Part shown: one piece after another, positions 1-64,000 of the stretch
Numbering within the stretch: the first letter of the stretch is position 1
Layout: each line of letters starts with the position of its first letter
Assembly (NCBI GenBank): GCA_963514005.1
Contig: OY740800.1
Location: 9,982,001 to 10,046,000, forward strand
From: Raja brachyura
Lineage: Eukaryota
Length of the DNA: 64,000 nucleotides
Direction of reading: 5' to 3'
Notes under the pieces: generated by a model
Told to the model about the DNA's origin: nothing
The model's database searches: none
The model's input: the letters and a program-made list of their open reading frames with translations, nothing else
Program-made: the position numbers and the translations under genes

Positions 1-1399
1 GCTGCTCAGGCCGGGTCCACATCAACACCCCCCCCCCCCCCCCCCCCCGCTGGTCCCTCGCTCCCCACCCTCGCCTTTCCCACCACCCACCTCGCCTTTC
101 AAGGTGGGCCGCGGGCTCTCGCACCCAACTGGGCCCTCGCACGCCCCCCCCCCCCCCCACCCCACCATTGTTTCTGGTTGGCGGCGACGGCTGTAGTGTG
201 GGGTGACGGAGGGTCGGAGTGAATGGCGGGCCCCGTACAGCAGCAACAGTGGCGACTCCACCTCCTCATGCACCGTGCCAGCCTTCATAGCGGCCGCTGA
301 GTGCCACTCCGCCAACGACGGCAACCACTTTCAAAACAAACCCTCCTGCACGCCGAGGCTGGGAGGAGGGAGGGAGCAAGGAAAGAAGGGGGAGGCCCCC
401 TTCTGCCATCTGAAACACCTGCACCGCTCAGCCCCGCACCTTCCTGTTGGCTGGCGGAGGAGGGGAGACAGTGGCGAGGATTTCCCAACAGCCTCCCCCT
501 TTGGCGGTGGCACTTGGCAGTGGACAGGGATGGCCAAGGCTGCGGGGCGATGATGCCGGTGTTGACTGAACAGCACTGACCTTCCTTCCTCACCACCTCC
601 TCTGCCCCTTCCTCTCTCTCTCTCTCTCTTGTGCACCCCCCTGCACTCCCCCTTATCCTGGAACCCCTCCTCTCCACCCCACACTGATCCCCATTCCCCC
701 CTCTATTCAGTCCTCACTGACATCCCCTGTGCTCCCCTCCCCATCTATTCGTCCTGCACTGATCTCCCTATCCACCTCGCATTGATTCTCCTGCCACCAC
801 CACATCCATCCTACATTCATCCCTTTAAACATTGCCTAAAGAACATTTGCTGCATTTGATGCCCTTTGGCCATCTCTTGTCAGTTAGTGTAATGTTTAAC
901 CTGTCAGATGGTCGGTTTTAACAGCTATTATCATAAAATGCCTTCAGAAATGTCCTTGCAACTGGTATATTTTGTTGTGGATAAATTTTGTGGAAAGCGA
1001 GAGTGTTTCTGTACCAATAGCAATAACGACCCATGCTATGGCCATGTCATGATAATTTTCAGTCCTGCATCAATCTGTAGTGTGCATGGTTAAGCATATA
1101 TGTTACCATGGTCCAGTATTTATTGACACAGGTTGATCATATGCTGAATAATCCAACTACATTTATGTTTGGAAGTGGAAAGAAATAATAAAAATTGCAT
1201 TCATTGCAACGTGTAAAAAGAGTTGAGATAGTGTATTATAATTTTGCTGCATGTCATTGTGGTATATATCATGTCTTGATTGGTGAATATGTTTAGTTTG
1301 TGACTATTTGAAGCAGAAATAATATACGAATGCTTCATTGAGCATAATTCCAACTGGTAACCATGCACTTCGTCCGAGCACATTATTGCACGCGTCATC

Positions 1400-1501
1400 T
1401 AAGCCGTGTTAAATGACCATCTAAACTGTGATTTGGCAACCTAAAAAGCTGTCTAGGTTGCCCGGCTGGCAACAGGGGAAAAAAGTTAAGTGAGAGCCCT
1501 G
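1400..1501. mobile_element. Possible end of a hAT-like DNA transposon
   Basis: Reverse complement begins CAGGGCTCTCACTTAAC (hAT-like CAGGG terminus), with a subterminal hairpin ggcaaccta...taggttgcc (1435-1462). No partner end found. Confidence 0.35.
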
Positions 1502-1834
1502 GGGAGTGGAGAAGGGGGAGAAGAGTGGAGCGGGGGGAAGGGAAGGGCGGGGAGTGGAGAAGGAGGGATTGGAGTGGGAGGAGGGAAGTGGGGGGTGGAG
1601 GGGAGAGGGGAGCAGTCTAGACTCACTGAATCCATCCCTGTGAAAAATTAGAGATGGTGATTGGATCTGGAAGCGGACCAATACATCTGTAAATAAAACT
1701 GGACAGACATCTTTTCATTTGCACAATTGATTTTATTGTAGTCATTTTAATATATTAATGTTTAAAATCCATGCATTGAAGGAAGAATATTTTACAGCCC
1801 ATCTGTTGTCCGTAACCTCAACCCTAACCCTACC

Positions 1835-2066
1835 CGGTCACCACCCGCAGGGCAGCACACGTCAGCGTGTGACAGGGAGCATGACATGATGAGACACCCA
1901 GATGTCGCTCCTGGATTTTGAACATTCCAAAATCCAGAGGTGACAGGGAGTCACCGCGCGTCACTACATGCGTCACCATGCATCAGGCCGCGTCACGACC
2001 CGACCACGACTCGACAACCTTTTTTCAGGCTGTCGCCAAAAATGTCACCCAAGTGGGACAGGCCTT
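1835..2066. mobile_element. Partial PIF/Harbinger-type MITE (right TIR only)
   Basis: Ends aagtgggacaggcctt, the same TIR as 53838-54356. Internal palindrome ctggattttg-aacatt-ccaaaatccag. Confidence 0.6.
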
Positions 2067-3007
2067 TCACGCTGCGAAACATGAGGGCAAGGCTTTCGAA
2101 GGCGGAGTCGGCGGCATACACTTGTCAAGAATTATTGTTTTTTGTATCTAAATGCAATATCTTCTTTCTTAGGTGCTTGCATTAAATATATGATTATTTG
2201 CTGCATTTCTTGTGGCACCACACTGACATTTGCCTTTACAATGTCACTATCTAGTTACTTTTTAACACTTTTCTACCAAAGATAATCTCTCATTTTTCTA
2301 TATTATACTACATACTTCAGCAACAAACAGTTCCCACCAAGGTGCAAAACTCAACGCCACAGGAGATCCTTTTCCCCTGTAGCTTTCTGTCATGGGGTAG
2401 ACTAACCCCCCCCCTTACACATGCCTCCCCCCAACTTTGCACATCTATCCTGGGTTTTTCCACTAAAAAATTAAATTTCATGTTTGTGCAATAGTAAATA
2501 TGTGCTGTACAATAACTGGTCACTTAAATTACCATATTATTATAATGAACATGACACTTTCAAAGCATTGTAAGTGTATCTGTTGACTGTTGACCAACCA
2601 ATGTCCCTCTGGGATAAACAAACGTATCGTATCCATTTGCTGACCCTCATCCTGGCTCACTTCCCCGCCCAGATTTGTGCTTTCAGTAGCTTTAGATATG
2701 TTTGTATCATTTAATCTAAGCGAGTAAAATCATTTAACATAAAATCTCTGCTCAAGCAAATAGATTTTTGAGTGAGCCTTTAAAGTGGCACCTTGTCAAT
2801 TGTCTTTCTAATAAGTATATAAATGTCAATCTAATAAGTTCCTCATCATTTATCTTCCTGGTTACATCCTCACACAAATACATTTATCAAACACGATTTG
2901 CTTTTGTAAAGCCACATTGATTTTGCTTAATTATTTTATTATTTTCTAAATCACGGGTTCCCCTAGTTTACTGCTGAATCCAACGTTTTGCAAACAACTG
3001 ACATCTA

Positions 3008-4126
3008 ATGTTAATGTTCATCGATTACAGCTCAGCATTCAACACCATTATACCATCAAAATTGATCGCCAAGCTCGGTAATCTGTGCATCGCTCCTTCC
3101 CTCTGCAACTGGATACTGGACTTTCTAACCAACAGACCCCAGTCTGTTAGGTTAGACAAGCACACCTCTTCAACCCTCACCCTGAACACCGGCGTTCCAC
3201 AGGGCTGTGTGCTGAGCCCCCTCCTCTACTCCCTCTTCACCTATGACTGCACACCTGTACATGGTACTAACACCATCATCAAGTATGCAGATGATACAAC
3301 GGTGATTGGTCTCATCAGCAACAACGATGAGTCGGCCTACAGGGAGGAGGTCCAGCACTTAGCAGCATGGTGCACTGACAACAACCTGGCCCTTAACTCC
3401 AAGAAGACCAAGGAGCTCATTGTAGACTTCAGGAAGTCCAGGGGCGGCACGCACACCCCCATCCACATTAACGGTACGGAGGTGGAACGTGTTTCTAGCT
3501 TCAAGTTCCTGGGAGTCAACCTCTCCGACGACCTCTCTTGGACCCACAATACCTCAACTCTGATCAAGAAGGCTCACCAGCGTCTCTTCTTCCTGAGGAG
3601 ACTGAAGAAGGTCCATCTGTCTCCTCAGATCCTGGTGAACTTCTACCGCTGCACCATCGAGAGCATCCTTACCAACTGCATCACAGTTTGGTATGGCAAC
3701 TGCTCTGTCTCCGACCGGAAGGCATTGCAGAGGGTGGTGAAAATTGCCTAACGCATCACCGGTTCCTCGCTCCCCTCCATTGAGTCTGTCCAAAGCAAGC
3801 GTTGTCTGCGGAGGGTGCTCAGCATCGCCAAGGACCTCTCTCACCCCAACCATGGACTGTTTACCCTCCTACCATCTGGGAGGCGCTACAGGTCTCTCCG
3901 TTGCCGAACCAGCAGGTCCAGGAACAGCTTCTTTCCGGCGGCTGTCACGCTACTCAACAACGTACCTCGGTGACTGCCAATCACCCCCCCCCCGGACACT
4001 TATTGTTATTTATTCAAATCATTTGCTGTGTCGCTCCTCCAGGGAGATGCTAAATGCATTTCGTTGTCTCTGTACTGTACACTGACAATGACAATTAAAA
4101 TTGAATCTGAATCTGAATCTAAATCT
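3008..4126 (+). mobile_element. 5'-truncated Rex1/Babar-type LINE
   Basis: ORF 3008-3751 has RT motifs [28 protein letters not shown] and FKFLG. Ends in a (GAATCT)n tail. Confidence 0.9.
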
Positions 4127-4384
4127 GTTATTCTTTATAATTGTTTTCCTGAATCAGTCTTAAATCATCTAGATTATATTATATTCCTGTGATACTAATT
4201 ACTGTTCTTTAAATTCCTCATGTCATTAATTCCTTGGTTTTGCACTATTTTTGCTTTGTTCATGTTTTTTTCTGCAATGAAGCCAGAAACAATGTTTTAA
4301 TGGCACAGCCATTTTAATATTGTTCCAAGTAATTACTTTGCTTTTGCCCCTAAAAGACCCATATTTATTTTTTGCAATTATCTT

Positions 4385-4918
4385 CCAGAAATCAGAGGTG
4401 CAAAGGGACTTGGGAGCGCTGGTGCAGGGTTCCCAAAAGGTTAATCTGCAAGTTGAATCGGTAGTAAAGAAAGCAAACTCAATGCTAGCATTTATTTCAA
4501 AAGGGCTTGTATACAAAAACAGGAATGTGATGTTGAGGCGCTGGTCAGGCTGCATTTGGAATATTGTGGGCAATTTTGGGCACCATATCTGAGGAAGAAT
4601 GTGCTGGCTCTTGAAAGGATCCAGAGGAGGTTTACAAAAATGATCCCAGGAATTAGAAGGTTAACCTATGACTAGCGTTTGTCGGCGCTGAGCCTGTACA
4701 TGCTGGAGTTTAGAAGAGTGAGGGGGTACATTGAAACATACAGAATAAGGGAAGGCTTGGATAGAGCGGATGTGGAGAGGATATTTCTACTGGTGGGAGA
4801 TCATAGCCTCAGAATTAAAGGACGTTCTTTTAGGAAGGAGATGAGGCGAAATTTCTTTAGTCAGAGGGCGGTGAATCTGTGGAATTCTTTACCACAGAAG
4901 GTTGTGGAGGCTAAGTAA
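4385..4918 (+). mobile_element. Degraded CR1 (HER1-like) LINE fragment
   Basis: Frameshifted pieces QRDLGALV..KKANSMLAFI and LEFRRVRG..RRNFFSQRAVNLWNSLP. Confidence 0.85.
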
Positions 4919-5267
4919 TTTCACGATGTACATTTGAGTTGTGAATTCAAATTCACCTGCACTGAACAGATTGTACCACACCATACAAGCCTTTGCTCAT
5001 TGAAGGATTCGCTTCAATCTTTTGGTTACATATGCTTTTGTATCTTAAAAACATTTAATTCAAGCTGCAGGTATCCTGTTTAGCATGGCATATGTACAAT
5101 GTCTTTATAATCTCTTCATAGCAAGTTCAATGAACTAAGTTGTACATTGGCAGAGTCTTGTGTGTAGAACCTTTATGACTTTTGCCGTTTCATCCGCACA
5201 GTTGACTAAAATAAGGGGTTTCAACTTCACAAAGCACCTTGGCCTGCAGAAATATGTGGCATCAAAT

Positions 5268-6465
5268 AGAAACATTGAAACATAGAAATTAGGTGCAGGA
5301 GTAGGCCATTCGGCCCTTCGAGCCTGCACCGCCATTCAATATGATCATGGCTGATCATCCAACTCAGTATCCCGTACCTGCCTTCTCTCCATACCCTCTG
5401 ATCCCCTTAGCCACAAGGGCCACATCTAACTCCCTCTTAAATATAGCCAATGAACTGGCCTCAACTACCCTCTGTGGCAGAGAGTTCCAGAGACCCACCA
5501 CTCTCTGTGTGAAAAAAGTCCTTCTCATCTCGGTCCTAAAGGATTTCCCCCTTATCCTTAAGTTGTGACCCCTTGTCCTGGACCTCCCCAACATCGGGAA
5601 CAATCTTCCTGCATCTAGCCTGTCCAACCCCTTAAGAATTTTGTAAGTTTCTATAAGATCCCCTCTCAATCTCCTAAATTCTAGAGAGTATAAACCGAGT
5701 CTATCCAGTCTTTCTTCATAAGACAGTCCTGATATCCCAGGAATCAGTCTGGTGAACCTTCTCTGCACTCCCTCTATGGCAATAATGTCCTTCCTCAGAT
5801 TTGGAGACCAGAACTGTACGCAATACTCCAGGTGTGGTCTCACCAAGACCCTATACAACTGAAGTAGAACCTCCCTGCTCCTATATTCAAATCCTTTCGC
5901 TATGAAAGCTAACATACCATTCGCTTTCTTCACTGCTTGCTGTACCTGCATGCCTACTTTCAATGACTGGTGTACCATGACACCCAGGTCGCGCTGCATC
6001 TTCCCTTTTCCTAATCGGCCACCATTTAGATAATAGTCTGCTTTCCTGTTTTTGCCACCAAAGTGAATAACCTCACAGGTTATCCAGTGTTAGCTGTGAG
6101 CATCCTCTTCACAGCTAACACTGCCCCCCAGTTTAGTGTCATCCACAAACTCGGAGATATTGCCTTCAATTCCCTCATCCAGATCATTAATGTATATTGT
6201 AAATAGCTGGGGTCCCAGCACTGAGCCTTGCAGTACCCCACTAGTCACTGCCTGCCATTGTGAAAAGGACCCGTTTACTCTTACTCTTTGCTTCCTGTTT
6301 GCCAGCCAGTTCTCTATCCACATCAATACTAAACCCCCAATGCCGTATGCTTTAAGTTTGTATACTAATCTCTTATGTGGGACCTTGTCGAAAGCCTTCT
6401 GGAAGTCCAGATACACCACACCCACTGGTTCTCCCCCATCCACTCTACTAGTTACATCCTCGAAG
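5268..6465 (-). mobile_element. CR1 (HER1-like) LINE 3' part with an internal deletion
   Basis: ORFs 6090-6497 ([19 protein letters not shown]) and 5364-5999 (RPHLEYCVQFWSP). The 3' tail is (TTTCTATG)-like. Confidence 0.92.
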
Positions 6466-6609
6466 ATTAATGATCTTCGTTGACATCTACCTTTCAAGTT
6501 TTGTTGGTAACTCTCACTGGCTGATCAATCATAAATAGCTTTGTACCAATTGCTAGGAGATAGTGAGGTCAAGAAACGGTAGGGAAATGTCGAAAATTGT
6601 CGAGGTGTA

Positions 6610-7845
6610 TTGCACCCACACACAACTCACTGACTTCATCTATTTCACCACTAACTTCCATCCAGCACTCAAATACACCTGGACCATTTCCGACATTTCC
6701 CTACCATTTCTTGACCTCATTATCTCCATCGCAGGTGATAGACTACTGACCGACATCCACTATAAACCTACTGACTCCCATGGCTATCGAGACTACACTT
6801 CTTCCCACCCTGCTTCCTGTAAGGACTCCATCCCTTACTCCCAATTCCTCCGTCGACGCCACATCTGCACCCAGGATGAGGTGTTCCACACCAGGGCATT
6901 GGAAATGTCCTTATTCTTCAGGAAACGGGGGTTCCCCTCTTCTACTATAGATGAGGCTCTCACCAGGGTCTCTTCTATACCCCATAACTCTGCTCTCACT
7001 CCCCATCCCCCCACTCGTAACAAGGGCAGAGTCCCCCTTGTCCTCACCTTCCACCCTACCAGCCATCACATACAACAAATAATCCTCCGACATTTTCGCC
7101 ACCTCCAACAGGATCCCACCACTGGCCACATCTTCCCATCTCCTCCCCTGTCTGCTTTCTGCAGAGACCGCTCCCTCCATAACTCCCTGGTCAATTCGTC
7201 CCTTCCCACCCAAACTACCCCCTCTCCTGGCACTTTCCCTTGCAACCGCAGGAAATGCTACACTTGTCGCTTTACCTCCCCCCTTCACTCCATTCAAGGA
7301 GCCAAGCAGTCTTTCCAGGTGCGGCAGAGGTTCACCTGCACCTCCTCCAACCTCATCTATTGCATCCGCTGCTCCAGATGTCAGCTGCTCTATATCGGTG
7401 AGACCAAGCGTAGGCTTGGCGATCGCTTCGCCCAACACCTCCGCTCGGTTCGCATTAATCGACCTGATCTCATGATGGCTCAGCACTTCAACTCCCCCTT
7501 ACATTCCGAATCCGACCTTTCTGTCCTGGCCAGAATGAGGATCACCGTAAATTGGAGGAGCAGCACCTCATATTTTGCTTTGGCAGTTTGCACCCCAGCG
7601 GTATGAACATTGATTTCTGCTTTCTCCTCACCTTCTCAGCTCTCCCTCAGCCCACTGTCTCCGCCACTTCCTTTCCTCTTCCCATCCCCCCCCACCCCCA
7701 CCCTCACATCAGTCTGAAGAAGGGTCTTGACCCGAAACGTTGCCTATTTCCTTCGCTCCATAGATGCTGCCTCACCTGCTGAGTTTCTCCGGCATTTTTG
7801 TCTACCTTCGATTTTCCAGCATCTGCAGTTCCTTCTTAAATACTT
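6610..7845 (+). mobile_element. Penelope-like element (RT C-terminus + GIY-YIG endonuclease + terminal repeat)
   Basis: ORF 6563-7606 has PFLDL, YKPTDSH and NLIYCIRCSRCQLLYIGETKRRLGDRFAQH. It is followed by the recurring terminal repeat at 7712-7842. Confidence 0.92.
7711..7745 (+). ncRNA. Minimal hammerhead-ribozyme-like motif in the Penelope terminal repeat
   Basis: CTGAAGA-A-GGGT(CTTG)ACCC-GAAAC-GTT: CUGANGA box, stem II, GAAA, and palindromic AACGTT in place of stem III. Stem I is weak. Confidence 0.5.
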
Positions 7846-8259
7846 AAACCCATTGATATTTTCTCAAGGTGGCTGCTATCCAGCACACTTCCTCCCCATC
7901 TCCCAGTTATTAATATTAAAAGGTGACAAAGTTCTAAACTAAATTTAGAATTTTAATAATATTGCTCTTTGCATGACAGTTATCTTTTGAGGGTCACAAT
8001 TCCGTCCAGTCCAGCTGCCATCTGGCATACAATTTCATTGCGGAAAAATATGCAGGAAATGGCCAACACTTTTCCCAGGAAGGCTACATTTATTTTTAGT
8101 TGACACATGTTATGTTACCTTTGTATATTACAATTCTTTGGCACTTTATATTCTTGCTTGGATGTGTTGAGTGTGAACTTTTCACCACTATCAACTGTAT
8201 TTAGTAGACATTCAATTTTTGAACATACTTCCCCTGAACTTGACATCTTCTTCATTTTC

Positions 8260-8590
8260 GAAATTGCCTCATAGCATCTTCAATAATGTTGTAATTTTAA
8301 ACAGAGAAGAACATTCCCACAACATTAGTGGTGGTGCAAGGAAATCTGAGTGAGAGCGAATTGCTCCCCAAATTAATGAGAACATTTCCGACTCCTCACC
8401 CAGAGCTGCCACTTTACTCTTTCCTCATATCAACTGAGAAGTCTTCTGCTCAATGTCTCGCGTGACTGGTAGCATTGATAGTGCAGTAACATCTCAGTAT
8501 TGTAGTATTCGATTCTACCTTGACTTTGTACTGGAATGGAGTTGAACTTCAGGCTTGGAGGCAACAGTGCAGGTGAACCAAGCTGACATG
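8260..8590 (-). mobile_element. Highly degraded DeuSINE/SacSINE-like relic
   Basis: Weak resemblance to the copy at 51550-51846. Confidence 0.3.
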
Positions 8591-8706
8591 TCTAGGTTTA
8601 TAAATACATTGCAAATGATCAGAATCGTACAGATCAAAGTTGACTCAATCTGTTCAGCCAAACACAACAAGCAGCGGTTGGGATGCTTGTGGCTCGTAAA
8701 GCTTCT

Positions 8707-9032
8707 GGGCGGTCACAGTGGCGCAGCGGTAGAGTTGCTGCCTTACCGCGAATGCAGTGCTGGAGACCTGGGTTCAATCCCCACTACAGGTGCTGCCTGT
8801 ACGGAGTTTGTACATTCTCCCCTTGACCTGCATGGGTTTTCTCCGAGATCTTCTGTTTCCTCCCACACTCCAAAGACGTACAGGTGTGTAGGTTAATTGG
8901 CTTGGTAAATGTAAAAATTGTCCCTAGTGGATGTAGGATGGTGTTAATGTGCGGGGATCGCTGGTCAGCGCGGACCAGGTGGGCCGAAAGGCCTGTTTGC
9001 GCGCTGTCTAAACTAAACTAACTTAACTAAAC
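8707..9032 (+). mobile_element. tRNA-derived V-SINE (HE1-like), near full length
   Basis: A box tggcgcagcggt, B box ggttcaatcc, V-core tgtacggagtttgtacattctcccc, (AAACT)n tail. Confidence 0.9.
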
Positions 9033-10439
9033 AAAGGAAAGCATAACAAGGGGATGTTTTCTATCTCTGATTGTCCAAAACGTTCTTCAGGATGATACGT
9101 GTGGGTGTGAGATAAGATCTTCTCATCTAATGGTCAACCAAGATCTTGTTGAGGGGCAGAGATAGCACAAGGAGCCATATGGACTATTCCTATTTCTTAG
9201 GTTGTTTTGTGAATAAACAACCTATTGACATCAACCAATTTGACACATGTGAAAATATCTTACTTGTGTTACCAGTGTTGTCATAGTCGAGTAGGCCAGG
9301 TGGAGATGGGAAAAGGAGTATGTTGGAAAAAAGAAATGAAAGGAAAGTATAATTGCAGTAAGACAAACGAGTGGAATATATACAAAAACAATAGAAATCA
9401 TCTTAAAATAGAGCAAAGAGGGGTCTGGTAACTAGAGTTAAAGATGATGCCTGGGATCAATAACGTTTTCATTTCGGCCTTCCATAAAGATGTGGTCTAA
9501 TAATTTTGAGTTATGGTCTCACTTCCTGTCCAACACAAGTGTATTGTTAATCTGTTTTGTGGAAACATTGCAGCGATGTCCAGATTAGACAGACAAGGAA
9601 ATGGGGAAGAATTTAGAATTCAGAAGTTTTATGTAAAAAGTGCAGACATAAGTTATTAATATTATGGGTTAGCATACATTTTATATTTTTAGACACCAAA
9701 CATTCTTTGTTCTTACATGAAAGGAGCTGAGCCTATTTTGAGCTGCTTTCAGATCTTGATTGATTCCAACAAATCTGCTGGTAATAGTATTTCCTCCTAC
9801 TTTGCCTAAGTATCAAAGCATGCGAGAATAAAATATGAAAGGATTTTTGTGCAAACTTGTCCAAATTATCAAAAATAATGTGCCCATCCATGAATCATGC
9901 TAAATTTGCAAACTAGCATTTTGAGTTTGATAAACTACTAAAAAATCTACCTGTTCAAATAACTAGTACTTAGGAAATCTTGTTTATTGGGAATGTAATT
10001 GAATATTAAGCTAAGCTGCAAAATGAGAAAAAGAAGCCCATTTTGATCTGATCTCACTTATTAGGAAACTGATCTCTTTACAGCTTTAATAGGTACACAT
10101 TTAAAAACTGTGATGAATGTGACATATGAGAAGACGTATTTGTTATGAGACATTTTAGCACATGTAAAAAATGTCTTCATTATATGCCTGAGAAAATAAG
10201 CATATTGTTTTGCAGATTAATGCAGCAACGTGATCATTTCTGCTTTGCGATTGCATGGATTGAGGGTAATATGATATGACTGCACACTATATCACAAGGA
10301 CAGCTCATTTAAATGTTGTGGTTGGAAAGTAAGGAGGAAAAAAGATCTAGTTAATGGGGTATCAAGAGAGATTGATTCTTAGAGGGCTGTTATGTTACAA
10401 GTACAGTCCTGCATGTGAAGAGATGGAAGAAATAGTAAC

Positions 10440-10830
10440 CTCAGCATCCTGTGATCCTATTCCAATCTTTTCAGCCACAATGCTGCCCATCGCTTTCAAG
10501 TGGTTTCCTGATGGAGTGGCTCTAATTGGCAGGAGAAATGGAAAACTGTTCAACTTGCATCACCTCCACTCCAGAACGAAGACCACTTTAACCTCACTCA
10601 TCAAGCATCATGACATAGAAGGTGTTTGTGTACGTTTGTGCATGCCTGACACCAGGCTACCGAACTAGTCACTCCAAGCCTTGTAATGATAAGAATTTTC
10701 CAGGTTAACAGAGGAAGCAAGTCAATTATATATTCATAAGCCCACTTGGAATACATATAACATGCTCCTGACTCAAGGGGATCAAAACTACAGAGAATGG
10801 TCACTCTCTTCATTGCGTATTTTCTTCAAC
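10440..10830 (+). mobile_element. Degraded RTE (BovB-like) LINE fragment
   Basis: GVALIGRRNGKLFNLHHLHSRTKTT resembles the RTE motif upstream of YADD. Confidence 0.65.
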
Positions 10831-11192
10831 AGACATCGATGACAAGATCCTAATAAAATGTCTACATAACTAACTTTTTTGCTGTTTGATAAATATGTTT
10901 CACATATGCACTGTCGGAAAATGTACGGGTTAAAAGCTATTGCTAATCCATCATTTGAATGTGCACAGAAGCCAAGTTTTTGACTCCTTTAATAAGGTGT
11001 GTCATGCAGTCAAATGTAACATGAAAGAATTAATGGCCCAAGGTCTAGCAGCCTTGCTCAGAATTTCTTAACTGAGAGGGTTACAATAATGGTAGGTTGT
11101 ATATTTATTGAATGTTTTCTTTAGTAAGTATTTCTTGCTTCAATAATTAAAAGATTAATCCATCCTAAAAGGCCTTTATTTTTTCTTCAAAG

Positions 11193-11295
11193 GTTAGAAA
11201 ACCTACGCAACAAGTTGGTGCCAATTTATTCGTACGACCCTAGTGAGGATCGTAATAATGTGGAAGAAGAAATAGATAATAATGGAGAAATAAAA
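11193..11295 (+). CDS. Internal exon of a SMIM29/C3orf18-family small membrane protein
   Basis: ttttttcttcaaag|G TTA GAA AAC ... ATA AAA|gtaagt, 103 nt, phase 2/0. Encodes (R)LENLRNKLVPIYSYDPSEDRNNVEEEIDNNGEIK, matching the family motif (SMIM29 [20 protein letters not shown]; C3orf18 [20 protein letters not shown], both recalled). Confidence 0.85.
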
Positions 11296-12456
11296 GTAAG
11301 TACATCCATTGAGAATTTATATTTTACTTGATGGAGTGTATTACAAGTGAAGGATGCCCACATTGTTTAAAAACTCCTTCTCCTGAACAGCCAGTGAGCA
11401 AAAGCACTTCATGATATAAAGTCTGACAAAACAGAAAATTAATTACAGATTCTCAAATTAGTTGATCCGAACTATAGTTGCAATTATATTGTTACAGTCA
11501 GACACATTTCCCAGAAAGTGGAAAAGTTAGCCAAAGTTCTAGCTTCTGCTAACTTTCGAGTAGTCCCTTGTGCATGTTCAAACTTTGGATAAAGATAGAT
11601 TGGGTTTTGCTTTGATGTTACCACAGAACATGCATCTTGTTAGCATTTGCAATTTTAGCTCTTGCCCTAGGTTTATTCCAGATGAGTGGTTCTCATCCTG
11701 GAGTTCACAGCCAGCATAGTGGGCATCAAAGATCGCAGAGCTTTAGAAGGCTTTAATATCATTAAGTTAAATTCATTAGAAAGTTCACAGAATCATAAAA
11801 CTAAACTCATGTTAGTGCAGTCCCCAGGCATCTCTGAGATAGTTTCAGTATTTTAAAAGGAGCAACCATAATGACAGGAGACATTCATGGTGGGGGCTCG
11901 AGTTCTCTCAGATGTGAGCAAGTGGAGTTTCCTTCATAAAAAGAGTTTGGCACCAGATGGCAGTACATGGAACTATCTGAGAAAGAGTTGATATCCTCAG
12001 AAGAAATATAACTGCAGAGAAGATTGACAAAAAGAAAGACATCAGTGTGCACATGGAACATTACAGTAATTCTGACCTCTGTACTTCCATAGTAAATGAT
12101 GATAGAACATAGAACATGAAAAAGCACAGCATGCAAACAGGCTCTTTGGCCCACCATGCCTGCACCAACAGTCATGCTATATAACTAATCCCATCTGCCT
12201 GCAAATGACACTTATCCCTCTATTTCCTGCCTGTTCATGTATCTGTCCAAATGCTTCTTAAATGTTGCCATCGCACCTGCTTCTGTCACCTTCCCTGTCA
12301 GCATGTTGTTCTGTGGGTAAAAGAACTGGCCTCACAAATCTCTTTTAAACGTCCCCCTCTCGCCTTAAATCCATGCCTTCTGGTAAATGACATTTCCACC
12401 CTTTGGAAAAAATAACTGAATATCTACTTGTCTATGCCTCATAATTAAAAAATATA

Positions 12457-12778
12457 CAGGTGCTCTCCGAGTTACGAATACGTTCACTTAAGATAATGTA
12501 ACTTTACGCAAATTCGCTCAGACATATTTAAAGCGAGTAATTATAATAATAACGTATTTCGTGGTATTCATTCATGACAGGATACAGTGTATGTTGTATT
12601 TGTTTAATTACGGGTGGTACAAGGGTGATTATTAAATAAAGTGAAAACATTATGGAAAGTGTATGCATACTATTACAATGTGGTTGACTATAAAAATGGA
12701 CATTCCTGACTTTCAGAGAAAGCAGCTTTTCAACAGTTGTCAGAAATAGAACCCATATGTAACCTGAGAACTGTTCTG
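12457..12778. mobile_element. Tigger/pogo-type (Tc1/mariner superfamily) non-autonomous DNA element
   Basis: TA|CAGGTGCTCTCCGAGTTACG ... TGTAACCTGAGAACTGTTCTG|TA: imperfect TIRs and a TA duplication. The CR1 sequence resumes on both sides. Confidence 0.7.
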
Positions 12779-13090
12779 TACATTTATCAGGTCAACCCTC
12801 AACCTCCGATGCACCACAATCCAAGTTTGTCAAAGCTCTCCTTATTGCTAATACACTCAAATCTAGGCAATATCCTGGTGATCCTCTTCTGCACCCTCTC
12901 TAAAGCCTCCACATAATTACTGTAATGGGGTGACCAGCACTGCACATGACATGCCAACTTTTATACTCAATCTCCAGACGAGACCAATGAAGGCTGTATG
13001 CCTTTTCCCCCCACTCTAACCACTCGTATTGCCACCTTCCAGGAACAATGGGATTGCACCCCAAATCCTTCTGTCTATCAGTGCTCCTAA

Positions 13091-13348
13091 AGGTCCTGTC
13101 CCACTTTCATGAGTAAAAAGTTGCAATTTCTTTCATCCCAACCATTTTTTTACTCGTGGACATTTTTTATCGGGCTGGAAAAAAAGTCCCGACTTACCTG
13201 ATGCCACGAGTACCTATGGCTAGCATAACGAGCCACTACGCTATATCTACGAACTCCTACGGACTCGTTACGAACATTCTGCGAGTTTGAATCAAGGGGA
13301 AAATTCGGGAGAATTTGTGAATCATCTCGTGATAGTGGGACAGGCTCT
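13091..13348. mobile_element. PIF/Harbinger-type MITE
   Basis: TIRs aggtcctgtcccactttcatgag / ctcgtgatagtgggacaggctct, flanked by taa (13088-13090) and gaa (13349-13351). Inserted in CR1. Confidence 0.8.
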
Positions 13349-13649
13349 GAAGGATGCTGCCATTTACTGTATACTTTCTGACCTCCCAAAAATGCATCAC
13401 CTCAAACCTGTCCAGATTAAATTCCAGCCGCCATTTCTCCACCCAAAATTCCAACTAATCTTTTGACATTCTTCCTCGTTCTCCACAAATCCAACTATTC
13501 TCATGTGATCTGCAGATTTTCTAATTTGACCACCCACATTTTCATCCAAATCGTTAATATATTACAAATGGCAGCCCCAGCAATGATCCTTGCTGAACAC
13601 CCCTGGTCACAGCCCGCCTTCAATTGCAAGTAAATCCTGTCCCTAAAAA

Positions 13650-13840
13650 TGTGTAAGAAGGAACTGCAGATGCAGGTATAAACCGAAGATAGACACTTCA
13701 GTTTTTTTGTTTTTTCCCCATTATGTACTATATTTACATATTCACATATTCTGTTGTGCTGCAGCAAGTAAGAATTTCATTGTCTTGTCCGGGACACATG
13801 ACAATAAAACACTCTTGACTTGACTCTTGACTCTCTTGAC
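13650..13840. mobile_element. Penelope terminal-repeat fragment (-) joined to a Rex1/Babar 3' tail (+)
   Basis: gaaggaactgcagatgc..gaagatagacac, then gaatttcattgtc..gacaataaaacactc(ttgac)n. Confidence 0.65.
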
Positions 13841-14024
13841 AAAGATCTCTGTCAAAGCTCCAGCAAGCTCCTTCCTAGCTTCCCTCCACATACTGGGACA
13901 ACATCCATCAGGCCCTGGGGACTTATCCACCTTAATGTGGCGATCAAGGCATCAAACACCGCCTCCTTAATAATCCAATGCATTGTCTAATTGAGATTCA
14001 TTGTCTTGGAGCTATTTTTCTTAT

Positions 14025-14082
14025 TTAGATTTTTTAGATTTGATTTAGATTTCGATTAGATTTAGATCTAGATCTAGATTTG
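14025..14082. repeat. (TTAGAT)-like microsatellite
   Basis: ttagatttttagatttgatttagatttcgattagatttagatctagatctagattt. Confidence 0.7.
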
Positions 14083-15099
14083 ATCATTCTCTCCCTATCA
14101 TAAATGAAATCAACTATCTAGAACCCAGTCACCACGAGTGGGTTTCAAGTATGAAATTAAAAGAAGACTTTGTTGGTTTGTTGAGAAAATGTTTTGTCAT
14201 TTTAAGAAACTTACCGACTTCTTTTAAAACTGGGATATTTATTTTATTGAAGATATGAATTGGAATTGTTATAAAATGGTTTGACTCTCCTCAGCATTTA
14301 CAATCTTATATGAAATCACTTGCTGTGGTGTGGGTCTGGCAGGGCTCAGGAGGAAGGACAAAAAAAGACAGGAGAAATATCATAAGCAAGCACTCCTTAG
14401 CAATTCAAAACATTTAGCTTATTCATCTATTTAGTTCCCTCAGTTTACTAATTTTAAATGTTTCTATTCTTTAATTACTTAACTAGAAAACCAATATTAC
14501 TATTGTCTGTAAGCCTTGGCTCTGATTTCAATTTTTTCAAGCCCCAGATGACACACGTTTGGCCAGCTCTAATTTGCTCCCAGCCATTAGCCACTGTTAT
14601 CTAACTCTTCTCTTTACCAACAATATTTTCCACAAAGTGTCCTTTATAGTGACTCAGTTGATGGGGACATTTGTTGCTCCTCTTCCTACCCCCAGACTCT
14701 CATTTTTATGAAAAGCTCACCCAGATATTTGGGTTAATTTATGTTTTTGTTTCATAATGTAAAAAGCATTTGAAAGGTCATAGACCCAAAACATTCACTC
14801 TTTCTCTCTGTAACGATGCTGCATGACATACGTTATTTAACCAGCATTTATTTTTCATTTTCACTTCCATTATGTAATCTGTACTATTTAACTGGAATAA
14901 TGAATAGTTTAGCAAATTAAAATTGAATCTCTTTGACTCTTTGTTCAGCCTTTGCCTTCTTTTTAATGGAATATATTTTTCCTGACCAGGGAAACACACA
15001 GGAATCTGGTCCTGGGCTTCTGTTAACACATTCTTCATTGTCCACTTCCTGCTCAACTTCATCTTCTTCAGGTCCACTCGAGGGGTCATGACTTACTTC

Positions 15100-15720
15100 C
15101 ATTCCGTTTCTGTGGAGTGCTTGTTGAGCCTAATGTGGGAACTCTGCCATAGATGAAGCATAAGTGGTTGTTGTGGAGAAGCACTAATACTGCCCTGGGC
15201 TTTGTAGAAACCACGAATGTGGTGCCTCTTCAGTTTTTAGATGGTCAGAGTCTATAAAGTATAGGAATGTGGAGATCACTATTGTCCTATTGGCCTGTTG
15301 CTCCTGGTGTGATCAATAGACCATTAACTTAGTCCCAGATATTTAGATCCTGTTCTTTAATCATTATTTCTTCAGTTGGCCATGATTAGTGGTGGTGTAT
15401 TGGAAGCGGAGGTGAATTTCATCATCCATGTCTGCTTTCTACAAGCGATGGCTCTTGTGATATGGAAAAGAATCCACATTTTCCAGGGATCTTTATTGTG
15501 AACAAATGGTTTTGTGCAGAATGATCAAGTGCTGGAGAGCCTTTGTTTCACAGATGTTTAGTGTAAGTCTCATTTTTTGTTAAATGAGTCAATGATGACT
15601 TGGAAGTTAGCCACTATATGTGCACATAAGCAAGTATTATCTCTGTAACTGTAGTTGGGCTCTGGTGTGAAGGCAACAATGGTTAAATTGTTTCCATTCA
15701 TCCTGAAAATATCTTCATCT
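15100..15720 (-). mobile_element. Degraded RTE (BovB-like) LINE fragment
   Basis: Minus-strand relic peptide LENVDSFPY..KADMDDEIHLRFQ, typical of the RTE RT thumb region. Confidence 0.65.
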
Positions 15721-15842
15721 TATTTTGCAACCTGGGGGGAAGTTCTGTCGACCATCTGAGAAGAGGGAAAAGGAGGGAAAGAGTTCACATTTCGGGGGGG
15801 TCAGGTCTGGAGAATGTTAGAGCAAAAATAGATTTAATGCGC

Positions 15843-16115
15843 AGTGGCACAATAACACAGTTAGTAGAGCTGCTGTCTCAGCGTTGGAGGCCTGGGTTTG
15901 ATCCTGACCTTGGGTGCTATTTGTGTGGAGTTTGCACGTTCGCCCTCTTACCGCATAGGTTACCTTCGGGCGCTCCCATTTCCTCCTATCTTCCAAAGGC
16001 ATGCCGGTTTGTCGGTTAATTGGCCTCTGCAAATTGCCCCTGGTGTGATCAGTGGTCAGCATGGACTCTGTGGACCGAAGGACCTGTTTACATGCTGCAT
16101 GTATCAATCGACAAA
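15843..16115 (+). mobile_element. V-SINE (HE1-like)
   Basis: tRNA head, gggtttgatcc B box, gtgtggagtttgcacgttc core. Confidence 0.85.
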
Positions 16116-16249
16116 ACAATATGGGAGAAAAGGAGAGAATACTGGCAGGAAATTTACTGGCAGGGAAATAAAACAAAAAAATGGAAATGCTCCCTCTCAG
16201 AAATTGTTGAAATCAGTGTTGCGTTCAGAAGTTTGTAAAAGTCCTTGTT

Positions 16250-16552
16250 TAGACTTTTGACTTAAGAGATAGAGCACAGAAACAGGACCTTTCGCCCGCC
16301 AAGTCTGCGTCAACCAACGATCCCCGTACACTAACACTATCGTACACACTTGGGACGATGTATGCATTTTTTACCAAAGCCAATTTACCTGTAAACATGT
16401 ACTTCTTTAGAGTGTGGGAGGAAACCGGAGAACCTTGAGAAAACGCATGCGGTCACAGGGAGAACGTACAAACTCCATACATACAGCACCTGCAGTCAGG
16501 ATTGAACCCGTGTCGCTGGCGCTGTGAGGCGGAAACTCCACTACACCGCTAC
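16250..16552 (-). mobile_element. V-SINE (HE1-like)
   Basis: Reverse-complement core gggagaacgtacaaactccatac and B box ggattgaaccc. Confidence 0.85.
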
Positions 16553-16624
16553 ATTGTTCTTCATGGCGTTCCCCCATGCCGGCTCCCCATTATCTTCCCC
16601 TCCCCTTCACGCTCATTGACCGCG

Positions 16625-16755
16625 AGGCCCCATTGCCACCGAGGCTCCTGCTACCGCCAACGCACTCGCAGCCGCCGCCAAGGCACCCGCAGCCGCCGCC
16701 GAGTTTCCTATTGCCGCCGCCGAGGCTCCCATCGCCGCCACTGCCGAGGCTCCTT
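16625..16755. repeat. GC-rich degenerate minisatellite (gccgccgccgaggctccc-like units)
   Basis: Several ~18-21-nt imperfect units. These explain the Pro/Arg-rich spurious ORFs. Confidence 0.6.
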
Positions 16756-17090
16756 CGGCCCAGTCAGGCCTCGCCGCCCGGCTTCACCGCAATCCCCTGG
16801 GAGGCCTGTGGGGCGAGTCGGGCCTGTCGGGGCACGTTCCGGTCTTCAGTTGTCGACATGCAAGGTATCCTTTTAAAACCGCCCCCACATTTCTTTATCC
16901 GGATGGACATTTGAGTGACATGCAATAAATCATTCGAAACATTAATTATTTTTCTTCACTAATGCCATTCGTGTTTTGGTTCACATTTCAAACAAATCTT
17001 TGTGATAATTTCTCTATTAATTGATTCATATTACAATAAAATTAAAGCTTGTCAAACTTCGCAGTGAACAGTAAATTTCTTTTTTTTTAG

Positions 17091-17195
17091 GATAATAACG
17101 AACTTTCAGCTGAGAAAGCAACACGACAGAATGAGAACTGTGACTCCAGTTCTGATACATGTATCGACAATCAAGAAACAGGTGAATCAGAGTAG
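17091..17195 (+). CDS. Probable last coding exon of the SMIM29/C3orf18-like gene
   Basis: Strong acceptor tttcttttttttttag. Phase 0 is compatible with the preceding exon, and the frame is open: DNNELSAEKATRQNENCDSSSDTCIDNQETGESE*. No homology recognised for this tail. Confidence 0.6.
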   Translation, partial: DNNELSAEKATRQNENCDSSSDTCIDNQETGESE

Positions 17196-17334
17196 TCCAA
17201 TTTTAAACTAGTATTCACGTATAAAAAATACTGCATGAGTACCTATTTAACAAAGATACAATCATTTTCTGCTTGTTTAATATACTAAATCTTGATGCAG
17301 GGAATATCAACCTGCCCTCCTCGTTGCAATATAA

Positions 17335-17600
17335 CTATAACCATATAACAATTACAGCACGGAACAGGCCTTCTCGGCCCTTCCAGTCCGTGCTGACCAT
17401 TTATTTTCCCCTAGCCCCATCTACCTGCACTCAGACCATACCCCTCCATTCCCTTCCCGTCCATATACCTATCCACTATAGTTTAAAATGTTAAAATCGA
17501 TCCTGCCTCCACCACTTCTGCAGGAAGATCATTCCACACAGCCACCACTCTCTGAGTAAAGAAGTTCCCCCTCATGTTACCCCTAAACTTCTGTCCCTTA
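17335..17600 (-). mobile_element. CR1 (HER1-like) 3' end
   Basis: cagcacggaacaggccttctcggccc ... ccacacagccaccactctctgagtaaagaagttcccc. Confidence 0.75.
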
Positions 17601-18829
17601 TGATATCAGTGGTCTCTTGAAAATGTGAAATATTGACTGGGTATGCAAAAGGATCTAGAAAGTACTAGCCCCATGGCTTCACAATTAATCAGGAACGTTT
17701 GTAGAACTTGATGCAAAAGCTGCCATGACTGCTGTTAAATGACCCACAGCTCCAGATTTATTTATGGAGTTGCATAAAGTTGGGAAAGAGCAGAAACAAG
17801 GAGGCAAATCATAATTGAGAGGGTAGATAAAGATGAAAAGGCTGTTACGAACAATGGGTAGGGTGCAAGACATAAGGAGGAGGAGGTAGTCAAAGGAGAA
17901 GAGGTATTGGAAGAAGAAAATGAAAGTCAAGAACTGCAGCTGGATGCGAGGCTGGATAGGAAAGATTGGGAAGGTAAAGGGAGTTAAAGGTCGAAGAGCA
18001 TGCTTGAGAGATGATTAACTGATCAGACAATGGGTGTATTGGGAGATGAAGTGAAACGAGTAAATGGAAGGTTAGGAAGTGGTTTAGGAGATTAATTGAT
18101 TCAGCTTCGTGAGGAAAACAAAAAGTGGGGATGAAGAAGTGGCTATGAATGAGACAAAGTGGATGGAATAATTTGGGCCAAAGAGCAAAACCTTATGGAA
18201 AGTAAGAAGAAACAGTTGGCCTAATGCCTTGCTTAGTGGGATATATGGGAAGGCAAATGCTTGGTTGAGGCTAAGTTTAATAAAGTAGGGAAAAGACGGA
18301 TGAAGATTTGTAGAATATAGATGGCGTGGGCAATGCTTACAACAAAGCTGCATACTTGAAATGTTTGGTGCAAGTAGCTAAACTGTTAATGTTGAGCCCT
18401 GGATAGGACATTGAAGGACATGGAACAAAATGCAATGTAAAGAAACATAATCCTGAAAGAGGCTAATATGGATGTCAAAGAACTAAATTATGGTGGAAAT
18501 ACAATCATTTTCTTTAAGCTGCTGTGCTGGTAGATCATTGTGCTAAGTGTGGAGAAACATCAATGGACGTTTGCAATGACGGATGGACCAAACATAGCCA
18601 CAAGAGTGGGACTGCTGGTAGTAATCAAAATAAATAGATATGAAATTTAAAAAATATTAAAAAATAAAAACAAGACCATGGAATGAGAAGGTATCCCTGC
18701 TTAAATGTTATATCTCAGGAGGAAGGAACTTCAATCACAAATCCAGAACGTCATTCTACACATTTGGTTTGAAAAGAATATGTTCAGGGACTCGGGGATG
18801 TCATAATTGTGACCATCTTTAAGATGCAT

Positions 18830-19595
18830 TAAAATATTTTCAAATGTTTCCCCCATCTGTGATAAATGTCTAACTCAAAATGCCACTATAGCACATTCCT
18901 TTGTCTCTTGTACAAAACTGCATAAATTTTGGAGTGAATTTTTTGGAATTTTTACAAAACTATTTAACACAAAATTGAACCCCAATACAGAACTGATTAT
19001 CTTTGGATCAATGGAAGAGGGAAGTAAACTAACTATATTCCAAGAAGCTTTTCTTAATTACGGTTTAATAACAGCAAAAAAACGTATCCTCAAATTTTGG
19101 AAAAACGCAACCACGCCAACCTTCAAAATGTGGATGTCAAATATGTCGGAAACGCTACATCTTGAAGAAATGAGATTCCTCCTAATAGGCAAAGTACACC
19201 AATTCTTAAAGACTTGGTCTCCATTTATCAAATTTTTACAAGTAGATGGTGCAACATAACATAACCTTAGAAATTAAATGGTTTAGAACCGGGTGACGGA
19301 TGGGCAAAAATACGAAATAGGTAGATCTCTCCTAATCTCTCTTTTCTTTACTTTCTCCTTTTTTTTTCAATCTTTTTAGCTTCTCATCTCTGTCCTTTAT
19401 TTATTTTGCTATCTGTTTCTACTCACTTGTCTATCTATTCCCGCACTCTTCATTTATTTTTTCACTCACTGTTCTTTTATTATTAAATCAAAAATACGAA
19501 GTTGTACAAGAATGAAAATATGTATGTATGTATTAGGTACTCAAGTACCACACTATTATACTTACTTCTAACAAAAATAAACAAAAACAAAAAAA
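18830..19595 (+). mobile_element. 5'-truncated L1/Tx1-clade LINE with A-rich tail and 15-bp TSD
   Basis: C-terminal CCHC-like CDKC..AHSFVSC..FW, ORF 18975-19259, and an A-rich tail. TSD atctttaagatgcat at 18815-18829 and 19596-19610. Confidence 0.85.
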
Positions 19596-20054
19596 ATCTT
19601 TAAGATGCATCTTTAAAATATATCTAACTGTAGTAGTATCTTCAAAGCAGTCTGTCTGTTCCCTGCTGCAATAAATGTAACCAGACTGCTGGTTCACAAC
19701 TACTTCTTCCCAGTGACTGAAGATCTACTCCCTGAATCAGTGTGGATTCCATCCATCTAAAGGGCATTAGATATAATCATCACTTGTGTGATAACTCCAG
19801 GGGAAATGAAGGGAGCGGCATGACCCACTATATCATTTTTTTTCAGACGCTCTAAAATAATTTGATTCTTTCAGAATTTAACTGACAAGGATTGTTTGGG
19901 AGAAGTAAGAACAATGAAGTTTTTAAAAAAAACTTATAGGGCACTGCATTGCATTTAATATTGGTTAGTGGGAATTAAGTTTAATGCAACTTCCAGATTG
20001 AAATGGAGTGGCTCCATGAATCTGCAATGTTAGTGTTACATTGTGGGGAGTGAC

Positions 20055-21861
20055 AAACAAAATGAAAATAGCAAAAGTAATACCATTATATAAAACTGGG
20101 GATAGACACCATTTCACAAATTACAGGCCTGTTTCTTTACTCTCCCAATTCTCCAAGATACTTGAAAAACTTTTTACAGAAAGACTTGACAATTTCATTG
20201 AAAAACATAAGCTTTTGGTCGACAGTCAATATGGATTCCAGACAGACAGATCAACATCTAGGGCACTAATGGAACTAATCGAGGAAATCACAAATTGCAT
20301 AGATAATAAAAAACTTGCAATGGGAATATTCATAGACTTAAAAAAAGCATATGATACCGTAAATCACGACATTTTATTCATGAAACTGGATAGGTATGGC
20401 ATCGGAGGGGTTGGATTGGATTGGATTGGGTGAGAAGCTATTTAAGAAACTGGCATCAATTTGTAGAAATAGGTGAACACAAATCAACTTACATGAACAT
20501 AACTTGTGGAGTACCTCAAGGGTCTGTGTTAGGGCCAAAGCTTTTCATAATAAACATTAACGACATATGCAGAGTATCAAATATACTGAAATTTTTAATA
20601 TTTGCCGATGATACGAATATTTTTTGTTCCGGTGACAATTTGAAGCAGCTTTTGGAGGTCATCACATCAGAGATGAATAAATTAAAACAGTGGTTTGATG
20701 TCAACAAATTGTCTCTAAATTTAAGCAAAACAAAGATTATGCTATTTGGAAAACATAAACCAAACCCTCATGTACAATTGAAAATAGATAACATAAGTAT
20801 AGAAAGAGTATATGAAAATAAATTTCTTGGTGTGATCTTCACAAAATCTACTGGAAACCACATGTAAACCACGTCAAAGCAAAACTGGCAAAGTCTGTAG
20901 TAATATTGTGAAAATCAAGACACATTCTGGAGCACAAATCATTACCTACTCTGTATAATACACTCATATTGTCATATCTGAGTTATTGTGTGGAGATATG
21001 GGGTAACACCTACAAAACCAACCTACAGCCATTATGTACATTACAAGAAAGAGCAATAAGAATTATCAATAATGTTGGATATCTTGAACATACCAATTTA
21101 TTATTTTTAAAGCCACATACACTGAAGTTCACCGATCTGGTTAAATTTAAGACTGCACAAAGCATGTACAAAGCAAGAAATAATTTACTTCCAGGAAATA
21201 TACAGAAAATGTTTATGGAAAGACAGGGTGGGTATAATTTGAGAGGGGAACATAATTTAAAAGAAACTCAATGTCAGAACAACTCTTAAAAGTATGTGCA
21301 CAGCAATCTGTGGGGTGAATTTGTGGAATGGTCTGGAACAGGAGATAAAACTTAGCACAAACATAATTCAGTTTAAAAAGATGTACAAAAACACTTTTTT
21401 TAAAGGATATTGGGATGAGGATAGGTGATTGTGAGTGGGATATTTGTTATGCTGATTGTATTGGGAAGGGTGATTATAGGGTGATGGGTTGTATATATGA
21501 CTGAGATACTGTATAGTTTATGAGGGTTTTTTCTTTTCTTTTTTCTTTTTTTCTCTCTTTTTTTGTATGGCTTTGTAAATATTTGATTAGTGTATAAATG
21601 TAAATAATTTGGTGTACATATAGCTACTGGTGTACATATAGCTCCTAAATTTGTATAAGATAATTATAAGCAGTTGAATAAGAGGTGGGAATTAATAAGC
21701 TTTGGCTTCTTCCCACTCCTTTTCTGAAACATACGATTTCATTTATTTATAGATATTTTTTCTGACACTTTATAAATATTCTTGTTTTGTTCTTTGTTTG
21801 CTGTTTCACACTTGCTTTTTATTCTTTTATTCTGTTTGAAATAAAGAATTAAATAAATAAA
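20055..21861 (+). mobile_element. AT-rich non-LTR retrotransposon (L2 group, Crack/Daphne-like), frameshifted RT + 3'UTR
   Basis: KIAKVIPLYK..NYRPVSLL, FIDLKKAYDTVNH, GVPQGSVLGP, FADDT, YCVEIWG, and a (TAAA)n tail. The clade call is tentative. Confidence 0.85.
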
Positions 21862-21864
21862 CAT

Positions 21865-22215
21865 ATGCCCGCAACGAAATATATAAAGTTCTCATGAGTG
21901 TTGACAGGTAACAAAGGGGAGGATATTTCTTCTGGTTAAGGAGCGTAGAGTTAACAGTGAAATATGAAGACGAGTGGCAGGCCATTTAGGTCTGAAATTG
22001 GAAGGCATTTCTTTACTCACAGTGATGAGATTTTGGGATTAAGCATGACAGAGGGCTGTAGAGACTCAGACGTGAATTGCTTTGAAAACAGAGATCAAAA
22101 TAAGAGATGTGGGGAGAAAGCAGGAAAATAATGTTTGAGGCATTCAACATTTTTAAATGGCAGAGAAGGTTTATGGAGCCAAATGATCCACCCTTCTTGT
22201 TTTATGTTCTTGTGG
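21865..22215 (+). mobile_element. Old CR1 3' fragment
   Basis: Degenerate CR1 3' motifs (aggccatttaggtctgaaattggaaggcatttctttactcac). Confidence 0.6.
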
Positions 22216-25200
22216 TCTTGCCATGAGATTTAAAGTGGTTTCATTAAATATTTTTGTTACTGCATTGGACGACATAACTAAGGACAAAAAACGATATCAT
22301 GACCTGCATTAGTGCCAAATCACAAAGTAGCAAGTGTTAGGAATGTCATTAAAAGTTTAAATAATAAATAAAACTGATTAAGTCTCCCTTTACATTTCTT
22401 TTGATTAACCATAATAAATACCATTTTAGAAATAATTTTCTCATGTGACAAATATGTTGTCAAATACTGTATATCCTGATGTACAGAAGTTTTGAGGAAT
22501 ATAGTTATTTTATCTAAATGAAGCGAGATCAATGAGAAAGTAGAACAAGTGATTATATTATAATATAGAAATCACTCATTGTAGTGTTGTTGTGCTTGAC
22601 ATTAAAGGCTTATGGTGCCTAAACAGCAATTACATTTCACTTTTATTAGTTCTTTCCTTTTGCAATATGCCATCCAGAGTAAAACATTTTTTATTAAAAA
22701 TATTAAACTTTTCATGTGACTCTGTATTCATTCAGTGAGTGGCTGAGTCATACTTACTCTCTGTATTGTGATCTTTAAATTAACTATGGGCACTAGGAAT
22801 GCCGTCATTGCCTTCCACTATTGCACTAGATACCTCAATACCTGCAGCTCGCTGATTAGCTTTTAGCCACCCCTTGCTTCCTTAAGAATATGGGTTTTTT
22901 TCTGGATCTTGGGTGACATCAGCATTGGACTCTGCTAAGATGACACTATGGCCAACTATTTTGCCAACACACGTCGTTGGTTACACATGAACAGTAACCA
23001 CTTTGTCGCACAGGACGTTGATTAGCAGCTTTCAAACTGTCGGGTAATGTGAGTAAAGATGCTACATGAAAAACTCTGTGTGTGGATATATGCAAAATTA
23101 CATATTTATAATAAGTTACATTCCACAGGTGCACTGAAGGAAACATCGATTGAGAATGGACATTGATACACAGATATATGAAGTCACCACATGGCAGAAT
23201 TAAACCGCTGGAAGATGAATTATTTTTACAACTATTTTTGAACTAATTTTCTGATCGTGGCACTGTTTTTGTTGCAAAGCTGGATCTTTCAACAATATAT
23301 TTGTAAATTGACTAGAAATGGAATGAAGTAAAGAAGGTTAATTGTGTTTGTTTTTGTTTGTGAATTTATCTTTCTATATGTGTGCATTCTTATTACTTCA
23401 GGAAGATCTTTGACAGCTTGGTGAAAGTTCTTTAGGTGGAGTGGAGTGTCCATGGATGTATCATGAAGCCTTTTGAGTACCTTAAATGAATATTTGTGCA
23501 TGAATATACACATATCTGAAACTGGTAATGTTTTGGTATTGTAATTAATGATGAATTCATCAATCCTTTTCTGTAAGAGGACAAACAGAATATGATTTGT
23601 TTTTAATTAGGGCTACAATGCAAAATGATGGTTTGGATATTTATTAAGGTATAAATTAATTTCAAGTCTTTTGCTCCTTTCATTGAATTGCACACATTGC
23701 AAATTTCAAAAGAACGTGACAAAAATGTCTTGCTGCATGCTTCTCTACAGGGATGCACAATGATATTTATGCTACTCCACTTTGCAAAGTGATGGTGTAT
23801 TTGTAATGTCACTACATGTGCCTTTGTGGAGAGAAGATACATTGCATGCCACAAGAACGTCCTTATTGTATGGAAATTAAAATATTCAAAGGTCACATAC
23901 GCGTGGTGTATACCGAAACTGTATCTTATTGAATCATGTTAACATGTTTTCTTGAGCACTGAGGAAACACATTAAATGTAAGGTGATAGTGTGGGTGGGT
24001 TTGGTAATTCTTGGTGGCTATTATTGGTTAACACATTAATTGTTCAGGTTGGATCACTTATTACCACATCAAATGTAATTGAAATCAATAAAGATGTTTC
24101 AGACAAGTTGCCATGTGTGGTTTTATGCTAATAATAGCAATAACTGAATGGAAATTGATATTTTGGGACCATTTCTACTGATATTAAACTATAGAAAGAA
24201 GCACTCAGCTATATTGTCGACCTCTGTAACAAGCTGTTTGAGCACAGCCTCGGATGAAAATACAACATTCCAGTTGTGCTCACAGACTAAAAGAGGAAGT
24301 CACCTAGAGCTAAGCTGTGGTCTCTTCTGATACGTAAGTGTTTGTCTAGTAAATAAGATTTCAGCATGTGTAAGATATTTCCAGTCATTTATTTACCCTA
24401 TATTCATTGTGTGGCCTCTTTGATGAGGTAGTGAAGGGTATCCATTGGTCACAGAGCAATCAATTGAACCAAAGAAATTCAACCTGATGCTAGTCTGTGC
24501 ATGATGTATGTGACCAGATATGTCAAGTGAATTTTAAGACTTGGAAGTTGACCTTTATCGAAGAAACCATAAATACTAAAGCGCATGACTCCCGAGAGAG
24601 GTTTTCCTTTCAAATGTGAAGAGGAGAAAATAAAGTGCTGTTGGGTAAGGGATCGTGGAGAGGGAGAATATCACTTTGTTGTCAGCTTGTGCATTTGTGC
24701 ACATTGTTTCAAATGGTCCACCTCTCCCATTTCAATCATTCATGTCAAGATATGAACAATCCAGCTAATAATTCTGAATGTCAAGATACACGTTGTCCCT
24801 GGGTAATGAATGGGTTCCATGTGTACAGACATTAATAATTAGATTTTGTCCATAATTCAGAACGTGCACAAAAATCATTTGATATAGTAACTCTACCTAC
24901 ATAATATTGCAATGAATAGCATTAAAAACACATAAGACTGATAGGAAAGAACAATTACTCAAAGTGGGAAGGGGAGGGGGGGAGGGGGGGGGGGGACTAA
25001 TTCTGCCAATCATAGGAATAAAACATATGTACGGAAGCCACACTTTTGAATGTAACAATATCATGGGATTTTATTTGTATGGAGGAGTGTCCATTAGTCG
25101 GGTATCTGTAACCTGAGATGCCCTTTATGCACAAAGATCTTGACGTTTGGTCACCAGCTTTTATCATTTTTGTCTTAATGTAATATCACATGGTGCAGAA

Positions 25201-25560
25201 GAATAGCAGGATATTCAGCTCAACAGGCAGACGTCCAGCTATGTTTCATCTATGTGTGCCTTTTTCAACACTGCTTAATATAACAAAGGAGCATATTCTC
25301 ATATTCCTTTATCCATCAGATCTTCCCTGCATACCTCTTAAATGTACTTATGTTATTCGTCTAAAAAAACTACAAATACTGAGTCTTATATTTGCATCTT
25401 TGCATTTTTATTTGAATCATAAGGTGATTCTTATGAATTATTTATTGGTAAATGTCTTTTATTTACAGCCTATTATATTGATCTACTCCACTGGTGGAAG
25501 TTTTTCTATGTGAGTCTTACCAAACACCGACAGTATCTCTATCAGAACATCTCTCTCTGG

Positions 25561-25763
25561 TAGACAAAAGTGCTGGAGAAACTCAGCGGGTGTGGCAGCA
25601 ACTATGGAGTGAAGGAAATAGGCACCGTTTCAGGCCGAAAACCAATGGGTTTCAGCCCGAAACATTGCCTATTTCCTTTGCTCCATAGATGCTGCCGCCT
25701 CCGCTGAGTTTCTCCAGCACTTTTGTCTACCTTCGATTTTCCAGCATCTGCAGTTCCTTCTTT
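25561..25763. mobile_element. Hairpin insertion made of two inverted Penelope terminal-repeat copies, 15-bp TSD
   Basis: Arms ~25559-25641 and ~25649-25731. TSD aacatctctctctgg at 25546-25560 and 25764-25778. Confidence 0.85.
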
Positions 25764-26296
25764 AACATCTCTCTCTGGTTGTTCTTTTCTAGAGAAATGA
25801 CTCCTGCGCTGTTAATTTTTATTGAAAGTTGCAGCCTCTTTGTTCGTATTTATTCAAAGCATAATTTACATTCATGAGGATCACAATAGTTAGTTTAAAA
25901 ACAAGAGTTATGGGATTCTCCCATTTTAAACAGCTGGTTCACACTTGATTACTGTCAGTGCAGGGCATGCACTAACAGCTGGACAATCTTATCACTGCAC
26001 TCATAAAAAGAGACCATTGTTTAAAATGTGTCTCGGCATAAACCTCTACAGTTAGAAAAAATAAAGTGTGATTTTAAAAAGTGTGATTAAGTAACGATCT
26101 CATATAACGTAGTCAAGCAAATTATCCCCCAAGTATATGTGTAAGTTATTCTTTCATATGTTGTTTATACTGAATTCTTTAATTTCTTGATATTTTTATT
26201 TGAAATTAGCGTGTAATTCATTTTTAAACAGATTTTACCAAAACAACATTGTTCTTTTTTCTGGCTGCTTTATAATGAGATTGATACCAAGGATAC

Positions 26297-26518
26297 ATGG
26301 AGTGGCACAGAGGCATGCCAGTAGAGTTGCTGCCTTACGGCGCTAGAGACCCACGTTTGATCCTGACTATGGCTGCTGTCTGTATGCAGTTTCCTGTGAC
26401 CGCATGGGTTTTCTCCAGGCGCTCTGGTTTTCTCCCACACTCCAAAGATGTCCAGGTTTGTAGGTTAATTGGCTTTGGGCTGAAGGGCCTGTTCCTGCAC
26501 TGCATCTCCAAAGTCTAG
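26297..26518 (+). mobile_element. Internally deleted V-SINE
   Basis: gtagagttgctgccttacggcgc..ctcccacactccaaagatg..gggctgaagggcctgtt. Confidence 0.8.
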
Positions 26519-27560
26519 AAGATACAACCTGGTGGTGTCAGAGACCAAACTAATTGGACAAGATCACATCAACATAATTCAATCCGTGGTTTAAAGACGT
26601 ACATTCCATCATTATTATCATTATCGTTAAGCAGGAACTTGCAACCATTAAGTAACTCAAGAAATAGAAGTGCTTGGATTGCAGGAGTCTCTCAATAACA
26701 TTGTGATGCAAAATTGATACTCTGTACTGCTGGGAAAGATTGTTACAAATGTATTTGCTCAATTAAACTCTTTAAAGTGTCGACCCTGGAATGTATAATA
26801 GAGCCATTGATATAAATGTGTGCCAAAATAGACCAGGAACTAGCATTTTGGAAAAAAGCAAGATAATTTTAATATTTTATGGATTCTGCTGATGCACGTG
26901 AGTCTGAATTACACAAATGTTTATGCAAAAAGTTTCTTAATATCTTATATTTATATAATGAACCAAAAGTGACCAAGACTTTGCCTCTGTAATTAAAATG
27001 CAAGTATTTTAAACTTACAGTTATACTGCTCTGTTTAAACATTTCAATAAGTAGCTGAGTAAAACTTAACATTTGATTTCATCTCAGGGGACATTTGACC
27101 ATTTTTCCACAGATTGGATGTCTTTAAATTATTTGTTTTGAAGCATTGTACATTGGTAAATGATAAAGGGATACTATAAAGGTACCAGTGCTTGCTCACG
27201 TTGGACGTGTCTGTCATTGTTCCTCTGTGTCGTGCAGGAGGGCTCCAGTTCCTGGTCATGCACAGCATGAGCTATCTGTTACACCTGCTTCCCTTTCCCC
27301 CTCCCAAACACATTCTCCCAGCAAAATACGCACGATTGTTTTGACAGAAGTTAATTGTTTTGTAACAAGAGGTTAGGAAGGGTTATGATAAAGTTAGGAA
27401 GTTTAGAAATACCAGAGGATAAGTAGAAATAACCTTGTTTAACGAGGATAAATGTCTTACCAGAGTGCAATGGAATTGCTTATTATTTTGTATTTTAAAG
27501 ATAATGCCAGTTTTGAATTTTCACCATATTCTGAAATAAAATAAGGCCAGACACAAATAA

Positions 27561-27698
27561 AGTACCTCAGCGAGACAGGCATCATCTCTGGGTAGAAGGA
27601 ATGGGTTCCTTCTCTGCAGAGATGCTGCCTGTCCTGCTGAGCTACTCCAGCTTTTCCTGTCTATCTTCAGTTTAAACCAGCATCGGCAGCTCCTTCCT
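27561..27698. mobile_element. Short hairpin Penelope-terminal-repeat insertion, 10-bp TSD
   Basis: Arms 27561-27601 / 27606-27646. acacaaataa at 27551-27560 and 27699-27708. Confidence 0.7.
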
Positions 27699-28393
27699 AC
27701 ACAAATAATGTATCTTCTTGATTACCTTTAAAATACTGAAGAAAAGTCTGGGCAGATTACAGAAACATGTAGTGGTTATGGACAAGCTATGAGACCCAAA
27801 TTAGGTGCTTATGTTCTTGTATATGTTAGCTGGAAAGTTTCTCCACATATTACGTTGAAGTCCACAAGTTTGGAGCGAGTGGCAGATAATTTCAGCTGTG
27901 CCATGCTGAAATCCAATTTCAAACATGGGTGATGGTCCCTTGCGCAAGATAAAGCAGACTTGATTACTGCCAAGGGACTGAATGCCTCCAAGGGTGGAAA
28001 GAATGGAAGAGGAGGAACGAACATTTCTTGAACTGTTGAGTCAGAGTGGGAAATCTCTCATTTTCCCTTTCACACAAACAAGTCCTAAAATGATATTCTT
28101 TAGCACTCAGATCATGGTGTTCTCATGTGAACTCTTTGTGTATTTATATTTTCATGAGGCCAAAGTAATGCGGTTGGTTTTTATATGTCAGGCTATGTCT
28201 AATGCATTTACATGCTTGTTTCAATGGTTTAATATTGTCATTTGTGGTGAGGATATGGCTGGTTTAGATGGTTGCTAAAACCCCTTAAGGTTTAAACTCA
28301 CTGTTTCTATGATGAAACAATTAAACATTTTCAGTGGTTTTATCAACTCTTGACAGTTGCCTTCAAAATGTTAAGCCTCTATAATGGGCAGCC

Positions 28394-28672
28394 CAGTGGC
28401 GCAGTAGACCCGGGTTCCATCCTGACCTCGGGTGCTGTCGTACGGAGTTTGTACGTTCTCCCTGTGAACACGTGGTTTTTCTCCTGGTCGCCCGGTTTTC
28501 TCCCACACTCCAAAGATGTACAGGATTGTAAGTTAATTGGCTTTGGTAAAATTGTAAACTTGTAAATTGTCCCTAATATGCAGGATAATACTAGTGATTG
28601 CTGTTCAGCGTGCACTTGGTGGGCTGCAGGGCCTGTTTCCCCGCTGTATCGCTGAAGTCTAAAATTCTAAAG
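28394..28672 (+). mobile_element. V-SINE (HE1-like)
   Basis: cagtggcgcagtagacccgggttccatcc..tacggagtttgtacgttctccc..tctaaa tail. Confidence 0.85.
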
Positions 28673-28705
28673 TACAATTTTGTGAGATGAAACGTATGAG
28701 GAAGA

Positions 28706-29030
28706 TGATTCAGATTCAGAAAACTTTATTGTCTGTCGTAACAGAAAATCTTCTTTGACGTGGCTCAACATACAACAAGACAATATACAACAGTCATCAT
28801 ACAACACAGCCTTCTGCGGGCACACTCAGTGTGTATAGGTCTTAAAAACAAGTATAAAGATTAGAAATTGTAAAAATAGACAAGATAAAAGTTGAAAGTT
28901 GTGGATACGTGTAAAGTGACAGTGCGTCAGGGTTACGTGACATAATTGACTTAGTTCCATTTGGTGTCTATATCAGTCTTCTTCTGTGTTCCAAATGGTG
29001 CTGTTTCGCAGTCAGTCCAGCAGTAACAAG
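28706..29030 (-). mobile_element. Unassigned LINE 3'UTR fragment
   Basis: Minus strand ends gacaataaagttttctgaatctgaatc, a Rex1-like (GAATCT) tail. Confidence 0.45.
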
Positions 29031-29044
29031 CATGAAAGTTTACA

Positions 29045-30857
29045 TGTGTGGGATGGAACTGCATATACTGATTTAAACCGAAGATAGACACAAAAAGATG
29101 GGGTAATTCAGCGGCTCTGACAGCATCTCTGGAGAAAAAGAACAGGTGATGATTTGGGTTGAGACCCTTGTTCAGACTGATTGGGCAAAGGAAAACAAGA
29201 GATATAAATGGTGATGTAGAGATATAGAAAATATTAATGCAAAAAAGTAAAGATGATAAAGGAAACAGGCCATTGTTAGCTGTGGCCTAGGTGACAACGA
29301 GAAGCTGGTGTGACTTAGGTGGGGGGGGGGGGGGGGGGGGGGGGGAGGGGTGGGGGGGAGGTATGGAGAGAGAGGGAATTCTGGGGTTACTTGAAGTTAG
29401 AGAAATCAAATTCATACCACTGGGTTGTAAGCTGCCCAAGCGAAATATAAGATGCTGTTCCTTCAATTTGCATTAAGCCTCACTCTGACAATGGAGGAGG
29501 CCCAGGACAGAAAGGTCAGTGTGGGAATGGGAAGGGGAAGAGAGTTCAAGATTCAAGAAAGTTTATTGTCATCTGTCCCAGATAGGACAATGAAATTCTT
29601 GCTTTGCTTCAGCACAATAGAATATAGTAGGCATAAATAAATACAGAACAGATCAGTGTGATCGTATACCAATGAATGTATATATACACACATAAATAAG
29701 CAGATAAAGTGCAAAGGCTATTAAAGTTCAGATATTTGTTTGAGTTGAGTTTAATAGTCTGGTGGCTGTGGGGAAGTACCTGTTCCTGAACCTGGATGTT
29801 GCAGATTTCAGGCTCCTGTACCTTCTACCTGAAGGCAGCGGAGAGATGAGTGTGTGGCCAGGATGGTGTGGGTCCTTGATGATGCTGCCAGCCTTTTTGA
29901 GGCAGCGACTGTGGTAGATCTCCTCGATGGTAGGGAGGTCAGAGCCGATGATGGACTGGGCAGTGTTCACAACTTTTTGCAGTCATTTCCGCTCCTGGGC
30001 GGACAAGTTGCCGAACCAAGCCACGATGCAACCGGTCAGCATGCTCTCTACTGTGCACCTGTAGAAGTTCGAGAGAGTCCTCCTTGACATACCGACTCTC
30101 CTTATTCTCCTCAGGTAGTAGAGGTGCTGATGTGCTTTCTTTATAATTGCATCCGTGTTCTCGGACCAGGAGAGGACTTTGGAAATAAGCACGCCCAGGA
30201 ATTTGAAGCTCTTGACCCTTTCCACCATCGACCCTTTGATATAAACAGGACTGTGGGACCCCATCCTACCCCTTCCAAAGTCCACAATCAGTTCCTTGGT
30301 TTTGCTGATGTTGAAAACCAGGTTGTTGTGCTAGCACCATTTGGTCAGTCAGTCGATCGATCTCACTTCTATACTCTGATACGTCCAACAACAGTGGTGT
30401 CGTCGGCGAACTTGATGATGGCGTTTGCACTATGACTGGCTACACAATCATGAGTATAGAGTGAGTACAGCGGGGGGCTGAGCATGCAGCCTTGAGGTGC
30501 TCCCGTGTTATCAAGGCTGACACATTTCCACCAATATGAACAGACTGTGGTCTGTGAATGAGGAAGTCAAGGATCCAATTACAGTGGGATGCGCAGAGAC
30601 CCAGATCTGAGAGCTTGGTAACCAGCTTGGAGGGGATGACTGTATTAAATGCCGAGCTGTAGTCAATGAATAACAGCCTGACATATGAGTTTTTGTTGTC
30701 CAAGTGGTCCAGAGCAGAGTGGAGAGCCAGTGAGATCGCATCCACCGTTGATCTGTGTAAAGTATTAAAGTGTTTGGCAACCGGGAGATCAGGTAGGTCC
30801 AGGCGGACTGAGCGAAGGTGTTCAGCCAAACGACTGCCAAGTCTACGCTTGGTGTTC
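29045..30857 (-). mobile_element. Penelope-like 3' part (29045-29539 and 30762-30857) split by a Rex1 insertion
   Basis: Terminal repeat at 29045-29180. GIY-YIG C-terminal pieces (KRRLGSRLAEHLRSVRLDLPDLPVAKHFN) rejoin across the insertion. Confidence 0.8.
29543..30758 (-). mobile_element. Rex1/Babar-type LINE nested in Penelope
   Basis: [34 protein letters not shown] and LPSGRRYRS pieces. Tail cttgaatcttgaactc. Confidence 0.88.
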
Positions 30858-31936
30858 AGTTTATTTTATTTTTTCAGACCAATGAAATTTTGAAATGTTA
30901 ATGAATTAATAATATGTGCATGCAATTCTATTTATCAGTTTTTATTGTATCAATGGTGTTACCCACTAACTGATTCACAGAGGAATGGAAGATCTGGCTT
31001 ATGTATTAAATTGTGACTACATTCTAAACTTACATAATCTAAAAATAAAGAAACATTCCGGTTTAAGTCTCTAAGGCAAAAATCTGTTTTATCCCCTCAA
31101 ATATTAAGGAACATTTTTGGTCAGCATGTCTAAGTTCTTAAAATGGTTTCCTGAGAAGAAAATGTATCATGACCCTTTCATCCTCTGGTATGCCGAATAC
31201 CTACAAGTTGTATCCTTTGCTTTTCCCAGATCATTCAATTTAGTAGCTATCTTAGTTTTTCTCCTCAGCAAGGTATTCCATAGTGGCCCCCTGCTCAGTA
31301 ATTCACTGGTCATGCACAGTTAAGGTTTGCTCTACTCCTATAAATCTTAGTTTGGTTTGTGTCAGAGTGAAAGTAAGAACTTTGACATCAACTCCCAAAA
31401 TGCACACACCACTCACAGGCTGCCTGGGGGATAGCTTCTCCCTGGTGCTTACCACCATGTCTGAATTTGACTGCCGCTCCATAGTGAAGGAGATGGCTTT
31501 GAGCCAAGTGTGTTGAAACACGGTTGAGACAACATCATGCTGAGTGTTCTGAGTACTGTGTTTATGCTGGCTGTGCTGTGATTTGCAGGAACTACTTTGT
31601 TTTTCATTGAGTAAGCATCTTTGCTAAGATCTTTCCACTCGTGTAAACACCAGGAAAGGTAGTTACTTGTGAAAACCAACAATTCTAACATTCTAGAGTA
31701 CAAAACAAAACTTTAGCAAATTACCATTCTGAATTTTTGTCCAAAAATCACAGATGGAGAGGAGAGTGCACATGCGACATGCTTCAGCTTTTGTATTTGG
31801 CCTCATGGTGAAGTCATTGGAAAATGAGTGGGGAAATAAAGGTTTGGTTGAAAAGAGCTTGTGACATTTAGTGAAGAAATCTGGCGACAGTGCAACCTGG
31901 AGACCACACACTTGTGTTTTGATGACTAGTGCCTAA

Positions 31937-32001
31937 TGGGCCTGCCCCACTTAGGGGACTTTTTAGGTGACTGCAGGAGACTATGCAGTCGCCACATGTT
32001 C
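31937..32001. mobile_element. Left end of a Harbinger-type MITE truncated by CR1
   Basis: taa|tgggcctgccccacttagg, the same TIR family as 53838-54356. Confidence 0.6.
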
Positions 32002-32417
32002 TTGTATTCACTGGAGTTTAGAAGGATGAGGGGATATCTTATAGAAACATATAAAATTATAAAAGGACTGGACAAGCTAGATGCAGGAAACATGTTCCCA
32101 ATGTTGGGAGAGTCCAGAACCTGGGACCACAGTCTTAGAATAAAGGGGAGGCCATTTAAGACTGAGGTGAGGAAAAAAATGTTTACACCCATAGAGTTGT
32201 GAATTTATGGAATTCCCTGCCACAGAGGGCAGTGGAGGCCAAGTCACTGGATGGATTTAAGAGAGAGTTAGATAGAGCTCCAGGGGCTAGTGGAATCAAT
32301 ATGGGGAGAAGGCAGGCACGGGTTATGGCTGTGTTCCAAATCAATGATCACAATGAATATCGGTGCTGGCTTGAAGGGCCGAATGGCCTCCTCCTACACC
32401 TATTTTCTATGTTTCTA
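32002..32417 (+). mobile_element. CR1 (HER1-like) 3' end
   Basis: LYSLEFRRMRGYLIETYKI..NLWNSLPQRAVEAKSLDGFK, followed by a ttctatgtttcta tail. Confidence 0.9.
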
Positions 32418-32621
32418 ATTCCCACCACCACAAATCCTGCAAAACAGTATTCAAGAGAAAAGAGAGGTACGGAAAGAATTGGGATATTAGTGGCGGAATA
32501 TGCCAACTGTTTCTTAGATAGTCTTGCTCAGGATCTTTGTGGGAATTTACTTCTAATGATCTTACAGAATGTACTTCTCATAAAGTGCCACTTCTAAGAG
32601 AATAAATAGTTGAATGTTAAC

Positions 32622-34045
32622 AAGTCAAGAGTCAAGTCAAACAAACTTTATTGTCATTTAGAAATACATCGATATATGCAGTTCCAAATGGAATTCCGTT
32701 GCATTTGGCGCCCTGTGCAACACGATAATTAACTGAAGGATAAACATGGATAAAATGGATAAAAAGGATAAAAGGATAAATAGACAATGGTGGCAGCCCA
32801 TTACATGGCATTCAGGAGTCTGATGGCTCGTGGGAAGAAGCTGTTGCAGAACCTTGATGTTCTGCTCCTTATGCTGCGATATCTTTTGCCCGAGGGCAGC
32901 AGAGTGAACAGTCCGTGATGGAGATGTGTGGGGTCTTTTATAATACTGCTGGCCTTAGACACGCAACGTTTGGTCGCAATATCCCCGATTGAGGGGAGAG
33001 AAGTCCCGATGATTTTTTCCGCTGTCCTCACCACTCTCTGCACGGACTTCCAGTCAGAGGCTTTACAGTCCCCAAACCAGACAGAGATACAGCTGGTCAA
33101 AATACTCTCTATGTTGCCCCAGTAGAAAGTGGTGAGGATGGGATGGGGGAGGTGAGCTCTTCTCATCCGGCGCAGAAAGTGCAACCGCTGCTGCGCTCTC
33201 TTAACTGTTGATGAGATGTTATTTGACCAGGTCAGACTGTTAGTGATCTGCACCCCCAGGAACTTTGTGCTACTGACCACCTCTACATCGCTGTCATTGA
33301 TGTGAAGTGGTGTGGGACTGTGCCGGTTTTTCCTGAAGTCGACGATGACCTCATTTGTTTTTTCGACATTCAGGATCAGGTTGTTCGTATTGCACCAGTC
33401 CACCAGTTGTTTCACCTCCTCCCTGTAAGCTAGCTCATTGTCGTCCCTGATGAGGCCCACCACTGTTGTGTCATCTGCGTACTTCATGATGTGGTTTGTA
33501 CTAAACCTGGCACAACAGTCGTGGGTCATCAGAGTAAACAGCAGTGGACTCAGGACACAGTCCTGAGGGGAGCCGGTGCTCAGAGAGATGATGTTAGAGG
33601 TGTTATTTCCAACCCTCACTGACGGGTCTGTCAGTGAGGAAGTCCAGTAGCCAGTTACACATGGGGGTGCTGAGGCCCAATGGAACCAGTTTGCTTATCA
33701 GGTGCTGAGGGATAATTGTGTTGAATGCTGAACTAAAATCCACGAACAGCATTCGCACATAGGTGTTCTTCTCCTCTAAATGTTCCAGGCTCAGATGGAG
33801 TACGGAGGATATAGCGTCCTCTGTGGAGCGGTTTGGACTGTAAACAAACTGGTATGGGTCAAGTGTGGAGGGGAGTCTGGAGGTAATATGGTCCCTGACC
33901 AGCCTCTCGAAGCACTTCATCATTATGGGGGTGAGTGCTACAGGGCGGTAGTCGTTGAGACATTGTATGTTGGATTTTATTGGCACTGGTATGATGGTGG
34001 CAGTCTTGAAACATGATGGGACGACAGCCTGGTTCAGCGAGGTGT
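32622..34045 (-). mobile_element. Rex1/Babar-type LINE (RT with one frameshift)
   Basis: ORFs 33603-33986 ([21 protein letters not shown]) and 32801-33619 (YADD, KFLG). (TTGAC)n tail. Confidence 0.92.
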
Positions 34046-35164
34046 CAAATGTTATCCATTATCTTGGATAACATTTGGGAGGCCAAGCTTTGACTGTAAT
34101 TACTCAATGCAGACATTACAAGATGGTTATAAAGGAGCTAAATCCCATGTTTAAATCACTCTAGTGGTTGTTTTTTTCCAATGGGAAAATCCAACCTCTA
34201 GAACACCCTCGTTCCAAAGCTCTTTCCTCCTTTTGTATCCCTCCATAAACTTATTTTTGTTCTTGTCCATCCAAAAGTCCCTTTCATGGCTGTGCCAATT
34301 GGTTTGCTATTACAGCAATGGAGTAACAATGGATTATACTTTAATTGTCCAGCTTTTGAGGTCTGGATATGTATATGCGTTAATTGTTATCCTTCAAATT
34401 TAAGTCCATTCTAGATTGACATTCGGATGAAAGGCAACATCTGCCAGTCTAGTTCAGAAACTACAGAACAGCTGGAATGATACAGGCAAAGAGCATTGGT
34501 GCAGCAAGCAGGTAGTTTGCTGACAATGGGATGAAGGGAAACACCCAGGGGTGTAACGTGGCATCAGATTTATCTCCAATGATCAGCATTCGTGGTGAGA
34601 GTTCGGGTTAGGAAATGTATCTGTGCCCAAACTAATAACATGATCACGGTGAACAGTAAAACAAAACCAGCACATCTCATTCACATATTCAAAATAGCAT
34701 ATCTTACAAAGTCTTCATGGTCGGTGATCAATGCATGGTTTGTCAGTTTAGTTTTCAATTACTTGTTGAATTAATCCTCTATTTTTCTCTCCATTTTGAT
34801 TTTTCTAATGGCGAATGCATGGATGAACTGCTTTCTGTTTAAAATATTGCAGCAACCACTGACTTTCTCTCATATTTTTTTCATTTTTTTATTTTTTGTT
34901 ACTGTTATTCTTACATTACTTCTAATAAAAAAATTAAAAAATAAATTAAAAAATATATATTTTTGTGTTCCTCAGCTCTACGTGAGGCCATACATGGGGT
35001 TAGGGAGAGAGCAAATGGTGACCGAGGACAATGGAGTGAGTGGTGGTGTGGTTAGTTCTGGAGAAACATCTACATGTCATATTCCATACATGAGGATCCA
35101 GCAACACTCACCCCATGAGGTTTAGCTTCCGGCAGTCGGGAAACAGACACTTGTAGTTTCAAAT

Positions 35165-35520
35165 AGGAATGTGTAGGTACTGCAGATACTGGTTTACACC
35201 AAAGATAGGCACAAAATACCGGAGTAACTCAGCGGGACAGGCAAGATCTCTGGAGAAAATGAATGGGTGGTGTTTCGGGTCAAGGCCCTTCTTCAGGCTG
35301 AGAGTCGGGAGACTAGAGATATGCAAGGGTAAGGTGTGAAAATGACAGATTAAAGCAGACGCTGATCAAGGAAATGTAGAATGGTTCATTGTTGGCTGGG
35401 ATGGAAGGCAACAATGAGGCATACAATCTGAAATGATCAGGACAGTGAAACTAATTGGAGAACTAGGGTGGGGGAGGGACAGAGAGAAAGGGGAAGCAAG
35501 GTTTACTTGAAGTTAGAGAT
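35165..35520 (-). mobile_element. Penelope-like 3' end / terminal repeat
   Basis: ctgcagatactgg..gtaactcagcgggacaggc..gtttcgggtcaaggcccttcttcagg, plus gttacttgaagttagag. Confidence 0.8.
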
Positions 35521-35654
35521 GCTTTTACAAGGTAGCATCTCCATCGTGATATTTATTTGAGCAATCCATGCTCAGATTGAAGCCAATACTTCAGTCTGAC
35601 TGCATAAAAACCTAGAATGTACAACTTTGATTTTAAAAAATGATTTACCCACTG

Positions 35655-36510
35655 GGATGGCAGGTGTTACACTTTGGGAAGTCGAATGTAAAGGGATGGT
35701 GTACATTTAATGGCAAGATCTTCTTCTTATCAAGTCCACACACAGGATTAGAAGTTGTTCAGCCAGAGCTGAACACACTTCCGGGCATCTGCATGCAATG
35801 GTGTCTGTCTTGTCGCTTCTTGTGCGTAGTGGTGGAAAGATTGGTGGAAACAGGGTCGCGACTTGAACGCTCTTTCCTTGATCCCAATGGCAAGTTGCAA
35901 CGCGGGTAAATAGATAGGTAAAGAAGGCATGTGGTACGCTCGCCTCCATTGGTCAGGCCTTTGAGTTTGAGCATTAGGAAGTCCTGTTGCAGTTCTGTAA
36001 GACTTTGGTTAGGTCACATTTGGAGTATTTTGTGCAGTTATGGTCACCCCATTACAGGAGGCTTTGGGGAGGGTGCAGAAGAGGTTTACCAGAATGCTGC
36101 CAGGATTAGGTGGTAGTAGCTACAAGGGGAGGTGGGACAGACCGGGATTGTTTTCTCTGGAATGTCAGAGTTTGAGGGAAGACCTGATAGAAGTACATAA
36201 AATTACGAGAAGCACAGATCGGGTGGATGGTCAAAACCTTTTTCCCCAGGGTGGAAATATCAAAGATTAGAGGGCATAACTTGTGAGAGGGTAAAATAGA
36301 AAGGAGATTATAGGACGTGTTTTTACAAAGGAGGTGGTAGGTTCCTGGAATGTGTTGCCAGGGGTGGTGGTGGTGGCAGATATGATAGTGGCTTTTAAGC
36401 TTTTAGAGAGGCATATGGAAATGAAGGAATATGGACCATGTGCAAGCAGATGAGATTAGTTCATCTTGTTCGGCGCAGACTTCGCTGCTGCTGTGCGGTT
36501 TGACGTTCCA
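35655..36510 (+). mobile_element. Degraded CR1 LINE containing a 168-bp insertion
   Basis: VLHFGKSN..; RVQKRFTRMLPGL..GLFSLE..EDLIEVHKI. Confidence 0.82.
35718..35885 (-). mobile_element. Short unassigned retroposed insertion with a 9-bp TSD
   Basis: aatggcaag at 35709-35717 and 35886-35894. Minus strand ends in tgataagaagaag. Confidence 0.6.
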
Positions 36511-37454
36511 TGACATAGTGCCAATCTACCCAATTTTGTAAGTTAAGATTCACTTCCATTTTTGCAGTTTTTCAAAGAAAAATCTGCTGATGGAACTCCA
36601 GTTGAGGCAGCACGATAGTAGGAACCACAACAATTAGTTGCTTGTTGTTTAACAAAATTGTTTAACGTGTGAGAGTCTGCCTGTTACTGTGGGCAGTAGG
36701 AAGAAAGTTGTCTGTGACAATGCTGACTTTTGTCATTTAATAAAATACCCAGATCTTGGTTTGAATCACTAGTTTTTAGCATCGTCGAGATAGAGATCTT
36801 GAGACCTGGTGTCAGAACTTCTGCTGGACCATCGTTTACACGTCAAGCTATAAGTGGAAGCTGGAGGGTGCGATCCCTCCTTGTGGAGATAGCCTGGGCA
36901 TGGGCACCAAGAGCAAGCTGCATGGTTCAATCGAGAGACTTCACGAGTGGTTGAATTAACAGGCAAGCAACTTGTTTAAAGAGAGTATGGAAGAAAAAGG
37001 TTCACTTGTACTTTTGATCTGGCTGCGGCAGATAAATCAGAGGGAACTAAAGAAAAGATGTAATTGTATCTGATGAGAGTGAGCGAGAGAGAGATTCCAT
37101 GAAACCCTCAAATGAGCCCCCATGGAATGTGTGGGATTCAGTCTAGGCAGACTGTAACCTGCCCAGTAATGAAGCAGCTGACTTACTGTGTTGTTTTATA
37201 CTCAACCAGGAGCAGGGAGAAACCTTTGGTACATTCAGTAACAGAATATGATTGTGAGCAGAAAATTGCAGGTCATCAGAAATTGGATTATTTGTGAAAT
37301 CCAGGAGTCCTGCCTTGGGGAACAATTTTCTGTACGACTAAGTGTAACGCTGGAAGAGTGCATACAGATGTGAAAAACTGCAGTGACGAAAGACCTGGTG
37401 AGAAATGTTGGATGGCCAACAGCAGTAGGTACTTCACTGCACACATGCAGTGAC

Positions 37455-37600
37455 GTTCATAAGTGATAGGAGCAGAATTAGGCCATTCGGCCCATCACAT
37501 CTACTCCATCCATTCAATCATGGCTGATCTGTCTCTCCCTCCTAACCCCATAACCCCTGACACCTGAACTAATCAAGAATCTATCCACATCTGCCTTAAA
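37455..37600 (-). mobile_element. CR1 3' terminal fragment
   Basis: ataggagcagaattaggccattcggccc..cattcaatcatggctgatc. Confidence 0.8.
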
Positions 37601-39853
37601 AAAAAGTGAGACAAAGGCAGAACAGAGTATTCATGGTGGCCGAGTATCGTGGATGGCAACATGAATGGGTGAAAATCAAATGCTCTGTGTGTGTGTGTGG
37701 AAGAATTCAGTGAGATCATTGATGCAGACAGTGTAAAATGAAGAGGACATGAAAAATATTACGTGAAGTATTGTGCCAAACCAAATGTTAGATGGAAGAT
37801 TAGTTTTATGGCAGTTCAGTAGTCTCGTGGTCACTATTGTTGATACTATTTCATGATTAGGTTCAATTTCCTTATTTGAAATTGCCCAGTTAAATGTCGG
37901 ATTTAAACTTGTTTCTCTGTGTCATTTGTCTAAGCCACAGGATGCTGGTCTAGCAATTCTAACCACTTTGCTTCAATGCATTATCATCATTAAAGTGTAA
38001 CCCATCTGCTAGTAGTCAACAATCTTTAACCTTACCATCCTGCAGAAGCCATCAGAATTTTTATTCTTCAAGCCTGACATTCCTGGGTATAAAAAAAAGC
38101 AGTTAATTAGGAAATTTAATCTGGTAGCAGAAATCTCTGCTCAGTGTAGTTTTTACATTAACCATGCTTAACAGGTGGCTGCGTAAAACTCACACACAGC
38201 AGCTGTTTTACCACCATCGCAGCTTCTGCAAAAACTGCTTTCCATTTCTGCTCCGCAGCCCCTAAAATTCTAGCGGTAGGTCCACATTTTCCAGGAGCCA
38301 AGCGGACAGGCGCTGAGCAGTGAGGAGAAGGGATGGCCTGAGCGGACCAGAATAATCGCAGAAACTCCTCCGTTCATCTTTGCCAGGGTAAACCTAACTT
38401 TCCGAAACATCTTAAAAACAAATAAAAAAACTATTGCTAAATTGTAGTATTAAAAAACTAAAAATATTCAACCAAACCCAATAATTTAACAATATGTAGT
38501 TTTATTCTATGTCTTCCTTGCAGCCCCATATTATCCTGGTACATGATCCAAAGGCATTTCTCTATCATCTGCATAATGAAACTTAGAGAGCTCTCGGCTC
38601 ATTGTTGGGCTCTGCTAGGACTCCATTCATGGAGTGTACACAATAGATCGCCGGTAGTGCTCAGCCAATAGGTTTGGGTCATCCATATTTGTACAAATGC
38701 ACATTTATAAATTAGTAACAGTAAAAATCATTGCTATGCTGAGAGAAATTGACAATTCTGCATGGCAGCATTGGGCATGCATTTTTCTAAATGAGACTTC
38801 ACAGCAGAGATTTAAAAAATATTAGGCCAAGCACTACTCATTGTCACCCATTTGACTGCTTGCATAGCAAAGGCCGCTACTCCATTTTATGAAATCATGC
38901 ATGCTGTAAGGCAGCAACTCTACTGCTGCGCCATCGTGCTGCCCTAACAGTGACCTAGCAGGCTTTCCACAGTGTTCAGATTACCAATTGTGGTCAATAT
39001 GTTGTCTGTAAAAATAACTAAAAATCTATCAAAATACTCTTTCTTAGCAAGACATGCAGTACTCAGCTCCAGAAGTCATTATACTAGTCCCTCTCCCAGC
39101 TGTTCACGTTTCCTTTGCAATCTCTGAACAGTGGTGACGTAGGAACTGGAGTGGACATTTCAGGCCCTGAAGATTGAGTTTTGATTGTACTTGTGATTTT
39201 ATTTCAAATTTCACACCCTTGTGCCAAATCCCTTGGTTGCAAAGCCAACACAATCGTGAACATTTCAATTGTCCCAGCTCCCTCAGCATTTTGGATTTCC
39301 ACTAACTATTGTGTGAGACGGAATTTCCTGATTTAGTTTGCAAACTATCCTTGTTCCAATCTTACAATTATATCCTGTAGAAGTGGATTATTTCATCAAA
39401 GGAAATGGTTGCATTGTATTTGCCCTTTGTTTATCACTGTGAACATCCCAATTAGATTATCCTTTAAACTTCACTTCTCTTCCTAAAATGTTATGTAATA
39501 TATTAACAATTCAATCAATATAATGTTTACAGATCTGTATGAATACTGTTGGAGGCCATCATATGAATGTAAAATAGTTAGAAAATACTGTAAATCCTTA
39601 GCAGGCACATTTGCTGAGAGTAGAACAAATGAAAGATCCGATTAAAAATACATTAACGTGAAACTTTACCTCTGCTTCTATTCCAGAAATGGTGGCTGAC
39701 TCGAGTATTTCTGGGAATTCTTATTATTTCCAGAAATACTGGAAACCTATTTCAGGTTTCCGTCATCCACATTATTTTCCTTCTATATTACGTCTCACCT
39801 TCGTTTTGGTGTCCAAAAATGAAGAGCGTGGTTGGGACTTGGTTAAATCAACA

Positions 39854-40240
39854 TTTTGTACAATGGAAGATGATGTGATGAAGTAAGGACTCTGTACAAC
39901 CGAAGCCGTTGTCCCAGATGTGGTCTAACCAAGTCGAAGAGTAACTGAAAATCTCTCTACAATTGAAGGGGGTGTTTCAGCTTTGGTCAGACCAGGTTGC
40001 AGTGTGACTGAAAATGGGACCCAACCAAGATCTGTCCAACTTATTAGGGTGCAATGGCTGAGGCCAGACTAAGTCACTTTAAACTCAAGACTGTCCCATC
40101 TTTGGTCAGACCAAATCACTGTTGATGTGAACTCAATGCCCCAGCTGAGATCAGACTAATTATGTACTGGTGTTGGTCATGCTGGAGATGGGAAATAACC
40201 GACTGCTCTGTATCAACTGAAGCTGGTGTTCCAGACTAAA
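39854..40240. repeat. Degenerate tandem repeat (63-bp period at 39890-40015)
   Basis: Units 39890-39952 and 39953-40015 align end to end (ctct..aca..gaag..gt..cag..tggtc..acca.gt..actgaaaat), with further partial copies up to 40238. Confidence 0.55.
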
Positions 40241-40849
40241 ATAGTTCTCCATGTGTGATGATACTAGGGATCTGAACAACTGAAACCAATGCTCTGCACA
40301 ACTGAAGCATCCTGGTCTTCACATGAATTCTCAATGCCCGAGATAAAGACCAAGATTCCATTTTGATTACTTTCAAAATATATCTGTGTGTTAGGTTGTT
40401 TTCATTTTTGTTAATAATGTCACGTGCCAAATTTTATAAAATACCTCTGGAGCACCACTTCCATGAATAGTATGCACGGGCTGTCCTCAAACATGATTAA
40501 GGATCTACTCTTCACAAATCCTTATGCAATCACTTTGATCAACAGAGGTCTGTCCCTGTGTTTCCAATGATTATGTATTCTAACAGAAGACTCTAGGCAG
40601 CAGAGTGATGTAGAATAGATATTTACTAGATATTACATGATACAATGGAGTTCTAAATGTTCAGTGATTTCTTTTACATCGATTTACCTGCCATTGAATG
40701 GTAAAGGAAAATTGAAAGAGATTTCTAAAACATGTATATATTAATGAATCAAAGATAAGCAACACAAATTCTATGCTGTTGCTCGCTGGAAGTCTAAAGA
40801 TTGTACATTCCTCAGAAATTTGAACCTCGTTTACAAAGTATTGTCTTTT

Positions 40850-41068
40850 TAGTTTGGTTTAGAGTTAGTGTGAAAACAGGCCCCCTGCACCAACCAACAC
40901 ACAACCTGCACACTGGGGGCAGTTTACAGAAGAATATGGCAGGGAACTGCAGCACCCAGAGAAAACCCACGTGGTCACAGGGAGAATGTACAAACTCTGT
41001 ACAGACAGCACCTGTGGTCAGGATCGATCTGGGTCTCTGACACTGTAAGGCTGCAGCTCCACTGTTTC
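40850..41068 (-). mobile_element. Internally deleted V-SINE
   Basis: ggagaatgtacaaactctgtacagacagcacc..caggatcgatctgggtctctg. Confidence 0.8.
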
Positions 41069-41749
41069 TCCGCTGGGCCTTGTTGTCAAGGTGGAGCTGC
41101 ATATCACCACATGTTCCTTTAAAGTGAAGATGTCTTGCCATTATTAGCAGGCACATTACGTAATTAATTAAAGAATCATTGTTGATGTTTTAAAAACTTT
41201 TTTAAACTGTAGACCTTTCAGAAACCAGAAGGAAGCGTCAAAATTAAAGAGCCATTTTCATATAAATATTAAACTAGATTATAAACTCTCATGTGCAATG
41301 TCAATGCCTCAACTGCACCTTGATGATACCGACTCAACTATTGGTTTGGTTCTCATCAGTGGAATCACGCTTCGTTCAGCTTTTTTAGACTTCAAATCGG
41401 GATTGTTTGGAAGCAAACGCAAAGCTTTTAAAAACTAGCTTTTTTTTTTACTATGGAGAGTCCATAGTTGAGTTTTAAATGGTCTCAATACAAGTCTTGA
41501 TGCAGGGATTTTCAATATAATAAACTGATGGTAGAGCTGAAGGCATCTCCACGTGACATGGCAAAAGCCAAGTTTTCATTCACTGAAGATCTACAGACAA
41601 GATTTTTAAAAAAATGTTATTTTCAAAATTTAACTCTAATGCTGGAGCATGTGGCATCATGGTGTCAACATGCTGTGCCACTAGAGGGCAGAACTGAGCT
41701 TTTACTGTTCGGAAGGGCAGAAAAGACGAGCCACTTTCCGTCTGCAATT

Positions 41750-41846
41750 GTCTGAAGAAGGGTCTCGACTCGAAACGTCACCCATTCCTTCTCTCCAGAG
41801 ATGCTGCCTGTCCTGCAGAGTCACTCCAGCTTTTTGTGTCTATCTT
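41750..41846 (+). mobile_element. Solo Penelope terminal repeat starting at the hammerhead-like core, with a ~19-bp imperfect TSD
   Basis: ctgaagaagggtctcgactcgaaacgtcacc.. Flanks ctttccgtctgcaattgtc (41734-41752) and ctttccttctgctattgtc (41844-41862). Confidence 0.75.
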
Positions 41847-42667
41847 TCCTTCTGCTATTGTCATATATTGTAACATCTGCCATTGAAAGAACCAAGGCTA
41901 CCAATGACTTACAAAGTGTCTCGACCAGGCAAAAGTAGCATTAGATGAGAAAGAAAGCAGGCCCTCCAAATTATTGATATGGGATTTATATACATCCTTT
42001 TCTTCTTTGAAAAGTTTGATGCATCACTAGTGCGCTGGCATCCTTCAGAAATAGTTCTTATTTATACGCTCAGTCTCACAGTGAGAGGGAGCAAGCTATT
42101 TGACCGGCGGACATCACAGCTGAGCACGATCATGCCAAACATAACACAATGTGTCAAGGAGGAGAGCATTGACCGATCTTCCCAAGCAAGTGCCACGGAA
42201 AATCCTACGGCGATTCCCTCATATTTAAGATAATCTTTAATCACGTGGGAGTGTATTGAAATGTACAGAAACAAATACCTGAACTCTTTAATAAATAAGA
42301 TGGGATATACATTTTTATTGTAATTACTGCATTCCTGCCATTTCCTTCCCTTGTAAGAGAATAATTTTTTATTGCAATGAATCATTTACTGATGGTTCCT
42401 ACTATAAATCAGCCCCAATAAACTGAAACAGTGGTTGGGTCCAAGTTTATGAAACCAAGGGAGATCAGTCATAGCTCTGGCTTTAAAAATACAGAACTCT
42501 TTTAAGTCTCACGTTGAATTCAAGTGTTCTATTCAAGTGCTACTTCCAATAAAAAAGGCACTCTACGATAAGAATTCTGGGGACTGTGTTCAATCATGTA
42601 AACAGTTGTGCCAGTGTTAAAATGATAACGTCTCAGAATCAACATGGGGATCACAGAGGTTATTACA

Positions 42668-42673
42668 TTTATT
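42668..42673 (-). terminator. AATAAA polyadenylation signal of HMGA2
   Basis: tttatt on the + strand, inside the distal conserved-looking UTR block. Confidence 0.65.
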
Positions 42674-43021
42674 TTTGCTGAACAGACAGTGATAATCCTT
42701 AAAAGGAACCTTCTCAGCAAGCAAGCATTTCCAAGTACAATCAGACAGCTTCTGTAAGTGAATAGCAAAGCAATAGAATGACACACTCAAGGTACAGGGA
42801 GAGCAGTCTATCATTTTTCAAGCTCCCCCTCAAACCAAGACTAAAATTCGTATAATGGCAGAAAAGTTAAATGTCCAGTTTTTTTCTCGAGGTGACCGGC
42901 CAGAAGAGAACAGTCATATAAAATTTATCTCCCAAAAAAATAAACTATGTATAAAAAAAATTTATGATGCTCTCTCTGGTCTGCCGGCCATAAACAATTG
43001 AGTAGGTTTTCAGCTTGAAAC

Positions 43022-45331
43022 TGAGGTAACAGTAGGCCCCAAGAGGTAGTAGTGTGTAATTGATTGTACAACATACAGAGAAATACATGATAAACATTAG
43101 CATTTGAGAGACTTCCCAGAGCTAAATGTCCAACACGTAACAAAAGGCTTCCTTAGTTTGTGTTAGACCAAAACTGAGGTAAAACGTTACAGGGTTCTCT
43201 TTTAAATCGAAGTATATGGAATGAGTTTTCAAACAAATCCTAAGTTTAAAAAAAGGCTTTTTTTTTTGTTAAGAGAATTCAATTAATGCAAAAACATGTG
43301 GGAATACAACTAGTTATTAGCTCAGTCTTCAATAAACTGACAGGTAAGCACCATATTGTCCGAGGAGCCAGCCGAGTTTATGGCAAGGTCTTATAAATTC
43401 AGATGGAAGCCAGGAACCAGCTTTGGTTGTACTTTGGCTCAACACTAAAGCCTTACTGTCACAGGTTCTCCTGAGAAACTACCCCCTCTCCATCTCCCCG
43501 GCCCATTAAATGTTAAAAGTAGCAATATTGACAAGCAGAGAAGCAAGATAAAACTCTACATAGGAAGCATTTAAAAATACATCTGGTTGAAGCATATTAC
43601 AAAAAGGTAAAAAAATGAAATCACATTTGTGTAAAATACATGAAAATATGAATCAAGTACTTTTCTTACAATCTACTAATTTAAACACATATTCTTGATT
43701 GAATTATACAAAAAAACTGAGCTTGTATTTGTCACCTACAAAGCTTCATGTTTCCTTTGAAGGTTTCAGAATAGAAAGCAATTTAAAATGCTTTAGTGTC
43801 CAAGATTATTTTTTTCCTTTTTTTTTACAAAAATACTTTGACATGGGATTAGTTGCAGTCCTAAAATTTGTAACGATATTTTTAAACTGGTATTGTAATA
43901 ACATGTCTGTTCCTTTTTATTAACTGGAGGTAGGTTTTGGTCAACTGATTAGTCCATTTGCCTGGAGTTCATTTGAGGTACAAACTCGGACAGTTATTTA
44001 TCAAACACTACTGATAAAAATGAAAAATAAAAGCATTAGAGACATTTCCATTTCATTAATTGTAATAAGAAAAAAAAGGATCTGTTAAAAAGCAATGAGT
44101 AATTCAGTTTAAAAAAAAATTATATTCAAGTTAAAAGTACAAACAGAAAATGAGTTGCATTATCTGGCAATAAGCAACTCGTAAATATTCAGCAATTATA
44201 TTGCAATACAGAAATGCTTCAGGTATTCTGGTTTCCTCTATTAATATTTAAACTGCAGAACCATAATGAATTAACAGGTATCAGTGTTTATCTGTCCATT
44301 AATTTGGAAAAAAATAACCTGCATTGTATGTGTATAGCAGCATGTACTCGAGAGGCTGTCAAACTAATTGAATTAATCAGAGGTAGTTACAGATAATGGG
44401 GTAATATTGCAACTGTCACTAAAAGTGCTGGTTTGACTGAGTATTCGTTTGGATTGTTGGGAAGAAGAAGGAATGGTTTGAGGATCAATTGCACAGCACG
44501 AGTTCCCAAAATCAAGAAATGTGTTTGCTCAACCTAGCCACATGTCAGTGCATTGGAGGTAAAGTCACTTGTATATGTGATTCCTACTGGCAGACTCATG
44601 TTCCCTTTCTAAGTCACAATGACTTACACTGAAGTGGAATTTCTTGATTTCCTTTTGTTGTCCCTACAGAGCTGTAAAAAAGTCAATTGTTAATTCTTCC
44701 CTTCAATTACTGAATATATTTTTTAGGTGTTGAGTTAACAGCAGAATTAAATATATATATAAAAATCAGCCCTAGGATTTTCCTGAATTACAGTAAGTGA
44801 AAAACATCAATTAAAAAAAGTCTACTATAAAGTTTCTCTAAGAGCAGTGCCTATCCCTCATCTTTGGTGTTCTATACAGGGTGTTTACTAAGTTAGGGAG
44901 GGTGGGTTCTTGGGACATTAGTCCATGGTTTGTAAGCAGGATAGCTTGGTTCTATCAAAATGCCCCTATTTTGGCTGTGCATATGGTGATTTCTTCTTGC
45001 ATTATGATGTGCATTGTAATGAAAAATATAACTATTTTTGACCCACTCACCCTTACTTAGCAGCTCAATAAACTATAAGTATGTTGAGAATAAAAAAAAG
45101 AAAACAGTAATAAAATGTTGCATTATTAATCTGTGTCCCCTGTGTTACAGCAGTTTTTTTTTCCACTAAACCTGGGACTGTGAAGGGATTACAAAAAGGT
45201 AGATAGCAAAAGTCTTTCAGAGGATGTGTTTCTCCCCAGGATAAAGTGGACAGACCAATGTTAATTGGGAAAAAAAAGTGGTCAAGGTAGTGTCTTCTCC
45301 CTTCAAAAGACCCAACTGCTGAATGAGGTAG
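43022..45331 (-). promoter_or_regulatory. let-7 target-site array in the HMGA2 3'UTR
   Basis: Seed matches (+ strand GAGGTA core): 8mer 45324-45331; 7mer-m8 44380-44386, 43927-43933, 43043-43049; 7mer-A1 43974-43980, 43175-43181, 43022-43028; 6mer 44556-44561. Confidence 0.88.
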
Positions 45332-45351
45332 AAGTCAAATAACGTGGTTTC

Positions 45352-45399
45352 TTAATCTTCCTCTGTGGATTCTTGCGAGGACGTTCCTTCACCCTCTTC
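45352..45399 (-). CDS. HMGA2: HMGA2 exon 5 coding part (acidic tail EEGEGTSSQESTEED*)
   Basis: Acceptor ttttgtttgcag, then GAA GAG GGT GAA GGA ACG TCC TCG CAA GAA TCC ACA GAG GAA GAT TAA. In frame with exon 4 and resembles the human HMGA2 C-terminus EETEETSSQESAEED. Confidence 0.93.
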   Translation of the reverse strand, partial: EEGEGTSSQESTEED

Positions 45400-45996
45400 C
45401 TGCAAACAAAAACAAATTTGTATTATGTCAGACAATCCTTTTTAATAATATTGTCTTGCCCTCCCTTTCCACAGTGACCAGTTCTACAAGCAGTGCTGTT
45501 ATTTTTTTAATTGCCAAAGTATTTCAGGAGGCCTCCAACCGGATATGCTTAACCACAGATTTGAGAGAGTGTGCATTGATTAAATTCCAGTTAAACCACA
45601 ATAAATCTCCTACAGCTGATGTCATTACCATGTCTTTGTGGAACTTAAAAGCCTCAAAAAGTTGTAAGGAAAATAGCAGGACATTGTAAATTATTCAATC
45701 CATTTATCAATGGTTTGCAGCATTAAATCTGGTTAGCATTCAACATCTACTCCTTAAAATAACTCCTCCAAAATAGCTCTTTGAAAAACATCAAAATATT
45801 TCACATTTATTTGCTAAAAAAAACTTAAGCAAAAGACTGTATTATATAGTTTAACATTTGTCACCTCATAAACTGAGAACTGCCAAAGATGACCACCTTA
45901 AAATGGCTTACAACAGTTTCATAGTTAAATAGATTTGATTTTCCACATGGCTTCATTTTGTCTGGGTTGCTAGCTGACACAATTTATAACTCTCTT

Positions 45997-46144
45997 NNNN
46001 NNNNNNNNNNNNNNNNNNNNNNNNNNNNNNNNNNNNNNNNNNNNNNNNNNNNNNNNNNNNNNNNNNNNNNNNNNNNNNNNNNNNNNNNNNNNNNNNNNNN
46101 NNNNNNNNNNNNNNNNNNNNNNNNNNNNNNNNNNNNNNNNNNNN
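45997..46144. other. Assembly gap (148 N) within HMGA2 intron 4
   Basis: Run of N. Confidence 0.99.
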
Positions 46145-48169
46145 AAGAGCAGCATGGAGAAAAACACTAGGTTTTAATCACAGGCCACTGCTCCGCAATC
46201 CTCTTTTCAAAGGTTTCCAAGATCCCAAAGACCAAAAAGGGTGTAAATCCAGGAAACAAACACACAGTATTAAATGAATGGAGGACAGTTGCAACATATT
46301 ACTTTAGCTGCATCCAGCCATCAGATTTCACACCACTTTTGTTTAGTCTGCTTTAGGTTATGTGGGAAACGTGGAGTGCATGAAGTGAAGGCCCCCTGCT
46401 AACCCAAGGGCCTCAAATATTTAAGCCAGTAGTCTAATGCCTCTTGACTAGGCAGCAGGCCATGACCCTGAGAGACTCTCTGGGGGACAAGCAACAGAGA
46501 AAGATGTAGCCTGATCAAAGCTTTAGCTGGACTAAAGAGGGCAAAGTCAAGTGTTAGCTGCCCTCTGCCCCAGCCTCTTCAATTTACATTTACATTCTCG
46601 AAAGACATGATTATCCTGCAGATATGCATATTTCTTGCCCAGTACTAATAAGTCAATACAGCTTCCAGTCAAGAGCTGACTCGTTCACCCAACTGCAATG
46701 AAACTGATAACATAATAATTCTGTTTCCAAGGGCTTGCACTTGACAGCTCAGGTCTGGCTTATTCACCAAAGACCTCAGGATCAAACGGTCAATTAAACA
46801 TCAAGGGCTTGGCACTAACAATCTAAAATATTTTCTAAAATGCTTCTCAAATGAAACAAAACTGAACTTTGTATTTTGTTCATATTCTCAGGCCTGGATG
46901 CACTGTGTATTACCAGCAAATTGTAAAGATGTAAAAGGAACACCCTCAGGCTAGAAGTTTCAGTTCACTTAATAATATTAACGAGTCCGACAGATTCCCT
47001 GTACTCTATTTATCCAAAGGTCTCTGGCAGATAGCTGACATATAGCTTATACCTTGAACGGGTGCAACCATTCATTTAGTCTGCCCCCTCTAAAACGGTT
47101 CACTTAAAATAGCCAGAGAATATGCTACTACTTTGAAATCTCTTCCAATTGGCATGGAAATGAAGCCAAGCGTACCATCTGATAACTTCCCAGACAGCCA
47201 TTTCAGGTAGGATACATTATTGGCACAAGCGCTGCAGATATGAATTACATTTGCTGTAAATTAGAAAATAATCTTTAGCAATAAAAAGGAAACTAAACTG
47301 TGGGAGACTTGGCCAATTTGCCAGCATTACAGGCATGTTATATTTTGTCTAATTAGAACCTGCAGCCTCCACGTTTCCTTTAATGGTGCAGACCTGGAAT
47401 GGTTTAAGGCTCAAAACAAAATTGGTTGCCTTTTACTTTATAAGCCAGCTTTGAGCCACTAATGATCAACAGTCATGCATTACTTTAGACGTGAGAAGCT
47501 AAAATGAGTGAGCAAAGTTGTTGAAGAATGTAATTCAAAAGCAAAACACTGCATTTTATGCTTGTGTTTGAAGAATGTAATTTAGAGAATGAAAGCAATT
47601 CCAGCTACATATCCTTGCGTCGCCATTTCTGTACTTCAATGTTTAGCACAATTAAACTGCTGCCCAGCCATATATCACAATGGTTTCCACAGATCATAAA
47701 GCACTGTAGGGGGGGGGGGGGGGGGGGGGGGGGAAGAGAGGCCATTTGGTCCATCATATACCATTGCTATATCACAGGGTTTTTTTTTCTCCTTCTCTCC
47801 GCTTCAATTTTTTTACTCTTCTCAATTCATCAGGGATAACGGCAATTCAAACCACTGCTATCAAGGAAAGGTTATCATTGAGCTAGGAGTCATTATTTCC
47901 CAACCATAAACCATGGTGATTGCAGGAGAATTTTAGACAAGTTTGTGGTCATTTGTATTCAAAGATTTAAGTATACTGTACAATTTTGATTTTTATGTGT
48001 AGGGAACTCACTTACTGTGAATACATTTTAATACTTTTGAGATGGAGAATAGAGAGATTTTGGAAAGGTTTAGAGGAAGGTTAGGAGGTTACCTTTCAAC
48101 GGTCTTTAGTTACCAGGATTGACTGAGAGAGCCAGGGCTTTATGCTTCAGAAAAAAATGTTGATTTTGA

Positions 48170-48585
48170 AGAGTTAGGATTGAGGTCTTTAAAATAACGA
48201 AAGGATTAGAGTTGCTCCAAGCAAATAGGCTATTTGAGCTTGATAGCTTAGCGAAGAACAAGGGACATAATAAGCATACAGTTTAGATGCCAAGAGGCAC
48301 TTCCTTTTGCAGAGAGTCAGTGACCTGTGGAATAAGTTGCTGGCACATATAGTAAGCGTGTACATACAGAAAGCTGAACATGTTACTGACGGACAAATGT
48401 GAAGATTACGGGCCATGCAAGGTCATTGGCCAGACACGGTGGTATTCCAAAACGTACTCAATTGACTTTGGGCATCTTATTGTTTTTAAAACTCTCTATA
48501 AGGAATTGGTTGGGAATGGGAAGCGCCAGGAAGGCATGCATATGTTACATCATGCCAGCATAGGACAAGCCTGATGGGCCTGTCA
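48170..48585 (+). mobile_element. Old CR1 3' fragment
   Basis: Degenerate aggcacttccttttgcagagagtcagtgacctgtggaataagttgc and a 3' gatgggcct motif. Confidence 0.55.
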
Positions 48586-48604
48586 CGACATATCCCGTGG
48601 AAAA

Positions 48605-48910
48605 GGGCGGCACAGTGACGCAGCGGTAGAGCTACTGCCTTACAGCGAATGCAGCGCCGGAGATCAGGGTTCAATCCCGACTACAGGTGCTGTATGTACG
48701 GAGTTTGTACGTTCTCCCTGTGACCAGGGTGGGTTTTCGCCAAAATATTCAGTTTCCTCCCACACTCCAAAGACGTACAGGTCTGTAGGTTAATTGGCTC
48801 GGTATAAGTGTAAATTGTCCCTAGTGTGTGTAGAATAGTGTTAATATGCGGGGATTGCTGGTCGGCGCGGACCCGATGGGCCTGTTTCCGCGCCATCTCT
48901 AAACTAAACC
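48605..48910 (+). mobile_element. V-SINE (HE1-like), near full length
   Basis: gggcggcacagtgacgcagcggtagagc, B box gggttcaatcc, V core, ctaaactaaa tail. Confidence 0.9.
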
Positions 48911-50567
48911 AAAGCTATTATGGGTTATAAACGGGAAGCTCGTGGTTTCAAGAGTACAATGTCGTGTCTTCCACTTACTTGATTTTGGTTCATTTCACAT
49001 TTTTTTATTTTGTGAACTCTCCATTTACTAAGCTATTTTTATTTCTAGGTGATATCTGGGCGGAAGATTTGGAAGGGTTGGCCTAGTCTTCAGAGGTAAT
49101 CTGAACCAGATACAGGGAACTGTGCCATTGACAGCTTCCTCACTGAGCCTCCCATGCCCTTGTTACAGGGACCAACTCCACCCACAGTACCCGCTCTTTA
49201 TGCTTATCTAGTGGCTTCTGGTGGAGAATGTGACCATCTGGAACGTGCATTAATTGACTAAGCATCCCTCCCAAACTTGAATACTTCTCATTACTAATCC
49301 CAGCAGTAACCTTATAACAATAAGATTGTTTGACTTTCTTCATTTTATTTAATCCGATCACACAAATCCAAACAGAGAGAGTCTCTGATACCTGACTGCA
49401 GAGCTCCTTAATCATTTGGACACATAGTGTGGGTTAAGGTGCTTTGATTTATATTTTGTTACAAGATTGAATTAACATTATTGAATGAACTGCAAATATT
49501 GAAACAAAGATGTACTAGCTTGGCTGAAGGAGAAACTACATAGGGGACAAAGTTCTTGGAATTGAGAGGGTGGTGAGAAATCTGTTGTCACCGACACTTA
49601 CTTAAATCTGGCATTTAACAGGAAAAATTTAAAAGGCGAGTAATATTCAATCGTTATCTGTTCTGGTAGCTATGGACTTTGGAAATTCTCCGTGACAGTT
49701 TCACAACGAACACCATAGCCCAACCCAAAGCTGTTTCACCCTGTAAGTGTGTTTATTCCCCAATTGAGTGTTTGCTTGTTGGTAATCAGCAGTTTTCTCC
49801 CGCTCTCCCACCTCAAACCCAAAGGGAAAGCATCAAACTGCAATTCCTAAAGTACTTCCCCACCTGACAGCAAGTAATTAAGAAACGTTAAGAATTAAAC
49901 TTTAAATCTTGCAGCCTACATCTTATTACACTGTGTAGTGCCTTCACCTACAAGGCCATTGGGAGAATTAGAACAACAAGATTTAATTGATGAAAAATAT
50001 TATTGGATCATTCCGAGTTACTCCATGTCCCTGTGTTCCGTTTATCCTGTTCCTTATTTTCTCCTTTAACTGCACACTCAGACATGAACTAATTTTTTAA
50101 AGAATGTATTAGAATGGGTGATCAAATATTTCATCAAGGCGATGAGTTTCAATGAAGTCAGGGGATTAAAGCGTTGAGAAGAATTTTCCAGAGTAGTTTT
50201 CCAAGACAGCCGAATAACACCACTGGTGGGATGAAGGGAAGTTTGGTATCAGACAAACTGCAGAAGGGATGGAGAATTTGGGAGCTTTGTCAGTCAGAAT
50301 GAGGGAAGACAACTAAAAAGGAATTTAAGAACATAAATGTTGATGTTATACCTACGGCAATGGGCCATTGATGAATGAGTTGGAGTAGCTGTAGAATGGA
50401 ATAAGGGCAGTGAAGATCACAGAGGGTTGAGGACAGGCAGTTTGCCACAACAGCATGCAAGCAATCTGATTCAATGACAATGGGTAGGAATGGCACTGAT
50501 GGTGATGTGGAACCATTGTTAAAATCTAAAGCTTTCGGTCAGCTTTTCACCAGTGTTTAACTAAATT

Positions 50568-50912
50568 AGTAGGAAGGAACTGCAGATGCTGGTTTAAACC
50601 GAAGATAGACAAATAAAGCTGGAGTAACTCAGGCAGCATCTCTGGAGAGAAGGAATAGGTGACATTTCAGGTTGAGACCTTCATCAGACTAATTAGGGAA
50701 AAGGGAAACGAGATATAGACGATGATGTAGAGAGATAAAGAACAATGATATGCAAACAAGTAACGTTGATAAAGGAAACAGGTCATTGTTAGCTGTTAGT
50801 TGTGTGAAAATGAGAAGCTGGTGCAACTTGGGAGGGGGAGAGGGTGGGAATGTCGGAGTTACTTTAAAGTTAGAGGAATTAATATTCATACCACTTGGCA
50901 GTAAGCTGCTTA
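50568..50912 (-). mobile_element. Penelope-like 3' end / terminal repeat
   Basis: aggaaggaactgcagatgctgg..gacatttcaggttgagaccttcatcagact..ttcataccacttggcagtaagctgc. Confidence 0.8.
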
Positions 50913-51363
50913 AGCTAACAACATGAGATTGGATGATGGCCAGCACAGTAACAGCCCAGAAGCATCAGTGGGCTCTGCTGGTGTTTGAGGTGGTTCTGGG
51001 AAGAGCACACACAGGGAGTATGGGGCTGTGCTCATGCATGCTATTGACAAGTAAATGAGGAAGAGGGAGAAGTACTGAGAAAATAAAATCATTGTTTGTT
51101 AAAATGACAAACCAGAAGTGATTAGAGAAACCAATGAGAGAGATGCTGTGGCTATGTGGATAGGTAAGAACAGAATCATTCTATGACACGCTTGCTGAGT
51201 TGGACCATGGAGGAGATATACACAGAGTACACATGGCAAACTGCCTACCCCATCACGCCACAGGCTACCCAGGAACTTACTTATACAGGAGCAAACATTT
51301 ACGTTTAGTCTATGAACGGTTCTGAAGCCGGACATTAAATGGTCCAGCATCAAGGTCAGTTTA

Positions 51364-51493
51364 TGTTTAAGAAAGAACTGCAGATGCTGGAAAATCGAAG
51401 GTAGACAAAAATGCTGGAGAAACTCAGCGGGTGAGGCAGCATCTATGGAGCGAAGGAATAGGTGACATTTCGGTTCGAGACTCTTCTTCAGTC
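51364..51493 (-). mobile_element. Solo Penelope terminal repeat
   Basis: Near reverse complement of 7712-7842. Confidence 0.85.
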
Positions 51494-51549
51494 GCATGTC
51501 ATGTGTAACATGTGCCAATTATGGTACAGTGAAATTCAAATGCGTTTAG

Positions 51550-51846
51550 TGTCAATTTTATGCCTAGCAAGACCCCTCAAATAACACTGCCATAATGACA
51601 ATATGCAACAGTTTTACTGACGTTGGGGAGGGGAGATGCTGACCAAGACTTTGTCCTATATCTTAGAGAGTGGCCTTTTTAATAATTTTGTGAGAAGGCA
51701 CTCAAAGCCCCTTCATTTTATCCAAATGCTGGTTACTCAAAATTGCAACTCTGATTACTGTAGTGCGGGTCACACTGTAATTACCCGCTCAGCTTCCTGA
51801 AGGTTGGACACTCTAACGCAGGGAGAGCACTGCCACTGAACCAAGC
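51550..51846 (-). mobile_element. Degraded DeuSINE/SacSINE-like SINE
   Basis: caattttatgcctagcaagacccctcaaataacactgccataatgac..gagagcactgccactgaacca, resembling the recalled reverse-strand consensus. Confidence 0.5.
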
Positions 51847-52094
51847 CCATAATATGTCAAACTTGGCTCTGTAAAAGTTTGCACCAGACGCCATTGCTAC
51901 TATTTAATTAACAACTTGTCACACATTGAAAAGGGATAATGCTAGTACAATGCACTTGAATGTTTGAAACTGGTAGTAGTTGCGTCCCAGCCTGCCATGA
52001 TCCCCATACATGCCTCAGGATGTCACGGGTCAGTCCCTTGAACGATTGGGACTGTCCCAGGGATTTGTGGAGACTTTGGTTGGGAGAGTCTATG

Positions 52095-52760
52095 ACCACA
52101 GGGTAGGACTACAGCCTCAGAATAAAAGGACACACCTTTAGAAAGGAGATGAGGATGAATTTCTTCAGTCAGAGGGTAGTGAATGTGTGATTTTTTTTTG
52201 CCACAGATGGCTGTGGAGGGCAAGTAAATTGGGTCTTTTTAAAGTGGAGATTGAGGGATTCTTGGTTAGTAAGTGTGTCAGGGGTTATGGGGAGAAGGCA
52301 TGAGAATAGGGTTGAGAGGGAAAGATAGATCAGCCACGATTCAATGGCAGAGTAGACTTGATGGGCCGAATGGCCTAATTCTGCTCTTATGACGTATGAG
52401 CTTCTAGTATCCTCACGATCAGGGTACGTATCATGCCAATATATTTATTTATTTACATTTATCTCCTTTGTTAACTTCCTAATTAAGTAACCCCACTACC
52501 ACTAAAGAGTCAGGGACCCCCTCTCCTCTTCATCCTCACCACCACACATCTCCTGAGAGGACCGTTGGGCACTCCAGCGTGAAAACCATTGCATTAAACC
52601 AAATGGGAAGATGGATTCAAGAGAAAGTTAGATGTAGCTCTTCAGGCTAATGGAATCAAGGGATATGGGGAGATAGCAGGAATGGATGATCAGCTATGAT
52701 CATATTGAATGGCGGTGCTGGCTCGAAGGGCAAAATGGCCTACTTCTGCACCTATTTTCG
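52095..52760 (+). mobile_element. Two CR1 3'-end fragments (52095-52400, 52610-52760)
   Basis: cagcctcagaataaaaggac..gatgggccgaatggcctaattctgctc; gagaaagttagatgtagctctt..aatggcctacttctgcacctatt. Confidence 0.8.
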
Positions 52761-53414
52761 AAGTTTCTGAAAGAACTGTAATAATATTTTCCCAGCAAGC
52801 AAATAGTTGGAGAGGACTGCTGATTGGATGGATACCGCTGTGAAGCATGGACATGGAAGTGTTAAATCACAAATGGAAAGGGCCTTGGATGGGGTTTCAG
52901 GAAAATATCTTCTGAATAAGTCATAGAGTTGGAAGCACATTGTTTTCTGCAAATCCCATTTCACAGATTATTTTCCGGCCTCACACCTTCGGATAGGAAG
53001 TAGTTTCAGTTTTGACTCATTGGGCTTGATTTTAAACACAATCCACCCAATGTAAAGAGGCCACAGAAAGGACAGAGGGGGGACTTGCATTGCAGTCCTA
53101 ACACATGAATGCCCCATGACTCTGACTGTCTATCACAAGCAGCTAAGGGGTGATGTTTCATTATATGCGCAGTAAATGTGACATCCGGCCACAGCCCAAC
53201 AGAAAACCAGGATAACGTTAGAATGGTCAGAAGGAGTCATTTAGTTTGGCTGGGGGCTTCTTCCCAACCAGGAACAGAAACATTCCTCAGGATTGTACTC
53301 CCATTCACCATTCCCAATGTCAATCTATGCCAGATGCCAAGAAAGCCCAGGCATCACCTAACTTTCCATGGGAATCCCCTCCTTCTGCAAATGTGCACAG
53401 TTGCAGGCAATCAG

Positions 53415-53650
53415 GAAGGCCTTTGTTAGTCAATATGTTGAAGCAACCAGTCCTTGTTTCAGCTGGGCAGTGGCCCTATCCCCCAATCTTTCTCCGCTAC
53501 AATGACGACTTCATCAGTTTTGCTTCTTGCACCCAATGCAGAACAAAACAATATGAGGTAGGATCTGAACCTGAAATATCACCTGTCCAGGTTCTCCAGA
53601 GATGCTGCCTGACCGGCTGAATTACTCCAGCACTACGTGTCTTTTCAGGT
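53415..53650 (+). mobile_element. Old Penelope fragment (RT catalytic motif joined to a terminal repeat)
   Basis: FLRYNDDF (degenerate RYIDD), then cagagatgctgcctgaccggctgaattactccagc. Confidence 0.6.
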
Positions 53651-53699
53651 TGAGGCAGGGTCTTGGCCAAGAAAGCTAGTTCTATATAGTGACACAATA

Positions 53700-54592
53700 A
53701 TACAACAGGAAGCGAAGCACAAATACCCCAGTTTGCATTGACTGCGCTGAAGTAGAGATGGTTGAAAACTTCACATTTCATGGGGTAAATATCATCAACA
53801 CCTTCTCCTGGACCACCCATATTGAAGCAACAACTAAAGGGCCTGTCCCACTAGCATGCAACTCCATCCGATGAGCGCAACCTAACGTGGTCGCTTGAGC
53901 CGTCCGGCGTTGCGGGGCCGGTCCCACTTCGATTGCCGGAATTGTGCGGAGTTCGTCCCGACATCGCGCGGGGCTCCGAAAAACTGACCGTGTTCAAAAA
54001 TTCCGCGCGGCAACGCCTTGTCGGCTCGCTGTCACCTCAACGCATTACGCACCACCTCGACGTCGTGCCTTCGTGAACCTATCTGTGTGTGGCTCTGTGC
54101 CCCTCTGTGTGTCCATCTCTGTCCTGACGAACTTACCTTTAAGACTTTGCTCCAAATTCGCCTCACTTTGCGCCGCGTTGCGCCACTCACCCGACCTCCG
54201 TGCAGCCCCCGTAGCCGGTTTGGTCGCACTTGCCGCATGCAGGCGCATGCTGGTGGGAACGGCCCTGTACAGGGGATCACCCGACCACCGCGCGGCTCCC
54301 CCTGCCGGGTTGGTCGCGCTCATCGCATGGAGTCGGATGCTGGTGGGACAGGCCCTTAAGAAAGCACACCAACGCCTCTACTTCTTTAGAAGGCTTAGGA
54401 AGATCGGTATGTCCCCAACAACTCTCACCAACTTCTACAGATGCACCATAGAGAGCATTTTATCAGGATGCATCACAGCTTGGTTTGGGAACAGCTCCAT
54501 CCGAGACCGCAAGAAATTGTAGCGAACCGTGGACGCAGCCCAGACCATCACATAAACCAACCTCCCTGCCATTGACTCCATTTATATCTCAC
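53700..54592 (+). mobile_element. Rex1/Babar fragment interrupted by a MITE
   Basis: VEMVENFTFHGV..WTTHIEATT|[25 protein letters not shown] rejoins across the insertion. Confidence 0.85.
53838..54356. mobile_element. Complete PIF/Harbinger-type MITE (519 bp)
   Basis: TIRs agggcctgtcccactagcatgcaactccat / atggagtcggatgctggtgggacaggccct. Perfect TAA TSD at 53835-53837 and 54357-54359. Confidence 0.9.
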
Positions 54593-54702
54593 AACGTACA
54601 AACTCCATACAGACACCACCCGTAGTCTGGATCAAACCCGGGACTCTGGTGCTGTACGTGCTGTAAAGCAGCAACTCTACCGCTGCACCACCGTACCACC
54701 CT
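54593..54702 (-). mobile_element. V-SINE head fragment
   Basis: aacgtacaaactccatacagacacc..gcagcaactctaccgctgcaccaccg. Confidence 0.8.
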
Positions 54703-55686
54703 GTGATGTAGATGGAAGTCTTTCTCTATTTCTACTGCTGTTCGTGCAGCTCTCGTACTGGACTCAATGACTCCCTTGACACGGTCTTGTCAATGACAGC
54801 AGCGGCGGTGACGATCGAAGCACAAATAGGGACAGATTTGGAAAAAAGAAAGCCAAACCCATTTTGTGTCCGTCCTTTCCCTCTCCCACAAAGAAAAGGA
54901 GACGGCCTAATCACTGAGTTGTTGAATTGTGATAATGGAGACTGCATCTAATCTGTTGCTTTAAATTGCAGTCAGCCAATTGTGCATGCAAAATGAAATG
55001 GCTGCTAAAATAAGCTTCAGTGAAGCTTGAAAACTGAGCAACCAATTGACCCGGCCAACAGTCTGCAACCCTGCCTGGTCCTCCCCCAAAAGGAATGATC
55101 AAGGAATCTGCGTTGTCCATCAGATCAACTCCCGAAATGTACTTCAAACATAAACCTACCAAAAAAATGTCAAAACCCAAATCAGTTGCTACTGTTAAAA
55201 GATAGTGCAGCAGCAACTTGAAAGGTACAAAATAAAAGTGAATCAAGAAGCTAATAAATTAAAGTAGAAGATAAAGGCAAAAGCTAATAGCACAAAACAT
55301 AAGGAATCTGCAATGGTGTAAATTATCTCAATATTTTATTGTTAAAGGCTGTTCAAATTTATTGCATGAATTAATGTTGAGCAATCTGGCAAATCAAACA
55401 GCATCTCTCTCTTAACTACCTGAAGCTGCTTCTGAGTATCATTCATTGCAAACAGCATTTACTTGTCAATTTGAACTACGGTGTGATCAACTATTCAAAG
55501 CTTTTACACTCCAGTGCAAAATCCCAAGTGGATTTCATAACACCAGCGTCACTGTGAGAAAACCTAACTTTGCCATTTATATCTCTAAAATAGTCTTCAA
55601 CGCTCCCTGAAAATTATAGCACTCCTTTACTTTTATATTCCAATAAAACTCAGTCAGGATTGCTGTTTCCGATGACCCCCTACTGG

Positions 55687-56062
55687 AGTGTGTGTGCATC
55701 TGTCTGTGTCTGTGTGTGCTACTATGTCCATGTCTGTGTGTGCATGTGATTATATCCGTGTCTGTGTGTGCATGTATCTACACGCATGTGAGTGTACATG
55801 TCTGTGTGTGTCTACATGTGCATGTATGGGTCTGTGTTCATGCGTGTTTGCACCCGAGCATCCATTTGTGCCCAAGTGTGTGTTTGTCTGTCTGTGCCTG
55901 TGTATACCTGTGCCATGCGTTTTGTGCCCGTGCGCGTGTGCCCATGCATGTGTGCCCATGCGAGCCTGTGCCCATGTGCCTGTGTCCGTGTCTCTGTCTA
56001 CATGCGTCTCTCTATCTGTCTGTGCACGCGTGCGGTCTCTCTGCCTGTAAGTGTATGCATGC
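55687..56062. repeat. Degenerate (TG)n / low-complexity tract
   Basis: Alternating TG/CA/TC dinucleotides that generate spurious Cys/Val/His ORFs. Confidence 0.9.
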
Positions 56063-57007
56063 AAGTTTAGATGGAAGGTACTTGGCTGAGATGACTGTGC
56101 TGCACAATATCCCATTGCTCCTGCTCTCTGTGGTGCCCCGTGCATTGGCTCTACATCCACCTCCACATTCACTGACGTCACCTTCAGCTGAAAATCGTCA
56201 CGTGGATGATTCTTCAATGCAATCAGGTTTGCATCAATGTAATAGGTTGTTTGCCATGAGATTCACATCTTCTTCAGGTTACTTTATGCTCAGCAAAGTA
56301 AGATCAATGAAATTGTTCGTGCACCAGATGATATTATTTTAAATCAGATGTTTATCCAGGAAATTACTGGGAAGCTGCCCTAACTCTCCTGCAACCAATT
56401 AAAATTGCCCAAGTGACTTAACTGCCATGCTAGTTGCTGTGCGCTGGTCGAGGCAAGGTTGTACCCACCGGCTCAGACCCTTTCAGTGTATCCCAGTTGT
56501 GATCTGACTCCAGTTTTTACCGAGAGTTTCTAGCAAGAAGCTGCACGCGGGCTTCCGGCCTGGAGTTACAAGAGACCTCTCAGGGCAAGTACAATACTTA
56601 CCCTTGTGCGGCCAGGTGGGGCAAATGTGCTTTTCTGGGACCAAGAAGAAAATCAAAGATTTCCTCCACCACAAAGCGCGCGTGCGTCCGTCCGTCCCTC
56701 CACCGTGTGCAAGCTCTGTGCAGCAACTCAGCAGCTCGTTCCGAGCACCTTCTCACTCCCTGTGTGGCCTGTGGGCCACATCAGTTCCTGTTTTTTTCAA
56801 CATGGTTCCCTTGTGCTTTGAGTGTCAAATACATCCACTCGATTACAACCTTTCAGACCCCCATCAAGTTTCTGACGTAATGATTGAAGAAACTGCTACA
56901 GAGGCACAGGTCACCACCTCCCAAAACGTACAACTTAAATATTTTCACCACAAACCGAGACTTTAAACATTATGAAGTTACAGGTCTAAATACACTTGAA
57001 GGCATTT

Positions 57008-57155
57008 AAAACATGGAACAGCACAACACAGGCTCTACGGCCCACAATGTCTGCATGAAGATGGTGCCAAGCTAAACTAATCTCCTCAGCCTGTTTGTGA
57101 TCCATGTCCCTTCACTCCCCATATATCCATGTGCTTACCTACAAGCTCCTTCAAT
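57008..57155 (-). mobile_element. CR1/HE1 3' fragment
   Basis: acagcacaacacaggctctacggcccacaatgtctg..gatccatgtcccttc. Confidence 0.65.
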
Positions 57156-57659
57156 AGCTCCCCATGCTTTTCTTGTTGGTAGTTGTGAATGTAATTTGAC
57201 TGCAGGTGGGATTTAAATCAGCTCACTAGTTGTTCAATCGTGAGAAAACCTGCAAGCAACTAACTTTAAATTCAGACAGGCCAAAAATACGTACACTATG
57301 CAGACGGTGAGGGGAGCTGAACCATACAGTTGCAAATATATATATATTATATATACTACAATTGGAATGTCTTTTCAAGCCTTCATTTATCAGCGCTGAC
57401 CACCCAGCTTGCTCATAAATACATACGCCACATTCATACAGCCAGGGTTTATCAAAATCATAGCATGCCACATAAAAATTCTGTCAAAATTGAGACCTTT
57501 AGGAAATCCCCTTGGCCTCATCTGTGTAGAAACAATGAAAAAAGTACAAGAAAGCAGAGCTAGGTTGAAAGGATTAATGGTCTGCTCAGGTACAAAATTA
57601 AAACTCTTGAGGAGAATCTGAACCACTAGAAAACCCAGTGGATTTTTAATTTTCTTTTC

Positions 57660-57920
57660 ATACCCAACCCGATCTGACCCAACCCGCTATTGTAAATATA
57701 ATAATGTCAAACATGTTAAGTCTCACAAATCTAATGGAAGCCAGAAGTAATGTTGGGAGGCATTTTCAGCAAAGTGGGAAAAAAAAAGCTTGCTAAAATG
57801 TATTTATAAAGTCTCAGCTGGCCCGACCCAGCTGAACCTGACCCGTATCTGAATGTTTTATCAGAGTCTACGCCTGATCAATCTGAGCCCAACACAGTCA
57901 GTTCCCATTGGGTTTGGGTT
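57660..57920. mobile_element. Old DNA-element relic with ACCCG-type subterminal repeats
   Basis: acccaacccgatctgacccaacccg, gcccgacccagctgaacctgacccg, and inverted gggtttgggtt. Confidence 0.35.
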
Positions 57921-59569
57921 CTGGAAGGACCAGGAAAGCACATTAAAAATAACTCCAGATGTTGCAAATTCTGCTACAATTCCTAATGAAAATGTTTAGG
58001 GAAACAGTTGACCTGTTCCTATCTCGGTTTCTTTGTGCACATAGAGAGAGAAAAAACGGAACCCCGAAGCAAAGCAGGGGATTTGGGAGCATGTAGTTTC
58101 ACCGTGACGTCTTGGAATCCAATCAACATGCTCAAAGTTGAGACAAAAGAAAATGCAAACCTAGGCTTTACGCTTGGGTCAATGGAAGAAAATTTGACCT
58201 GCTTTAATTCTCATTAATTTTAATTTAATGGCTCAGATTCTTGAGCTCAGACATGAAAACGGCACGTGACGGGTTAGGTTATTCTGCAACTGTGAAGACA
58301 TCTTACAGCTGATAAATTATCTGGACCTGGGACAAGAGTTTCACGAAGGAGTAATTTGGAAGCCAGGTATACCAGTGCATGTTCTCATATTCAAGCTTTG
58401 ATCTGAGTGTTGCATAAAGGACATCGAGGTGGCATCAAGGTGATTGTTGCTTGGAACCAACAATGCTGCACCTGGACTATTCATTACTGGAGCACAGACG
58501 CAGAGATGTTAGCAGATGACCCCAAGTCAGGAGCAGGGCATGGGGAAGAGCAAATTTCAACGACGGGACACAAGTATCAGGCTGGGTTTGTGATATGACC
58601 AAATACAATGACTGGAGAATGGAAATATACAGTGGGGCTGTGTCCACTGTATGCCACAGATTGGGGCAATGGTCGATAATTCTCGTAAATAGACTATTTG
58701 CTCCCTCAAGCCCGTTTTGCCATTCAATTTGATAATGACTGATCTGTGAAATAACTCCAAGTTTGGAAGTGAGAATATCTTTCAACCTTGGCACCACATC
58801 CCTGAATACCTTTGGGTACAAAGTCGATCAACGGCAAATTTAATATTGATTATTGATTTAGCACAAAATCACCGACAATGGGGGTGTTGTGAACTTCCAC
58901 TGTCTTTTACGTGTGGAAGAAAAGTTTGCAGCCCTCGCTCTGAAAGGCTGGCTTGAAGTATTAGCTATACCCCCCCACCCCCACCCCACCTTGGGTGTGG
59001 GGCCCCTTACCTTAGATCCGTTAGAAATGGTTTTGGTATGTACTTTTAATAATATCATGAAAACATCACTCATTGAACTAAATTTCTAGGGAATTCAATC
59101 CCAATTTCTTAATCTTGTAATTTAACAATTGAAGTGCAAATATTGTTCTGGTAAATCTGCACTGCACTTCCTCCAAGGCCAAGATATATTTTCTAAGGTG
59201 CTCAGAAATGCTCACAGGTCACCAGGTAGATTTATTGCATCCCTCCAACCCAATTGACATTTGCAATTTACCAATCTAAAGTTACGGTTCCCAAATTAAT
59301 GCAGCTCGGGAAGATTAGGAAGTCATATTTTAAATAACTTCCTTATAGATTCCGAGATGGAAGCCATCAAATCCATTGGATTTTGTTATCGCCACAGGCC
59401 TCCACACAGCACAAGGACTTTGGTGAGAACCCATTCCTAATTCAACACTAGTTTTCAGAATGCTATTTTCCTCCTTTATTTCAAATACTAACTGATTCAA
59501 CATCTTTGCCATTTCTTTATTTTCATTGACAAAGACTCAGTTAACGGTCTGTAAGGGGCCCCACACAGA

Positions 59570-60760
59570 AATGCAGGAAGAATTCAACCAGTCAAGCAGC
59601 ATCTGCAGAAGGAGAAACCAGTTCAGGTTCGGGATTGATGATTTTTACTCTGAAGAGTAAGGGGAAGAATGGAGGGGTTCCAGTTTTCAAAGTTGGGGGG
59701 GGGGAGGAGTGTGATGTCAAGTGAACAGGCCATAAGGAGATGGGTTAAGACAGATCGGGTGATAATAAGCAGGAGCATGAAGTGAGACATTTAAAAAAGG
59801 GGGACGGAAGGGACATTTGCATTGTAAAGGAAAATGATGAGACAGCAGTTTACCTGAGGTTGGAGAATTCAGTGTTCTTTCCAGAAGGTTGCAAAGTGCC
59901 TAGACGGGTGATAAGATGTTGTTCTTCTAGTTTATGTTGGGCCTCACTCTGGCAATGGAGGAGGCTGCTGACAGGGGGAAATGGTTTGAGAATTAAAGTG
60001 ACATGCAGAAGGAAGAGAGATCATCCTTGCAGACTGGGCGCAGATGCTCTGCAGAGCAATCATCCAATCTCTGCTTGGTTTCTCCACAGTAGAGGAGGCA
60101 CAGGGAAAGCAGAAATGTAGATGACTAGCTGGCAAGTACCAAGTGGATTGCTGCTTCACTTGGAATGAGTGTTTGGGCCCCTGGGTGGTGGGAAGGGAAG
60201 AAATGAATGGTCTGGCGTTGCATCGCCTCCATTTGCATGGGAAGGTGCCATGGGATGGGAGAGGTGGGTGGGGCAGAAGAACGGACCACACATTATTATG
60301 AAGTGAACGGTCCCTGCAAAATGTAGAAAGGGGGCAAAGGGGGATGGGAAGCTGTGACATGTGGGGGGATCATTGTTTGGGGCTGGCAAAAATGGGAAAG
60401 GATATTTTTGAAAATGAAGTTGATGGGATGGAAGGTGAATACCAGGGGAGCTCTTATCTTTCTCTGTCCTGGGGGAGAGAGAGTGAGAGTCGATGTGGGG
60501 AAATACAGGGATGTGGTTGAACTATGGAAGGGGGGAGACATGTTTCTGGAAGATGAGTGACTTTTCAGAAACACCGCAGAAGACGACCTCATTGTTGGAA
60601 TAAATGCACCAGAGACAAAGAAAAATGAGAAAATATAATGGCAACCTTACAGGAGGCTGGGCGAGAAGATGTACATTCAAGGTTGCTGTAGGAGTCCATT
60701 GTTCCACTCTGAAACCGGCTAGGCTCACTCTGGCACTATAGGAGAGGCTATGGGGAAAGT
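59570..60760 (-). mobile_element. Old Penelope-like element
   Basis: RAPLVFTFHP, FCRDRSLHN and GTFPCKWRRCN..QGPKHSFQVKQ, homologous to ORF 6563-7606. Confidence 0.85.
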
Positions 60761-60859
60761 GCACATGGGAGCAGCCAAGGTGGCAAAGCAATGTGGACTG
60801 CCTGAGACTGCTTAGCAGAAGAAATATTTCACTGGGATGCATTGTTCAAATTTACGAGA

Positions 60860-61150
60860 AAAGATAAATTTAACTCGAGCTTTCCGCAACTATCGAGTCA
60901 GGATCATGGTTATGAGCTTCCAATAGGTTAAAGTTTGTGCAAAGGATGGCAAACATATGGAATCCACTGCTCTGGGAATCAGATAATGTGGGTAAATTAG
61001 AGAGAATTGGATACATATTTGAGAGGGACTGAAAGGCATTAGTTGCCAGGACTTGCCAGATGGACTACAAAGTTTTCCATTACACTTTAAGGTCAAGTAA
61101 ATAGGAATGGAGGGCATTTGCGATATTTGACCAGCCATTCTGACTCACTA
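60860..61150 (-). mobile_element. Old CR1 fragment
   Basis: gagaattggatacatatttgagaggg..ttacactttaaggtc.., resembling the reverse of a CR1 RT region. Confidence 0.4.
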
Positions 61151-61504
61151 ATTGACCCTGGAGAGGGGTGGATCTGCCACTGAGGAACCATAATTCTTCC
61201 TATTTAATTCAGATACCTCCACAAGTCAGTGCCCAAAATGAGTCGAGTGATCTCTGCTTGTCAAGCAGGGAAAAGATTGCAAATGTTCCGGCAAATACGT
61301 GTTCCTATGGGGAATGTGTGTGCATTCTGCTCTGCACAAACAGAAAACCTATTCTGTGGAGATTTCTCAGTTATTTCGTTTGAACGCGGTGATGGGATTT
61401 CCATGTGTCAAGCTGATGAAACAAAACTCACCACAATTGGGAACCAGTGCAAAAAGATTGCCGGCGTTGTGCAGTAATGGCTCAGGTGGCAAAGATCAGA
61501 TACT

Positions 61505-61945
61505 TGTTTCAGACCCTTACTGGAATACGCTTTGTGCGCCTGGGACCCGTACAAAACGGGTCATATCAACAAACTAGAAGGGGTACAGAGGAAAGCCGCA
61601 CGCTTTTGCATCGGGAACTACAATAGCGGTAGCAGTGTCACCCACATGCTGTCCGACCTGGAGTGGGAAACGCTGGAAACAAGAAGGGCAAGGAACAGAC
61701 TAGTCATGTTGTACAAGATTCAAAAGGGGATCTTGGGCACAACTGCAGATAGATACATAACATACTCAACAGAAAGGAGAACAAGAAGGAGAAATGATAT
61801 GCAAATAGAAACCCCATTCGCCAGGACCGATATTTATAAGAATTCACTCTTTGTAAGAACCTTAAGGATGGAATAAACTAGACAACAATATAGTCAAATC
61901 ACCTTCACTAGACAGTTTTAAGGGGTCACTAACAGCACGTTAGTA
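61505..61945 (+). mobile_element. 3' end of a CR1/Jockey-group LINE distinct from the HER1 copies
   Basis: RPLLEYALCAWDPYKTGHINKLEGVQRKAARFC..SVTHMLSDLEWETLETRRARNRLVMLYKI..YKNSLFVRTLR. Confidence 0.8.
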
Positions 61946-62179
61946 TGCACAACATATCCAAGTTGGCAAAATGCAGAGTACTGCCCTGCCGACTACAAAT
62001 TCAGGAGGTTCAGAAGGTTCCACACAACACAGTGGGTGGCTGGGGGTGGGGGCAGGGCCACTACTACTAAATGCCATCCACTGATCCTTACCAGAGAGTG
62101 CATGTCAGTAGCTGCTGGCTTAGCATTCAGTCAGGCATGGTTGTGAAGTGCCCACAATGGAACAGCAAGAAGCCGTAGC

Positions 62180-62330
62180 TTAAAATGTGCATTTGTACAG
62201 TGCCTTCCATCATCACCCTGTGGCATCTCAGAGCGAGTTACAGCTGCAAAGTATTTCCCCGCCAAATATATTGACTGCTTTTATTTACATTAAGTATGAG
62301 AATTGGAAGCAGAAAGGGGAAGATAGGAAC
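62180..62330 (-). mobile_element. DeuSINE/L2-type 3' tail relic
   Basis: gcatttgtacagtgccttccatc..ggcatctcagagcgagttacagc..aagtattt. Confidence 0.45.
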
Positions 62331-63165
62331 ACAAGTGTGCGCATGAACAACTTTGTTTAAACAATATATATCTTTGCCGATATTACTCGAGCTAATTAGT
62401 ACGAACAACAAAAAAAGGAAAGAGACATCCTCAATATGGTGCACAAATGTTGGAAGTCTGTGGAGGGTTAACCGGAATTGCCAGCACTCCGTAATATCTC
62501 TCCTGGCTTGTGGCCAAGAAATTGCAGTAATGCTGAAGCTTTGAAAGTTAATGTACTCATTATGGTGCACTGGTCCTGTGTGCTGTGGACATCTGACTTG
62601 CAACCAAACTCGGCATTTCTTAAGAAGCTGGACAACACAAGCTTCAAAATTTAAAAAAGCTTTGTGACTTTCTAGTCATTTGGATTATCACCGCCACACG
62701 GACAAGACTGTGATCTGCAGACTACATTTTTAAATCGTGGATCAAGTTTGCTCCTGCCACTCCAGTTACCATTCCCCGCTATACAAGAAAAGGTTAGCTG
62801 AAATAAAAAGGCCATGTGTACGTAACCCCAAAGTCTACTACAAGATCAGAAGTTTTTTAAACTGATCCAGACTACCACATGGTAAAGACATCTGCTACGA
62901 TACAGCGAAGGAAACAGATGGAAAAGGGAAAGATTCCTCAGAATGTAGTGTAAGATTTACATTATCCGCCATGAACTTCCATGTAGTCCCCATGTTTATA
63001 CAATTTATCACTATTTCCTCAGACAGCTGAGATTAGGAAGCCCACATGAGCTCATGTCCTTGTTATTAACTTCAACTTTGAAAGCAGTTCAGGCCCTCCA
63101 CCTCCCTATTCTAGGCAGTTCTTTGCTTAAACCATTATCTGTATTGCAATAAAAGTCCACACTAC

Positions 63166-63198
63166 CTGAGCAGGCTTCTTCGGGACCTCTTGTTGCGG
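63166..63198 (-). CDS. HMGA2: HMGA2 exon 4 (33-nt spacer exon, PQQEVPKKPAQ)
   Basis: Minus strand reads tatttttttcag|CCG CAA CAA GAG GTC CCG AAG AAG CCT GCT CAG|gtagtg. It is 33 nt, phase 0/0, and matches the known HMGA2 exon-4 peptide PQQVVQKKPAQ. HMGA1 lacks this spacer. Confidence 0.93.
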
Positions 63199-64000
63199 CT
63201 GAAAAAAATAAAATAATTTACAGTTAGAATCCATCAAGTATTTATGCCGTTTTTAGCTTTCCTTTAATGATCAGCATATCAGCACATCAGCGTGAAATAA
63301 CCTTCCCCGATTTCCGTAAAGGAAAATGGACCTTTCACCTCCAGCTCCATTTCCTTCCGCAACTCTCGTTTCTTCCTAACCTGTAGGCTTATACCTCCAC
63401 AGCCCTATAACCCTTCAAAACAGAAGAAATGTTATACTAAGAAAACAGGGCTTTGGTTACGCCGTCTGAATTAATTTGACTTCTGCATGCCGTGGCTAAA
63501 AGAAACACTCTGAGCGACTTGCCAGCTCGCTGGCTTTTTTCCCTGACTTTTTTTTCCATGAATTAAGTCCTGACAGTTCAATGAGGGGAAAGACAATGTC
63601 TGAATCAAGGCCAGCGTTGGCTCATTGCCCAGTATGTGTCAGAGTAATTTTACCAGCTGCCCTTCCAAAACCACTCAATCCTCCCATAATCTCAACAAAT
63701 GGACCATCGAGGACTGCAGAGACAGAAAGAGGTGGGGGCAGGGGGTGGCCGGTGCTTATTCTCAAACCTTCTCACCCCACCAACAAGCCAGCTTCTGGCC
63801 AGGCCCCACCATCTGATTTTTATGAATGGTTTCAGGAAAACAGATTGAGTGCGATATATTTCTAATTGTCATTCATGAAAAAAGGCAGGATTTACACATT
63901 GCACGGAAACCTGGTAACAATTGAAGTCGCAGACCTTATTAACAAGTGCCTCAGGTTGTGCTCAGTTATTGGCTTTTGGGTTCTTTCGAAAGATTTAACC

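What the first reader, a model, noticed from the sequence alone, without database searches (positions are those of the whole stretch)
11193..45399. SMIM29/C3orf18-family gene tail-to-tail with HMGA2: a possible retained ohnolog of the HMGA1-SMIM29 pair
Seen: a canonical phase-2/0 exon on + encodes RLENLRNKLVPIYSYDPSED and converges on a minus-strand HMGA gene. That gene has HMGA2-specific traits (33-nt exon 4, SSQESxEED tail, let-7 UTR). Established (recalled): in human, SMIM29 lies convergently just downstream of HMGA1, whereas HMGA2 has no such neighbour (next gene LLPH), and C3orf18 is elsewhere. Inference: HMGA-SMIM29 microsynteny predates the vertebrate genome duplications, and this is a third family member, kept here and lost in mammals. 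The transmembrane exon and KKKR micro-exon were not found and probably lie upstream of the window.
Basis: partly seen in the sequence, partly recalled or inferred. Interest (0 to 1): 0.75.

Follow-up and report, generated by a model that had tools for sequence, protein, structure and literature searches.

The report
Third SMIM29-family gene beside HMGA2
This skate DNA holds a spliced gene for a small membrane protein facing the growth gene HMGA2 tail to tail; it is a third member of the SMIM29/C3orf18 family, likely a leftover copy from the ancient vertebrate genome doublings that sharks and rays kept, ray-finned fish probably kept, and mammals likely lost.

Summary
Confirmed and extended. Three + strand exons (11193-11295, 17091-17181 and a missed last exon at 23129-23166) encode the cytosolic half of a PF27898 (C3orf18_N) small membrane protein. 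Contigs of 4 of 4 runs join exon A to B, and 3 of 4 join B to C. The gene converges on HMGA2 with no gap between them and no gene found there.

It is not the sole SMIM29 or C3orf18. Two skates each carry all three genes. In little skate this gene's orthologue is on chromosome 19 and SMIM29 on chromosome 24; C3orf18 is inferred on 16. These are the published 2-alpha, 2-beta and 1-alpha copies of ancestral linkage group E, so it is most likely a 2R ohnologue.

A ray-finned clade beside LLPH is probably orthologous, though trees do not resolve this. A further skate HMGA gene lies 130 kb from HEMK1, which suggests the pairing predates the first duplication.

No named lobe-finned or tetrapod member was seen, but the hit lists were truncated. 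NCBI already auto-labels the gene 'SMIM29-like'. My searches found no paper describing it. Its function is inferred only from C3ORF18 (endosome-to-surface cycling), and it lacks the family's Glu-Leu-Leu motif.

The parts
11193..11295 (+). SMIM29-like exon A (phase 2/0): conserved juxtamembrane motif LRNKLVPIYSYDP and acidic run
   Evidence: 18 relatives; joined to 17091 in 4 of 4 runs
17091..17181 (+). SMIM29-like exon B (phase 0/1), donor GTGAAT
   Evidence: tblastn with skate orthologues at 84-90% identity; joints on both sides
23129..23166 (+).
   Evidence: joint 17181>23129, GT..AG, in 3 of 4 runs; stop position
23167..24100 (+). SMIM29-like 3' UTR; AATAAA at 24087
   Evidence: contigs of three runs end at 24097, 24106 and 24108; the X19 contig matches 23125-24005 with 0 differences
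39756..39842 (+). Possible alternative last exon about 2.5 kb from the HMGA2 3' end, homologous to the tail of a Mobula isoform
   Evidence: tblastn E 1.7e-6; acceptor present and stretch not repeated elsewhere in the window; use in this species not shown
42300..45351 (-). HMGA2 3' UTR with 7 let-7 seed matches (3' end approximate, set from poly(A) signals)
45352..45399 (-). HMGA2 last coding exon, acidic tail
63166..63198 (-). HMGA2 33-nt penultimate exon

Best explanation
The window holds the last three exons of a spliced third SMIM29/C3orf18-family gene lying tail to tail with HMGA2, likely the 2-alpha ohnologue of an ancestral HMGA-plus-small-membrane-protein gene pair, and predicted to encode a type III single-pass protein that cycles between endosomes and the cell surface as C3ORF18 does. 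Shown: exons, splicing, adjacency to HMGA2, three separate family genes in two skates, and the orthologue on little-skate chromosome 19 with SMIM29 on chromosome 24. Inferred history: one convergent pair was copied at 1R and 2R. Copy 2-beta became HMGA1-SMIM29 (both kept in human). Copy 2-alpha became HMGA2-SMIM29L (human kept only HMGA2). Copy 1-alpha became a third HMGA with C3orf18 (human kept only C3orf18; skate appears to keep both). Inferred mechanism (about 45%): a short N-glycosylated outer N-terminus, one helix, a basic stop-transfer run, and a cytosolic LRxxLxPxYxYDP motif that binds a conserved trafficking partner. Loss of the downstream Glu-Leu-Leu motif would change its sorting relative to the two mammalian paralogues. 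The long-lived linkage is most simply passive retention, since human broke two of the three pairs.
For: Splice joints. Triplets in Amblyraja (contigs of 47.7, 40.6 and 49.7 Mb) and Leucoraja. The Leucoraja orthologue (66 of 70 identical residues to the window's exons) is on a 41,584,660-bp contig and SMIM29 on a 33,952,483-bp contig; these equal Leri_19C and Leri_24C. Leri_19C carries Msrb3 (33.47 Mb), Llph (33.95 Mb) and Tmbim4 (33.98 Mb), and LLPH and TMBIM4 lie next to human HMGA2. SI Table 3 of PMC10115646 gives linkage group E as 1-alpha LER16, 2-alpha LER19+22, 2-beta LER24. 'Hmga2-1' is at Leri_16C 28.62 Mb and Hemk1 at 28.49 Mb; HEMK1 neighbours human C3orf18. Whole-protein tree: SMIM29 (99/99) and C3orf18 (98/87) each include skate and bony-vertebrate members and exclude this gene's clade (100/100). 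AU tests on that alignment reject a shark-lineage duplicate of SMIM29 (p 0.021) or of C3orf18 (p 0.042). The core tree groups SMIM29 with this gene and the ray-finned clade at 85/90, as 2-alpha/2-beta predicts. The ray-finned gene has the locus tag adjacent to LLPH in Albula goreensis and is fused behind LLPH in an A. glossodonta model. Glu-[Leu/Met/Ile]-Leu is present in 0 of 22 cartilaginous and 1 of 102 ray-finned members, against 75 of 77 SMIM29. Topology signs in orthologues. C3ORF18 trafficking from PMC13066455.
Against: On the 70-column core none of four rival groupings was rejected (p 0.22-0.42). The whole-protein tree separates the cartilaginous and ray-finned clades by a 97/98 branch and puts this gene with lamprey (92/89), not with SMIM29. 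Their union has only 52/56 support in the core tree and is merely not rejected (p 0.22). The position of C3orf18 on Leri_16C rests on gene-ID and accession order, not on coordinates. No skate HMGA1 position was seen (0 hits for HMGA1 in that supplement). The runs are assembled contigs whose RNA nature is a guess, and one is flagged 'probably DNA'. No function was tested.
Confidence: 0.82

Rival explanations
1. The gene is a fast-evolving duplicate of SMIM29 or C3orf18 that arose within cartilaginous fish and moved next to HMGA2 by chance.
For: The core alignment does not reject these groupings (p 0.217 and 0.317). The branch to this clade is long, 1.05 changes per column.
Against: Rejected on the 104-column alignment (p 0.021 and 0.042). 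It would need a chance landing beside an HMGA gene, in the same convergent orientation, on another copy of linkage group E. A ray-finned clade sits beside LLPH.
Confidence: 0.05
2. The cartilaginous-fish gene is an ohnologue, but the ray-finned 'SMIM29-like' clade is a different paralogue (a tandem copy or a fourth lineage), so there are four family lineages with reciprocal losses.
For: The whole-protein tree splits them by a starred branch. Their C-terminal tails do not align and identity is about 30-33%.
Against: They occupy the same predicted slot and orientation between HMGA2 and LLPH. Both lack the Glu-Leu-Leu motif. The core tree joins them weakly, and the AU test does not reject their union. 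No species among the named hits had both types.
Confidence: 0.2
3. The HMGA and SMIM29-family genes are held together by regulatory constraint (shared enhancers or interplay of their 3' ends), not by passive retention.
For: The pairing appears on up to three paralogous chromosomes (window). A Mobula isoform splices to a stretch homologous to one about 2.5 kb from the HMGA2 3' end.
Against: Human keeps HMGA2 with LLPH and TMBIM4 as neighbours and C3orf18 among CACNA2D2, HEMK1 and CISH. The main 3' ends are about 18 kb apart and separated by repeats.
Confidence: 0.2
4. The exons are a decayed or untranscribed relic, or the adjacency is an assembly artefact.
For: The 5' exons are not in the window. 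The RNA nature of the runs is a guess.
Against: Open frame over three exons, exact GT..AG joints in four studies, full-length orthologues in 14 species, and no gap between the genes.
Confidence: 0.02

Closest known systems
SMIM29 (C6orf1), neighbour of HMGA1 at human 6p21.31
   Same: PF27898 family; about 100-120 aa; short outer N-terminus with a sequon, one helix, a basic run and the LRxxLxPxYxYDP motif; lies on the strand opposite an HMGA gene (PMC7831742, passages; 'directly downstream' is recalled).
   Different: Separate clade and chromosome; skates have their own SMIM29 (14 of 27 aligned residues identical to the window peptide). Lacks the Glu-Leu-Leu motif and SMIM29's C-terminal Trp-containing tail.
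C3ORF18 (human 3p21.31, near HEMK1, CISH, CACNA2D2)
   Same: Same family and predicted topology. The only member for which I read functional data: a type III protein moving from TfR-positive endosomes to the surface on insulin/PI3K-AKT signalling (PMC13066455, abstract, sections 9 and 11).
   Different: A separate C3orf18 exists in 9 cartilaginous species that also have this gene. Longer N-terminus, the RPSRLVF tail and the Glu-Leu-Leu motif are absent here.
NCBI 'small integral membrane protein 29-like' models of cartilaginous and ray-finned fish
   Same: The window's gene is the orthologue of the cartilaginous-fish models (14 of 18 hits carry this name).
   Different: The label is automatic and is mixed with 'C3orf18 homolog' and 'SMIM29'; it does not mark a distinct ohnologue. 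Orthology of the ray-finned models is likely but not resolved by trees.
2R ohnologues kept in cartilaginous fish but lost in tetrapods
   Same: Common pattern (established knowledge; several such studies appear in the listing).
   Different: Here a two-gene pair can be followed across three duplicated chromosomes with reciprocal losses.

Membership tests
SMIM29/C3orf18 family (Pfam PF27898 C3orf18_N) | Juxtamembrane LRxxLxPxYx[YF]DP motif | tested here: met
SMIM29/C3orf18 family (Pfam PF27898 C3orf18_N) | Match to the family model | tested here: met
   PF27898 precomputed on 17 of 18 orthologue hits; the Atlas gives its name. The local Pfam scan gave no hit above cut-off for the exon peptides or orthologues; that copy seems to lack the model.
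SMIM29/C3orf18 family (Pfam PF27898 C3orf18_N) | One transmembrane helix after a short outer N-terminus with a sequon, followed by a basic run | tested here: met
   In orthologues only: helix 21-39, 7 Lys/Arg after and 0 before; sequon in 10 of 10. These exons lie outside the window.
SMIM29/C3orf18 family (Pfam PF27898 C3orf18_N) | Glu-Leu-Leu motif after the core (my own observation, not a curated criterion) | tested here: not met
   0 of 22 in this clade, against 75 of 77 SMIM29, 33 of 38 in the C3orf18 bin (which also caught lamprey and some invertebrate rows) and 44 of 54 invertebrate proteins
SMIM29 orthologue | Falls in the SMIM29 clade and is the genome's SMIM29 | tested here: not met
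   not rejected on the short core
C3orf18 orthologue | Falls in the C3orf18 clade and is the genome's C3orf18 | tested here: not met
   not rejected on the short core
2R ohnologue | Paralogues lie on different descendants of one ancestral linkage group | tested here: met
   Leri_19C and Leri_24C by exact contig length; Leri_16C by gene-ID order only; linkage group table
2R ohnologue | Duplication predates the split of cartilaginous and bony fish | tested here: met
   weaker on the core
2R ohnologue | Branching order ((2-alpha, 2-beta), 1-alpha) | tested here: inconclusive
   Core tree 85/90 in favour; the whole-protein tree differs
2R ohnologue | Single pro-orthologue next to HMGA in amphioxus or lamprey | not testable with these tools
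   Amphioxus and lamprey proteins were found but no animal genomes are held
HMGA2 | 33-nt penultimate exon, acidic tail, let-7-rich 3' UTR (criteria recalled) | tested here: met
   the linked gene's orthologue is on the Msrb3-Llph-Tmbim4 chromosome
HMGA2 | Three AT-hook motifs | not testable with these tools
   Those exons lie beyond the window end; no minus-strand RGRP was found

The most novel reading that the evidence does not exclude
A convergent HMGA / small-membrane-protein gene pair older than the first vertebrate genome doubling survives in skates on three paralogous chromosomes. This includes an undescribed third vertebrate HMGA gene beside C3orf18 and an undescribed third SMIM29-family protein. 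That protein lost the dileucine signal, took on a fish-specific surface role, and in teleosts became the upstream, partly co-transcribed neighbour of the egg fertilisation gene bouncer.
Probability: 0.3. Interest if true: 0.62.

Novelty: new member of a known kind. Interest (0 to 1): 0.42.

Why it matters
It sorts out a small, poorly studied membrane-protein family. One member, C3ORF18, was recently tied to endosomal recycling and insulin sensitivity. The analysis shows three vertebrate lineages where databases mix the names, so fish 'smim29' or 'c3orf18' results may concern a gene humans likely lack. It explains why human C3orf18 has no HMGA neighbour and HMGA2 has no SMIM29 neighbour: reciprocal losses from one ancient pair. 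It points to a third HMGA gene in skates. The loss of the Glu-Leu-Leu motif offers a natural variant for testing what that motif does. It is evolutionary bookkeeping of a familiar kind, not a new mechanism.

Tried and rejected
The window's genome is not held, so the three-gene test was done in two related skates. Pfam scans of the exon peptides and orthologues gave nothing above cut-off. The Atlas search with the 36-aa peptide gave no usable hit. The PDB profile search gave 3 matches, all E 0.35 or worse. Rfam found 0 matches. No run holding the stretch is on record as RNA. The reading that the gene stops at the in-frame stop just after exon B (about 17195) was rejected as the main form because contigs splice at 17181. 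Candidate last exons at 23479, 38787 and 41938 were dropped in favour of 23129. An LU-domain (bouncer-like) or LLPH gene between the two genes was sought and not found (best E 0.61). Ohnologue tables of PMC6193309 held none of six gene names in 10 files. Coordinate searches for the C3orf18 or SMIM29-like promoter in the little-skate supplement found nothing (that file is cut when stored, and file 1 is unreadable). The catshark supplement could not be read. Both may bear on gene order. Three look-ups of earlier scan findings returned nothing. No structure or complex prediction was run, because a single helix with disordered flanks would not decide anything (Atlas model pLDDT 0.40).
Full report
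1. Observation. The window is repeat-rich vertebrate DNA. The gene's peptide is closest to skates (66 of 70 identical residues to a Leucoraja protein); I did not determine the species. A 41-codon window query found 18 proteins among 26 candidates, from 14 shark and ray species; 14 of the 18 are named 'small integral membrane protein 29-like' and 17 carry PF27898, which the Atlas names C3orf18_N. Aligning these back to the window gave exon B at 17091 and a weak candidate near 23125. Sequence and script showed exon B ends at a GTGAAT donor at 17181, and exon C runs 23129-23166 with AATAAA at 24087.

Assembled contigs of four runs from four studies were laid on 10900-24500. The joint 11295>17091 appears in 4 of 4 runs and 17181>23129 in 3 of 4, both GT..AG. 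One contig matches 881 bases of exon C and UTR with no difference, and two contigs carry about 380 further bases upstream of exon A. The tool marks the RNA nature of these runs as a guess and one as probably DNA, so these are spliced forms rather than proven transcripts. The transmembrane exon and basic micro-exon were not found in 1-11192.

On the minus strand are the HMGA 33-nt exon (63198-63166) and last exon (45399-45352), and a UTR with 7 let-7 seed matches against a shuffle mean of 0.28 (0 of 1,000 shuffles reached 7). That these are HMGA2 traits is recalled. The 18 kb between the two 3' ends gave no match to LLPH or Ly6/uPAR queries, its long open frames look like retroelements or chance, and it has no assembly gap.

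2. Is it SMIM29, C3orf18 or a third gene? Amblyraja radiata has all three on contigs of 47.7 Mb (this gene), 40.6 Mb (SMIM29) and 49.7 Mb (C3orf18), and Leucoraja erinacea has all three as well. A separate C3orf18 was seen in 9 cartilaginous species that also have this gene. In a tree of 60 hand-picked rows, out of about 200 proteins fetched by then, and 104 columns, SMIM29 (99/99) and C3orf18 (98/87) each unite skate and bony-vertebrate members, and this gene's clade (100/100) lies outside both. AU tests on that alignment reject joining it to skate SMIM29 (p 0.021) or to cartilaginous C3orf18 (p 0.042). On a 70-column core of 34 rows no rival was rejected (p 0.22-0.42), so the trees are suggestive, not decisive.

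3. Synteny. The Leucoraja orthologue lies on a 41,584,660-bp contig and SMIM29 on a 33,952,483-bp contig. These are exactly the lengths of Leri_19C and Leri_24C in the little-skate genome supplement (PMC10115646; I saw supplement rows only). Leri_19C carries Msrb3, Llph and Tmbim4 within 33.47-33.99 Mb, and LLPH and TMBIM4 are next to HMGA2 in human (PMC8441011, passage). SI Table 3 lists linkage group E as 1-alpha LER16, 2-alpha LER19+LER22 and 2-beta LER24, with 1-beta not found. The numbers 1/2 mark the first duplication and alpha/beta the second (PMC7269912, passages). Hemk1 and Cacna2d2, neighbours of human C3orf18 (PMC8198806, table passages), are on Leri_16C. Gene 'C3orf18-2' has an ID among those of Cish, Mapkapk3 and Cacna2d2; this is placement by ID order, not coordinates. 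So the three family genes map to the three surviving copies of one ancestral chromosome, with this gene and SMIM29 as alpha/beta sisters. The core tree agrees at 85/90; the whole-protein tree does not.

The same supplement places a further HMGA gene, 'Hmga2-1', at Leri_16C 28.62 Mb, 130 kb from Hemk1. 'Hmga2-2' has an ID near Msrb3. Human SMIM29 is on the strand opposite HMGA1 (PMC7831742, passages). The skate HMGA1 position was not seen.

4. Range. Profile searches found a further clade in ray-finned fish, from bichirs and sturgeons to percomorphs. Of 306 fetched proteins, 107 fell in that clade and 24 in the cartilaginous one. The 96 and 22 that carry names are all ray-finned or cartilaginous; the rest are unnamed or the window's own. 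No named lobe-finned fish or tetrapod appeared, but only 120 of 271 hits and 150 of 189 were listed and one search is word-seeded. Loss in mammals, or in tetrapods generally, is therefore likely but untested on genomes.

The ray-finned gene has the locus tag next to LLPH in Albula goreensis and is fused behind LLPH in an A. glossodonta model. That is the slot and orientation expected between HMGA2 and LLPH (human gene orientation recalled). Both fish clades lack the Glu-[Leu/Met/Ile]-Leu motif (0 of 22 and 1 of 102) that SMIM29 (75 of 77), the C3orf18 bin (33 of 38) and invertebrate members (44 of 54) mostly have. Their orthology is probable (about 75%). The trees give 52/56 for it in the core and a 97/98 branch against it in the whole protein, not rejected by AU (p 0.22).

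5. How it likely works. Orthologues have about 20 outer residues with an invariant Asn-x-Thr, one hydrophobic helix (residues 21-39), seven basic residues after it and none before, then the family motif and a variable acidic tail. This fits a type III membrane protein. C3ORF18 is described as type III, colocalises with transferrin receptor, moves to the surface on insulin through PI3K-AKT and supports endosomal recycling (PMC13066455; abstract, sections 9 and 11, passages). A review lists C3orf18 and SMIM29 as predicted gamma-secretase substrates of undefined function (PMC13507816, passage). I infer the same route for this protein (about 45%): the motif kept from invertebrates to vertebrates binds a trafficking partner, and the missing dileucine alters sorting. 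None of this was tested. The linkage is most simply passive, since human broke two of the three pairs.

6. Novelty. The gene is already in NCBI under automatic names. Eight literature searches (listings only unless cited above, and only the top 20-40 rows where more papers matched) showed no paper describing a third family member, the ohnology, or a third vertebrate HMGA. Subscription journals are largely outside the library, and gene-tree databases may already encode the relationship. Verdict: a real gene and a correct interpretation; a new member of a known family with an instructive duplication history. Interest 0.42.

Noticed in passing
PMC10115646 supplement file 2: Leri_16C 28.62 Mb (gene LE20664): A further skate HMGA gene ('Hmga2-1') lies 130 kb from Hemk1 on the 1-alpha copy of linkage group E. 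It may be a third vertebrate HMGA ohnologue that human lacks. A search for 'hmga3' listed 14 of 15 papers, none with a title on a fish or shark gene.
   Followed up: partly
P0186 (Merluccius), P0085 (Scortum), P0205 and P0243 (named 'protein Bouncer isoform X3'): In teleosts the SMIM29-like gene is merged in gene models with Ly6/uPAR exons or filed under bouncer, so it appears to lie just upstream of the egg fertilisation gene. The medaka bouncer paper (PMC10267171, passages) had no hit for synteny or neighbours. No such gene lies between the two genes in the window.
   Followed up: partly
window 39756-39842 (+): A stretch with a splice acceptor matches the alternative last exon of a Mobula isoform. 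It lies about 2.5 kb from the HMGA2 3' end and supports the same adjacency in a second batoid order. The frame differs here.
   Followed up: partly
window 56602-56634 (-): A second 33-nt, phase-0, stop-free candidate exon with strong acceptor and GTAAGT donor inside the last HMGA2 intron; possible alternative exon, unverified.
   Followed up: no
window 17182-17195 (+): If the exon B donor is skipped, the frame ends in a stop a few codons later, so a short intron-retaining form is possible.
   Followed up: no
window 45997-46144: A 148-base assembly gap inside the last HMGA2 intron, about 600 bases from the last exon.
   Followed up: yes
hit lists: No named cyprinid, catfish, salmonid, gar or coelacanth member of the third clade was listed. 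This may be real patchy loss or search truncation.
   Followed up: no
window about 2990-4000, 6600-7620, 20170-21330 (+); 29940-30870, 32800-34060 (-): LINE-type reverse-transcriptase and related retroelement fragments and many SINE copies fill the introns and intergenic DNA; ordinary for a cartilaginous fish (seen; not classified).
   Followed up: no
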